From: Chiloscyllium plagiosum
Taxonomy: Eukaryota
DNA: 64,000 nt
Direction: 5' to 3'
NCBI RefSeq assembly: GCF_004010195.1
Contig: NC_057751.1
Coordinates: 6,250,598-6,314,597 of the forward strand
This document shows positions 1 to 64,000 of the stretch, piece after piece. Below the pieces are notes generated by a model. It made no database searches. It saw only the letters and a list, made by a program, of their open reading frames with translations, and was not told the origin of the DNA. A program made the position numbers and the translations under genes. How positions within the stretch are numbered: position 1 is the first letter of the stretch; each line of letters begins with the position of its first letter.

Positions 1-292
1 TACTCAAGTGTGGCATTTCATTCCGGTGGAATTTAACGACTATTAAATATTTTAAAGCATGTAATTCCTTACATTTTTCTTGCTGTGCCTTTTACCTCCC
101 TCTGTCCTGGGATTGCTACATTGTTCCAGTGAAGCTGAAGGTCAGCAATTGCATCTTTTGTTCAGACTATTTTTAACCGATCAGAATCTACAAGTTCAAC
201 AATTTCAGATCATGACCTCGACTATATTTTTAAAGAACAGATCCTGGCAATGTTTCAATTGCTTGCATCCGACCATTATCTTGTTAGTATGG

Positions 293-425
293 AAACAAAA
301 ATACTGCGGATGCTGGAAATCTGAAACAAACACAGAATGCTGAACTGCGCATCTGATGCTCTGGGAATACCACAACATCCACGGAGAGACAAGCAGTTTC
401 GAATCCAGTATGACATATCTTCAGA
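293..425 (-). mobile_element. Decayed PLE pseudo-LTR (pLTR) fragment
   Basis: aaatactgcggatgctggaaatctgaaacaaacacagaatgctg matches the tail and pLTR motif of other PLE copies in the window (e.g. the reverse complement of 39960-40040). Ends approximate. Confidence 0.55.
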
Positions 426-850
426 ACTGTCATTATATTTTCACATTGGTATTTGTGGAACCTATATGTGTACCAAATGGAACTACTTTTTCTTTCTTTC
501 ATAGAAACATAGGAACAAGAGTAGGCCATTCAGCCTGTTTTGCCATTTATTGAGATCATGGCTCTCTGTCTCCGAATTCCATATGGCCGCTTTTTGGTGC
601 ATATCCCTTTCATTTTAAGTGAAAGTGTTCTGTCTCAGATTTGAAGAAAGCCTCATGCTGTTCCCACAATCCTATCTTTCATTCTTATACCATCAGCTGT
701 TTTGCTTTTCTATCACTGCCGCCTTCCAATGTGTCACAGCACTTTTCTTTATTTCCTTCAGAGTGCACACTGATATGGACCAGGCCAGACCCCCTCAAAA
801 TATTTTAATAAGGTAGCTTGGACCCTAACGTTTTCTTATTTTAAAGGCAG

Positions 851-1179
851 TTGAAACTTTATTGCTGGAACAGCACAGCAGGTCAGGCAGCATCCAGGGA
901 ACAGGAGATTCGACGTTTCGGGCACAGGCCCTTCTTCAGGAATGAGCAGAGAGTGTTCAGCAGGAGAAGATAAAAGGTAGGGAGGAGGGACTTGGAGGAG
1001 GGGCGTTGGAAATGTGATAGGTGGAAAGAGGTCAAGGTGAGGGTGATAGGTCGGAGTAGGATGGAGGCGGAGAGGTCAAGAAGAAGACTGCAGGTCAGGA
1101 AGGCGGTGCCGGGCTGGAGGGATCCGGCTGAGACAAGGTGGGGGGAGGGGGGATGAAGAAACTGGTGAAGTCCAAGTTC
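851..1179 (-). mobile_element. Young Neptune-type PLE 3' fragment inserted in the solo LTR
   Basis: 7-bp TSD aaggcag (844-850 and 1180-1186). The uninterrupted site taaaggcagatg is seen in the 58631 LTR copy (reverse complement). The pLTR is identical to the arm at about 11490-11568. Confidence 0.85.
908..943 (-). ncRNA. Minimal type I hammerhead ribozyme, intact core
   Basis: Minus strand reads AUUC CUGAAGA A GGGC-CUGU-GCCC GAAA CG UC GAAU. Helix I is AUUC/GAAU, helix II is GGGC/GCCC, helix III is the palindrome ACGU, and the cleavage triplet is GUC. Confidence 0.85.
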
Positions 1180-1929
1180 AAGGCAGATGAGGAGTGGATA
1201 TTCTTTGCTGCTGGTCAAACCACTCGGCTTTAAGCAAAACAGAAATTATTTAAGCACGACAGTTGAAACATGAGCAAAAGCAAACAGAATTTAGAATAGC
1301 TTAACTATTTGAAAACTCAACTGACTTGATACTGCAACTTAACTAAGGAGCTGTTCCAATTCCCGCACCATTCCATAAACCCTTGGCAAAAAGGTAAATT
1401 CAAACATGGCTTCTTACAGGCAGGAGAGATTTCAGAGAGAAAAGTCAGCCATGGATTATCTGCTGAAGCTTGGAACCTTTTTTCAGCTTCTGACTACCTG
1501 CTCCCAGCAGCTTCTCTCTTCAACTAAAACAAACTAGAAAAAAGCTGAACTGGGAGGACTGGCCACTCCCCAGCCGTTGTTAAAGTAAACAATTCGGCAC
1601 CTCTGCCTTTACGACGTCTCCTGGAAACAACCAAGGACAGTATAACCTTTTTAAAGTGACAGCATTGTCACAACACTACTCACTGTCACCTCCTTACTTT
1701 CTCTGACATTGTATGTACTCAATAGCTTGTTACATCTGTAAGATGTTCCCTTTCTGAAAGGAGGTCACTGATCTGAAAACTATAGTGAAATCTTACCACC
1801 TCAGTCCCTGTCAGAATGGTAGGACCATTTGGAACCTGGCCTTGCACAATAACGGTGACAGTCACTCTGTCCCTCCTGCAAACTAATTAATATCCAGCTG
1901 GTGGATGTCCTGACCAATGATGGAAGGAA

Positions 1930-2150
1930 CGTGTGACGTCCATGATTGGAATTCCAAATTAAAGTGACTGCGACATGGATCAGAGAAGCTCATCAATGCT
2001 TGGAATTTTCAAGCTGCAGCAACTACAGGAATGGAGAGGAGACCAGGGAAGTTACCCAACCACCACCACGCATCAAGCAGGCAAGGATGGAAGCGGGTGC
2101 AGAAGTTAGCAGCAATAAATTTGGGTTCCTCCACCTGGAGACATTGCACC
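1930..2150 (+). mobile_element. Possible decayed CR1 ORF1 fragment
   Basis: Translation LEFQIK...WIREAHQCLEFS...VTQP...SNKFGFL loosely resembles CR1 ORF1 (LE.QL..L..IRE.E..LD...VTP...NKF..L). Weak match by eye. Confidence 0.3.
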
Positions 2151-2264
2151 AAGGCAATCAGCAGCGCAGGACAGGTGAGTGGCATAACAATGTAAAACAG
2201 AGAAATGTACAGCCCGTCAGGGGGAAGAGAAGATCATCTTCAAGTTGAATCTTCCTTCAAGAAA

Positions 2265-3022
2265 TTATTTGGAGATGGCACCCCTCTACACACACACACG
2301 CAGACATTCCTATACACAGACAGACAGACACACGTGTACACACACACACTCCTACAGACATACACACTCCCACACTCACACACACACACACTCCTACAGA
2401 CATACACACTCCCACACTCACACATGCACCCGCTCACGACTTCAACCACTTTACACTCACACACACACATATACGCTCTCTCATAGACACTCACAACTCC
2501 CCACCTCCGACACACACACAAGCGCACACACACATGCACACATTCACATATATGTTTGTGGAGTGAATTTGTATTTGCAGAGTTAAATTGTACTTTGCTC
2601 AAAAACTGCATTAATCCATGTAAGACGCTGTTAACTCATATTTTAGATTAGAATTAGTCTAAACATTATGGCACAGACAACGGCACACAGGGGACTAACA
2701 CCTTCAACACATTGTCTGGGCTGACACCAATTGTTACAGTTAACCTGAGAATGTAACTTTTAAAAAAAAGTTTTGTGATTTACATATGAAAGAAGTGAAA
2801 CTAACATGGTCATTCTAACAGATGAGAGACTTGACAAACAATCAAGGTTTTTTTCAATGTATAATTTCAGTTACATCACACTGTAAACTTTAGCTATAAA
2901 TTCTGTGTCTTACAATTGTGTACTTCACAACCACCACGAAGGAGCAGTGTTCCGAAAGCTAGTGCTTTCAATTAAGCCTGTTGGTCTATAACCTGGTGTT
3001 GTGTGATTTTTAACTTTGTACA
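2265..3022 (+). mobile_element. PLE 3' fragment with CA-rich region and pLTR, same family as 35928-36230
   Basis: Exact 12-bp TSD tccttcaagaaa (2253-2264 and 3023-3034). 2888-3022 matches 36101-36232. The hammerhead core is degraded (ccacgaaggagcagtgttccgaaagctagtg). Confidence 0.8.
2287..2550. repeat. Complex (CA)-rich microsatellite inside the PLE
   Basis: Interrupted CA runs with a repeated subunit cacacactcctacagacatacacactcccacactca. Confidence 0.9.
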
Positions 3023-3121
3023 TCCTTCAAGAAAAGTAGCAATGAGTTAAACAGCAATGTAAAAGCAAAATACTGTGAATTGGAGAAGTGTGAACTAGAG
3101 ACAGAAATGTTGGATTTTCTA

Positions 3122-3424
3122 AAGAACGAAAGGGCATAGATTTAGGGTGAGAGCGGAAAAATTTAAAAGGGACCTAAGGGGCAACATTTTCACACAGAAG
3201 GTGGTGTGTCTATGGAATGAGCTGCCAGAGGAAGTGGTGGAGGCTGGTACAATTACAGCATTTAAAAGGCATCTGGATGGGTATATGAATAGGAAGCGTT
3301 TGGAGGGATATAGGCCGGGTGTTGGCAAATGGGACTCGATTTGGTTCGGATATCTGGTCGGCATGGACCAGTTGGACCAAACGGTCTGTTTCTGTGCTGA
3401 GCATCTCTATGATTCTATGACTCT
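3122..3424 (+). mobile_element. CR1 LINE 3' fragment
   Basis: ORF2 C-terminus RGNIFTQKVVCLWNELPEEVVEAGTITAFKRHLD, CR1 3' UTR and (ctatgatt/ctatgact)n tail. Confidence 0.9.
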
Positions 3425-4099
3425 TTTGCAGAGAAAATAAGAGACAGCACTTGAGGCAAATGGTCTTTATTCAAAAATATTTTTGCTTATGGTTGTGTCA
3501 GGGTGCTTACATTGTGATGTGATAAAGATATCGATCAGAGCAATTGCACCCATCCAGACGTATTGGCAGGATGGAGGGACAGTGTGGAGGTGCACTTTAA
3601 ATCTAAAAACGTTTTGCACACAACAAGTGTAGTTCTTTTGTCAGCTGGAGGTACACAAGCTGCAGGCGATCGTGGCCCAGGAAATAATTGGCTCATCATG
3701 GCCAGTGGCACATAGGATCTACCAATTCTATGCTCACCTGATTGAAAACTGTGGCAGATCTCAGTGGAAGAGAATCAGGAGCGTGACTCCTTGCATTTAA
3801 CTTGCCTTTGAGGTCCTCTGTGATTCAGGACTGAATGTGAAATCCACCTACAAGTGCTTCTGAAACAGGCAACTTGGCTCTTGGCAATAAATTAGTCAGA
3901 GGGAGCCCATTGTCTGCTTCTGTTTCTCTTGCTGTCACGATTGTTAATAGAAAATATTAATTTATTGTTTCCTGTATTTGTGAAAACACAGTAAAGTGTG
4001 TGTGAGTTGCCGCAAGCTGGTGCCATTTTAATTATATGAATCATAAAAAGAAATAAATCATACCAAGTTGGGACAGATTTAATTTTTTGTTCCATATAC

Positions 4100-4560
4100 G
4101 GGGGCTTCTTGACTTCCTCAGTGGCTACGGGACATCACCATACTCCGCAGCTGCCAAACCATTCCCTGAGGATGCAACACTAAGGAGGAAGCTGAAGTGG
4201 CCACTGCTGACTGGACCCAGAACGTCACTTCTGCTAAAGCCTTGTCATTGCCGTCAACGCTCCAGCTGCTGCCATAGCCAGGAAACCATCGCAACTTGTG
4301 AGGGCCAGGGTCCACCTGAAAATCCGAGAACCAATTCACTGTCCAAATTAACTCCCAAAGACTGAGGGATCATTCACTTGAGAGAACATTCACTCGACCA
4401 CTTTTGCAGATGCAGCCAAACACCAGAGGGAAAAAGAATACACCCCAATCATCAATGATGGAGTAATTGCTTCAGCCACAACCACTATGGCCGCAAGGAA
4501 TGGACTGGATCTGCTGTTCAACAGCTCCCCGCAAACTCTCTCCACCATTGCTGCCACAGA
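4100..4560 (-). pseudogene. Possible decayed PIF/Harbinger Myb/SANT-like ORF
   Basis: Minus-strand fragments AAMVERV...LWCLAAS and QVND resemble the Harbinger Myb/SANT pattern L...V.......W..VA....QCRKKVNDL. Heavily degenerate. Confidence 0.3.
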
Positions 4561-5025
4561 AAGAAGAAGAAATGAAATTGATTCAAAGTGAAATGAGGAA
4601 AACAAATAAAGAATGAAAGAAGGATGTGCTAACCACCTACTCTGTCGCCTCTGCCATCTTGATTTATTTTGACATTGTATGATTTATTTTTTATTCTTTC
4701 AGGGGAGGTTCAGGGAAGAAGATTTTGTTGCCTCCTGAACTGTTCTTTTTATTATATTCTAATGGTTGGAACTTCAGAAAATATCATGAAGTTTCAGGCT
4801 TTTGATGACTGAAGTCTTGCACTTTTAAATAACATCATGAAGCAGCCCTGAGCGTTGCAGAGAAGTTTCTGGTGCTCTTAATTCCTGCCTCCATGTCACC
4901 GCTCCCTAATTAGAGGAATGTGTGATTTTGAAAATTCAGTGTATTGTTGCACAGTGTAATTTTAATTCATATTTCTCTGTCCATGAGGTTTATCATGCTC
5001 TCCTCCACTTTCTCACTGTCAATTT

Positions 5026-5635
5026 TGTGACAATGCTTCTCCTTTCACAAGGTTATTCTGTCCTTGGTTTTTTCCTTGAGAGAGGTTGTAAAGACAGAGG
5101 TGCACAAATGTCTGAACTGACCATTTTAATAATGGCTAACAGATGATGCTTAAATTAACAATCAGGAACAGTTTTCTTTTTTTCAAATACTTATACAATG
5201 AAAGGAGAGTGGCCAGTTCTGCCAGTTCATGGATTTTTTTTTCTAGTTTTGGGCTAGTTTTAGCTGGGGAACCAAAGAAACAGATCCATGATGATCTTCT
5301 CTCTCCTTTCTCTCTCTCTGCAATCTCTGTCCTGTAAGAACCTGTGTTTGAATTTACCTTTTTGCTGAGGACTGTGTCATGGGATGTTGTGGGAAATTGG
5401 AACAGCTTTTTGTTAAGTTGCATTTTCGTGTTGGTTAGATTTTCAAATAGGTATGTAACTATAAATTTGCTTCTTTTTTGTTCATAAGTAAAATAAATTC
5501 TCTTTTGTTTAAAACCGAGTAGTTTGACTAGCTGCATCACTCCTGGACTATACACCTGCTTAAAACAACTCAAAAAATTAGGTTCTAGGCTACCTTCTTA
5601 AAACGTTTTGATGGGAAGGGGCATGGTCCATAACA
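5026..5635 (+). mobile_element. Solo LTR, family A
   Basis: tgtgacaatg...ggtccataaca, with AATAAA near 5492. Reverse-complement homolog of 771-1672. No clear TSD. Confidence 0.8.
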
Positions 5636-5664
5636 GATAGCAGATACATAAGCTGCTGTCCAAC

Positions 5665-6008
5665 ATCTCTTACAGGAGAGAGAGAAGTGACAGAAAGATT
5701 CAGCATGGAACACCTTCTTCCATGCAGCTGTTTCTTGGACTGGCAGCCTCACCGACTGACTGCCTGCTTTCACTGAACAGCCAGACTGCTAAAAACCAAA
5801 CCAAACCAGCAAAAACTGAGCTGGGAGAACTGTCAACTCCCCTTTCATTGTACAAGTGTTTTTTTTTAAACTTGAAAGCCTTTTGCCTGAGGCAGTATCT
5901 GTTAGTCATAATCAAACTGGCTCTTAAACCCTTCGAATCTAGACCTTTCGGAATTGCTGCTTTTACGACCTCTCTGAAAAAAGAGCCAAGGACAGCATAA
6001 CCTTTTTA
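5665..6008 (-). mobile_element. Partial LTR, family A
   Basis: tcttacaggagagagag...aactgagctgggagaactg...ccaaggacagcataacc matches 1412-1650. Confidence 0.7.
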
Positions 6009-6029
6009 ATATCATCATGTGCTGAACCA

Positions 6030-6710
6030 AGAGACTTTGAGTGCAGGCCATAGTCCCTTAAACGTGGAGTTACAGGTTGACAGTGTGGTGAAGAAGGTGT
6101 TGCTTTTATCATCAGTGCATTGAGCATAGGAGTTGGGATGTCATGTTGCAGCTGTGCAGGACTTTGGCTAGGCCACTGAGGAATACTGCATTCAATTCTG
6201 GTCTCCATGCTACATGAAAGATGCTGTTAAACTTGAAAGGGTGCACGAAAAGATTTACCAAGATGTTGCTGGCATTGGAGGATTTGAGCTGTAGGGAGAG
6301 GCTGAATAGACTGGGGCAATTTTCCTTGGTGCATCAAAGGCTGAGGGGTGACCTTTTCGAGGTTTATAAAATCAGGATGAATAGCCAAGCTCTTTTTCCC
6401 AAAATAGGGGAGTCCAAAACTAGAGGACATAGATTTACTGTGAGAGAGGAAAGATTTAAAAGGGAACTAAGGGGCAACTTTTTCATGCAGAGGTTGGTGC
6501 ATGTATGTAATGAGTTGCCAGAGAAAAAGGTGGAGGCTGGTACAATTACAACACTTAAAAGGCATTTGGACAGAGACATGAATAGGAAAAATATAAAGGG
6601 ATTTGTGGCAAATGCTTGTAAATGGGCCTAGATTACTTTAGGATATCTGTCATCATGGACGAGTTGAAATGAAGGATCTGTTTCCAGGCTGTACAACTCT
6701 GACTCTCTGA
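6030..6710 (+). mobile_element. CR1 LINE 3' fragment
   Basis: RFTKMLLALEDLSCRERLNRLG...LRGDLFEVYKI...TRGHRF...RGNFFMQRLV, followed by the 3' UTR. Confidence 0.9.
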
Positions 6711-7082
6711 TACATTTTGCAGCCTCAGGTTAATGGACTGCTTCATGATTTGCTTCATCTCATCACTTTTAACCTGAGTTACATTGTGCAGTAGTGTCCT
6801 TTGCTTTGGTTTCTCAACTTACACAACTTGGTTTAATTTAAAATTCTTTTGCATTGACATCTTTTAAAGCTCCCCTTTGGAAATTATTATTCCTGGTGTG
6901 GGGGTCAAATGTAACAATTATGTTAATTTTAAAATTCACCATAACATCACAGGACAACAGTGGAATAACTTGCCACATCTTTCTGCAACTTGGGAGTAGT
7001 TTTTTGCCTCATATTTCCAGGACCCATGTTGGTTGCCTTTTGTGGCTCTTTGTGCTGCCATTAATCTAGTCATCGGACATTC

Positions 7083-7410
7083 AGGGAGATGATGGTAGTC
7101 CAGAGCACCATACTAATGCTCTGAAGGCATGAGTTGAACTCCCACAGTGGCAGCTGGTGGAATTTAAATTTATTTCATAAAATCTGGAATTGAAAGCTAG
7201 TGAAAGACCACAAAACAATAAGTGACCATCGTACAAATCCATTTGGGTCACAAATGTCCTTGAGGGAAGGCAATCTGCCATCCTGACCTGGTCTGATCCT
7301 TATGTGACTTCCAATTCACTGCACAATTATTTGTCTCTGTATTGGATTGACAGGTAACTCAAGTCATGGCAATTAGGAATTCTGACCGTGCCAATGATGC
7401 TCACATTCAC
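7083..7410 (+). mobile_element. Decayed SINE-like repeat with a LINE-like tail
   Basis: Homologous in reverse complement to 27430-27730, 55380-56130 and 58120-58480 (core ggaaggcaatctgccatcctgacctggtctg). Confidence 0.6.
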
Positions 7411-8504
7411 CTTTCTAAGAAAAAGCCTGTTGTGCCCTTAGTCCAATATAGCACCATTCTGTATTTGGCCTGATTTACTTTTCAGGAAATCCTCGCACTG
7501 ACCTTTACAAATAGAGTAAGGAAAGCAAACAGTGACCATGAAACCTGAAGCTCAGGTGTTGCTGCTGACTGCCTGTTGACCCTTCTTTAGCCAGTTGGTT
7601 CCTAAGCTTCTCGTGGCTGAAGCTGCAGAAATTATGAATAGACAGGTATTGATTAAACTTCTTCGGTGTACTATTCAAGTAAAAGATCGAATATCCTGTC
7701 TCTATTCTTATTCTATGTTGAATTACATTTGTCTCTATTGAAAATTCTGGTCTCAAAAATTGGGAGAAGGACTTTTACAAAATAGCTGTTTAGGCACTTA
7801 AATAGTTTATTTATTTGTTAACAGACAAAAGGCACAACTTAAAGATAGCCACTCAACAATTGAGTAAATTCTGAATTACTAACAAGCAAACATGGACTTG
7901 AAATCTCAAATGTGAGAAGTACGACACCAATTGTTTCATTTCAGAAAGAGCAGGGGATGACTTTTCTGCACATACAGGAGGCAGTTTGCTTGGGAACATA
8001 GCACAGGGGCACAGTGGTTTCTCAACAGTTTTGTAATTATTTCACAAGCTTACTGAAAATAATTCTTAGCTTGCATTGCAGAAGAAGTCAATTTCAGACA
8101 ATTGCTTCACAGATGAGAAACTTCAGCTGCAACGACAGATTGGTGAAACTGGGTCTTGTCGGAGAAGAGAGGTTAAGAGAAAATTTGATAGAGTTATTCA
8201 AAATTGCTCTGAGTATCAGTCAGTCAAGTAAATTGGTTATTCTGACCTTCTGTTTGTGTTTTCAGACTTTTCCACATTTTGTGACAACTTGTGGATCAAC
8301 AGTTTTCTTATTTAAGTAACGACACCATTTTTTCATTTTTGATTTTGTTCACCAATTTAAATTTGAAGACAACATCCTAAAATTAGTGAAATTAACATAG
8401 TTGTGACCAACCAAGAGAGAGTTTAATAGGAGGAAAGCCAATCACACCTATTCACTTGATCATTTCATACTTCAGTGTTTACCAAAGGTCCGCGACATTG
8501 GCAA

Positions 8505-8750
8505 AGATACTGTCTTTCAGAGAAAATGCTGACTGAGATCCTGTTGCTCTTGGAGGTGAACACACAGTATCTTATGTCACCATTCTGAACAACAGCAGCG
8601 GAATTCAGCCCAATATCCTGGCCCAGTGTTTATTCCTCAATCCATATCGCTGAAAAAATTATTTTTTCATCACATTGTTGCTTATGGGAGCTCACAATGG
8701 CTATCATATTTCCAAACACTTCAATTGTCTGGAAATTTTTTTGGACATCT
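8505..8750 (+). mobile_element. Decayed Deu-SINE
   Basis: tgtctttcag...tcctggcccagtgtttattcctcaa...acattgttgcttatgggagct matches the better copy at 33170-33510. Confidence 0.5.
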
Positions 8751-10146
8751 AAATTTGACAACACAGAGAGATGGTTAGGAGATGAAGTGAAAATGGTATT
8801 TTGCTTGGATCTTTCAAAATTTCTTTAATAGATTTGAACTTGATATCCAAGCCTAAACCAAGGCTGCAAATTCTGATATACATATTCTGATCGTTATGAT
8901 GCTATTTTGAGGAGCTTGCTGGCAAGTGCTTCTCATGCAGTACAGCAGTACTTAACTGAATATAAAACAATTCCAGATGTCTTGTCTTCTGAAAGATGCA
9001 ATGTAAATGCACTTTGCTTGTTTTATTTTCTTTCGCGTTAGCAACCTGCATAATGTGCTTCAATCTTGGAAAGTGTGTTAAAACCCAAAACCTTCTGACT
9101 CAATGCTTAACCTCAGTGAGGCATAATTGTGACTTTTTTTTTGCCAGGCAGAGATTTTCAGTGTAGCGTAAATAATAGTTAATTAGTACCACAGACCATT
9201 ATCGATGCTTGCTGGCACAACACTTTTTTACTCAAGGCTTGCATTTACACTTGCATTGGTGAAGATTTGAATGTTCGTTCATGAGCATTTTAGTTGCAAG
9301 GAAGTAGCTAAAATCGTATTTCTGCTTTGATAACTCCTCAAGGCTGGTGCGCAGGAGATGATGGTAGCACAGGTACTAAAGGGGGACCATGTCACTGGGA
9401 AGAAAAGCTAAGGAGAAAGATTGCAATGAACAGTTGGTTAAGATTTCTGTGCAAAGATAACGATAAAATGCACATCAGGATGCTTGAACAACAGTGAAAA
9501 TGTCAGTTTTACACAGGCCATTAGTCACACCAAATTCATTTCTTTTGTACTTTTGTAATTCCTTAAGTCAGATGACAGAAATTTCGATGGAAACAGAAAC
9601 TAATCAATGCCACCTCCAATGTATCAACTGGTGCTCAATCTTTTATGGGGAAAGTGCTTTGAATGAGTTGGAAAATGTTGACCTGAACTCTTACCTTGAT
9701 ATATTTCTATAAATAGGTTACAAATATATTCAGGAAAACTGAAGATCGATATTGAACTCATATTTAGAACATGCAACTCTTTTAGAAAATGAGCCAGACA
9801 AGATGAAGATAATGCATGGGACAATACACAAATTATACCAAATTAGTCCAATATAAGGGCATAACGTGCATTTAACTGATGTCTCCCATCTATTTCCATG
9901 TCTAATTTATCAATTGGTAGAAGCCTGACACACAGTCTGGATATTTTTATTTTAAGGCCAACTTCTGTACACAGTCCAGTATTCAGTGTTGTCCAAGTCT
10001 CATTGCACATTTGGCCATTTTGGATGAGGTATTAACACTGTCCACCCTGATATTTATGGGATATTGGCGTGGACAGCTCTGGCAAGCTGGTTTGGCTTTA
10101 ATAACATCATCTGCACTTCAAAAGTAAGATGCTGCATCGTTATCTA

Positions 10147-10364
10147 CAGTCGGTTCTGGTATAACACAATAGTTCCGTTCTTATGTGAGCTCATGTTACA
10201 AACAAAGTCGCGCAATAGCCGCGTCCTTGAAGCTAATGGAGGCGGAATCGCATTACAACCAGTGCAGGTAAGGAAAGTTCGTGTTCGACAAGTAACGGTA
10301 TAAATTCTTCAATCACGTTAAAGTCAATTTGCGTTGAAGAAACACGTTATAGCAGAGCTGACTG
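10147..10364. mobile_element. Tigger/pogo-like MITE (Tc1/mariner superfamily)
   Basis: TA TSD (10145-46 and 10365-66). TIRs cagtcggttctggtataac and gttatagcagagctgactg match at 16/19, with CAGT...ACTG termini. Confidence 0.8.
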
Positions 10365-11260
10365 TATTTACAATTTATGGCAATGTCTTGGAAGAAGGAA
10401 CCAAATGTACAGTTGCGAACTTTACTGGTGACACCAAGATAGGTAGGAAAGAAACTTGCAAGAGGAGGAAGAGTGTCTGTAAAGGGATTTTAGATCGATT
10501 CGGTGAGCAGTTAGGATATATACTGGGAAAATGTGAACTTCTACACTTCGGCAGGAAAAATAAAACATGCATTATACTATCTAAATGGCGAGAGATTGTG
10601 GAACTCAGAAGTACTGAGGAATCTGGGTGTTCTGGTGTCTGAATCACGGACCTGGTACTGGTTCAGCAAGTGCTTATGAAGGTAAATGGAATGTTGGGGT
10701 TTATTGCAAGTGGAGTGAAATAGACAAGTGGGAATGTCTTGCTGCTTTCAAACAGGACCTCGGTGAACCCACAAGTGAAGTCTTGTGGACAGCCTCAGTA
10801 TCCTTGTTTGAAAAAATATATGATTTTATTTGAAACAACTAAAAGAAGGCTCACTCAATCCTGTGTCATGGGTTTGTCTAATGAAGAAAAAATTAATTGG
10901 CTGGGTCTTTGCTTCATCCAAGTTTGAAGAATAAGAGGTTATGTTGTTGAAACACGAGATTCTGTGGTAACTCAATTGCAAGAGAATGTATCCTCTTGTG
11001 GCAAAGCTTAGAACTAAGATCAAAGTTTAAGATTAAGAGGTGTGCCCATTAATACTGAGATGAAAAGAATTTTTTTTCTCTCATTTTTCTCTGAGAGTGT
11101 CATTAGTATGTAGAATTCCCTTCCCCAAAAAGCATTGGAGCTGGATCACTGAACTAATCCAAGACGAAGTTAGAGCTTTGATCTTAAAGGGAATCAATTA
11201 TTTGAAGGGGCAGACAGCAAAGTAGAGTTGAGAGTCCAGCCAGATCTTATTAAATGGTTA
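10365..11260 (+). mobile_element. Old CR1 LINE, RT to 3' end
   Basis: FTIYGNVLEEGTKCTVANFTGDTKIG (decayed FADDTK) and KCELLHFGRKN, followed by decayed ORF2 C-terminus. Confidence 0.75.
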
Positions 11261-11456
11261 TTATGATAGGTTCTGTATTAGAATTTCGTATAATTTATTT
11301 TTAAAAATTGAATTGCCTTGATTAATTGATGTTAAGAAAAATAGAGCCAAAATGCAGATCAGATAAGACAGTAAACAGAAACAGGAAGCTGCATTTTCTC
11401 ATTCTTTTTGTAAAAATGTAATATTTGTGATGATTCATGAAGGATGCTCTACCATG

Positions 11457-11664
11457 GAGAAAGTGAGGTCTGCAGATGCTGGAGATCAAAGTTGAAACTT
11501 TATTGCTGGAACAGCACAGCAGGTCAGGCAGCATCCAGGGAACAGGAGATTCGACGTTTCGGGCACAGTTTCCTGAAGAAGGGCCTGTGCCCGAAACGTC
11601 GAATCTCCTGTTCCCTGGATGCTGCCTGACCTGCTGTGCTGTTCCAGCAATAAAGTTTCAACTT
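11457..11664. mobile_element. Fold-back mini-PLE (Neptune-type pLTR) with 15-bp TSD
   Basis: TSD ggatgctctaccatg (11442-11456 and 11665-11679). 32-nt tail at 11457-11488. Perfect 80-bp inverted arms at 11489-11568 and 11585-11664 with a 16-nt spacer. Confidence 0.92.
11570..11603 (+). ncRNA. Minimal hammerhead ribozyme, intact core
   Basis: UUC CUGAAGA A GGGC-CUGU-GCCC GAAA CG UC GAA. Predicted cleavage after 11600. Confidence 0.85.
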
Positions 11665-11894
11665 GGATGCTCTACCATGACTTACGTCAACTTTTCTTTC
11701 ATAATTGTCCACACTTCAACTAATTTGTGACGCACTTGGTGTTTTGGTGCCAGGTTCATGCAATTGTATGGTGGGAGTTGAAGTGCTCACCATTGTTGGG
11801 CCTCATCTGCTGACACCATACTTAAAATCCAGTTTTGCAGAACTTCTGATGCTGCAAGCCAGGAACTAGCCCTTACTCTATGGACCTGCATGGT

Positions 11895-13900
11895 TTGAAA
11901 TGGTACAGAAAGGGAAGGTGGTGCCCTGTTTCTCCAACAAGGATCTGGCATGTTTCAAAAATATGGAGTGATCTTTTCTGCAGACTGCCAAACAAGACCA
12001 AACGACTAGATGCAGGCTCTAGTGATTGCTACAAGGGCAGCCAGGTGGACCTCATAGAATATAAATTCCTCAATAGGGGCTGTTAATCTGATCCGGTCCC
12101 TGGCTGACAGATAGAAACAGGAATAGGCAAAAACAATGACTGCAGATGCTGGAAACCAGATTCTGGATTAGTGATGCTGGAAGAGCACAGCAGTTCAGGC
12201 AGCATCCGAGGAGTAGGAAAATCGATGTTTTGGGCAAAAGCCCTTCATCAGGAATAAAGGTGGAGAGATAAGTGAGAGGAGGGTGGGGAGAAAGTAGCTT
12301 AGAGGAGGCCCAGGACCTCCATGTCCTCGGCAGAGTGGGAGGGGGAGTTGAAATGGTGGGCCACGGGGTGGTGTGGTTGATTGGTGCGGGTGTCCTGGAG
12401 ATGTTCCCTAAAGTGCTCTGCTCGGAGGCATCCAGTCTCCCCAATGTAGAGGAGACCGCATCGGGAGCAATGGATACAATAAATGATATTGGTGGATGTG
12501 CAGGTAAAACTTTGATGGATGTGGAAGGCTCCTTTAGGGCCTTGGATGGAGGTGAGGGAGGAGGTGTGGGCGCAGGTTTTGCAATTCCTGCGGTGGCAGG
12601 GGGATGTGCCAGGGTGGGATGGTGGGGGGCGTGGACCCGACCAGGTAGTCACGGAGGGCACCAGGCAGAAGATGATCCCATGGTTTTGGCCATTAGTGAA
12701 TTAATCAAAATGCACAGACAGATTCAACAAGAAGCAGGTTTATCAAATTTACCTTCAGTAAATTGGACTGAAGGATCGAGGAGTCTTCCAACGTGATCAG
12801 TTCCATGCTGGCTCAAGTATGCATGTGTCAAGCTGCCTATGTGGAGAGTTGGTAACTCGCTTGGAGGCCAAGGTCTGGTACACTTGGTGTTGGATATGTG
12901 TACAAAATTGCACTTCATTGCTGTAGCCATTGGTGCTCAGCATCAATGGAAAGATGAGAGGAGCCTCAACCTCACTCCTGGTGCCCTTTCCTCTCAGAGA
13001 GATAGACTGCTGTTCATCAAGATACAGATAGAGGACTAGCCACACACAAACTCTCCAAAAGCTTCCCCTCAAGACACCCCAGAGCTGGCCAAATCCTTTG
13101 CCTCCCACTGCCTGTGATACCAAAGCCTGCAGAAGTGCAAGCTGAGCCTGTATCTGGCAGGACTTTCTCTGCAGGCCTGGTGTCTCGAAATCTAGACACC
13201 CTTGAGTACGACCAGACAAGTCTTGGAGGTCAATGACAGAGCAGATTCTTTCCCCCTGCCCTCCACCCTGGACTGCACTTAGATGTAGAATGAGAACAGG
13301 AGGGACACTTGACTGTAAATAATCCTGTAGTTTCAGAAAGATAATACTCACTGATAGTCTTGAAATATGAGTTGTTATCTTTTTGTAACTGTTCAGCCTG
13401 GTTATGTTGGACTTGTTTAATATATGCGCATCCTCCTTTGACATCCCAAGGATGAAAGAAGTTGTCATGGACAAACATTGTTCATTCCTTGCAAGCAGTT
13501 GAGTCCTTGAGTGCTGACAGCATCTGACATGATGGATCCTTAAACCATCATGTTAACGACTGCAGCCAAGACGTTGCACTCCAGTGTGGAAAATGCTGAG
13601 GCTATGTGCATGTGCAGGGATTGTGGAAGAGGCTTCTGTGCACAGCAGAGCCATACTTAAACACTGTGAGGGGACAGAAGGAATTAGTGATAGTTCCACA
13701 CATTTGTGCAGATCATGTTACATTCTGTCTTTCAGCTTTACGAAGGAGAGCATTGCCATTCAAGGCTAGAAGGTGCACAATGGAAGTTTTGCATCTCCAC
13801 TCTCCCTTACAGCCCTGAGGTCTACCAAGATAAGCTGCACAAAGCACAACTTCTCTTGGGTTAAACACTGTCGTCAAGGGCGGTCGCGCATTGCATTGCA
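11895..13900. mobile_element. Highly decayed PIF/Harbinger element with convergent ORF remnants, interrupted by a Neptune PLE
   Basis: Plus-strand VPCFSNKDLA near 11920 resembles the Myb/SANT start APRFSD.DL. Minus-strand VHDNF...QAE...SKCS at 13230-13480 resembles transposase HDAF...AE.RYN...KCS. Boundaries uncertain. Confidence 0.4.
12129..12660 (-). mobile_element. Neptune-type PLE 3' fragment (Cys linker, GIY-YIG endonuclease, pLTR)
   Basis: GTSPCHRRNCKTC...FTCTSTNIIYCIHCSRCGLLYIGETG...FREH...PVAHHFN. The pLTR has a degraded hammerhead at about 12221-12254 (GAAACG changed to AAAACA). Confidence 0.9.
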
Positions 13901-14124
13901 ATTTCCAAAATCTATGTGAATTCTGAAACATTGAAGGCCAAATAATTATTGGAAGTGTGTAAAGGAGTGCCTTGACAATTGTGCACAACCTTTGTATCGT
14001 GAAGGATTACAATGCACAGCTTTCAAATTTCAAATGCCATGAAAGTTACCTAACCTCAGAGCTAGATAATGTTCCTGCCTTGTTCCTGATGCTGTTGCTG
14101 TCTCCCAAACTTCACAGTTTAGAT

Positions 14125-14460
14125 ATTGCGTAGGTGTTTCCATTAGTAGGGTAATCGTGAACGAGAGGATATTGTCACAGGAAAGAGGATATTTGGTTTG
14201 AAATGAAATGCAGGGAAATTTCTACTTCCAGAGGGTTATGAATGTCTGGAATTCTCTCCCCCAGAGATTTAGGGAAGCTAGACCACTTAAAACATTTCAA
14301 AAAGAAGTAATTATATTTTCTAAAGTGTTGGAGAATTGAGGACAGTGATGAGTTGGCAAGGAAGAGGAGTTGATGTATATGACAGATGAGCCATGATTTT
14401 ACACAATGTCAGGCCTGAGGGGCAAAATGGCCTGTTCCTACTCCTGTTTCTTATGTTCTT
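14125..14460 (+). mobile_element. Old CR1 3' fragment
   Basis: ccagagggttatgaatgtctggaattctctcccccagag (QRVMNVWNSLPQ) and 3' end ggcctgttcctactcctgtttcttatgttctt. Confidence 0.7.
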
Positions 14461-14709
14461 AAGTCATTAACACATATATGTTTGAAGAAGTTATTGTGGC
14501 AGAGAAAGAGAAATGATTTACTGTGGAGGATGAGTCCAGGAAAAGGGGGCATGAGCTTCAAGTCAGAGTTATGGTGTTCAGGGATGATGTTAGGAAGCAC
14601 TTCTGCAAGGATAGACCAGTGGTGAGTCTTAGCAAGAAAAAACACATGTTTTAGGCACGAGAGGCTGTTTATTGCATGATAGCAATTAGGTAGCTATTAC
14701 ATTGACTAC

Positions 14710-15757
14710 AGAACTGGCTCAAAGGTAGAAGATAGAGGGTGATGGTACAGATTTATTTTTAAGACTGGGGGCTTGTGACCAGTGGATTGCCACAAGGATC
14801 GGTGCTGGGTACACTGCTTTGGATGTGAGCAGAAGAGGTACAGTTAGCAAGTTTGCAGATGACACCAAAATTGGGGGTATAGTGGACAGCGAAGAAGGTT
14901 ACCTCATATTTCAATGGGATCTTGATCAGATGGGCCAATGGGCTGGGAAGTAGAGATGGAGTTTAATTGAGATAAATGTGAGTGCTGCATTTTGGGAAAG
15001 CAAATCTTAGCAGGACTTATACACTTAATGGTAAGATCCTAGGGAGTATTGCTGAACAAAGAGACCTTGGAGTGCAGGTTCATAGCTCCTTGAAAGTGGA
15101 GTCGCAGGTAGATAGGATAGTGAAGAAGGCGTTTGGTATGCTTTCCTTTATTGATCAGCGTATTCAGTACAGGAGTTGGGAGGTCATGTTATGGCTGTAC
15201 AGGAGATTGGTTCAGCCACTTTTGGAATATTGCGTGCAATTCCGGTCTCCTTCCTGTTGGAAGGATGTTGTGAAATGTGAAAGGGTTCAGAAAAGATTTA
15301 CAAGGATGTTGCCTGGGTTGGAGGATTTGAGCTGTAGGGAAAGGTTGAATAGGGCTGTTTTCCTTGGAGCGTCAGAGGCCGAGGAGTGATCTCATAGAGG
15401 TTCGTAAAATCATGAGGGGCATGGATAGGATAAATTGACAAAGTCTCTTCCCTGGGGCGGGGGAGTCCAGAACAAGAAGGCATAGGTTTAGGGTGAGAGG
15501 GGAAAGATATGAAAGAGACCTAAGGGGCAACTTTTTCACGCAGAGAATGGTACATGAATGGAATGAGCTGCCAGAAGAATTGGTGGAGGCTCGTACAATT
15601 GCAACATTTAAAACACATCTGGATGGGTGTATGAATAGGAAGTGTTTTGCGGGATATCAGCCAGATGCTGGCAGGTGGGACCAGATTAGGTTGGGATATC
15701 TGGTCGGCATGGATGAGATGGACCGAAGGGTCTGTTTCCGTACTGTACATCTCTATG
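14710..15757 (+). mobile_element. CR1 LINE, RT to 3' UTR, frameshifted
   Basis: VTSGLPQGSVLG, SKFADDTKIGG, VLHFGKAN, QRDLGVQVHSSLK, LEYCVQF, RGNFFTQRMV. Confidence 0.92.
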
Positions 15758-16426
15758 TTAATAACAGGAACCAAAGATGACATGTTTGACTGCATGAGGA
15801 CCACATATTAGACTGCTTGAGTCTTAATCCAGAGACTGTGTGACGTCATCAGATTGCTGAGAGCTTAGTGTAACTTCAGCATCCAGTCTTTCAGAATCAT
15901 TACCTTATGCAACAAGCGCATAATTTAAATTGACGTGTGATGATGTACAATTTTAAAATCATACTTTGCTGGTTAAGTGTAACAGATGTGGTGTAATGCA
16001 TCCATTCTAACCTGGCAAGGCATTAAGTTAAGTCTCTGTTTGCAGTATTTCTGTCTGTTGGGGACAATGTTGCAAACATTTCGGTTGATGTCAGAGCTTA
16101 TGGGTGTAAGAGAGAATAAACTAGTCAGGATACTCTCCTATGATTATTCCTGCTGTTTTGGTGCATTTTATGGGTTTAGGTGCATTGGTCAAATATTACA
16201 GTTGCAATGATCTATGAAACGGATGATGTTATCTTCAGAAAAGGACTGAAAAAAAGGAAAAATTTAGTTCCACATATTTTCAGGATATTTTCAAGCTTTA
16301 ATGTACATCAGATTGAAGCAACATGCCATTCTCCTTGCAAATCTACTTCTACCTAAGAGGTTGATGATCATACACATGCTGCAGATAAACTCTTTGCCCA
16401 GCATGTTCACTATGAAGCTTTGACAT

Positions 16427-17031
16427 TGTGATGATGCTGTCTCTTTATGTTGTCCTCAGTTTCTTTCAAGAGGCGTTGTAAAATCAGGGGTACTGAAATG
16501 GCTAACAGACACTGCCAAAGTTAACAATCAGAGGAGGCCTTTAAAACAGTTGTCCAATGAAAAGTGAGTGGTCAGTTCTCCCAGTTCAGGTTTTTTTCTC
16601 ATTGGTTTAGTTTTTTAACAGGGAGCCAGAAACTGCTGGTAGCAGAGAAAATGTTACAGTGAAAAGAGGTCCCATGCTTCAACAGAGGCCTTACCTGATT
16701 TTTCTCTCTGAAATCTTTCCTGCCTGTAAGAACCTTTGTTTGAATTTAACTTTTGCCAAGGGGTGTGTTTTTTGGGATGTTGTGAGAATTGGAACAGCTC
16801 CTTCGTTCAGTTGCAATAGAGTCGGTTGGGTTATCAAATAAGTTATGTTATTCTAAATTCTGTTTTCTTTTGTTTGTGTTTCATCTGTAGTGTTTACATA
16901 AATTCGAGTGGTTTGACAAGCTGTATCACTCCTGGAAAATTCACTATATATTTCCTTAAAGAAAAATAAAAAGTTCGGGTCTGGCCCACCTTCTGAAAAC
17001 ATTTTGAAGGAATCTGGCCTGGTCCATAACA
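16427..17031 (+). mobile_element. Solo LTR, family A
   Basis: tgtgatgatgctgtc...tggcctggtccataaca, with internal cagttctcccagttcagg and ttttgccaaggggtgtg shared with the other copies. Confidence 0.8.
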
Positions 17032-17196
17032 GAGTGCAATGAAAACCATAATAAGACACTTGAGAGTGTATCAGTTTTGGATCCATTGTCTGACCATCAA
17101 GTTGGCATTCTTCAACCGTAATCAGTATTGTGTGTAACAAGGCAAAATCTATCTTTATTACTCAGGTGAATATCCCAAGGAATTCATGACTTTGAG

Positions 17197-19055
17197 CCAT
17201 TGTGTTTTTGCTGTAGAGAAAGAAATGGAGGCGAGAGAACTTAGGGAAATAAATATTGAAGTTTTGTTAACAGTTCACATTACAGAAGAGGAAGTATTGG
17301 AGGTCTTAGAAAATGTAAAGAGGGATAAATCTTCTGGACCTGATCCAGTGTATGCCAGGACTTTGTGGCAAGTTAGGGCGAAAATTGCAGGGCCCCTTGC
17401 AGAAATATTTGTGTTAGGTGAGGTGCCAAACGGCTAATGTTATGCCTTTGTTTAAGAAGGGATGTAGGGAAAAGCCTGGGAACTATAGAGCTGGAAGTCT
17501 GACTTCAGTGATGGGTAAGTTGTTGCAAGTGATTCTGAAAGATAGGATTTACTTGCATTTGGAGAGTCAAGGAATGAATAGGGATAGTTGGCATGTTTTG
17601 TGTGAGGGAAATCCTGTCTCACAAACCTAATCAAGACTTTGAATAAGCCACCAAGAAGATTGAAGAGGACAGAGTGGTAGATATTGATTACTTGGAATTT
17701 AGTAAAGCCTTTGACAAGGTTCCGTATGGTAGACTGATTAGTAAAGTTAGATCACATGGGATTCAAGGTGAACTTGCCTCATGGCCAGGAGACCGAGAGC
17801 AATGGTGGAGGGTTGTTTTTCAGACTGGAGGCGTGTGACAAGTGGTATTCCACAAGAATCCATGCTGGGTCCACTTTTGATTGTCATTTCTATGAATGAA
17901 TTAGGTGACAATGTAGAAGGCATGGTCACTAAGTTTGCAGATGAAGCCAGGATTGGTGGTATAGTGGGCATTGAAAAAGGTTATCAAAGATTACAAAAAG
18001 ACCTTGAACAATTGGATCAGTGGGCTGAAGAGTGGCAGATGGTGTTTAATTTGTATAAATGCGAGGTGTCACATTTTTGTAAAAGAAACAAAGGGCAAGA
18101 CTCATACAATTAAAAGTAAGGCCTTGGGTAGTGTTGGAAAAGCACAGCATGTCGGGCAGCAAAAAAGGAGCAGGACAGTCGATTTTTCGGGCATAAACCC
18201 ATTCCCAATGAAGGGCTTGTGCCTGAAATATCAATCTCCCTGTTCCTCGGATGCTGCCTGACCTGCTGTGCTTCTCCAATGCCACATTTTTTACTCTGAC
18301 TCTTCAACATCTGCAGTTCTCATTTTCTACTTGGGTACTGTTATAGAACAGAGATATCTTGTGATTCAGGTACACAATTCTTTGAAATTTATATCACATA
18401 TAGATGAGGTGGTTAAGAAGGCACATGCTTGCCTTCATTGCTTAGATCTTTGCGGATACCAGTTGGAACGTTATGTTGAGTACTTAAAGGATGTGGGTGA
18501 GGCCTCTTCTGAAGTGTCTAGTTCAGATCACCCTGTTGTAGGAAGGGTATTATTAAGCTGGAGAGGATTCAGAAGAGGTTTACCAGGATGTTTCTGGGAA
18601 TGCAAGATTTGAATGATAAGGAGAGGCTGGATAGGCTAGGTTATTCTTGACTGGAGCATGGGAGGTAGAGAGGTGACCTTACCGAGGTTTATAAAATCAT
18701 GAGGGGTATGGAGAGGGTTAAAGGTAGGTGTCTTTTCTCTAAGATGGGGAATTTCAACACCTGGGAGCATAATTTTTAAGTGAGAGGAGAAAGATTTTAA
18801 AACATTGTGAGGGGCAATTTTATTTACACAGAGACTGATTTGTGTGTAGAATGAAGTTCCAGAGGAAGTGGTGCATGTGAGTACAGTTACAATGTTTAAA
18901 AGACATTTAAATAAGTATGTGAATAAGAAATATCTGGAGGGATATGAGCCAAGCATTGGCAGGTGGAACTAGTTTGTTTTGGGATAATGATTGGAATGGA
19001 TTGACTGGACCAAAAGGTTTGTTTCCATGCTACATGATTCCTGACTCTATGACTG
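17197..19055 (+). mobile_element. CR1 LINE ORF2 (RT) to 3' UTR, interrupted by a fold-back PLE
   Basis: DKSSGPD, PLFKKGCREKPGNYR, FSKAFDKVP, VTSGIPQESMLGP, KFADE, plus the 3' UTR. Many stops and frameshifts. Confidence 0.92.
18136..18329. mobile_element. Older fold-back mini-PLE inside CR1, 13-bp TSD
   Basis: TSD cttgggtagtgtt / cttgggtactgtt (18123-18135 and 18330-18342). Minus arm 18136-18200, plus arm with tail 18201-18329, starting with a decayed hammerhead attcccaatgaagggcttgtgcctgaaatatcaat. Confidence 0.85.
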
Positions 19056-19849
19056 TATAATGTAGAAAAATGAATAACACCATTTACAAACATTCCTGAC
19101 TTTTGGAAGATGTATCTTTTGCAACCATAACTAATTGCCTTGTTACAAGAGGCTTTAGTCCAAAAAAAGTTTTGTTCTTGCATTGACAGCCACAAGTAAT
19201 GTAAAACCAATTAAATGACAGTATGATTTGGCTAAATATTATCTTTGCCTGATATTATTGCATTGTGTGAGGATTGATACAGAATGGAGCTGATCCACAG
19301 ATCTCATCTTTGTCTCTTTGTGTGTGTACATTAATGTGCAGTCTTCATCCGACCGGATTGAAGTCAGGGTTGAGAATAAAGTGGAAACACACTGATGTAA
19401 GAGACTCAATTTTTTTAAACCATGATTTGAAGACCTGTTCAGAGCACCATTATCTCGTGTACAGAGATCCAAGAAGATGCGTGCCACAACTGCAGCCTAC
19501 AGCTATTAAAAAGCCATGTAATTCCAGACATTTCGGCATTCTCACCCGACAATGGAAGTGTGCTTGCTCCTCTTTTCGTAGATCATATCCGACCCCTTCA
19601 TCACTTGCAGAAATTCCTCAGTCCTTCAAACTTCCAGCATCTGTAATATTTCACCATGAATGCTATTGAAATGCTTTTGTTTTTTTTCTGTCCTTTCTGC
19701 TTTTTGAAATAATTATTTAAGAAGAGAGTGTAACTCAAGTGATTAGGGGTATTACTGGTTTGTTTGGCTTTCTTTCTTGCCACATGATGATGTGATCTGT
19801 ATTGAATGAACCTTGTTCAATCGTTTCAGCTGCTCATGTGTGCACTCTA

Positions 19850-20804
19850 TCTCCTCCTCCATCTAATGGGCAATTCGTTCGCTATTCCTTAATGATTGTA
19901 TCAGTGATCAAATAAAAATGTAAAAGTTCAATGGAAACAGTTAAAAAATATCAAAAGATTTCCAAAATTGATTCTGTTTTCTGCACCTCATGGGTTCTGA
20001 TATTACATCTTCCAACCTGCAATTGTCTGTGTGAGTTATGGGAGGGTACCTGTCAGAACTACTCCTTCTCTGATCTTGAATACTTTACATTCATCAAAAT
20101 GTGGGAATACTGTTTCCGAATTCTTCCATGATCATCATTTCTCTTGCATTCTCAAACATTTTTCCAAGCTTTAGTGGTCTAAGCCATCAATCCTACGGCC
20201 TATCTTTTTCACTTGCAAATTCTACAAATGTTTGGTTCGGTTGTTTATTTGTTATCTGAAATTTTAACTTAAAAGCTTCAGAGACAAGCTCGTAAGATTG
20301 ATACAATCTTTTTGTAAGCTTCATAATCTGCATTTTTTTTAACAAACTGGTGTGCATAGTCATAACTGTATGTGCCAAAGCATTTAGTAATATTAAGGTC
20401 CGAACATCTTTTGGTGATTTCATCTGCTCAGTCACCTTCTCAAATGAGATGCAATACTTTTTGACTTCATGCTTAATATATTCAAGCATCAATTGCATAT
20501 TTTTAGTTAGATCAATTCCCTCATCGGAATGAGAATCATTGCCTGAGCTATGATCTCTTCCTTCTTTCTCCAGAGCACCCTAAGCTGCTGTATGGCCAAC
20601 TCGTGTTAATTAATTACCCGATCTGCTTGAAATTTATAAATTTCCATCTTTCTCTGTTTTTCTTCTAACTCAAGTCTTCTTTTTTTTCTCTCGAAGTCAA
20701 ATTTGTTTTTCATTTCTCACTGCATCTAATCCCAGCTACAAGATTCTAATTTCAGGTTTCATTTCTTCCTATTTTCAATGTTGTGTCAACACTTGAAGCG
20801 TTAT
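19850..20804 (-). pseudogene. Decayed Gypsy (Gmr1-like) gag, C-terminal part
   Basis: EVKKYCISFEKV...PKDVRTLIL...SYELVSEAFKLKFQ...KQPNQTFVEFASEK matches the gag pattern YF..FEK.A...WP...AYELVPEAYRQKFR..K...QTYVEFAREK. Lower boundary approximate. Confidence 0.75.
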
Positions 20805-23470
20805 TGATGAACTCAGGATGTGGATAGGTACATGAGACTGGTCAGAAACATGGTGAAGGGAGAGACATTCAGCTTAATGTGCCAGGGTACAGATGCTTTA
20901 GGTGGGACAGAGGTGGTGGAAGGAGGGGAGTGGGAGTTGCATTTTTGATTCAGGCAAGTATCACAGCAGTAGACAGACATCAAATAACTGAAGGATCATC
21001 CAGTGAGGCTTTGTGGGTGGTGCTAAGAAATAAGAAAGGGATGATGACATTATTGAAGTTATACATTAGGCCTCCATTAGTCAACTGGAATTAGAGGAAC
21101 AAAGATTGGGGAGACTTGCAGCAACAATAGCATTGTCATAGTAACTTTCCTAACATCGATTGGGACTGCCAGAGCATTAAGGGCTTAGATATGGTGCAAT
21201 TTGTTAAGTGCATTCAGGAAGGTTTCTTCAATCAATATATAGAGGATCCGATTCAGGAAGGGGAAAAAGCTTGACCTACTCTTGGGAAATAAGACAAGAC
21301 AGGTGACTGAAGTGACAGTGGAGGAGCAGTTTAAGATCAGTAACCGTAGTTCTATTAATTTTATAATAGTTATGGAGAGGGACAAAATTGGTCCACAGGA
21401 CCAAGTTCTGAATTGGGGCAAGGTAAATTTTGATGAAATTAGACAGGAGCTTGCAGTGGTTGACTGGAATAGAGGGAGGCCTTTGAAAATCAGATAGCAA
21501 GAGTTCAATGTCATTTTGTTCCTGTGAGGGTGAAGGACAGGATTGGCAGGGATAGGGGACATTGGATGACAAGGAATATTGAGGCTTTGACCAGAAAAAA
21601 GGAGTAGACATGGCTCAGGTACAGGCAGCTGGGATCAAGGGGAATCCCTGGAGGTATACAAGGGATACAGGAGTTTACTGAAGAAGGAAATCAGAAAGGT
21701 GAAAAGGGGGCATGAGAAAGCCCTGGCTGAGAAGATTAGGGAGAATCCAAAGAGGTTCTTTAAGTATACCAAAGGAAAAAGAATAACTGGAGAGACATTA
21801 GGACCCCTCAAGGACCAAAGTGGACATGTATGTGTCGAACAGTAGGAGATGGCCGAGGTCCTCAATGAATATTTCTCTACTGTGTTTACTGTGGAGAAAA
21901 ACATGAAGACTTGGGAACTTGGGGAATTTAGTGGTCATGTCTTGGGGACAGTCCGTTTCATAGTAGAGGAGGTGTTACATGTATGAGAATGTATCATATA
22001 TGTCCCCTGGTCCTGACCAGATATATCCAAGAACACTGCAAGAGGGTAGAGAATAAATTGCAGGGGCCCTGGCTGATATGTTTGCATCATTGTTAGCCAT
22101 GGTGAGGTCCTAGAAAATTGGAAGCAGTGAATGTTTTCCCCTTATTCAAGTAAGGCTGAAAAGAAAAGTCTGGGAACTATAGACCAGTAAGCCTAACATC
22201 TGTGGTAGGTAAATTACTTGAGAAGATTTTGAGAGATAGGATATACATGCATTTGCAAAGATAGGGTTTGATTAGAAGTAGTCAGCATTGCTTTGTTAGA
22301 CCAGGCCTCAAACATTTGTTCGAGATCTTTGATGAAGTGACCCGGAAGGTTGACGAGGGCAGAGCAGTAGGCGTAGTCTATATGGATTTCACTCAGGCCT
22401 TTGATACGATTCCACATAACAGGCTGCTCTGGAAGGTTAGATCACATAGAATCCAGGGGGAGCCAGCAAATTGGATGCACAATTGGATTGATGGTAGGAA
22501 GCAGAGGGTCAAAGTGGAAGGATGCTTGTCGGACTGGAGGCCTGTGACAAGTCGAGTGCCTCACAGGTCAGTGTTGGACACATTACTATTTGTTATCTAT
22601 ATCAATAATTTGGAAGAGAATGTACAAGGCATGATTAGTAAATTTGCAGATGATACTGAAATAGGCAGTATTATGGACAGTGAGGAAAGTTATCAGAAAT
22701 TGCAACAGGACTTTCATCAGCTGGAGATGTGGGCTGAGAAAAGGCAACTGGAGTCTAATAGAGATAAATGTGAGGTCTTGCATTTTTGGAAGTCGAATCA
22801 AGGTAGACGTTTCATGGTGAATGGTAGAGCCTTAAGGAATGTAGGGGAACAAAGGGATCTTGGAATTCAGGTTCACAGTTCTCTGAAAGTGGAGTCACAG
22901 ATGTACAGGGCAGTGAAGAAGGCTTTTAGCACACTGGCCTTCATCAGGGCATTGAGTATAGAACTTGGGAAGTTATGTTGCAGTTGTACAGGATGTTGGT
23001 GAGGCCACACTTGGAATATTGTGTTCAGTATTAGTCACCTTGCGAGAGGAAGGATGTTATTAAACTGCAAAGACTGCAGAAGAAATTTCCAAGGATATTG
23101 CTAGGACTCAACAGTTGAGTCATAGGGAGAAGTACCTTTTGCTTTAGAGTGTAGGAGACTGAGGGGGCATCTTATAGAGGTGTGTAGGGCTAAGGACATC
23201 AGTTTAAGGTTAGAGGGGAAAGAATAAAAGAAACCCGAGGGGCAAATGTTTTACACAGAGGGTGGTGTGCACATGGAGTGAGCTGCCAGTGGAAGTGGTT
23301 TAGATGGCTACATTAACAACACTTAAAAGGCATTTGGACAAGTGTATGGATGTGAAAGGTTTAAAAGGATATGGGCAGGGAAATGGGGTTAGCATGGATG
23401 GATGTTTTGGTCGCATGGACCAGTTTGGGCCAAAGGGTAATGTCTCTGTGTTGTAGCACTCTATGACTCT
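20805..23470 (+). mobile_element. Long 5'-truncated CR1 LINE (APE endonuclease, RT, 3' UTR), inactive
   Basis: PGYRCFRWDRGGGRRGVGVAFLI (APE); VVYMDFTQAFD, LLFVIYINNL and ISKFADDT (RT, ORF 22268-23002); ctatgactct tail. Confidence 0.95.
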
Positions 23471-23613
23471 ATCTCATCCTTACATGATCCTGCTCGTAAC
23501 TGTACCTTCAATTTGTTTGCTGAGTTTCTCAGGTTAGCTTTCATCCAAGATTTTAAATCACCTACCGTTATATCTTCCACTTCCAGAAAACTCTTAGCAA
23601 CGTTCAAAACCAT
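23471..23613 (-). pseudogene. Gypsy gag N-terminus, separated from the rest by the CR1
   Basis: ATG at 23613-23611 gives MVLNVAKSFLEVEDITVGDLKSWMKANLRNSANKLKVQLRAGSCKDEI. It rejoins in frame with TLQVLTQH left of 20805 when the CR1 is removed. Confidence 0.6.
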
Positions 23614-23735
23614 CTTTTAAGTTCCTGAACAATAAACTTAATAACATGTCTACTTTATGCCCAGAAGCACTTTACAGCCATTACTTTAACAAGAAAGATA
23701 CAGATCCTTCTTAAATCCAATGAAGAAAAAAAATT

Positions 23736-25008
23736 TGTTGTGTGATCCTAGCTGATATTATTACTGATCAAATCAGATCCCAGACTGAGATCTGGCTTAA
23801 TGGTTCCTTTTGATTGGTTTTAACAATATGATTTCTTACTGAAAAATAAGCATACAATGTTGCAGATTTTGATAAACAGAATAGATCAAATTAAGTACAT
23901 CATGCACCTTTAACAATTTTAAACACACAACAGAAATATCATCCCATTAATCCAAAAATTAATTCATATCCATATAGACCATATAGACAAATTAATTCGC
24001 AGATCCCAAAGTTACCCCTGTACAGTATCCAAAGCTAGAGAAAAGTCTCTTTCTGTAATACCTTGATAGATTTCACTGTGAATTCAACTGTCAGTTTAGA
24101 AAATCTGATAGCCTTTTCCTGGAGCTTTCATATCCCAGAAGATAAATGTTCTGAACTTCAAATAACCTCTTCAGGGTTTTATCCAGATACTTATTGTCTC
24201 GGACTATCGCTAAAGACATGTTGTGGACCAAGTCAAACTCTCTCAACACATTTCAAGAAGGTAACCCAGACTCTAACTTTTCTAGTTGTATTAAGCAGGT
24301 GTAAGGTGGATATTCTAAGAGCGATGCAGCTGGTCAAGTGATTCAGTTTTAAACATAACAGAATTTATTTACACACTGCTGAATAAAACACGAGCAAAAA
24401 AGAAAACAGAGTTTAAAATAACAATGATTTGAAAACCCGATTGACACAATATCCCCTGCAACGTAACAAAGACCTGTTCTGATTTCACGCAACATCCCAT
24501 AAACACACCCCTTGGCAAAAAGGTAAATTCAAACCCAGGTTCTTACAGGAGAGAGAGAGTTTGCAGAGAGGATCAGCTTGGGATCACTAGCTGAAACATG
24601 GAATCGCTTTTGTCCCGGCAGCTTCTCAGGGTCCCCAGCAAAAACTAAACCAAACTAGAATAGTCCCTGAACAGGGAGAACTGACCAGTCCCCTTTCATT
24701 GTAATAGTGTTTTTTTTTAAAATCCAAAAAGCTTTTGCCCCGATTGTTGCCTTGGGCAGGTTCTGTTAGCCAAAATCAAAGTGGTCCATTCCCAGACAAA
24801 TTGGTACCTCTACCTTTTACAACCCCCTTTGAAATAAACAAAGGACAACATAACCCTGTTAAAGGAGAAGCATTGTCACACACGGTACTTTTGTTTTACT
24901 ATTTTCAACTCTGCTCAGGAGCACTGTTTTACGCATTCATCTTCATCCAAACGATATAAAAACAGGTGGAAGGGCAGTTTCCAAAAGGACTACAAACAGT
25001 TTATCACA
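23736..25008 (-). mobile_element. Putative LTR, family B (likely 5' LTR of the gag-bearing element), with a nested family-A LTR
   Basis: On the minus strand it starts tgtgat and ends caaca, and it lies just upstream of the gag ATG. Inferred from position; no second copy to confirm. Confidence 0.35.
24219..24880 (-). mobile_element. Solo LTR, family A
   Basis: tgttgtggaccaagtc...ggagaagcattgtcaca, colinear with 771-1672 and 45712-46342. Confidence 0.82.
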
Positions 25009-25014
25009 CGATAT

Positions 25015-26150
25015 TCATAGGGTAGGTAAGTGGGCAAAAAGTTGGCAAATGGAGTATTGTTTCGGAAAAAGTGAAGTTGTTCATTTTGGAAAGGAGAATG
25101 AAAAGCATAATATTATGTAAATGGAAAAAAACTGCAGAAAGCTGCAGCACGAGGGGCTTGGGATACTAGTGCATCAAACATAAAGACAGCAGACAGGACC
25201 AGTAGGTAATCAGGAAGACTAATGGAATTTTGACCCTTATGACAGTCAGGAAGTCTTACTGCAACACTGCAATGCGGTGATGAGACCACATCTGGAGTCC
25301 TGTGCGTGGTGTCGCTCCTGTTACTTAAGGAAAGATATCATTTCATTGCAGGCTGTTCAGAGATGGTTCATTCAGATGATAACTAGCTGGGAGGGATTGT
25401 CTATGAACAAAGGATAAATAGGTTAGGTATGTACTCTCTGGAGTTGTAAAGAATGAGAGGTGATCTCATTGAAATTTATAGGAATCAAAAGGAGCTTGGC
25501 CGGATAAATGCTGAAATGATGTTGCCTCTGATGGGAGAGTCTACAACCAGAGGGCATAGTCTCAGAATAAAGCGGTGCAAATCTAAGACTGAGATGTTGA
25601 GGAATTTCTTCTGGGAGAGGATTCAGAGTCTTCTGGAGTTCTTTGTGACAGAGAGCTGTGGGGGCACAGTCATGACATCCATATAGTGTAGAAGCAGGAC
25701 AGTCGAACAATCGAGTCCACACATACCCTCCGAAGAGCATCCCACCCAGACCCCGCCCCCCCACCCCCCCATCCTGTCCCTGTAACCCTGCATTTCCTAT
25801 GGCTAACTCACCTAGTCTGCACATTCCTGGACATTTTGGGCAATTTAGCATGGCCAACCTACCTAATCTGAACATCTTTGGACTATGGGAGGAAGCCACA
25901 GCATCCAGAGGAAATCCATGTAGACAATGTGCAAACTCCACATGGGCAGTTGCCTGAGGTTGGAATCAAATCTGGGCCCCTAATGTTGTGATGCACCAGT
26001 GCAAGGCACTGAGCCACTGTGCATCCATCCTTGTCTATTTTTGAGGCTGGCTTAGATAAATTTTCACTCTCTGGGGAATCAAGGATTTTGGGGAAAAGGC
26101 AGGAATGTAGACATGAGTAATGCCAGATCAGGCTCGAGGGGCCGATTTCA
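25015..26150 (+). mobile_element. Old CR1 3' region, interrupted by a SINE
   Basis: WAKSWQMEY...KSEVVHFG, RPHLES, MRGDLIEIY...TRGHSLRIK...RNFF. Confidence 0.8.
25665..26022 (-). mobile_element. tRNA-derived V-SINE (HE1-like)
   Basis: Reverse complement matches 35303-35603 (cacagtggctcagtg..., tggagtttgcacatt, ttggccatgctaaattgcc). Confidence 0.8.
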
Positions 26151-27429
26151 TATGATCCATGGTATTATTCAAAGACTTCAGTAGAATTGCTTCAGCTTAA
26201 ACAATTTCCAGAATTTTCTGACAGAAACCTTGACACACAATTGTTTAGGTCATAAACCCTCCTATGTAAATACAAATCCATTTGTTCTCAAAGTGACACT
26301 CTCAAGCTATTCTGAAAGAAATCACCATGGCTACCGAAATGCCTACAAATGAATGATTAACTCTTTAGGCATACTGAAAAACTTGATGTCACTAATTCAG
26401 AATTTAAATGCGCAACTTAAGTAACATTAAAAGGCACTGAGTTTACATCATAGTGCTGCTGTTGTGGCACAGTTTTCCCTGGCCAGTCGGCATGTTTGGT
26501 ACTCCGTGGTCAGATAGTTGAATTTGGATTATTACAGTGATGTAGCAAAATGAAGCCAGAATTCTTTAGGACCCACCTGAAAAGAGAAAAAACTTTTGTT
26601 TTTGTGTAATTATTTGTTGAAGTTTACTAATCCAGTTTTGAAAAGGAAACATGATGATGCTCTGAAGTCTGGCTCATAGTTGTTGTGCAGTCTCCTGCAT
26701 TCCATTTTATACCCATTTGCTTTTTCATTATAATCAGTAGAAAGAGTAATTTAATCTCCCTGGACACCAAGCTCCTGCTTCTTACTTTGAAGAAGACTGT
26801 CTTCTATGAATAGGGCCAGATAATTATTTGTGATCTTTCACAATACAGAAAACGCAGCGAACAAAAAGTACAATCATAGCATAACAGCAGTTTTTCCTTA
26901 TTTGAATCCATAATTTATTCAGAGGAAAATTATCAGAAATATCAAGTCAAATTTCCAGCTCGATAGGCATTAGCTGTTCAGCTGTGTGTTGCTCAATTAA
27001 GTGAGGAGCACCAGCCAGTATGCAGGAAGTAATGAATTAAACAGAATGCAATTCATTGACAGACCTGTGTGCCTGAAGCCTTCAGGACTATTCATTGCAA
27101 AGCAACTAATGTATTTCTACTTCCTTGCTGACATTTTTCCACTGTATTAAACAAGATGGGGGTTGTGTAATGTAACATAAAGAGATTTTTTTTGATTAAC
27201 TGACTATTACCAAAGTCAATAAATTTTGAGCAGCATGCTTTTATCCATCTTGAAAATTTAGGCGAGCAGTAATATTACACAGATTCTGCGTCGAAGCATC
27301 TTATTACCTGAAGCAAAATAATTTGAAATGCTCTTGTTCTCTATATCTTCTATCAGTACAGACACAATAAGCTCAATTGGCTTTTGTGTTGTTTTAAAAC
27401 TTGGTTTCAGGAAAGAAATTGTATTTTTT

Positions 27430-27730
27430 TAAATTCATTCACAGGATGGAGGCATCCCCAGAGAGCAGTTCAGAATCACCCACATTGCTGTGGATCTGAA
27501 GCCACATGTCGGCCAGACCAGGTTAGAATGGCAGATTTCCTTCCCAAAGGACATTTGTAAACCAAATGGGTTTTTATAACAATGCTCACCATTGGGTTAG
27601 CTTCCTATTCCAGATCTTTCTTGAATTCAAATTTATCATCTACCATGGTGGGATTTGAACCCATGTATCCAGAACATTAAGCTGGGGTTCTGGATTACCA
27701 GTCAAGTGATATTACTGTGCCACTGCCTTT
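27430..27730 (-). mobile_element. SINE-like repeat, same family as 7083-7410
   Basis: ccacattgctgtggatctgaagccacatgtcggccagaccagg...ggcagatttccttccc...gtgggatttgaaccc (B-box gggttcaaatc on the minus strand). Confidence 0.65.
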
Positions 27731-28549
27731 TCTATATTGTATGGGATGAGTATGTGTTTGTGCCGTCACCAAGTCCACTTACGTTCATCATCATAATCGC
27801 GCTTATCTCTTTCACTGCCTTCGCTAATGTTGATGAAAGCCTCATACATTCCTTTATTACCTCTTGACATAAACATTCCATCTCAGTCTTGGCTGGCCTC
27901 CCATGTTCTACCCTGCATGATGTTGAGATCATCCAATATTCTGCAGTCCATTTCCAAACTGCATCAAGTTCTGTACACCCATCAACCATGTCCTTGTTGA
28001 TCAACATGAGTGAAACAATGCCCAGACTTTCAAATTTAGTTTCAAACTGGGTTTTCCCAAGCTCTCACGAAGTGCCTTGCATGTTTTCATTACATTAATA
28101 ACATTTTGTAAGTACAAGTTGTTGTATGTGTTGCATGATTACACTGAAGGCACTATTTAACATGAGTTATTATGATAGCTTTTCTGCCTGTTTCTTCATT
28201 GTAAGGCGAGGAGTATCTATTTGGCCTTTCAGGGATGGTTGGCCTGCATAGCCCCACCTCAGCAAATGGAACAAACGATAATCCTCATTCACAAATTAGG
28301 CTTGAATGAAGATTAACCTCATCTTGTAGAATCCCAATCTTAATTTATTCAAATCGGGTAGCAGTTTGGGTTGTTTTTTGGTTTATTTATTCATATATGT
28401 GTCGTGGGCATTACTCATAATACTCACAGGATGTGTTATCAATGCCTAATTGCTCTTGAGCAGGTGGTGGTGACCTGCCTTCTTGCAGTTAATGGAGTGG
28501 AGGTACAGCCACAGTGCACTTGCTAACTCTTAGTCGTAAAGATGTCAAC

Positions 28550-29285
28550 TGTTATGAAGTCAAATGTGAGTATTTTCTCTTTAAGATTGGAAGTGTTTTC
28601 TGAATTTTTAAAGTAACTTTAACGGACAGCCACAGCTGCCAGAACAGCTAAGAGACAGGCTGTAGAAGAATTGGGTGAACCTGTCTGAGTCGGAAAGAGA
28701 CAGGAGGTGCTGGAGAAACAGAGTGAACGTTGCCAGTCTGATATAAAGTCTTTACAACTGCAGAGGACTGGGAAAAGACAGGTTTCACTCGACAGAAAAG
28801 GAGGAAGGAGGAGCATGTGCAACAGCTGGGATAGATGGCCCAGAGCGAAAAACAAACACAAAGGCAGTACTCAAGATAATAAGGAAGAGATATAGCTGAA
28901 GAGTAGGTGTTAATAGCAGTAAAAAGTAGGAAGATGACCCCAGGGAGATCAGCAGATGTAGGATTGAAGACAGTGGAGAAGACAGAGATTGTGTGGACTT
29001 GAGATTAAGCTAATGTAATGTTTAATAATTGTGCTATTGGAGCAGCAGCAGCATTTTTAGAGAGTTGGGGTCAGATAGTAATTAGTTAAGAAAAAGGGGG
29101 CTTGGATTTGTTAATAGTTTTTGTTTAGTGTTCTTTTGGAAAAGAAATTGTTATTTTTATTTAAATCGTGGAAATTAGGAGTTCTCTTTGACTCCCTCAC
29201 ACTCTTAACAGATTACAAGGCAAGGTGAGCCTTTCTGGGTGTTTGGTTTTATTTAACAGAGGTGTTCAACTTCCATGTCAGAACA
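28550..29285 (+). mobile_element. Putative solo LTR, family C
   Basis: tgttatga...tcagaaca termini, with flanks caac / caag (3 of 4 match for a 4-bp TSD). Single copy in the window. Confidence 0.5.
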
Positions 29286-29304
29286 CAAGGAAGCTGAGTG
29301 ATTA

Positions 29305-29920
29305 GTGAACCAAATGCAGACTGGATGACCACTTTGTGCCCAAATGACCTGGAATTCCCAGTTGCATTCCAGTTCAGTAAACTACCTTGCTCCAATTGCT
29401 GCCCTGGGCTTGCTGCAATATTCCAATGAAGCACTGTGGAAACTCAAGGGACAAAACCTCATTTTCTGCTTCGGCTCTTTACAGTCTCAGGATCTCAGTA
29501 TCGAATTCTATAATTTCAGCAATCGTCGGTATTATGCATGTTCTCCATTTTGGTTTGAATCGTTGCCCCTGACTCCTTGCACAGCCTTGTCTGTGTCTTG
29601 TTTACTTTGCACTGAGTAGAGAGGACCATTCTCTCCCTTTCACACTTCGAATTATGCCCCTTGGCATCTTTTTTCTCTTTAACTACCATTATCAACCGTA
29701 ATGTCTTTTGGATTGGGTCTCCCCAGCATCTCCACTCTTTGTATAAAGTCAACAAAAAAATAAATTCCAAAACATTTCAGTTTCGAAGTAGAGCCATACC
29801 AGACAATTTGAAACATTAATTCTGCTTCTCTCCTCACAGATGCTGCCAGACCTGCTGAGTTTCTCCGCCATTCTCTGTGTCTATTTCAGATTTCCAGCAT
29901 TTGTAGTATTTGGCTTTTGC
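29305..29920 (+). mobile_element. Decayed Neptune-type PLE 3' end
   Basis: Endonuclease C-terminus remnant NEALWKLKGQNLIFCFGSLQSQDLSIEFYNF and pLTR cagatgctgccagacctgctgagtttctcc...gatttccagcat. Confidence 0.7.
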
Positions 29921-30626
29921 TATAGCATAGTGTTTTGATGCTCTGTCTTTTGTAGAAGTCATAATCTGCAATACTGGTTCAATGTAGGGAGTGAATGTTT
30001 AAGGTAATGAATGATGCATTGACTGAATGGATTGTTTTGACCTGGTAATATCAAATTCCTTCAGTTTGTATGGAGCTGCGCTTGTCCAGATCAGTGAGTG
30101 GGGAGAGTATGAAGAGTGTTTTTTAACTTTTTGCATGTGGACTGAAGAAAAAATACTGATTATTTGTGAGTTTTCACAGTAATGTATGCTGTTGGAAAAG
30201 TAGGGTTCATGGACCAAAAGACTGATGGACAAGTTAGTAGAGCTGGAGTGTCAAGAAGCTGGAATCTTTTCCAAATTCATCAGGATGTCAGAGAGTGATA
30301 TTGTCAGATCGATAACAGAATGTCAGTCATTTCATTTGTGGCATCTCACACGCTGAGCAACTAGTTCTTGCAATTTTCATTTATGGAACCTTTATTTGAA
30401 AATTGCATCCGATTTGTTTGGCCAATAAGTAGGACAAGACTGGTTCGATGTTGTCCTTCTTCAGAACTCATCTCGCAGAGCTGCAGGTTTAGTGCAGCAT
30501 TTGGTTGAACTGTTTGACAGTTTTATAGTTTTAGCTTTAGTGGATTAAACATGTAAAGTTCACTGCTTTGGACAATTAATTTGTCCGTGATTTATGGCTG
30601 TGTATACTAAACCATAATTGTTTGGA

Positions 30627-30810
30627 AACAAAAACAGAAGTTGCTGGTGAAGCTTAGCAGGTCTGACAGGATCTGAGGAATGGACACTGAACCCAAAATG
30701 TGAACTCTGATCTCTCTTCACAGATGCTGCCAGGCCTACTGAGCTTTTCAAAAAACTTCTGTTTTTGTGTCTAATTTGCAACATCTGCAGTTATTTTGGT
30801 TTTTATTTAG
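30627..30810. mobile_element. Old fold-back mini-PLE
   Basis: Inverted arms aaacaaaaacagaagttgctg... and ...aacttctgtttttgtgt, with a tail of about 40 nt on the right. Imperfect TSD aattgtttgga / atttatttgga (9/11). Decayed hammerhead ctgaggaatggacactgaacccaaaatg. Confidence 0.7.
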
Positions 30811-32299
30811 ATTTATTTGGAGCTGTGATTTTGGTCTCAGTGTACAGTTGGAACCAATGCTACGTCAGCAAACTGGAACCTCTATCAATGCCGCTCCACA
30901 TGATGGGTAATTTAGCGATTTAATGCTAACAAAAGAGCTCACACTATGAATCTCTAACAATTTGAAGAAAATAAAATATATTCATAATTCTACTCCCAAG
31001 ATTATTCTGAGCACACATCTGCTCTCAGTCAGGAAGCAAGAAAGGTAAATTGAGTTCCTGTTGTTCGTTCTTTATCGGAATGCAGCCAGGTTTTATTTGA
31101 ATCCTTTTAAATGCCAGCCAAACCAGCTTCTTGTCCCCACCCCCCAGGTATGTTTATGACAGGACAAATTTAGAAAACAATTTTCTCTCCTCGTACATAT
31201 CATTTTTACTCATTGTCAAGCTGAAGGATATCACTTCACGCAATAATTTCAGACCATATTGTTCCATCTCTCTTCATAGAACAGGTTGACTTTCCTTTGT
31301 TATACAAATGAAATATCGCATAACTGTTTGTAGAGTTTGGTACTTGGATACCAATTTTATTCCATGTGAGTTCTGGAGCATTTCTGGATGAGCAATCTGC
31401 CCCTGCAAGTGACAAGGTGCTGCATCCTGCATTTCCTTTTTGGCTAGGTACAAGTTGCACTGAGGTTTTGGAGACCTTTTTGCAGTGTGAGCTTGCAAGA
31501 TTTGTCACCATATGTCAGCCACCTCATCCTTTTAGTGACCAACCCCACCCTCACAGCATTGCTCTCATCCAATTCTTACCCCCATCTTTGGACCACTGTC
31601 CCTTCTAATTTCCTGCATGGCTATGAGGCCTGTACATTGCAGTGACTTCCAGAGACTTGAAAGCTTTGCTATGCAGGCCAATAAGTGCCAGTTTGGCTTT
31701 TCCCCTTGCCAGCAACATAATGGCACAGTAACCAGAAAGCCACTCTGTTCATGGCACATGCCTGGCTGTGCACATGTGGCCACATTCTCCCACCCTCATT
31801 GCACTTTACCTACTTGTCCCGAGCTTGATCCCATCTAAATACCCTACTTAAGTCACTGCACTGCCACTAGTGTCTAATGGAGACCCAACAACATGTCATT
31901 GTACAGGAACAGAACATCACACATAGGCAAACAGTTAGATGATTCCAAAGATGAGTTTTTATTTACAACCAGCAAAAGCGAATACCAAAAAAAGCCATTG
32001 ATAGCTGCAGCTTGCCTCAAGAAGGCAAATAAAATGCTGGCATTGTAATGCCAGTTTTACCTTGACTGTTTACCCAAACCAGTGACTGTTTTACCTTCCA
32101 TGATGGTCTGCTGCACCCAGCTGTTGTCTGCTGGAACTAGGTGTTAATCAGGTCCCATCTGGCTTGCAGCACTCAACACAACTGATCTCTGATCTGCACA
32201 AAGACAGCTTCCTCTCCTTGGTGTCCTCATCCACCTTCTTGGCAGACTACGTCTGTTCAGTCAACTCATCAGCATCAATCACATTTCCCCTTTGCCTGC

Positions 32300-33050
32300 T
32301 TTAATTACGTACAGCATAGCTCACTAGGATTATGCAGCACGCTCTGTCTAGTCTGTACAGGAATGACCCTCAAGATTTGTCCAAGTAACAGAATCACACT
32401 TGAACAACCTTGTTGTATGCTCCTCCAAATCTCAGATTGAGGCAGCTTGGTATCTGTATTCTGCATTGGTCAGAGGGTTGTGCAATTGTGTCATACGCCG
32501 TGGGTGCAGTGGGTCGTCCTTGTCCCCCAGTAGCAACCATTATAACATGTTGGCCCCTCGATCACACTCCACAGTAGTGCAAGATGTAGGAGTCATCGCA
32601 GCTGCTACAATAGAGTGCACAGATCTCCGGGAGGAGATCACCTGCACATGAATGGAATAGAACCTGTTTTCTCTGTGATGAATTCCTCATGATATGATCT
32701 GGCCTCACAGTGGGACATGTGATGGCACCCTGCATCTGGGGGAAGCCAGCTATGTTGCCCACTCCTACTACCTGGGCTGCAGCACTAACCTCATTAGTGG
32801 GAAACGAAATCAACTGATGTGTCCTTGCACAGATGACATCAATCAGTATTCTGATACATTTGTGAATGCACAACTGAGGAATTCCACAATAGTTACCATT
32901 ATTCCCTGGGTCAGTTTTCACCCTCACAGCTATCAAGAGAGCTTGTCTTCCAACTCCTGCAGCCTTCAGGTCTTACTCCACCAACTGGTATAGTTCCAAT
33001 GCAGAGTCCTGGGACATGCAGAGCCTGCATTGACACTGTGCCTCACACGT
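32300..33050 (-). pseudogene. PIF/Harbinger DDE transposase remnant (HARBI1-like family)
   Basis: CGIPQLCIHKCI...LISFP...IAGFPQMQGAI, then WLL.GDK.DPL...MTQLHNPLTNAEYRYQ. Frameshifted. Confidence 0.85.
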
Positions 33051-33164
33051 CCTCAAGAAGTATAATTGGTACTAAATCTAAAATTTTTAATTATCAGTCT
33101 TTACACAATGGATAGCATTTCTGGTTTATGACTTGAATACATACAGAGAACATAATCTAAACTG

Positions 33165-33510
33165 AAGTGCCATGCATTGATAAGGAAATGTGTTACTTTT
33201 GGAAATGCTGTCTTTCAGATGAGTCACTAAACCAAGGTTCTGTCCGTGGCAGGATGTAAAAGATCCCTTGGCACTGTTTTGAAGAAGGGGCAGGTGTTCC
33301 ACATTACATCTTCTGACTGATATTTATCCCTCCACAAACAACTAAAAGCAGATTATTTGGTCATGGCCATATTGCTGTTTGTGGGAGCTTGATGCGTGAA
33401 AATTGGTTGTCGTCTTCCCAACCATACGAGAATAATTACACTTTAAAAACTGTTCTTTAGCTGTGAAGTGCTTGGGGATATCCTCCTGAAATGTTCATCT
33501 TTCTTCGCTT
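33165..33510 (+). mobile_element. Deu-SINE (SacSINE1/AmnSINE1-like)
   Basis: gctgtctttcagatgagtcactaaaccaagg...gatgtaaaagatcccttggcactgttttgaagaag...tatttatccctc...attgctgtttgtgggagcttg, resembling the Deu domain. Confidence 0.75.
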
Positions 33511-35069
33511 TCCTCTTGGCCCTGGGGCACAAGTGGTACCAATGTAGCCAAACTGTGCCGAAGAAAGATTTCAGGTATGACAGCAGAATCTAACTTGTTA
33601 GAATGTTCAGTAATGAGCTATTACTAAATCTCTTTGAGATATTTTACCTTCAAAAATGAATGGAGATTTGAAATAATTCTGAATATGAATTGAAAATGTG
33701 TTTGGTGGCTTGACTATGCAAGCAGCTATCTGCATAATTGACATACTGGAGCTTGATTATGTCACACTGCAATTCATAACCATTTAAACTGATTCAATTG
33801 GAATCAGATATTTTTGACCAGGATATTAACGAATGAATGACATTCTTGAGAAGAGCACTGTGATTAATGCAGAATTGCATTTAGACACTGTTTCTGTCCA
33901 ATTCCCCTTTGTTTCTAATTGATTTGGTTTCTAAGTGAATTGGTTTTGAAATGTCAATGCAGATCTAAAGGATAAATGCTACCATCACAGTTGCAATCCC
34001 CATTCATTCTTTCAACCTACAATGTAGTGCTCATCTTGCCACTGCTAGTCATAAATTCAGGCACATGTTCAGAGATGTTATGGCACTTAAGATATCTCTC
34101 CAAAAGTAAAAGTTGCATTTATCTGACACTTTTTAGTGCCTCAGGATATCCCAAAGACCTTGACAGCAAAAGAGTGGTTTTCTTTTCAGAGTACTCATTG
34201 CTCTAATAAAGGAATCCTGACAGTGAAGTTGCACACAACAAGCACACAAACAAGACAACTGAGGATACTTAACTTTATTTAAGACTCCATTCCTGCACTG
34301 ACTGAAATTTTCAGTGCTCAGAACAATGTGGTGAAGTCAAGTTGGAGTGTCGGTGAGTAGCTCACTGAAGGATATTTTGTTGATCTCCCCACCTGCAATG
34401 GATCCATTTGCCAGTGAAGCTCACACGCTACAAATGAGCAAATACAAACATGATCATGAATCACACATTGGCTTTTATGACTGCAGTCATTGACTTACTG
34501 TGCAAACTGTGTAACTCGTGACAGATGCATTTGGTCAGTCCAAATGGTCATCTTCAGAAGTGTGGTCTGTGGTACTGACTGTGGCTAAGCACCACATCTC
34601 CCTGGATAAAATCATTGCATAATCTTGTATTCATCTGGAGCTTATTCCACCTCACCAGTAAAATACTAAGTTGAACCCAGAACTGTTTAAACTGAACCAA
34701 ACTGCAACGTGTGTGTACTCTCAACAACAGCCATGTGTTGACAATCGCACTGTTGGAAAACTGACATCACCTGACTTTTGTCTCTGGGGAGCACTCATTT
34801 TCTGGTGTCAATGATTAGGAAATGAGATGCAGATCCGTTATTTCAGCTTCAAGTTTCCAGTGAACATCTCTGAGCAGCATGGCATGCCGATGTTAACAGT
34901 GCCTCAGGCAGTGCTTCCAGCCTCCTGGCTGCAGTCGCAGTCATTAGGAATCCTAATAAAGGGATGTCAGTGGGAGGTCTCATGCAAAGATGCCCATAAA
35001 TAATATTCTCATCCTTGTTTTCACCTCAGTTATGGAACTGCTCCATCATTCCTTGGAGTTATATTACTT

Positions 35070-35270
35070 TTCATGGAACTATTTTACTGTTCCTTCACTG
35101 TCATTGGATCAAAATCCTGAAACTCCCTCCCTCATAGCAGTGTGGACATCCCGACATCACATGGACTGTAGTGGTTCAAGAATGTGGCTCACCTCCACCT
35201 TAAGGGCGACTAAGGATGGACAATAAATGCTCGCCGACCTAGTGATGTCCACATCCATGAACAAATAAAA
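35070..35270 (+). mobile_element. LINE 3' end whose tail is shared with the 7083-type SINE
   Basis: gatcaaaatcctgaaactccctcc...ggttcaagaatgtggctcacctccacctt...gggcgactaaggatggacaataaatgc...cacatccatgaacaaataaaaa. Confidence 0.6.
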
Positions 35271-35302
35271 ATAAAGTACTCCATTTGATATTCTGTGCCA
35301 CC

Positions 35303-35603
35303 GGGGGCACGGTGGCACAGTGGTTAGCACTGCTGCCTGACAGCGCCAGAGACCCGGGTTCAATTCCCACCTCAGGAGTTTGCACATTCTCCCCGTGTCT
35401 GCGTGGGTTTCCTCCGGGTACTCCGGTTTCCTCCCACAGTCCAAAGCTGTGCAGGTCAGGTGAATTGGCCATGCTAAATTGTCCGTAGTGTTAGGTAAGG
35501 GGTACATGTAGGGGTATGGGTGGGTTGCCCGTCGGCGGGTCGGGTGTGGACTTGTTGGGCCGAAGGGCCTGTTTCCACACTGTAAAGTAATCTAATCTAA
35601 TCT
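35303..35603 (+). mobile_element. tRNA-derived V-SINE (HE1-like), well preserved
   Basis: A box tggcacagtgg, B box ggttcaattcc, V-domain ggagtttgcacattctccccgtgtctgcgtgggtttcctccggg, CR1-like tail gggccgaagggcctgtttcc and (taatc)n. Confidence 0.9.
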
Positions 35604-36022
35604 TGTCACTTCCTGGGTGAAGCAGCTTATCCTGAATTTTTGATTGGACATAATATTAACTGAAACTGATGTTTCCAGCCCTCCAGTTTTATCTTCCCTT
35701 ACAAGTTGAAATATTTCTCTCTGCCTACCCTGCAAGTAATGCAGTGGATCTCTCTCACTACGTTCAGTTCCCAATGCTATCCAGTTTATCTAGTTTGACT
35801 GCCATTTAAGCATGAGCCTGTAAACCTTTCCTTTCCAAATATTTACAAATTAATACTTTCTGAACTGTAATTAGAGAAATTCTTAGGAAGGGGAATAAAT
35901 TTCACTGTTGTCATGAACTGCTTTAGTCTACATGATTCGGAGATGCCGGTGTTGGACTGGGGTGTACAAAGTTAAAAATCACACAACACCAGGTTATAGT
36001 CCAACAGGTTTAATTGGAAGCA

Positions 36023-36057
36023 CACTAGCTTTCGGAGCGACGCTCCCTCATCAGGTG
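36023..36057 (-). ncRNA. Minimal hammerhead ribozyme, mirror copy
   Basis: Minus strand reads CAC CUGAUGA G GGAGC-GUC-GCUCC GAAA GC UA GUG. Confidence 0.78.
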
Positions 36058-36141
36058 ATTGTGGAGGGCTCGATCGTAACACAGAATTTATAGCAAAACT
36101 TTTTGCTATAAATTCTGTGTTACAATCGAGCCCTCCACAAT

Positions 36142-36176
36142 CACCTGATGAAGGAGCGTCGCTCCGAAAGCTAGTG
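36142..36176 (+). ncRNA. Minimal hammerhead ribozyme, intact core
   Basis: CAC CUGAUGA A GGAGC-GUC-GCUCC GAAA GC UA GUG. Helix I is CAC/GUG, helix III is the palindrome AGCU, the triplet is CUA, and predicted cleavage is after 36173. Confidence 0.8.
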
Positions 36177-38929
36177 TGCTTCCAATTAAACCTGTTGGAC
36201 TATAACCTGGTGTTGTGTGATTTTTAACTTTGCTTTAGTGTAGGAGGAGTGGGTGACCACGACAAGATCAATGTCTTGAAAGGTTTCCTCATGTTTGAGA
36301 AGTGGTACGCCTATATTAAAAATGTTGCAGTGGACATTAAGAGGCTCAGCCTGGAGGGATTCACCTTTGAACTGTCCAAAAGTTTAATTTGTGCAGACTA
36401 CTGGCATACAATAACCGAAACAGTCACATTTTCCCTTTAGCTGTATGGAGATGAAGAAAATTGGACTCACATTTGTGTAGAAACATTCCATGGTCTCCAG
36501 ATGTCTCACAGCATTTTACAGCAAAGGAAAGACTTTTTAACTGCAGCCACTGCTATTATTTTGGAATCACATCAGCAAACTTGAACAGAGCAAACTCAGT
36601 AACAGCAATTTGATAATGACCAAACGTTCTGCTTTTTTGAGTCAATATTGACCAGAAGACCAGCTCTCCAGCACAGCAATGATGCCTTTATTTAATATGT
36701 CCTCTAGCAAATAGCACATTGAAGAGTACAGTGTTCCCTCGGTTTTTTCCTCAAGCTTAGTAATGGGATTTGAATCTAGAAATCTGAGCATTAGAAGCAA
36801 GAATACTACCAAGTCAATAACCAGTGATGCTGATTATTGACTGTTTGTCCCAGCAGTGATTGTTTTTTATGTTTTTCCAGCGTATCCCATAACATTCATG
36901 GTCCCAGTATTTCCCTGAAAGGAATGAGCTAACTGATCATATTTTGGGATTGATAACTGATTTCAGGCCAAGAAATGATGTGTGCAATCATTTGTCAGAT
37001 TCTAGATGTCACGTACAATCACTCCGTTGCTCAGTCCCACTGTCTCAACAAAGGCCAGTGGTTTATTACAGTACTGTCATGCAAGTTTTTTTTTTCCTTT
37101 TGAAACAGGGCAAATGAAACCATATTAAATAGTACTGAGAATACAGTGACTACAAAACAGAAGCGTTGCAAAGAAAGGAATGAGGAAAAAATTGACTCGT
37201 CGAATGTGCTCCAAAATTCACAGTAATTACAATAGAAGAGCAGGCCTTTTAGCCTATTGTGCTTGAGTTATTTTGATGTGCACAAGCATTTTCATTTTCG
37301 TGGATTTCACGCTGCAATTCCATGTTTTCCAAAGCTTCTTGGTACTGTTTGAAAGTTAACTGAAATCATGGTCATTGTCTCTGCAGAACTTGGCATATAA
37401 ATATCAAAAAAGGAGCCAATTAGCCATTCATACTGCTGCCGGTTCCTGAAAACAACTGGCTAATTTATCCAATACTCTTTTTTCCTCACACCTTTGTCAG
37501 ATTTTTCTTCAAGTACTTCTCCAATTGTCTTTACAAAGCAACTGTTGAGGCAGTGTCCACTGCCTGTTAAGGCAGTATTTTCCAGATCATATTTCCTTAT
37601 GATGCCTCAGATGCTTCTATCAATCACCTGAATCCTTGTCCTTTGTACATTGACTTTTCCAACATTGAAAACAGTTCTCTTCACTTGCTACATCAAAGCT
37701 GTTCACGATTTTGAACAGATCTCTTTGGAGAACAATCCCAGCTCCCGTAGTCTCATCACATAATTGACATCCCTCATCCCTAGTTCAACTCTTATAAAAA
37801 TCTGCACTCTGGCTAAATCATTCACACTCAAATATTAATGACAGTTCCAAAATGTGCAAGAGCAGAAGAGTGCTTAATAATTTGAGAAATACTTGAAAGG
37901 AAATCATTTATCAAAAATGAGAAGGAAAGGAATAAATTGGGTATATCTTCTGAAGGACTGGAATACACATGAAGAGCTGATCAAGTGACCTTTTATTCTG
38001 TAATTTTATCTGATTTGCAGAGCTCTAAAGGTTCCCTGATTTTAAAAACGAAGTGCCAGGAACATGGTTGGAACCCCAATGCATTGTGGACATTTATGAC
38101 TCGTAATTCTAAAATATCTTTTTAAAAGAGGACTAATGCATGTGAAAATGGTTGTGGATATAAATTAGATGCTGTCTGGAGAGACTGAGAAAGAGAGAGA
38201 GAGAGAGAGAGAACTGCAGAATGTTACATCTGCAGATGCTAAGGGAAATGCAAACAGTACCCTTCAAAGTGAGGAGGAGGAAACTCAAAATAGACTGGAC
38301 TGTGATTGTAAGGACTATTAAAATTACAAGATGTGGATGCCACACCCTCCTCAACAGTAAACATCCTCTGCAGGTTATGCCCCAAACTGCAGGGTCATTT
38401 TGTACTTAGTCAGTGCCTCCACATTGTCTTGTGTACCTGCCTGGTTTGGATTAGCAATCTGTTAAGGTCATAGTCACATAATTATCTCCTTATCACCCCT
38501 CTTTTGCGGGTAAAAGTTGTTTCTCACTCTGAGGACTTGGAGAAAGGCAGTCCATATGCTAGCATAAATTACAGCTTTCTTAAAAGCATTTGAGAAGGTA
38601 CTTTCAGCATCAAATGCCATCTCCTTCCTCTACTGTGCTGTTGAGTGGAATAGTTTCAATATTTTTTGAATTGTACTGGCTACAAAACACTGTAATTTTA
38701 TTGTAAAATATTCCTTAGTGGGAATAGATTAATTTAGGATATGTGGTCAGCATAGATGAGTTGGATCACAGCTACTGTTTCCATGCTGTATGTCTCCATG
38801 TCTCGATGACTCTGAGACCATTACGTCTACTGTCTTCTTCTCATAGAACCTCAGACCACACGCATGACATCAGAGTGTTACAGTGCATTCCTGATAGTAT
38901 TATGCAACAAAACAATAATGCTCTGTTTT

Positions 38930-40040
38930 CATGTTCCACCCCCACTAGTCTCCACATTCATGAAATCACGCTCCGCTATTTCTATGATCTCCAGAAGGAT
39001 CCCATCACCCAAACAAATTTTCCCGTCCCCTTCATTGTCGACATTACATAGCGACACTTCCCTCCTTGACATTCTGGTCCACTCCTTCATCACTGCTGTT
39101 ACCTCCTCCCTCCGCACTGTCCAAGATCCCAAACACAACTCGCAGGTGAAACAGCGTTTTTCTTGTATGTGTTTTATTCTAGTTTTCATTATTCGCTCCT
39201 CACCTTGCAGTCTCCTTTACATTGGCAAGAGCAAACACAGGCAGGGCAACTGCTTTGTCTTCCATCCTGTCCACAGCAGTGAATTTGGCCTACAAGTAGT
39301 TTGTTATTTTCATAAGCCCCCTTGCTCTTATGCTAATGTTTCAGTCTTGGGCTGACTGCGTGATCCAATGAAGCACAATGCCAACTTGAGGAACAAAACC
39401 TAATTTTCCACTTCAGTACACAATCTGTAGGACACAATCTTGAATTTTACAACTTCAGAGGCTGACCTCAATATATTGTTCTTGACTTTTTATTATATTC
39501 TCCCCAAATGCACCCCTTCTGGGATGGCAAGGTGGCACAATGGTTCGCACTGCTGCCTCACAGCACCAGAGACCCAGGTTCAATTCCAACATTGGAAACT
39601 GTGTGGAGTTTGCACGTCTGCATGGGTTTCCTCCAGGTACTCTGGTTTCCTCCTACAGTCCAAAAGTGTCCAGGTTAGATGGATTTGCCCCGGTAAACAT
39701 TGTCCCATAGTGTCCATCAATGTGCAGGTTATTTGGGTTAACTGCGGTAAATTTGGAGTTATGTGGATAGGGTAGGATTCTGTTTGGAGGGTCGGTGCAG
39801 ACCTGATTGACCAAATGGCCTCTATATGCGCTGTAGGGTTCGACGATTCTGTAATTCCTCATGACTACCACTACTGTGTCTTGGTTACTTTCTTCAGAGA
39901 AATTCTGGAGAAGAGTCATATCAAACTTGAAATGCTGACTCTGTTTCTGTCTCCACTGATGCTGCCAGACCTACTGACATTCTACAGCATTTTCTATTTT
40001 TGTTTAAGATTTCCAGTATCTGCAGTATTTTGCTTTCAGT
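38930..40040 (+). mobile_element. Decayed Neptune-type PLE, interrupted by a V-SINE
   Basis: QDPKHNSQVKQRFSC...RSSPCSLLYIGKSK (GIY-YIG remnant) and pLTR with tail at 39905-40040. Confidence 0.75.
39520..39855 (+). mobile_element. V-SINE (HE1-like), diverged
   Basis: ggcaaggtggcacaatggttcgcactgctgcctcacagcaccagagacccaggttcaattcc...tgtggagtttgcac. Confidence 0.8.
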
Positions 40041-40596
40041 AGCAGTAGACATTACTGGTTTAGATTCCGAATGCAAATGAAAATTATATGCACTCACCGG
40101 AAGAGCACTGTCTGCCTCCAGTAGAGTTCCTCAAAATGATGCACAGCTGCTTCAGAGAGCTGGAGGAACATCTCAATATGTCCTTTGTTGACCTCAGAAA
40201 CCTTCAACTATCCAGTAGGAATCGCCTTACCAGTTGAAAATGAACTACTGTTCTGTGATATTAGTGTACTTTTTCAAGAAATGGAACTTTCCATGTGTTG
40301 TTTCCAGGTGTTATAGAAAAGGTTCTCACTGGATTAAAAATGTTTCTACATATCCTTCTGTCATTGGAAAAAATGTTTTGAATTGTATTACCATCCTTCT
40401 GCTACTAAGTAATATTGCAATTAGCACTTGTCTTGTTAATTTTGCAATTGCATTCAGTATGTAAATACAACAGTGAGACTTTGCCAGAAACCAGTTGCCT
40501 CAGTATACAAATGCTACAATTGTCAATTAACTTTTCCTAGTTACTACTGCGGTACTACAAGATCATATGTTTGTCTCACGCCTGGACATCCTAATT

Positions 40597-40862
40597 TATA
40601 TTAGATTAGATTCCCTACAGTGTGGAAACAGGTCCTTCAACCCAACAAGTCCACACCGGCCCTCCGAAGAGTAACTCACCCTGACCGATTCCCCTACCCT
40701 ATATACACCCCTGACTAATGCACGTAATACTTTGGGCAATTTAGCATGGCCAATACACCTGACCTGCAATAACTTTGGATTATGGGAGGAAAGCGGAGCA
40801 CCCAGAGGAAACCACGCACACACGGGGAGAATGTGCAAACTGTCACAGACAGTCACCCAAGG
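40597..40862 (-). mobile_element. V-SINE (HE1-like), 5'-truncated
   Basis: Reverse complement of the body and (taatc)n tail of 35303-35603. Confidence 0.85.
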
Positions 40863-41916
40863 CTTCCTGGAGGTTCTATCATGTATCAGTGGCTCCAGGT
40901 ATTACATCAGTTTTTGGACAGCTCTTGTCAGCTTCCTGAGTTCTCTTGTCTCCAAAGAAGATGAAATTAAAATTAGACCTCATGGATCCAAATGGCATGA
41001 TGTGTTGCAAGTGTTTGCATAACAAGACCTCGAAACACTGCTTGCATCTGTCCATATCGAAGTACGATTCAAGACATGTATTGTGTTACACAACATGTCA
41101 AAAATGGATTTGCATCATGCAATTGAGTGGAGGCCAATTCAAATTCATCTGCTTTTCAGACAGGGCTATTAAAATTAACAGCAGAGCAAATAAGTTCTGC
41201 CCATTTATACAATCCATTCCAATTCGGGAGATTGTAAATTCTGCTGCAATGTCAATTAACTGGTGCCAAGCAAACTGGGATTTTAGTGATATCAGAAGAG
41301 GCAGTTTAACAGTTTGTCTTGTTAGAACAAAATTTTACAATTCCAATGCCTAGCCTCTGTAGGAAAGGCATTCCCATCAATCTTGGGCAGTCAAATAACC
41401 AGTATGATTAAACAGGGAGAAAAGATGCAAACAATAACAGATTGTAATGCAACAGTCTGATTTTCTGAACACTGATTTGTGTCTTTGTGTAGCTGCCTTT
41501 TCAGCTTCCTTTGAAAAAAATCCCAACTCAAATGTTATCAGTACTTGACATTCTTTTCTTGAGATTCAAATTCGAAATTATAGAATGCTTGAAATTTCTG
41601 CTGTGAGGGAGGCCATTCATTTCATTGCTTATGCTGCTGTCAGCTTCACTGCGAGAGCTATTTTCATTGATCTTATTCCTTTGGCCTTTACATGAGCATG
41701 TAATGTATTTATTCAGCTTTTTCATTTCCTTTTCAAAACTGTGATTGGTTTGATTTTAATAACCACTTGTGCTCATAATTCAATTTACAACTTCACCTGT
41801 TGTGTAGAAGAAAAATTGCAACCTCCTCTTTGCACAATTGGTAATTTGTAAATATTGTCCCAGTCTGTGCAAATAACCTTTCAATATTAATTCTTTCAAA
41901 CTCTTTCAACATTTTA

Positions 41917-42111
41917 ATAAAGCAAAGAACTGCTGATGTAAAAGGTCTGAAACAGAAACAGAAATTGCTACCGAAACTCTGTAGGTCTGACAGCATCTAT
42001 GGGGAGAAAAGTAATGAAGAGTCACACGAGCTCTGATGAAGAGTTACCAGACTCAAAACTTTCTTCCCGTAACTGTTGAGTTTCACCAGCTTGTTTCTGC
42101 TTTTATTTCAG
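41917..42111. mobile_element. Old fold-back mini-PLE with exact 11-bp TSD
   Basis: TSD tcaacatttta (41906-41916 and 42112-42122). 30-nt tail on the left. Arms ctgaaacagaaacagaaattgct... and ...agcttgtttctgcttttatttcag. Hammerhead remnant ctgatgaagagttaccagactcaaaac. Confidence 0.8.
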
Positions 42112-42399
42112 TCAACATTTTATTCACATCAACTGCTTCCTTGTGAGGGTGTCTGTTGTTCTTCCTGCCTCTGTGTTGCAGGCAAGACCAGAGAAAAATG
42201 AAAATGGACAAGATATGTATCACAAGGAAAGGACAGCAACTTTCTGTTGTAATCATCGTAGAGAAGTTCTGAAACAGGAACTGAGAAAAAAAACGATTAA
42301 AAAGTGTAAAATTGAAGTTCGATGTGGATGGGAAAACTTGCAATGCATAATGATAGATTTTCTGCATAAAGCTATTGGATTGTTCAGTTTTGAAAGTGA

Positions 42400-42915
42400 C
42401 CACTGCTACCTGCTATAGGAAGGATGTTGTGAAACTTGAAAGGGTTCAGAAAAGATTTACAAAGATGTTGCTGGGGTTGGAGGGTTTGAGCTGTTGGGAG
42501 AGGCTGAATAGACTGGAGATGTTTTACAGTCTTGGAGGCAGAGGGGTGACCTTTTGGAAGGCAGATAAAATCATGAGGGGCACTGATAGGGTAAATAGAG
42601 AAGGACTTTATTCCCAGAGTATGGGAGTCCAAAACTAGAGGGCATAGGTTTAAAGTGAGATGGGAAAGATTGAAAAGGGACCCAAGGAGCAACATTTTCA
42701 CGCAGATTGTGGTCCGTGTTTGGAATGAGCTGCCAGAGGAATTGGCACAATTATGACATTTAAAAGGCATCTGGTTGCGTATATGAATAGGAAAGGTTAA
42801 GAGGGATATGAGCCAAATGCTGGCAAATGGGACTAGGTTAATTGAGAATATCTGATTGGTATGGACGAGTTGGACTGAAGGGTCTGTTTCCGTGCTGTAA
42901 TTCTCTCGGACTCGA
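42400..42915 (+). mobile_element. CR1 LINE 3' fragment
   Basis: YRKDVVKLERVQKRFTKMLLGLEGLSCWERLNRL, then WNELPEE and the 3' UTR. Confidence 0.9.
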
Positions 42916-43325
42916 TAATCAAGTTTGTATTGATGTTTTGGAGTTTTGTTTCTTTATAATTGTGAACTGATGAGAAGTTGGCTACTTCACTGAAGTGATT
43001 GCTTTAATAGCGTTCTTGATCATGCACTTTTACATAATCTATGTTTGCATAGGTTTATCCTTCCTATCGTTAAAATATAATGATAATTGTGAATATCAGC
43101 TTCAACTACATAATCTCATGCCTTGTGATTTGGAGAAATTTTCATGGTGAAAGCATGGAAAATAAATATGCTTCATGATTAAACAAATACATTTTGTAAA
43201 TTATCCATATAAAGAACTCCCCATCAGATGTCTCTAACTGAACCATTTATTCAAAGTTTGTGCGAAGATTTGTAGCTCGGGTGCTCGTTGTTGTGGTTCT
43301 GTTCGCCGAGCTGGAAGTTTTTGTT

Positions 43326-43365
43326 GCAAACGTTTCATCCCCTGGCTAGGCGACATCATCAGTGC
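43326..43365 (-). ncRNA. Minimal hammerhead ribozyme
   Basis: GCA CUGAUGA U GUCGCC-UAGCCA-GGGGAU GAAA CG UU UGC. Confidence 0.7.
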
Positions 43366-43886
43366 TTGGGAGCCTCCTGCGAAGCGCTTCTTTGATGTTT
43401 CCTCCGGTGTTTATAATGGTCTGTCCCTCCGCTTCCGGTTGTCAGTTTCAGCTGTCCGCTGTAGTGGTTGGTATATTGGGTCCAGGTCGATGTGTTTGTT
43501 GATGGAGTTTGTGGATGAATGCCATGCCTCTAGGAATTCCCTAGCTGTTCTCTGTCTGGCTTGCCCTTGATAGTAGTGTTGTCCCAGTCGAATTCATGTT
43601 GCTTGTTGTCTGCGTATGTGGCTACTAAGGATAGCTGGTCGTGTCGTTACGTGGCTAGTTGATGTTCATGTATGCGGATTGTTAGCTGTCTTCCTGTTTG
43701 TCCTATATAGTGTTTTGTGCAGTCCTTGCATGGGATTTTGTACACTACATTAGTTTTGCTCATGCTGGGTATCGGGTCCTTCGTTCTGGTCAGTTGTTGT
43801 CGGAGCGTGGCTGTTGGTTTGTGTGCCGTTATGAGTCCTAGGGGTCGCAGTAGTCTGGCTGTCAGTTCTGAGATGCTCCTGATACT

Positions 43887-44432
43887 CCATACATCAGGAG
43901 CATCTCAGAACTGACAGCCAGACTACTGCGACCCCTAGAACTCATAACGGCACACAAACCAACAGCCACGCTCAGACAACAACTCACCACAACGAAGGAC
44001 CCGATACCCAACATGAGCAAAACTAATGTAGTGTACAAAATACCATGCAAGGACTGCACAAAACACTATATAGGACAAACAGGAAGACAGCTAACAATCC
44101 GCATACATGAACATCAACTAGCCACGAAACAACACGAACAGCTATCCTTAGTAGCCAAACACGCAGACAACAAGCAACATGAATTCGACTGGGACAACAC
44201 CACTATCATAGGGCAAGCCAGACAGAGAACAGCCAGGGAATTCCTAGAGGCATGGCATTCATCCACAAACTCCATCAACAAACACATCGACCTGGACCCA
44301 ATATACCAACCACTACAGCGGACAGCTGAAACTGACAACCGGAAGCGGCAAGGACAGACCACTATAAACACCGGAGGAAACAACAAAGAAGCGCTTCGCA
44401 GGAGGCTCCCAAGCACTGATGATGTAGCCTAG
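43887..44432 (+). CDS. PLE ORF C-terminus with GIY-YIG endonuclease; 5'-truncated but still open
   Basis: PYIRSISELTARLLRPL...HKPTATLRQQL...KDP...NVVYKIPCKDCTKHYIGQTGRQLTIRIHEH...REFLEAWH...SIN. No Cys linker precedes the endonuclease, which fits the Poseidon/Penelope type. The mirror copy on the minus strand is frameshifted. Confidence 0.9.
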   Translation, partial: PYIRSISELTARLLRPLELITAHKPTATLRQQLTTTKDPIPNMSKTNVVYKIPCKDCTKHYIGQTGRQLTIRIHEHQLATKQHEQLSLVAKHADNKQHEFDWDNTTIIGQARQRTAREFLEAWHSSTNSINKHIDLDPIYQPLQRTAETDNRKRQGQTTINTGGNNKEALRRRLPSTDDVA

Positions 44433-44452
44433 CCAGGGGACGAAACGTTTGC
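44413..44452 (+). ncRNA. Minimal hammerhead ribozyme with an extra helix II mismatch
   Basis: GCA CUGAUGA U GUAGCC-UAGCCA-GGGGAC GAAA CG UU UGC. Confidence 0.65.
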
Positions 44453-44489
44453 AACAAAAACTGCCAGCTCGGCGAACAGAACCACAACA

Positions 44490-45383
44490 NNNNNNNNNNN
44501 NNNNNNNNNNNNNNNNNNNNNNNNNNNNNNNNNNNNNNNNNNNNNNNNNNNNNNNNNNNNNNNNNNNNNNNNNNNNNNNNNNNNNNNNNNNNNNNNNNNN
44601 NNNNNNNNNNNNNNNNNNNNNNNNNNNNNNNNNNNNNNNNNNNNNNNNNNNNNNNNNNNNNNNNNNNNNNNNNNNNNNNNNNNNNNNNNNNNNNNNNNNN
44701 NNNNNNNNNNNNNNNNNNNNNNNNNNNNNNNNNNNNNNNNNNNNNNNNNNNNNNNNNNNNNNNNNNNNNNNNNNNNNNNNNNNNNNNNNNNNNNNNNNNN
44801 NNNNNNNNNNNNNNNNNNNNNNNNNNNNNNNNNNNNNNNNNNNNNNNNNNNNNNNNNNNNNNNNNNNNNNNNNNNNNNNNNNNNNNNNNNNNNNNNNNNN
44901 NNNNNNNNNNNNNNNNNNNNNNNNNNNNNNNNNNNNNNNNNNNNNNNNNNNNNNNNNNNNNNNNNNNNNNNNNNNNNNNNNNNNNNNNNNNNNNNNNNNN
45001 NNNNNNNNNNNNNNNNNNNNNNNNNNNNNNNNNNNNNNNNNNNNNNNNNNNNNNNNNNNNNNNNNNNNNNNNNNNNNNNNNNNNNNNNNNNNNNNNNNNN
45101 NNNNNNNNNNNNNNNNNNNNNNNNNNNNNNNNNNNNNNNNNNNNNNNNNNNNNNNNNNNNNNNNNNNNNNNNNNNNNNNNNNNNNNNNNNNNNNNNNNNN
45201 NNNNNNNNNNNNNNNNNNNNNNNNNNNNNNNNNNNNNNNNNNNNNNNNNNNNNNNNNNNNNNNNNNNNNNNNNNNNNNNNNNNNNNNNNNNNNNNNNNNN
45301 NNNNNNNNNNNNNNNNNNNNNNNNNNNNNNNNNNNNNNNNNNNNNNNNNNNNNNNNNNNNNNNNNNNNNNNNNNNNNNNNNNN
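44490..45383. other. Assembly gap (894 N)
   Basis: Run of n characters. Confidence 1.
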
Positions 45384-45443
45384 GGCATACTTAAACTACT
45401 GGACTTGTGCCTCACAACACACTTCACATTCAACAACCAGATA
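45384..45443 (+). pseudogene. PLE reverse transcriptase fragment
   Basis: Translates as GILKLLDLCLTTHFTFNNQI, matching the PLE RT segment LL..CL...F.FN...Y.Q that precedes motif B. Confidence 0.8.
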
Positions 45444-45497
45444 CCACTATAAACACCGGAGGAAACATCAAAGAAGGGCTTCGCAGGAGGCTCCCAA

Positions 45498-45537
45498 GCA
45501 CTGATGATGTCGCCTAGCCAGGGGACGAAACGTTTGC
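45498..45537 (+). ncRNA. Minimal hammerhead ribozyme
   Basis: GCA CUGAUGA U GUCGCC-UAGCCA-GGGGAC GAAA CG UU UGC. Helix I is GCA/UGC, helix III is ACGU, and the triplet is GUU. Confidence 0.75.
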
Positions 45538-45711
45538 AACAAAAACTTCCAGCTCGGCGAACAGAACCACAACAATGAACCATTTATTTTTCACACTTGC
45601 TTCCAGTTAATACCTAGTATTTTTACTAACATTTTACACTTGAAGTTAGGAATGGAAAGGCAAGTTCAGTTCATTTGAATCCCTGTGCAGTATGTCACTG
45701 TTAGTCTTCCT

Positions 45712-46342
45712 TGTTATGGATCAGGTCAGACCCCCTCAAAAGATTTTCAGAAAATAGCCTAGACCCTAGCTTTTCTCAGTGTTTTAAGCAGATGTACAGT
45801 GGATATTCCAGGGGTGATGCAGCTGGCCCAACCATTTAATTCTCAACAAAAGAAAATTTATTTGCAGGATTACTGAATGAAACACAAACACAAAAGAATG
45901 GTATGTAGAATCACTTAACTATTTAAAAACCCAACAAACTATCCAAACTTAATGATGCTGTTCCAAATTCCTGCAGCAATCCCCATAAACACCTCTTGGC
46001 AAAAAAAAGGTAAAATCAAACACAGGGTTTTACAAGAGAGAGAGAGATGGCAGAGAGATTGAGCCTGGAACTTTTGAATCAGTTCTTCCATGTCGCCATT
46101 TCTTTTGGATTCTCAGCTAACAATTGATCAGCAGCCTCAAAAAACAGCCAGGCTACTAAAAACCAAACTGAACCAGAGAAAAGCTGAGCTGGGAGAACTG
46201 GCCATTTCCCTCTTTGTTGTTTAAAAACTTAAAAGCTTCTTCAAGTTGATCAACCCAGATATTTCAGAATCTATGCATTTACGAACCCTCTGAAGAAAAC
46301 CAAGGACAACCTGACCCTCGTGAAAGGAGTAGCATTGTCACA
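45712..46342 (-). mobile_element. Solo LTR, family A
   Basis: tgttatggatcaggtcagaccccctc...agcattgtcaca, with flanks tcct / tgct (3 of 4). Confidence 0.85.
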
Positions 46343-47959
46343 TGCTTCATCTTATACTTCATCTATTGTTTTCTTTTTAACTCTTTTTGCATTAGTAAAT
46401 AAAGAATGAAAAGCCCAAATGTAAAAGAATTGCTCTGAGAATAATTTCAGTAATATTGTTGTATATAGGAATTTGTGCACATTTACAGATTGAGACATCG
46501 CGGGCAGAATTTTACAGGGGCCTGAATGACGTATACTTTTGCAAGAAATGTGTCAGGATTGTATGAGAGGTCTAATGAAGCTTACCTTGATGTCAGGAAC
46601 AATTTGCTGCATCCGTACGTCTTAGATGTTCAAGTGAGATTCTCACAAGGCAGTGATGAGGTGCCTGTCAATGGGGTTTGTACCTTGTTAATGAGCTTAT
46701 GAATTGCACATCTTGTCTGATTAATAGTAACTTCTTAACCACCCACGTGTCACAAGCAAACTAGATGCTGAAAATTCTCAACATGAAAATCAGAGCGGGT
46801 ACCTGGCGACTTCAGCTCATCACTGGCCGAAAAGAGGCTTCATTGTTACTCACCACACAACAGCATCTGAGAGCATTATCAATGGGATTTAGGAATATTC
46901 TTCTTTGTCCGTGGACATTGGCATCCAAATATTGAAAACTGATCAAGATCACCATGGCATTTCTGCATCCACTTGCAGGATGCTCATGAAGTACGGATCT
47001 GCATTGCATGATGCATTGACAGCTGACACTGAAAGGCTGTGACAGAGATGCTACATGCACAGAGACAGACACTCAGGTCATGAATTGGACTAGATAGTAT
47101 CTCTGGCCTAACCTGCATGCTTGAAGTATCCATGCTTGTCTGCTGTTCCGTGCCTGTGAACACTTGGCAACTTCAGACATAGCCGAAAGGCAATCCGAGG
47201 TGCTGTATTGACTTGTTCTTTTGTGGAATATATAAAAAGGCTGCTTGTCACATTTTTCAGAAGGAATGTGCCCAGGCATGGTGGACATTTTGCTGAGTGG
47301 CACACCGACCCATCAATTTAACACGTGTAGCATGCACCAGCTGTCTGCAGAGCAGAGACTGTACATTTATTCAAACGAATGGCCATATTCGCAAGTCGGC
47401 AAGAGGTAGTCATCAGTGCATTCAAGGGAGTTGCTGTTGGTCAAGGAATGTTGGAACTGTCAGTCAGGGGTGCAGCCATTACGCAGTCCAGAGACTTGAC
47501 CATTGTCAGTCATCTGCTCAGGCCATTCATGGTGAGGGACACGTCAAACTAGAACCTTGGAAATGGACAATGGTCAGTCGGGTAGGACCATCACAAGCAG
47601 GCAGGGGAATCACATAGTGTCACTTGGGGAGCTGCAAAGACTGTGGTCAGGGGTCTGGTCAGCCTTGGACTCTTAGTTTGAACTTGGTCAGAGGTCTGGG
47701 GTGAATACATTCCTGGGGATAAGTGCATTCATCGGTGAGGCAGGGTGCAAATGTGAGGACTATATGAGCAATGGATGGCTCATTGCCACAAGTGGGTGGG
47801 GGTAAAAGCAATGGAATGCATTGAGGCAGGGGCAGGATAGTGATGGGGTGTGGTGTTCAGGTAAGCTGAGTTCCCTGCCAGAATTTGCTCTTAACTAGAA
47901 GCTAACTGCACTTGCAAAATAGCTGGGACAGCACCCAGATTGGGTGGAGTCTCAGTCAC

Positions 47960-48128
47960 AGAGTCAAAGAGATGTAAAGCGTGGAATGGACCCTTCAGTC
48001 CAACTCATCCATGCCGACCAGATATCCCAACCTAATCTAGATCCATTTGCCACCACTTGGCCCATATCCCTCTAAACACTTCCTATTCACATACCCATCC
48101 AGATGCCTTTTAAGTGTTAGAATTGAAC
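47960..48128 (-). mobile_element. CR1 3' end
   Basis: Reverse complement of the CR1 3' UTR (catccatgccgaccagatatcccaacctaatc...ccatccagatgcctttt). Confidence 0.85.
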
Positions 48129-48859
48129 CAGCTTTCCAGTTTGATGGATATAAATGTGGGTTCCATAGCTGCTTGCACTTGCAAACTGCAGCGTCATATA
48201 GTTTGCAATCAGTTCATCATCCATTTACAATATGTGTAGATTCGGCTTCAAGTGCTGGTCAAAGGTGATGTGCACCGTGCCCTTGGTCCTTGCAAATTGA
48301 ACATTGATATTCAATGCTGAAAAGGTAAGTGACAATGACTTAAAAAGAGGGGAATGCTGGTCAAGGGGAACCATCATTTGTGCAACATACAAGGATGTTG
48401 TGGGAGGTGGAGATGATTGCTTCACTTCTGTCACCTCAGCTTTACAAGGATTTGAACTGAATGTTTGGATAAGTTTCATGTTTAATGTGGGTCTGGGATA
48501 GGAAGGGGTTTGAAGTGCACTGGGATCTCCCAAATTGATATAACATGTTGGTTACTCACTTAGCACAGGATCTTAACCTTCCTAGCTGGTGCACAAGCTG
48601 AAGCTGAAGCTGAATGGGTGACAGAGACATGGCTCTTACTTATTAAGACACTGTATGTCTCACTGTATAGAGGAACGTGTGCCACCCTTATATATAAGAT
48701 ATGCCACCGCAGACTGTTCTAAGAGAAAAATACCCTGCTTTATCTCCTTAATTTCCCAACGTAGATCATTTCAGCCACTGGTGGGATATTGGCAAGAGTA
48801 TATAAAGGAGGACCAAGGCGAAAGGCAAGACCAGGAGCAGCAGTAAGCTATCGCGGAGG

Positions 48860-49380
48860 TCAAGGAGACCTGGCACAGGCAGATGTTGAAGTTCCTCAAG
48901 ATGCATCAGCTTCACAGGAGGACCAGAGATTTTGGCCCCAACTCCATTTCCTCAGGTTGCACAAGGCCCATTGTTGATGCAGCCTCTAGATGTCCCTGGA
49001 CAATATGCCAAATGCTTGAGCAGGACCTGAGTGTTGCAGGATGTTGGGGATGGGGAACCTTTCCTGGGGCTTATGAAGGTTATAGCCTTTTTGACCTTCT
49101 CAGCAACTAGCTTTTTCCAGCAGTAACAAGTGACTTGTAGAGAATGTTTCACTTGTGCAACCACAAATGCGTCAGGACAGTGACCGATGCAGTCTAAGAT
49201 CACACCAGTTCATTTTATTTCCCACTGATGAGAGCGGTGCTGCAGTCCAGACAGTAGGGTTCAGAAACATAACTGATTTCTCCAAAATGCAGGACACCAT
49301 CGACAGCACACAAGTCCCACTGAGAGGTCACATCACAATGGAATTCATGGACTATAAAATAGTTGTTGGTCATTATGCCA
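48860..49380 (+). pseudogene. PIF/Harbinger transposase remnant
   Basis: TICQMLEQDL, and FILFP...GFRNITDFSKMQDTIDSTQVPLR resembling GF..IAGFPQVQG.IDCTHVAL. Confidence 0.65.
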
Positions 49381-50089
49381 GGATTTGGTTTGCACTGGAG
49401 TGGGGTTGGAGGGCTGCTAGTGAAGAGTGGGAAGGGGGTGTATGACCTGTTTTATTTTATTGTTTTTGTTTTTGCTGGGTATAAATTATAGCTTGTTTTT
49501 GTTCAAAAGCATGTCTGGTTTTCCTACTGCACAATGACGTGAAAGTCCAAGTTGGGCGATGGGCTACAGTAGCAGTGATTTAGAGAGGTTGGGTAGACAG
49601 GATATAGCTAAGGACAGGTAAACTGCAATACCTGTTGTTTAAACTGACTTGGGTGGGGGAATATGGTTATATGTGCAAGGGAGTGTCAATCATGCTGTCT
49701 ATGTGCGGTGAACAGCGAGACATTGAGGCTCCATGTTGCTGCTGAGGGACAATGCTGGACTGCTGACATTCGCCCAGTGGTGTACTGTGGCCTTGTGAAG
49801 ACAGCTCTGGCTTTTGGGATATTGTTCTTTGATGAGATACCCAAAGAGTGGCAAATTCATCTGGGAATGTGGATGGCAGAATGGGGATAGAATCAAGTGA
49901 AAGGGGGACCATAGGGGACAGGGTAGGTTGTTAATAAGACACATTTGTAAAATGTGACAAGAGAGCTTGCAGAGAGGACCTTTCTGTGTCACTTGATGAA
50001 AGTGACTGCCAAAAAAAGGTCTGTGCCCTATGTTTCCCTTTGGTGTGTGAAAGTTTCTGCATATTCAAGCTGCACAAGTCAGGTGACAG

Positions 50090-50345
50090 TTGTGTTTCAG
50101 ATATTTTCAATTAACCTGTTCCAGATGTTGTTCTGAACCTCAGGAGTAGTTGGGACTTAAAACCAGGTGTCCTGGTTCTGATGAAGGGATGCTGCCACTT
50201 TGCCACAGGGGCTCCCAATTGTGTTTCAGATACTTTTAATCAACCTGTTCAGAGAGGTCATGATACTCCTCTGGAGCAGTTGAGATTTGAACCCAAACTT
50301 CCTGGCTTAGTGGCAGGGACATGATCGCTGTGCCCCAAGAAGCCC
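50090..50345 (-). repeat. Two diverged tandem 129-bp units with tRNA-like heads
   Basis: ttgtgtttcagata recurs at 50090 and 50219. The minus strand shows A-box-like tggggcacagcg and B-box gggttcaaatc. Confidence 0.6.
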
Positions 50346-51397
50346 ATGAAGTAGTTGTGTTTTACAGTCTGGCAACTGATCAGTACCAGCTATATCTTAT
50401 AGCTAACAAACAATGAGAAATGTTGCTGGGCCCCCTCCCCCTCTCCCTACCTTTCCCTCACCTTTAGTGGTCTGTCTTGCTCTTGATGGGCTTTGAATGT
50501 AACTTATTCAGTTGGAGAACATGGGTGATTACATGGTGAATACATTATGAAATACCACAGTGGTTTGGTGATGGGGGAATAAAAGAAATGTTTGTTTGTG
50601 TGTAAGAGCAGGTCTGACTGTGAAAAAAAACCCAGAAAACTTGCTGGTGTAATCTCCAACTGGAGAAGGTCAGATTGCAGTAGTCAGCTCTTAACCCACT
50701 TATTTTCAGTGGAATTATATCATGCAAATCCTACATTTATATACTTGTAATTGCAATTAGTGCCCCTTTGAACTGTACAAGCCGCCTTGCAAAAAATTAA
50801 TCAGAAGAAAAGCTCATCTGGATGTTCCATGGAAACTGCATGAGCAGACAGCAACTTTTGTCACGTTTGCAGACATGTTGATAGTAATGCCATTTTAAGC
50901 AGGAGCTGGTCAGTATTGTGAACTGAAAATTGTTTCTTTTACAAAAATCTTGACAATCAATGTTCTAATTTTTACAAATGCACATTTTACTGTAATTGCA
51001 GTGCTGCAATATGCAAAGACGACGGTATACAGTGATTAAGGGTACTTACACTCTGAATCTCAGGAGATATTTTCATTAATTTCAAAACCTTGGGCTACAA
51101 CACATGCCCAGAGTAGCAATACCACACTGCAGCAGTTTCACAGGAAGTCATGGGTTGGGAAAATTTCTCCCATCTTATAGAAGTATCAAACTCCAATAGA
51201 CTCAGAAGCAAATTGCAATTGATAAGTGATCAAGTGAAATATAACATTTCTGAATTGAGGACATAAACATGGATCAATGTGATATGAACAGTAGTTTAAC
51301 TGTTTTGGTAGCCTTTTTTTTGTGCAGTCCGGTGGCCATGAGTTCAAGCCTTCCTTCAGACTTGAGCATGAAATTCAAGCTCCCACATCTCTGGGGA

Positions 51398-51572
51398 AAA
51401 CAATAAATGCTGGAGATCACAGAGGATCAGGCATCTTCCATGGGCAGAGAGAAAGAGAGAGACTTGAAATATTGGCTTGCTTTCTCCCTCCATGGAGGGT
51501 GCCTGACCCGTTGTGATCTCCAGCATTTGTTGATTTCAGTACAGATTCCAGCATCTGCAGTAATTTGTTCAG
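51398..51572. mobile_element. Old fold-back mini-PLE
   Basis: Arms aaatgctggagatcaca...tcaggca...tccatgg and ccatgga...tgcctga...tgtgatctccagcattt, with a tail of about 36 nt on the right. TSD acatctctgggga / acaactctggaga (11/13). Confidence 0.78.
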
Positions 51573-52629
51573 ACAACTCTGGAGAGCTGTTCTTCAGAAC
51601 AGAAAGAAAGATTTATAATTATATTGCATCTTTTCAAACTCAAGTGCTTTAAAGCCAATGAAGTACTTTTGAAATGTGGTGATAGAGGTTCTGTCTTATG
51701 ATCAGGTGTAAGCAGTGCCCTGGAGTGTTGATACACAACACTGAGTTCTTCTTGTTGCTTGACAAGCATTCTACCCTTAGCCATTGTGAGAAACGAGCCC
51801 CACTTAATCAATAATTTTCAGTCCGAGTCAAAGAGTTCCGAAGCAGCACATTTATTCGAACATCTTTTAAGATGGGTGGCTCTACGAGGAGAGTTTTTTT
51901 CTGAGGGGTCTCTCGACACCCCGACACTAACCAATAAACCTATCATAAGTGTCTATTTCATTCTATCCCCTTATTTGGTTATTACTTGCGTCCGTTACTC
52001 CTTCACTTGTTAATTCCCTGCACCCAAGCCGAAGCCCATCATACTTATTAATTACCTCACTTGTTTTTCTTTAAATCTGTCTTATTTGGCTGTCCTTGTT
52101 CGTTACAGCCTTCCTGTTATTTTGTCCAATTCCTCTTTTTTCTTTTTTAACCTTCTGACTTCTGAGATCATCCTTTACTATTTTGGTAGTCCAAAAAGCG
52201 GACCTACAAACGATGAGCTTATTGCAAAATGCTTCTTTTGTGGTCAGCTACAACACTCAAAGTTATTTCCCAGCTTAAAACTATTTCTTTAAAATACCCT
52301 CTATATTCGTTAAAGTCAACATACACCTGACAACCTGAAATCTTTCTCTCTCAGTCATCACGAATTATTGGCCATTTGGTTTGGGGGATAAGGGATTTGC
52401 ATCATGTGAACAGCTTCAAGAAGCTGGAGTTTTTCTTTCGATCAGAGAAGGCTAAGGAAAGTCTCATACAACTCTTTAAAACAATTATGGATTTAGATGG
52501 GGGAGGAAAAGAGTAATTGTTTCAAATGATTAAAGACTCAATGAACAGAGAGCACGGATTGTAGGCTATCAGCAAAGGGTTTGGAGAAAATATGAAACAA
52601 AGGTTTTCATGCTACAACACTTGATAGGC

Positions 52630-53358
52630 TGGTACATATAAGGTCATTCGGCCCATCAGGGCAGCTCCATTATTTGATCATGACTGATATATCTGTCAAC
52701 CCCATTCTCCTGCTTCTCCCTGTAACGCTTCATCCCCTTACTAATTAAGATTCTATCTATCTCTGTCTTAAATACATTCAATGACTTAGCATCTATCTCT
52801 GTCTTAAATACATTCAATGACTTAGCCTCCACAGCCTTCTGTGGAGATGAATTCCACAGATTAACCACTCATTGGCTGAAGTACTTCCTCATCCTCAGTT
52901 CTAAAGGGTTGTCCCATTGCTCTGACAACCCCATTCTCCTGCTTCTCCCTGTAACACTTCATCCCCTTACTAATTAAGATTCTATCTATCTCTGTCTTAA
53001 ATACATTCAATGACTTCGCCTCCACAGCCTTCTGTGGAGATGAATTCCACAGATTAACCACTCATTGGCTGAAGTACTTCCTCATCCTCAGTTCTAAAGG
53101 GTTGTCCCATTGCTCTGAGACTGTGCCTTTCGGTTCTAGTCTCTGCTAGCAGTGGAAACATCTTCTCCATGGCCACTCGATCCAAGCCTCTGAGTATTCT
53201 TTAAATTTTAATGAGATTCCCCCCTCATCCCTCTAAACTCCATTCAAGTACTGACCCAAGGTCCTTAACCGCTCTTCATCTGACAAACCTGTTATCTCTG
53301 GGATCATTCTTGTAAATCTCCTATGAATCCCTTCCAATGCCAGCACAACCTTCCTTGG
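52630..53358 (-). mobile_element. CR1 3' region with nested internal tandem duplications
   Basis: VNLWNSSPQKAVEAKSLNVFKTEIDRILISKG appears twice on the minus strand. Confidence 0.85.
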
Positions 53359-53449
53359 ACTCAGACCTCTTGGCATCATAGTAGCCCATAAACCCACCAA
53401 CACACTAAAACAGCAGCTTGAAAGACCCTATACAGACAACAGGCAAAGT
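53359..53449 (+). mobile_element. Poseidon-type PLE fragment
   Basis: LRPLGIIVAHKPTNTLKQQL..KDPI, homologous to about 43925-44010. Confidence 0.7.
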
Positions 53450-55074
53450 CTGTTTTCTAAAATTGGTCATTTAATGCCAGGGCACACTCAGTATCCAACC
53501 AACAAGGGAAGGCAAGCTCTTGAAGCTGCAAGATCAACAAGTAAAATCTCCAGCACTGAAGCAGCTGCAACATGCCAGTGGAGGTAAATGGGAGAGAGGG
53601 ACACCTCCATCATAAGGCACCCTCAGAGGATTTTGTAAGAAAATGAAGATAAGAAATGACGAGAGCTGTTGGATCACCACTGTGGAGAGGAAATTTTTGT
53701 ATGGGCGGTCCTGATGCAGCAGCTGTGGCCAGATCGGTGTGGTGGCTGCAAGAGTGACCTCAAAGTGACCCTGGAAAAACAGTGGTTTGGATAACCACCT
53801 CCATGCAAGCATTGCAGGATCCACCAAGAGACATCCTCTGCTCTTGTCTCACAGTGAGTTGTAGCTGAATGACTGATACGGTGAATTTATTTTCTTGAGC
53901 AGGTGGGAGCATCCATGAAAACTGACATAAGTAGATGAGTATGGTTTAGTAATTATGAGAGTATTCTGATTCAATGGAATTTTGAGCCCTTCTGTCAAAC
54001 TTGTGATGGCCAAGGTGCATGGTTGCTAAGTAATTCATTGTTGCTTCCCTTTCCACGGATATTGTAAATGCACCCAAATTGAAATAACGAACACAAAAAA
54101 TAAAATGAGTTCTGAATTATCATATCATGTCAAGCATTGTTACTGAAGCAAGGTGAACAAAGTACCTGATCAGCTATATCTGTGACGATGAAGGTTTAAT
54201 TAAGTACCTGTCGTGGGAGTCTGACCTTCAGGGTCCTTTTTAGACAGCGAGTGATAATGTGCAATTTTCATGACTGTTCTTTTGTTCAATTCATTCATTT
54301 TAATTTCTGGCATTTCTGAACAATGATGGCATCGTGCAGATTGGAAGAGTTCATAAACCCTGCTGGAGAAATGCAAGCAGAAGGGTAGTAACTGACAAGG
54401 GGTGATTCAGCATTAACCATTTATATCAGATTCAGTAATCCTTCCGAGTCAGTACTACTTAGCAAGTTGACAGAAATTGGTTTTATTTCAAAATAGTGCC
54501 AGGATATTGGAGAAAATTATAGTGCTGCCTGATGGCATCACTAAATCTATTAGCATTTTCCTCTCTCTAACATTCCAGCAAAAGCATCAACCAGCTCTAT
54601 CAAAATGTTTAAAATTTTCATCAAAGTAGCAGAGAAATTTCGTGTGAGCGCCTTACAGAATTCAAGGCAGGCAGAGCACACTGAACAATTTCAGTCAGCA
54701 CAACTCTGTGGAGTTGTTTGATTGGTTACAAGGGATCCTGATAGTGAGACAGTGCAACAGAGGTGATATTACATCTGAATACAGACATATTTGTAATTAA
54801 TTCCAAGGGCAGGTTTCACTGGGCTGAATGGTCTGCCTCTGTGTTGTAACTTTCTGTGATCCTGCCTGCTGGGAATTTTCAAAAACGCATTAAATATAGC
54901 AAACTGTTTGGAATACAGTACCTAATGGACAATGTCTGAAAAGCAATGGCTTTTGTGCACAACAACTACTAAAGTTGCAAAACAACAAGCAATTGTATCA
55001 CCAGCTCATCTGTTTTCTTTAACGGTGGGTCAGGGAAGAATGTTGGTTTGAATATCGGAAACAAGTCCTTTCTG

Positions 55075-55230
55075 TTATTCAGATTATCCGAACAAGAGTG
55101 GCAGGGAGTATTTTGTTCAGATAACTGATCGTTCAGATAACGGATAATGTTTTTACGGGACCTTGAGATCTTGTTCAGATAATCAGAAGTTCAGATAATT
55201 TACGTTCGGATAACTGAGGGTTCTTCTATA
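55075..55230. mobile_element. Tigger-like MITE remnant
   Basis: Repeated ttc(a/g)gataa motifs with an inverted ttatccgaa near the left end. The right end reads cggataactgagggttct; the left TIR is not evident. Confidence 0.5.
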
Positions 55231-55379
55231 TACACCTCTAAACATTTGTTTTTCGGAAATAATTGCTGCACGGAACACCCTTCTAGAGAAAAGAATTGGT
55301 TTGAAATTCTTGAAAGGGAGCAGCTGGAATACTAGTGGGGGAAGAAAAACATTTAAAAGTCAGTGAGAAGCTAATATAT

Positions 55380-56130
55380 ATTTTTCATTCTTGCATGGGA
55401 TGTGGACAATGCTGGCAACTCCAGCATTTGTTGCCCATTCCTAATTGTACATTCCTGTGGGAGTGGAGTCACATGTAGGCCAGACCTAGTCATACAGCAT
55501 GGAAACAGACTCCAACCATAATTCTAAACTAAACTAGTCCCACCCACTTGGCCCTCCAAACATTTCTTATTCACGTACTTTGCTAATGTCTTTTAAACGG
55601 TGTGTCCTCGCATCCACAACTTCCACAGGGAGTTCATTCCACACATGGACCACTCTCTGGATAAAAAAAATTGCCCCTCATGTTTTTTTTTAAATGTTTC
55701 TCCTCTCACCTTCAGAATATGTCCCCTCGTCTTGAAATTCCCCCACACTTGGGGAAAAAAAATACCTGCCATTCACCTTATCTATGCCCCTCATGATTTT
55801 ATAAACCTCTATGAGCTCACCTCTGAACTTCCTCTGCTGCATTGAAAAATGTCCAAGCCTATCCAGTCTCTCCTTTTAATTCAAACCTTCCATTCCCAGC
55901 CGCATCCTGGTTAACCTCTTCTTTGATGCAGGATAGCAGATTTCCTTCCCAAAAGAATTTCAGCTAGCCAGGCAGGCAATTGATGGTGGTTTCCTGGTCA
56001 TCATTAGAATATAATTTGAATTCCGGATTTTATTTATTTCCAATTTCACTATGTGCCATGTCACCAGAGTATGAGTTTATAGCTTTGGATTCCAAGTCCA
56101 ATGACATTACCATATCAGCACTGTATCCCC
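55380..56130 (-). mobile_element. 7083-type SINE with a nested minus-strand CR1 3' fragment (about 55490-55920)
   Basis: SINE halves ggagtcacatgtaggccagacc and ggatagcagatttccttccc flank the reverse complement of a CR1 3' end. Confidence 0.7.
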
Positions 56131-56219
56131 TAAATAGAAAAATTTAACTGCCTTCTTAAGATATGGGAACAGGAGTAGACTTAAGCAACTAATGCTTCAA
56201 AATTAGAAGTTTATTCAGT

Positions 56220-57290
56220 TTGTTCATAAATTGGGAATTTGGGCAAGAACTGTTCCTGATGATGATGAGCCTGCATTTTGAACTCGTGCATTCCATGTGT
56301 TGAATATGCTTAAATGGTGTTGTTAAACACAATGTTCAAGGTTTTGACCAGGTGATGATGAAGGAACAGCAATTTATTTCTTAGTCTTGATGTAACTTGC
56401 AGAGAAAGTTTGAGATGTTACTGTTCCCATACTTGGCCTTTAGGTAGCAGAGGTCAGAAGCTTAGAAGGTATTGTCAAATTAGTTCTGGAGTGCATCTTA
56501 TGGCTGACACACACTGCTGCCATTGTGTGCCCTGGTATAAACAATTTATTTTGAATGGAATGAATGAGGTGCAATCAAGCAAGCTGTTTTGTCCTGGATG
56601 ATCATGGGATTCTTGAGTGTTCTTGGAGGCGCACCCATCCAGATATATTAGCATCTCACTCATGATTGATGCCTTGCAGGTTTTTCAGAGTTAGGAAGTG
56701 ACTTATTTATGGCAGTACTCCCAACATTGAGCCTGCCTTTGTCAAAACAATATTTAGATGACTTGTCCAGTTCGCTTTCAGATCAGCAATATTTCCCAAG
56801 ATGTTAATTTAGTGACATTCAATATCGGGACTGTTGAATGTCAAAAGGAAATGGCTAGACTCTCTCTTTTTGGAAATAATCATTGCCTGCTGTTTGTATG
56901 GTGTGAATGCTACTTGCTACTTATTAGTTCAATCTAAATATTGTTTTACAGTCGTGGGCCATTTCATTTCCTCGGCACTTGCAAATAGGACAGAAGATCC
57001 TGCAATCATCAGCGAAATTCCTATTTCTGACCTTGTGATTTTGGGAAGGTCATTGTTGAAGCAGCTGAAGATGGTTTGGCAAATTGAATTCAACCCTGAG
57101 AATGCCTGCAATGATATCCATGGTGATAGGCTTTCAAGAGCCGTGAATAGGTGTGTCTCTAAGTCATGATTAGTGTTTCATCAATTAATATTGATCTCAA
57201 TTTTGTGAGGGTTGTTTGATACCATACGTATTCCAAGGCTGGTTTAATGCTCATGGCAGTCTCTCATCTGACATCAGGTAGTCAGCTGTT
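56220..57290 (-). mobile_element. Highly decayed LINE 3' region
   Basis: Resembles a reverse-complemented LINE RT to 3' region of the family whose tail lies at 35070-35270. Assigned by eye only. Confidence 0.45.
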
Positions 57291-57429
57291 TTTCTTGATC
57301 AGGACTTTGTTCAAGATTTAAATATTACTGAGTACTTTCCTTCCCTCACCCACCATTGTTATTAAAGAGAAATTCATTGTGCTGATTATTAACTTATGTT
57401 AGAGCATATGCAGTGAGGGACAAGCTGGG

Positions 57430-59390
57430 CACAAAACAGAGAAAGTGGCAATGGAATTAAGGGTTGCTACTCAGGCAACTGATGGAATCAGGTGTTCAAG
57501 AAGGGTCAGTGCTGGGATCACTGTTTTTCACAATTTACTGAAATCATTTGGTCTCTGGGATTGGAAGAGCAAATTTGTGGATGATAGCAAATAGGAGGTA
57601 TAACTGCAGATGAAAAATACAACAGATTACAAGTTGAATTAATAAAACTGTCAGAATGAATATGGAATTGTGAAAATAATTGCAGTGAGGGTGAGCTCAT
57701 GCATTTTGATGTGAGGAAGAAGGGCACATACTGCTTTGATAATGAGAATATAAATAGAGAGGAACAAAGGAATCTGATGCATAAATCACTAAGAAGAGAA
57801 GTCTTAAATAATAGGGCTGTAAAAATGAAGTATTGGAATTTGAGTAACATAGAATTGAAAAGCAGATAAATTACCTTCAGCTTCTCTTGAAGCCTGTTTA
57901 GAACATAGCTGGAATCTTGAACACACTTAAGGTCTCCATACAGCTTTGGAGAAGATACAACCCGTCTCGCAAGGTTCATGGAATGCAAACTTGAAGTTTA
58001 ACAGGAAATGCTTAACAGTCTGCTGCTCTTCTCTCTAGAATTGAGAAGACCAAGGGGCAACCAGCTACAGTCCTTCAGATTGTTTAAAAAATATTTTTCC
58101 TCTAATATGGAATGTTTGCATCACCAACCTTCATTGTCCATTCTGAATTCCTTTGAACTGAATGGCTTGCTCAGCCACTTCAGACAGCAATTAAGAATCG
58201 ATCATATTGCTGTAGACAGGTGGTCACATGCAGACCAGATCAGAGAATTACAGTGGTTTCCTTTCTTAAAGGACATTAGTAAACAAGATGGGTGTTTGGG
58301 ACAATTGATTATAGTTTCATGGTCACCATTACTGAGACAAGCTTTCAATTTCATAATTAATTGCTTTGGTTTAAATTTCACCAGCTGTCCTGATGGGACT
58401 TCAGCTCGTGTCCACAGGTCTTTAGCTGAGATCTCAGGATTATGACTTCAGTCACATTATAGCTATACCTCATAGTACCAGCATACAAAATGAAAATGTT
58501 TCTACTTGAGGGGAAGAGCAAAATACAGGGGTCAGATATGTAAGATTGGCACCATCAAATTCCGTGACAAGTTTATGAAAAACATCATAACCCAAAAGGA
58601 GTGTTGAGAATTTACAATCACATGGAGTTGTGTGACAATGCTGTCACCTTAACAGGGTTATTTTGTCCTGGGGATTTTTTGGGAGATGCCGCGGGTTCTA
58701 GAAAGAGCCTGGTTTAACAATGGCAGGGATATGGCCAGTTCTCCCAGTTCAGGTTTTTTCTAGTTTGGTTTGGTTGTAGCAATCACAAGATGGTAGAGTC
58801 CAGGAGAGTAGAAAGCTTCAACAGATGATTCCTGACTGACTTTCTCTCTGAAACCTCTTTGGATGTTGTTCCCTCCCATCTGTAAGAGTCTTTGTTTCAA
58901 TTTACCTTTTTGCCAAGGGGTCTGCTTAAGGTATGTTATTGGATTGGAACACATTATATAAGTTGCTGTAGTGGGTCAGTTAAGTTTTCCAATAGTTAAG
59001 TTGTTCTAAATTCTGTTTTCTTTTGTTTGTCTTTCAACTGTAGTGTTTAAACAAATTCTGTTTTACTTAAAGCTGAGAGGTTTGACCACCTGCATTACAC
59101 CTGGAATATCCACTTCACATCTGCCTTTAAAATAAGAAAATGTAAGGATCTTGGGCTACCTTCTCAAAATGTTTTGAGGGGGTCTGGCCTCGTCCATAAC
59201 AGTAGGAAAAAAATTAATAATTTTCAAGCGTTTGAATGGAAGCCAAATGAACATATGAGGTTGGAAAAGAACAGAATAATAAGTTGGTAGGATTAGATTA
59301 AGCCAGGCAGGAGCAGGAGTGAAGCATTAACAATGCTGTGTGCTTTGTGTACCAAATAGCCTGCTTGTGTGCTGTGGACTTGGTGTAACT
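57430..59390 (+). mobile_element. Very old CR1, interrupted by a SINE (58120-58480) and an LTR (58631-59201)
   Basis: aagggtcagtgctgggatcactgtttttcacaattta (GSVLG.LFFTI), caaatttgtggatgatagc (KFVDDS), and a 3' UTR near 59350. Confidence 0.6.
58631..59201 (+). mobile_element. Solo LTR, family A
   Basis: tgtgacaatgctgtc...tggcctcgtccataaca, with flanks gttg / gtag (3 of 4). Confidence 0.85.
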
Positions 59391-59898
59391 ACATTATCTG
59401 TTCATGTACATGCCCTTTTGATGAGGGTGGTTTAATACCAATGATAAATAGAAAAGAGTTTTTAATGATCCCACATTAATATGCATAGGACCAGTGGAAT
59501 AGTTCCCCCAGGCAAACTTCTAGGATGCTTTAATCAATAGCATTATTAGTGTTATAAATTTCAATATTGCCACTTCCATGTTTTACCCAACAGGTTTATA
59601 GAATATCTGATGTCGCAATTAGTTAATACTGTTTGGTGTGTCATATTGCAGAGGTTCTACACAACATCAGTACAAAGGCTCCCTCAAAACCTTATCCCCA
59701 AATCCCCGAACAAAAACGTCCTGCTCAAGCTAAACTTTTTCTTGGAACATTGCTGTAAGCTCACAAAACGGAATAACATTAAAATCAGAGCCAATTCAGA
59801 AAACAATTATTCATATAAACGCTGATACAAATATTGAGCTGTGACAATTTTGTCCCCTTGTTTCAACATTCACTCCAAACCCTCACCGCCCCCCAACA

Positions 59899-59933
59899 TA
59901 GACACACACAGACACACACACGCACACACACAC
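59899..59933. repeat. (AC)n microsatellite
   Basis: gacacacacagacacacacacgcacacacacac. Confidence 0.9.
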
Positions 59934-61235
59934 TTCAAATGTGCTTTTTTAAAATTCTTCCCCTGCTTGAGCTGTCTTTTCTTCTAACTTAGTTTGTGCA
60001 TCTTGACTCTGTCTCTTCCTTTGTTATTGCATCCAAATCACCAGGATCATGTGAACCTGTATGTCTTATCAACTAAGAAAGTTACAATTGATTCCTTTAC
60101 ATGCAAGCTGGTAAAGGCCCCATTCAAACGTTCTTAAAATCAATTCCATATTCCAGAAGCATTTCAAAAAAATCATAGACTTTCATTGCCACACTACTTC
60201 TTGGTCAAATATCACCACATAACATGTCTCATACAAGTAACCAATTTCCATGAAGCAGTTTGTGCTACACTTTGGTGGGAAACTGAATTAGGGGAGAAAA
60301 TCAGCCCTCTTCCTACTGAATGATGGAACAAAGTTGAGAGCCATATTTTCTACCCTTGCTGCTGTTTCTCATGTTCAGACAATAAGCATCACCTGGTCAC
60401 TCATCCATTAAGTGCATTGTATTCAAACTCAGTCCTGAAGGAAATAGAAAGGATTATATTTCACATAGATTATGATAGAAGAGCCTCCAGGGACTGGATA
60501 ATAAAGTATATTAGTTTTTCACCTCTGTGGCCTGGGTTCAAATAATCTCTTCCATCTGTTATCTGGAAGAGTTTTATCAGAGCAGTCTCAATCCAGACCC
60601 TAGCGAACATTGATTTACCCCTGAAAACTGTTCCTTGTTTTGGCTCTGGATTCTCAGTTTGACATGTCCCTCTTTAACTCTCTGTTAATGTTCTGTCCCT
60701 GTTGCTGTCAAGGGCTCAGATAACATCTGGATTCACCCAGTACTTACAAAGGCTCTTCCCACTGCAGCACTTGCTGCCAGATCCTGTTATGAATTGGCTC
60801 ACCTCACAGCATTTGCTGCACAGTGTACCCACACATCTTGTCTTTAACCTCTTGATTCCTTTTCTAATTCACTCATCGTTTCCATCGAGGTCATTGGTGA
60901 GCTTCCACCATCAGTAACTATTGCCCTAGAGAATACAACTGCTACTTTTATGAATTCAGTCTTTATCAAGCATAAACTCATCCATTGACAGAAAATAATT
61001 AAAATGTTAATGTTCTACCAACATTTTTTGATTGTGTTTGATATCTGAAGGGGGTAGGTATTGTTTTCCCTGTACAGATTGATATAGGATTCATAACAAA
61101 ATAAAAATAGGTCACCAAAGGCTGAAGAAACTCTGTTAGATTTTCATGACAAACTACTATACTTTAACATACACATATGACAAATAATGCTCTTGACCTC
61201 ATGACAACTGGTTCTCACCACAGTATGTCTTCTCA

Positions 61236-61342
61236 GCTATTGCCCAATTTTCCTGCTCCTCGGATGCTGCCTGACCTGCTGTGCTTTTCCGGCGCCACAC
61301 TCTCGACTCTAATCTCCAGCATCTGCAATACTTACTTTTGCC
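61236..61342 (+). mobile_element. Neptune-type pLTR fragment with tail
   Basis: ttttcctgctcctcggatgctgcctgacctgctgtgcttttcc...tctccagcatctgca. Confidence 0.8.
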
Positions 61343-62458
61343 ATTGTGCAGATTGTTCACTTCTGCTGTGGATTTTTGAAAAGATGACCTTGCTCCAGCT
61401 CTGACTTTATCCTGGCTTTGTGCCTGAACCATGTCAACCATTATAATGCTCAATGGTCTAAGGCCCAGGAGGGCCTGACCTCTTCATTAGTAACTTGGTG
61501 GCACCATCTGATACCAAGCTTGTTTAGTTGCACTGTTAATCAAAATTGGCAAGTGTGTGATTAATTTTACATGTTAAGGTTTGGTGCTTTGGTGATTACT
61601 TCTGTGTTTTCAAGGATGCAGCATCCAGTCAACCACTTTCCTTTCTGTCTTTTGTTATGAGCTGTTACTCCTGCTTTTTTGACAAACATTCTCCGCAAAT
61701 TTCAAATTTACATTCATCTCACAGAAAATCACACCATTTCAATTGTGTGGAAATCCCTAGTGCACCTTAAATTTCACCATGCACTTTACTTGGATATCTT
61801 TGTTGAATAAACTAAGAAGTAAAACATAAGGGATAAGAAAATGTACGGTTCAAAGAAACAGTTGCCAATATTGAGCACTGATTTTTGAAGGTTTGATATT
61901 TCTCTGAAAGTGTATGAGCAAACCTTAGTGCAATTGAAAGAATTGTTAAGGTTTGGTTAAAAATAATTGATGAAGATTATGTGCAGTGTTTCAGTTGTGT
62001 ATTTGAATGGGAAAGTGAGCATTTCCCTCTAGGTTACACTTGGTGTTCATGCTTTGAACAAAGGAGAGCATTTCAAAGTATCACATGATTGACATGAATA
62101 GCTCAAAGTGTTTGAAAGGTTCACTTAAAGATGACAAATCCTAGTGTACACAATTCATGTAGTACAAACTGATGACTCTCCTCTCTTCGCCAAATGCGTT
62201 TCAAACCTTCCATTCAGAATAATGCAATTTATTTCTTGCTCCTGCATGGCAGTTTTTGATGGTGTCATTCTTTACCTCTTCCACCATCCAGATATTCCTG
62301 TAATGTGTGAGTTTCATTTTAGCATAAATCCAGTGGAGACAGTGGTGTAGGGATTATGGTAGATATTTCCAAGCATACATTCTTCTGATATGGCATCAGG
62401 CATGAAACAAGCAGAACTGCATTTACTGATCATGACAACGAAAATGTCCAATTTCATC

Positions 62459-62664
62459 TTTATTCAGCGAGTCGTGAGTTCATGGAATGCCCTGCCAGTA
62501 GCAGTGGTGGACTCTCCCTCTTTATTGGCATTTAAGCGGACATTGGATAGGCATTTGGAGGATAGTGGGCTAGTGTAGGTTAGGTGGGCTTGGATCGGCG
62601 CAACATCGAGGGCCAAAGGGCCTGTACTGCGCTGTATTTTTTCTATGTTCTATGTTATATGTTC
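62459..62664 (+). mobile_element. CR1 3' fragment of a distinct subfamily
   Basis: FIQRVVSSWNALPVAVVDSPSLLAFKRTLDRHL, with tail gggccaaagggcctgtactgcgctgt and (ttctatg)n. Confidence 0.85.
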
Positions 62665-62974
62665 CATCCCCCACATTTTGCCAAACCCACAAATCCCATG
62701 TTTCAAAATAGAGTGATCCTGAAATTTTATGCTTCATCAGATAGCAAAAATATTTATAGACTGCCAAACCATGGCTGACATTAGAATTATATTATGGAGC
62801 AATCAAACTCCAGGTCTATCTTAGCTGGAACAAGGATTGAATCCTGCATTGCTGGTGTTGCTCTGATCCATATAGTGGCAATCTAGCTAGCTTAGGTAAT
62901 CAACTTCCCACAATTTCAATAACTTTTTCTGGAAGGGGAATACATGTTATTCTTGATGGTCAAAAGGTTAGTGT

Positions 62975-63075
62975 TCAAAAATAGACTGCAGATGCTGGGA
63001 TCCAAAGTAGACAGGCTGAAGGCTGGAAGATCACAGTAAGGAGGTGGAGAAGTCGACGTTTTGGGTGTAACCCTT
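62975..63075 (-). mobile_element. PLE pLTR and tail fragment
   Basis: gactgcagatgctgggatcc...agtcgacgttttgggtgtaacccttc, ending within a decayed hammerhead. Confidence 0.65.
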
Positions 63076-64000
63076 CGGCAGTCTTTTGCTCTGATGTTCT
63101 GCCAGGTGTGGTCAAGTCACTCAATATGTATGGATATGTTTGGAGACACAGTTTGGTCAGGAAATACAATTTTCCGAAGGAACAAATGAGTTTCAGGTGA
63201 ACTCCAGAAAAGGTTATTTCGATACCTCCAACCACCAACCCCCTTTGCAACCCTCCTGCAAGAAAATTGGAGAGGCTGGTAGCCTTTCCTCATAGACTTC
63301 TTGTTCCCTGACTAATTCAAGATGCAAAAGCACACTTCATCATGTCACTGTTTAATTATCCCCTGCAGGGGTCTCAGCAGAACGAGCAGTTTTCACAGGT
63401 CCTATGATTTGTCAGAAGACTTGTAGAAAAAAAATCTCCAAAATCCACAGTGACCCTTCGACAACCTCTTTTAAAGAAACCACTCCAAGTTATTGTCACA
63501 AACGTGAAACCAATCAATTTTTCCACAATTCTTTCAAACTTAAGTCCTCCAGAAATACTAAATATCAAGTGTATTTTTTAACAATAAGTAATGTTCAGCT
63601 GATTAGTGCAATGCAGTTATGTTTTCCTCATGGTATAAATATTCTCCAGTGGTGATTTTCAATGGATGTTGAACCCTGAAATATTAACTACTGGGCTACT
63701 AAGGTGGAGAAATTTCAATGTATTTTTGATGTGAGGTTGCATTAATACTCGGAGTTTTGCTTTGTGTTTCCTTCAGCTTCAGTTCAAAATACCAAGGTTA
63801 GGATTCAGACATTGATTTTGTGTTGGAAAATGTCCCTTACCACAGAGATGCACCTTTGACCCCGGTCAGTGTATTATCTGACGTCAAATATTTGTGATCT
63901 GTTTTGATTTTAGTTCTATCTTAAGCATCTATTTCAGACCAGATGAAAGCTTGTGTTGCCATTGTTGATGAATTATCCCCGTAGTTTTTTGGACATTCAC

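Follow-up and report, generated by a model that had tools for sequence, protein, structure and literature searches.

Seven insertions (E1–E7) in a 64,000-nucleotide stretch of the Chiloscyllium plagiosum genome (the window) are dead, 5'-truncated Penelope-like elements (PLEs) of Poseidon and Neptune type, and we consider it likely (probability about 0.55) that their fold-back form originates from dual priming, in which both target nicks prime reverse transcription. The fold-back structure itself is not new, since an inverted pLTR with a one-sided tail and a TSD is the published layout (Arkhipova 2013, PMC3846280; Craig 2021, PMC8557442). This analysis adds that the 5' ends of paired arms are coupled, that clear TSDs go with fold-backs, and that an arm-tail stem can form in three unrelated families.

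Seven insertions with a shared layout

The coordinates given for the seven insertions in a preliminary description of this DNA were right to the base in 7/7, and the 3' ends of both arms point outward in all seven, as it had stated. It had also given each insertion an inverted second arm. Head-to-head fold-backs are clear in E1–E4, E6 and E7 (6/7), and the second arm of E5 is weak. A blind scan for short fold-backs found exactly these 6 centres, with nothing elsewhere in the window and 0 in 3 shuffled windows. All 6 short fold-backs are PLE ends, and other repeats in the window form none. Six of the seven insertions are non-coding, pLTR-only stubs of 175–303 nt, and the density of fold-backs in the window is about one per 9 kb.

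The unpaired extensions are 32, 52, 41, 41, 30, 36 and 37 nt in E1 to E7, respectively; they are one-sided as described, and the range of 30–47 nt given earlier widens to 30–52 nt, with E2 exceeding it. Flanking direct repeats, read from the sequence as TSDs of 9–15 bp, enclose both arms plus the tail. They are strong in five of the seven insertions for which they had been claimed (E1 15/15, E2 12/13, E4 9/9, E5 11/11, E6 13/13), a level that no more than about 1% of random position pairs attain. The repeats of E3 (9/11) and E7 (11/13) are weak, reached by 2–4% of random pairs and by about 15% under a wider search. The sample is seven insertions from one window, chosen by a reader looking for TSDs.

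In E1 (family A, Neptune-type), the left TSD (11442..11456, 15 bp) has an exact right copy at 11665-11679. The 32-nt tail (11457..11488, minus strand) carries the 3' strand of a 7-bp stem, and the tailed pLTR arm (11489..11568, minus) begins in hammerhead loop II and equals the right arm. This untailed arm (11570..11664, plus) is 16 nt longer at its 5' end, has an intact minimal hammerhead core at 11573, and over 94 nt is identical to a single-armed copy at 849-942. E2 (18123..18342), also of family A, has a mutated hammerhead core, an untailed arm at 18136-~18204 (minus), a tailed arm at ~18198-18277 (plus) and its 52-nt extension at 18278-18329. E3 (30616..30821, family C, degenerate hammerhead) consists of an untailed arm at 30627-30675 (minus), a tailed arm at 30673-30769 (plus) and a tail at 30770-30810. 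The family B element E4 (35919..36239) has its tail at 35928-35968 (minus), its tailed arm at 35969-36098 (minus) and its untailed arm at 36096-36230 (plus), with intact hammerhead cores at 36054 (minus) and 36145 (plus) and a junction microhomology of 3 nt.

E5 (41906..42122, family C) comprises a tail at 41917-41946 (minus), a tailed arm to ~42012 (minus), about 20 nt of filler and an untailed arm with a deletion at ~42031-42111 (plus). The arm-to-arm score of 33.5 against a shuffle maximum of 30.5 is not significant, and a family profile finds this right arm weakly (E=0.18 when the whole window is searched and 3e-4 when the search is confined to the 112 nt of the arm). The left part of E6 (43239..43883, minus) contains the TSD (43239-43251), the 36-nt tail (43252-43287) and a pLTR with a core at 43362 joined to the 3' end of a Poseidon-type ORF (GIY-YIG). 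Its inverted partner arm (43887..44489, plus) extends further at the 5' end, by 6 nt or more that encode P-Y in the parental ORF, and stops at a run of N. The right end (45384..45588, plus) holds a 60-nt RT piece fused to an untailed pLTR (core at 45501, end at 45575), followed by the TSD (45576-45588). The structure of E6 thus goes beyond two arms, as it also includes 894 consecutive N and another, partial tandem copy. Its middle arm shows an odd excess of transversions. E7 (51385..51585) has an untailed arm at 51398-51455 (minus), a tailed arm at ~51456-51535 (plus) and a tail at 51536-51572.

The arms are identical over 80 nt in E1 and match at 130/132 positions in E4 and 576/598 columns in E6. 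Identity is 75–80% in E2, E3 and E7, in which the two arms have decayed independently. Together with the TSDs around both arms and tail, this decay speaks against inversions that arose after insertion, by repair fold-back or template switching, or that are assembly artefacts. The run of N in E6 and the transversions of its middle arm would suit such an origin. Since all 6 short fold-backs are PLE ends and the same layout has been published in other animals, we regard it as very improbable.

Hammerheads, ORF pieces and classification

A complete minimal-hammerhead descriptor has 6 matches in the window, all in pLTRs, versus 0.025 expected. This search and the inverted-repeat search, both suggested in the preliminary description, were run in the window only, the latter giving the 6 centres above. 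The insertions had been called hammerhead-bearing: the sequence fits the intact descriptor in E1, E4 and E6, the cores of E2, E3 and E5 are mutated, and E7 lacks the CUGA core. Only E4 and E6 have cores on both arms. An Rfam search found no hammerhead in the window, and its miRNA matches merely reflect hairpins.

The proposed PLE origin is borne out by these descriptor hammerheads and by pLTRs linked to pieces of a GIY-YIG ORF, in E6 for family D, at 12126-12640 for family A, and at two loci (29329-29925, 38924-40039) for family C. Within the window, no ORF piece is linked to family B (E4). As in EN+ PLEs, a GIY-YIG endonuclease with a CCHH motif lies at the C-terminus of the RT ORF, and an inverted 5'-truncated copy comes with a tail at one end (30–40 bp in EN+ PLEs; extensions of 30–52 nt here). 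Pfam gave no match in the two GIY-YIG pieces of the window, relatives score near the GIY-YIG cut-off, and the best Atlas set for 12302-12700 is GIY-YIG at 0.96. RT in the window amounts to only 20 codons. PLE clades are distinguished by a CX2-5CxxC linker upstream of GIY-YIG (PMC8557442). E6 has no Cys in the 45 residues upstream of GIY-YIG, and in P0002 none forms the motif, as in Penelope/Poseidon. Family A has CHRRNCKTC at 12302-12700 and in P0045 (RT upstream), a linker that places it in the Neptune/Nematis clades, between which this test does not separate. An assignment to non-LTR retrozymes, which consist of two or more hammerhead-bearing units arranged head to tail, was rejected, there being no tandem repeat at the fold-back loci. 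The sequence matches in the PDB were all to designed TPR proteins and were attributed to chance, as were 3 matches of the family A motif to metagenomes over only about 25–28 nt; the family B motif had 0 matches among viral sequences.

Single-armed copies in the same window

The preliminary description had presented a recurrent class with one fixed layout. That reading is not supported, since 9 of the 16 pLTR loci in the window are single-armed and the layout was already published; a fixed layout is seen only within the seven chosen insertions. A young family A arm (849..1178, minus) is tailless and continues for about 235 nt beyond the hammerhead on its upstream side. A second family A arm (12126..12640, minus) is tailed and fused to a GIY-YIG piece that has a Neptune-type CX4CxxC linker. 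Family C contributes a copy at 29329..29925 (plus), in which the ORF C-terminus is followed by pLTR and tail, and a decayed GIY-YIG ORF piece (38924..39460, plus) upstream of a tailed pLTR at 39905-40039. A family B arm (2880..3034, plus) ends a few bases into the tail. The others lie at 291-402 (minus), 19550-19660 (plus, weak), 61245-61343 (plus) and 62975-63085 (minus). The full tail is kept in 7/9.

A search for inverted arms upstream of 10 single pieces gave scores of 16–25.5, none near the values of at least 60 of the clear fold-backs; two lie just above the shuffle maximum, and for the three long copies the search was placed elsewhere than at a known 5' end. An inverted piece of ~10 nt just upstream of the 39905 pLTR was considered as a snap-back trace and dropped, because the ORF piece lies further upstream and this is probably not the 5' junction of that copy.

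Strong TSDs flank 5/7 fold-backs and 0/9 single arms (Fisher p=0.005; 0.035 with the 849 copy counted), and TSDs may be hidden in single arms because these are mostly old, some with uncertain 5' ends. Two reports count against tying TSDs to fold-backs: in D. virilis, TSDs do flank copies that lack terminal repeats (PMC2377424), and an inverted-pLTR copy lacking a TSD has been described (PMC3846280).

Junctions, coupled 5' ends and an arm-tail stem

The spacer at the junction is owned by the untailed arm in 4/7 insertions, including the three youngest (E1, +16 nt; E4, about +5; E6, +6 to 9; and E5), and by the tailed arm in E2, E3 and E7. No junction is shared: E1 differs from E2, and E3, E5 and E7 differ among themselves. 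The hairpins had been suggested to be MITE-like, and amplification as units had been left to a comparison of junctions, which in the window gave no shared one. Since the junctions differ between relatives, the hairpins do not form a MITE-like family. Such a non-autonomous family, amplified whole either through a DNA transposase or through trans-acting PLE enzymes, would account for small, non-coding, palindromic, TSD-flanked units at their observed density. It is hard to reconcile with arms that do not extend to both termini, a TSD length of 9–15 bp, E1 arms that are identical to part of a longer, single-armed copy, and the links of families A and C to GIY-YIG ORF pieces at other loci of the window, and we hold it to be very unlikely.

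Paired arms have 5' ends closer to each other than shuffled pairings do (p=0.024 for arms only, 0.004 with single-arm lengths), in a test for which the lengths were set by hand and which relies on E6, a copy with the run of N between its halves. Hammerhead cleavage as the source of the 5' ends was rejected, because the arms reach upstream past the cut site. The preliminary description had both nicks priming and the two cDNAs then joining. The priming part fits the junctions better than snap-back, and simple joining misses the coupled 5' ends, for which a shared template or a fold-back step is needed.

Coupled ends would follow directly if one nick primed at the tail end, the cDNA snapped back and was copied, and the endonuclease cut the hairpin at the tail boundary, joining the second target end. 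Short junction microhomology in E2, E3 and E4 agrees with this route, Craig 2021 (PMC8557442) ascribes the tail to EN-mediated resolution, and the D. virilis EN requires the tail for recognition (as cited in PMC11167929). The route predicts a loop always on the tailed arm, whereas the untailed arm holds it in E1, E4, E5 and E6, and no junction microhomology is visible in E1 or E6. In addition, reverse transcription starts at the inner site in vitro (PMC11167929), and a tailless single arm exists (the 849 copy). The junctions fit dual priming better than snap-back from the tailed copy alone, which we think unlikely.

Self-priming on antisense RNA, giving a hairpin intermediate that is then integrated, was put forward for head-to-head palindromic junctions (Arkhipova 2013, PMC3846280). 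It would yield coupled ends with the loop on either arm, and the E4 junction does fall within a small parental inverted repeat. It needs base pairing at the junction, of which none is visible in E1 and E6, and the junction sites differ among relatives. The purified enzyme of Poseidon PAc from Anolis carolinensis performs target-primed synthesis (PMC11167929), and self-priming does not itself account for ends at two RT start sites. We consider this route quite unlikely.

Perfect arm-tail stems of 7, 9 and 7 bp, 7–10 nt past the inner end, can form in three unalignable families (p=0.035, 0.004 and 0.046; combined 5e-4 for a feature noticed first and tested afterwards). Untailed ends lie 5–13 nt before the 3' strand of the stem in 6/7 insertions (27 nt in E2, outside the cluster), and tail ends lie 17–25 nt after it in 7/7. 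The stem is broken in E2, E3, E5 and E7, with no compensatory changes within families A and C. By eye, the letters of Fig. S1 for PAc RNA also show a 7-bp inverted pair around an AC-rich run.

A proposed dual-priming model

We then propose a model for the origin of the fold-backs. Both staggered target nicks would prime reverse transcription within one insertion event, one at the tail end and the other 30–40 nt inside it, and the stagger would become the 9–15 bp TSD. The two copies, likely stopping on a shared template, would be joined head to head, each insertion with its own junction. Mixed spacer ownership fits two primed copies. The coupled ends could reflect a single RNA, with a start that often lies shortly before the hammerhead, that is copied twice before the ends of the copies are joined; alternatively, one cDNA may snap back and be captured by the other. 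The arm-tail stem may position the two start sites. Priming from a single nick, usually at the tail end, would leave a single-armed copy without a clear TSD.

PAc reverse transcription starts at two sites bounding the tail, and both target strands are cut and extended (PMC11167929); both ends of the insertions sit at these two start sites. No strand difference in start site was seen for PAc, and so nothing published forces one tailed and one untailed end. No intermediate of dual priming was seen among the seven insertions. Our literature search found no account of dual priming for PLEs; one may exist in Arkhipova 2006, Evgen'ev and Arkhipova 2005, Pyatkov 2004 or the PAc supplement figures, which lay outside its scope.

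More tentatively, Poseidon and Neptune elements may share an RNA geometry, in which a tail-pLTR stem (7–9 bp) and a bound dimeric enzyme set two starts on one RNA. One concerted double-priming reaction could then have left the TSD, the one-sided tail and the head-to-head hairpin with its matched 5' ends as its footprint. One cDNA would start about 5–13 nt inside the loop and the other about 17–25 nt past the stem, each primed at a different target nick. Unlike LINE TPRT, this reaction would involve no separate second-strand step.

The origin of tandem and inverted PLE insertions has been named as an open question (PMC8557442). Thousands of short stubs in a shark genome would form a large natural record of the PLE reaction. 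The rules suggested by this window are testable in the PAc in vitro system: a TSD with the fold-back, a spacer from either arm, coupled 5' ends and stem-fixed starts. For annotation, PLE fold-back stubs can be taken for MITEs.

Comparison with known systems

MITEs have inverted repeats to both termini, a fixed TSD length and an internal structure common to copies. The fold-backs resemble them in being short and non-coding with inverted repeats and a TSD, and differ in their one-sided tail, variable TSD, unique junctions and retroelement origin. In L1 twin priming, both target nicks prime and produce an inversion inside the TSD, with the two parts copied from adjacent, non-overlapping RNA segments, whereas both arms here copy the same segment.

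Non-LTR retrozymes (bioRxiv 2026.07.22.740005) are likewise non-coding, hammerhead-bearing and related to PLE pLTRs; their units, each containing a hammerhead, follow one another head to tail in tandem, while the fold-backs are head-to-head and single. Minimal metazoan PLE hammerheads (PMC4209133) share the core without helix III, the palindromic loop and the short helix I. The same paper attributes opposite-strand hammerhead pairs 100–700 bp apart in Schistosoma to truncated PLEs, and has 0 mentions of sharks.

In PAc (PMC11167929), as in E6, the ORF ATG lies at the start of hammerhead stem II and an AC-rich loop occupies the inner site; the ATG-to-inner-site distance is 69 nt in E6 versus 111–118 for the main PAc start. 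The main text of that paper draws no connection between the two starts and inverted arms or TSDs ('duplication' has 0 matches and 'inverted' only a blocking group). EN+ PLE insertion units with inverted pLTR and tail (Adineta Pen2/Pen2a, PMC3846280; the scheme in the Fig. 2 legend of PMC8557442; D. virilis Penelope, PMC2377424) share with the fold-backs a head-to-head inverted 5'-truncated copy, a one-ended 30–40 bp tail, an 8–10 bp TSD, a near-palindromic junction and a small arm offset. Unlike these units, 6/7 insertions here are pLTR-only stubs at about one per 9 kb, with TSDs up to 15 bp; instead of dual priming, the models published for them rely on antisense self-priming or EN resolution.

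Seven fold-back insertions

The boundaries of seven Penelope-like element (PLE) insertions with head-to-head arms (E1 to E7, in window order) were confirmed as placed by the preliminary description. Their flanking direct repeats match at 15/15 (E1), 12/13 (E2), 9/11 (E3), 9/9 (E4), 11/11 (E5), 13/13 (E6) and 11/13 (E7) positions. A TSD at each insertion had been claimed, which is strongly supported for E1, E2, E4, E5 and E6, whose repeats are equalled by ~1% or fewer of random position pairs, and less so for E3 and E7 (2-4% in a narrow search, ~15% in a wider one). Arm identity is 100% in E1, 98% in E4, 96% in E6 and 75-80% in E2, E3 and E7. A blind scan for short fold-back centres returned six in the window, every one an E element, and none in three shuffled windows; inverted arms are borne out, apart from the second arm of E5, which has an internal deletion and is weakly supported. 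The unpaired extension (tail) is one-sided throughout and measures 32, 52, 41, 41, 30, 36 and 37 nt in E1 to E7, so that six tails span 30-41 nt and E2 exceeds the proposed 30-47 nt. In the tailed arm of E4 (35969-36098), both arm differences are A-to-G when compared with the other arm and with the copy at 2885; two changes are too few to warrant a call of RNA editing.

Profiles and BLAST identified 16 loci with a pLTR, of which 7 are fold-backs and 9 are single arms lacking an inverted partner; one further Poseidon scrap, ORF only, falls outside the 16. The supposed fixed layout of inverted arm and one-sided tail therefore describes the fold-backs but not 9/16 loci. The tail is full in seven single arms, stops a few bases in for one and is absent in one, a count that old arms without a tail would more easily escape. 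The same search gave a strong TSD in 0/9 single arms (best score 8) versus 5/7 fold-backs (Fisher p=0.005; 0.035 if the best-scoring copy is counted), a contrast biased by the earlier reader's choice of loci and by the unknown 5' ends of long old copies. That copy, at 849..1178 (-), is a young, tailless family A single arm, in which a possible 12/14 direct repeat overlaps the inner end (p ~0.04). Drosophila virilis copies without terminal repeats nonetheless carry TSDs (PMC2377424).

Hammerheads, families and E6

A minimal-hammerhead descriptor has six matches in the window, versus 0.025 by chance: one in E1, two each in E4 and E6, and one in the 849..1178 copy. Of the seven insertions described as hammerhead-bearing, E1, E4 and E6 are so; cores are mutated in E2, E3 and E5, and E7 has none. 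Hammerhead cleavage was rejected as the source of the 5' ends, because the longer arm begins at or within the hammerhead, upstream of the cut site, in 5/6 short elements (E4 is the exception). Poseidon from Anolis carolinensis (PAc), studied in vitro, also works with uncleaved RNA (PMC11167929).

The pLTRs of E1 and E2 (family A) and of E3, E5 and E7 (family C) align as one broad group, which three longer single-armed copies link to GIY-YIG ORF pieces. In one of these the linker is CX4CxxC and the product is 89% identical to a shark RT-EN protein, which makes the ORF Neptune-type, or possibly Nematis. No ORF link was found within the window for family B (E4). Since E6 carries a Poseidon-type ORF and families A and C are Neptune-type on this assignment, both main EN+ lineages produce the structure. 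A lone piece of another Poseidon-type ORF, 22 codons long, lies at 53360-53425, where no pLTR or TSD was found.

E6 includes 894 N, and its halves are linked by the matching TSD and scaffold only; for the insertions generally, later rearrangement or artefact is very improbable. At the protein level its ORF piece shares 88-91% identity with Chiloscyllium punctatum and Hemiscyllium ocellatum sequences, which points to a carpet shark as the probable host, and the best protein match has RVT_1 upstream. Past the N, 20 RT codons are fused to the final untailed pLTR; at 45384-45445 they abut pLTR-proximal sequence directly, the sign of either a template jump or the internal loss of roughly 1 kb. The arms show 22 differences, polarised where possible with homologous proteins and a third pLTR. 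Polarisable changes on arm 43887-44489 are mostly transversions toward A/C (~6/8, against ~1/5 for the left arm), perhaps through sequencing error beside the run of N.

The window also holds an abundant old repeat family (5026-5861, 1177-1672, 16543-17033, 24219-24880, 45707-46342, 58629-59208), with 44-45 nt inverted repeats in the copy at 5185-5861. An RVT_1 fragment lies at 22268-23002 (E=1e-15), and similar LINE-like pieces, presumably CR1-like, at 3123, 6020, 14844, 18346 and 42411. We take a 128-codon open frame at 20193-20579 (-) to resemble an LTR-retrotransposon gag piece. A local tandem duplication of ~230 nt (52692-53118) contains a perfect 36-nt repeat.

Junctions and the arm-tail stem

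Reading of the junctions was guided by parent-like copies and homologous proteins. None is common to two of the seven fold-backs, so the idea that the hairpins are MITE-like units did not hold, and amplification as whole units is highly unlikely. The untailed arm reaches further 5' by 16 nt in E1 (one extra T, no microhomology), ~5 nt in E4 (3-nt microhomology) and 6-9 nt in E6, where the spacer between the paired arms carries parental P-Y codons; it is also longer at the 5' end in E5, with ~20-nt filler. In this filler (42013-42033) the hammerhead core and stem II seem to be partly duplicated. In E2, E3 and E7 the tailed arm extends further 5'. One alternative, that a hairpin forms and is then resolved by endonuclease, is unlikely: snap-back from the tailed cDNA alone could not place a spacer on the untailed arm, as in E1, E4, E5 and E6.

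Paired 5' ends are at most ~55 nt apart in 7/7; the E6 arms, ~600 nt long, differ by no more than 9 nt. Two independent truncations fit poorly, because this closeness is equalled by 2.4% (arms only) or 0.4% (single-arm lengths added) of shuffled pairings, a test that leans on E6 and in which old-copy lengths were set by hand.

E1, E4 and E6 have mutually unalignable pLTRs. In each of them the tail is perfectly complementary to part of the arm, over 7, 9 and 7 bp respectively. This stem begins 7, 10 and 7 nt beyond the untailed end and stops with 18-22 nt of tail remaining (shuffle p = 0.035, 0.004 and 0.046; combined 5e-4, computed after the stem had been spotted). As read from the alignment, the older elements have the homologous segment 5, 9, 13 and 27 nt beyond the untailed end, with 17-25 nt left up to the tail end. 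Its pairing is disrupted by mutations, for which that alignment shows no compensatory change.

Discussion

Our results indicate that the insertions are real, mostly as earlier described, and belong to a known structural class. Arkhipova 2013 describes inserts bounded by head-to-head inverted pLTRs, with 8-10 bp TSDs, palindromic junctions and a 31-bp tail on one pLTR (PMC3846280). Craig 2021 gives the inverted-pLTR, tail and TSD scheme for PLEs generally and calls its origin unresolved (PMC8557442), and a curation guide (PMC8969392) counts inverted pLTRs and 3' extensions among ordinary features. Cervera and De la Pena 2014 (PMC4209133) attribute to truncated PLEs the hammerhead pairs that they note on opposite strands, 100-700 bp apart, and in D. 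virilis the form met most often is a copy flanked by inverted repeats (PMC2377424). What these seven cases add is a few testable rules for the unresolved PLE integration step.

The simplest reading, at a probability of about 0.55, is that both target nicks prime reverse transcription, one at each start site, that their stagger becomes the TSD, and that a shared template makes both cDNAs stop together. The preliminary proposal of dual priming gains from the spacer on the untailed arm in four elements, and the poor fit of two independent truncations amends it. One RNA might be copied twice and the ends joined, or one cDNA might fold back and be caught by the other; the final sequences here fit either. 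Single arms would be the outcome of single priming, most of it at the tail end. The antisense self-priming proposed with the palindromic junctions of Arkhipova 2013 (PMC3846280) seems to us slightly less probable even than hairpin resolution. No statement of dual priming for PLEs was found in the open-access literature searched.

PAc offers a close comparison (PMC11167929). Predicted to be a dimer, it cuts and extends both target strands, and it starts at two sites bounding the tail with no target homology required. Its RNA as lettered in Fig. S1, where start-site marks are not visible, likewise contains a 7-bp inverted pair, found by eye, and an AC-rich run ends, again by eye, ~11 nt before the 3' strand of that pair.
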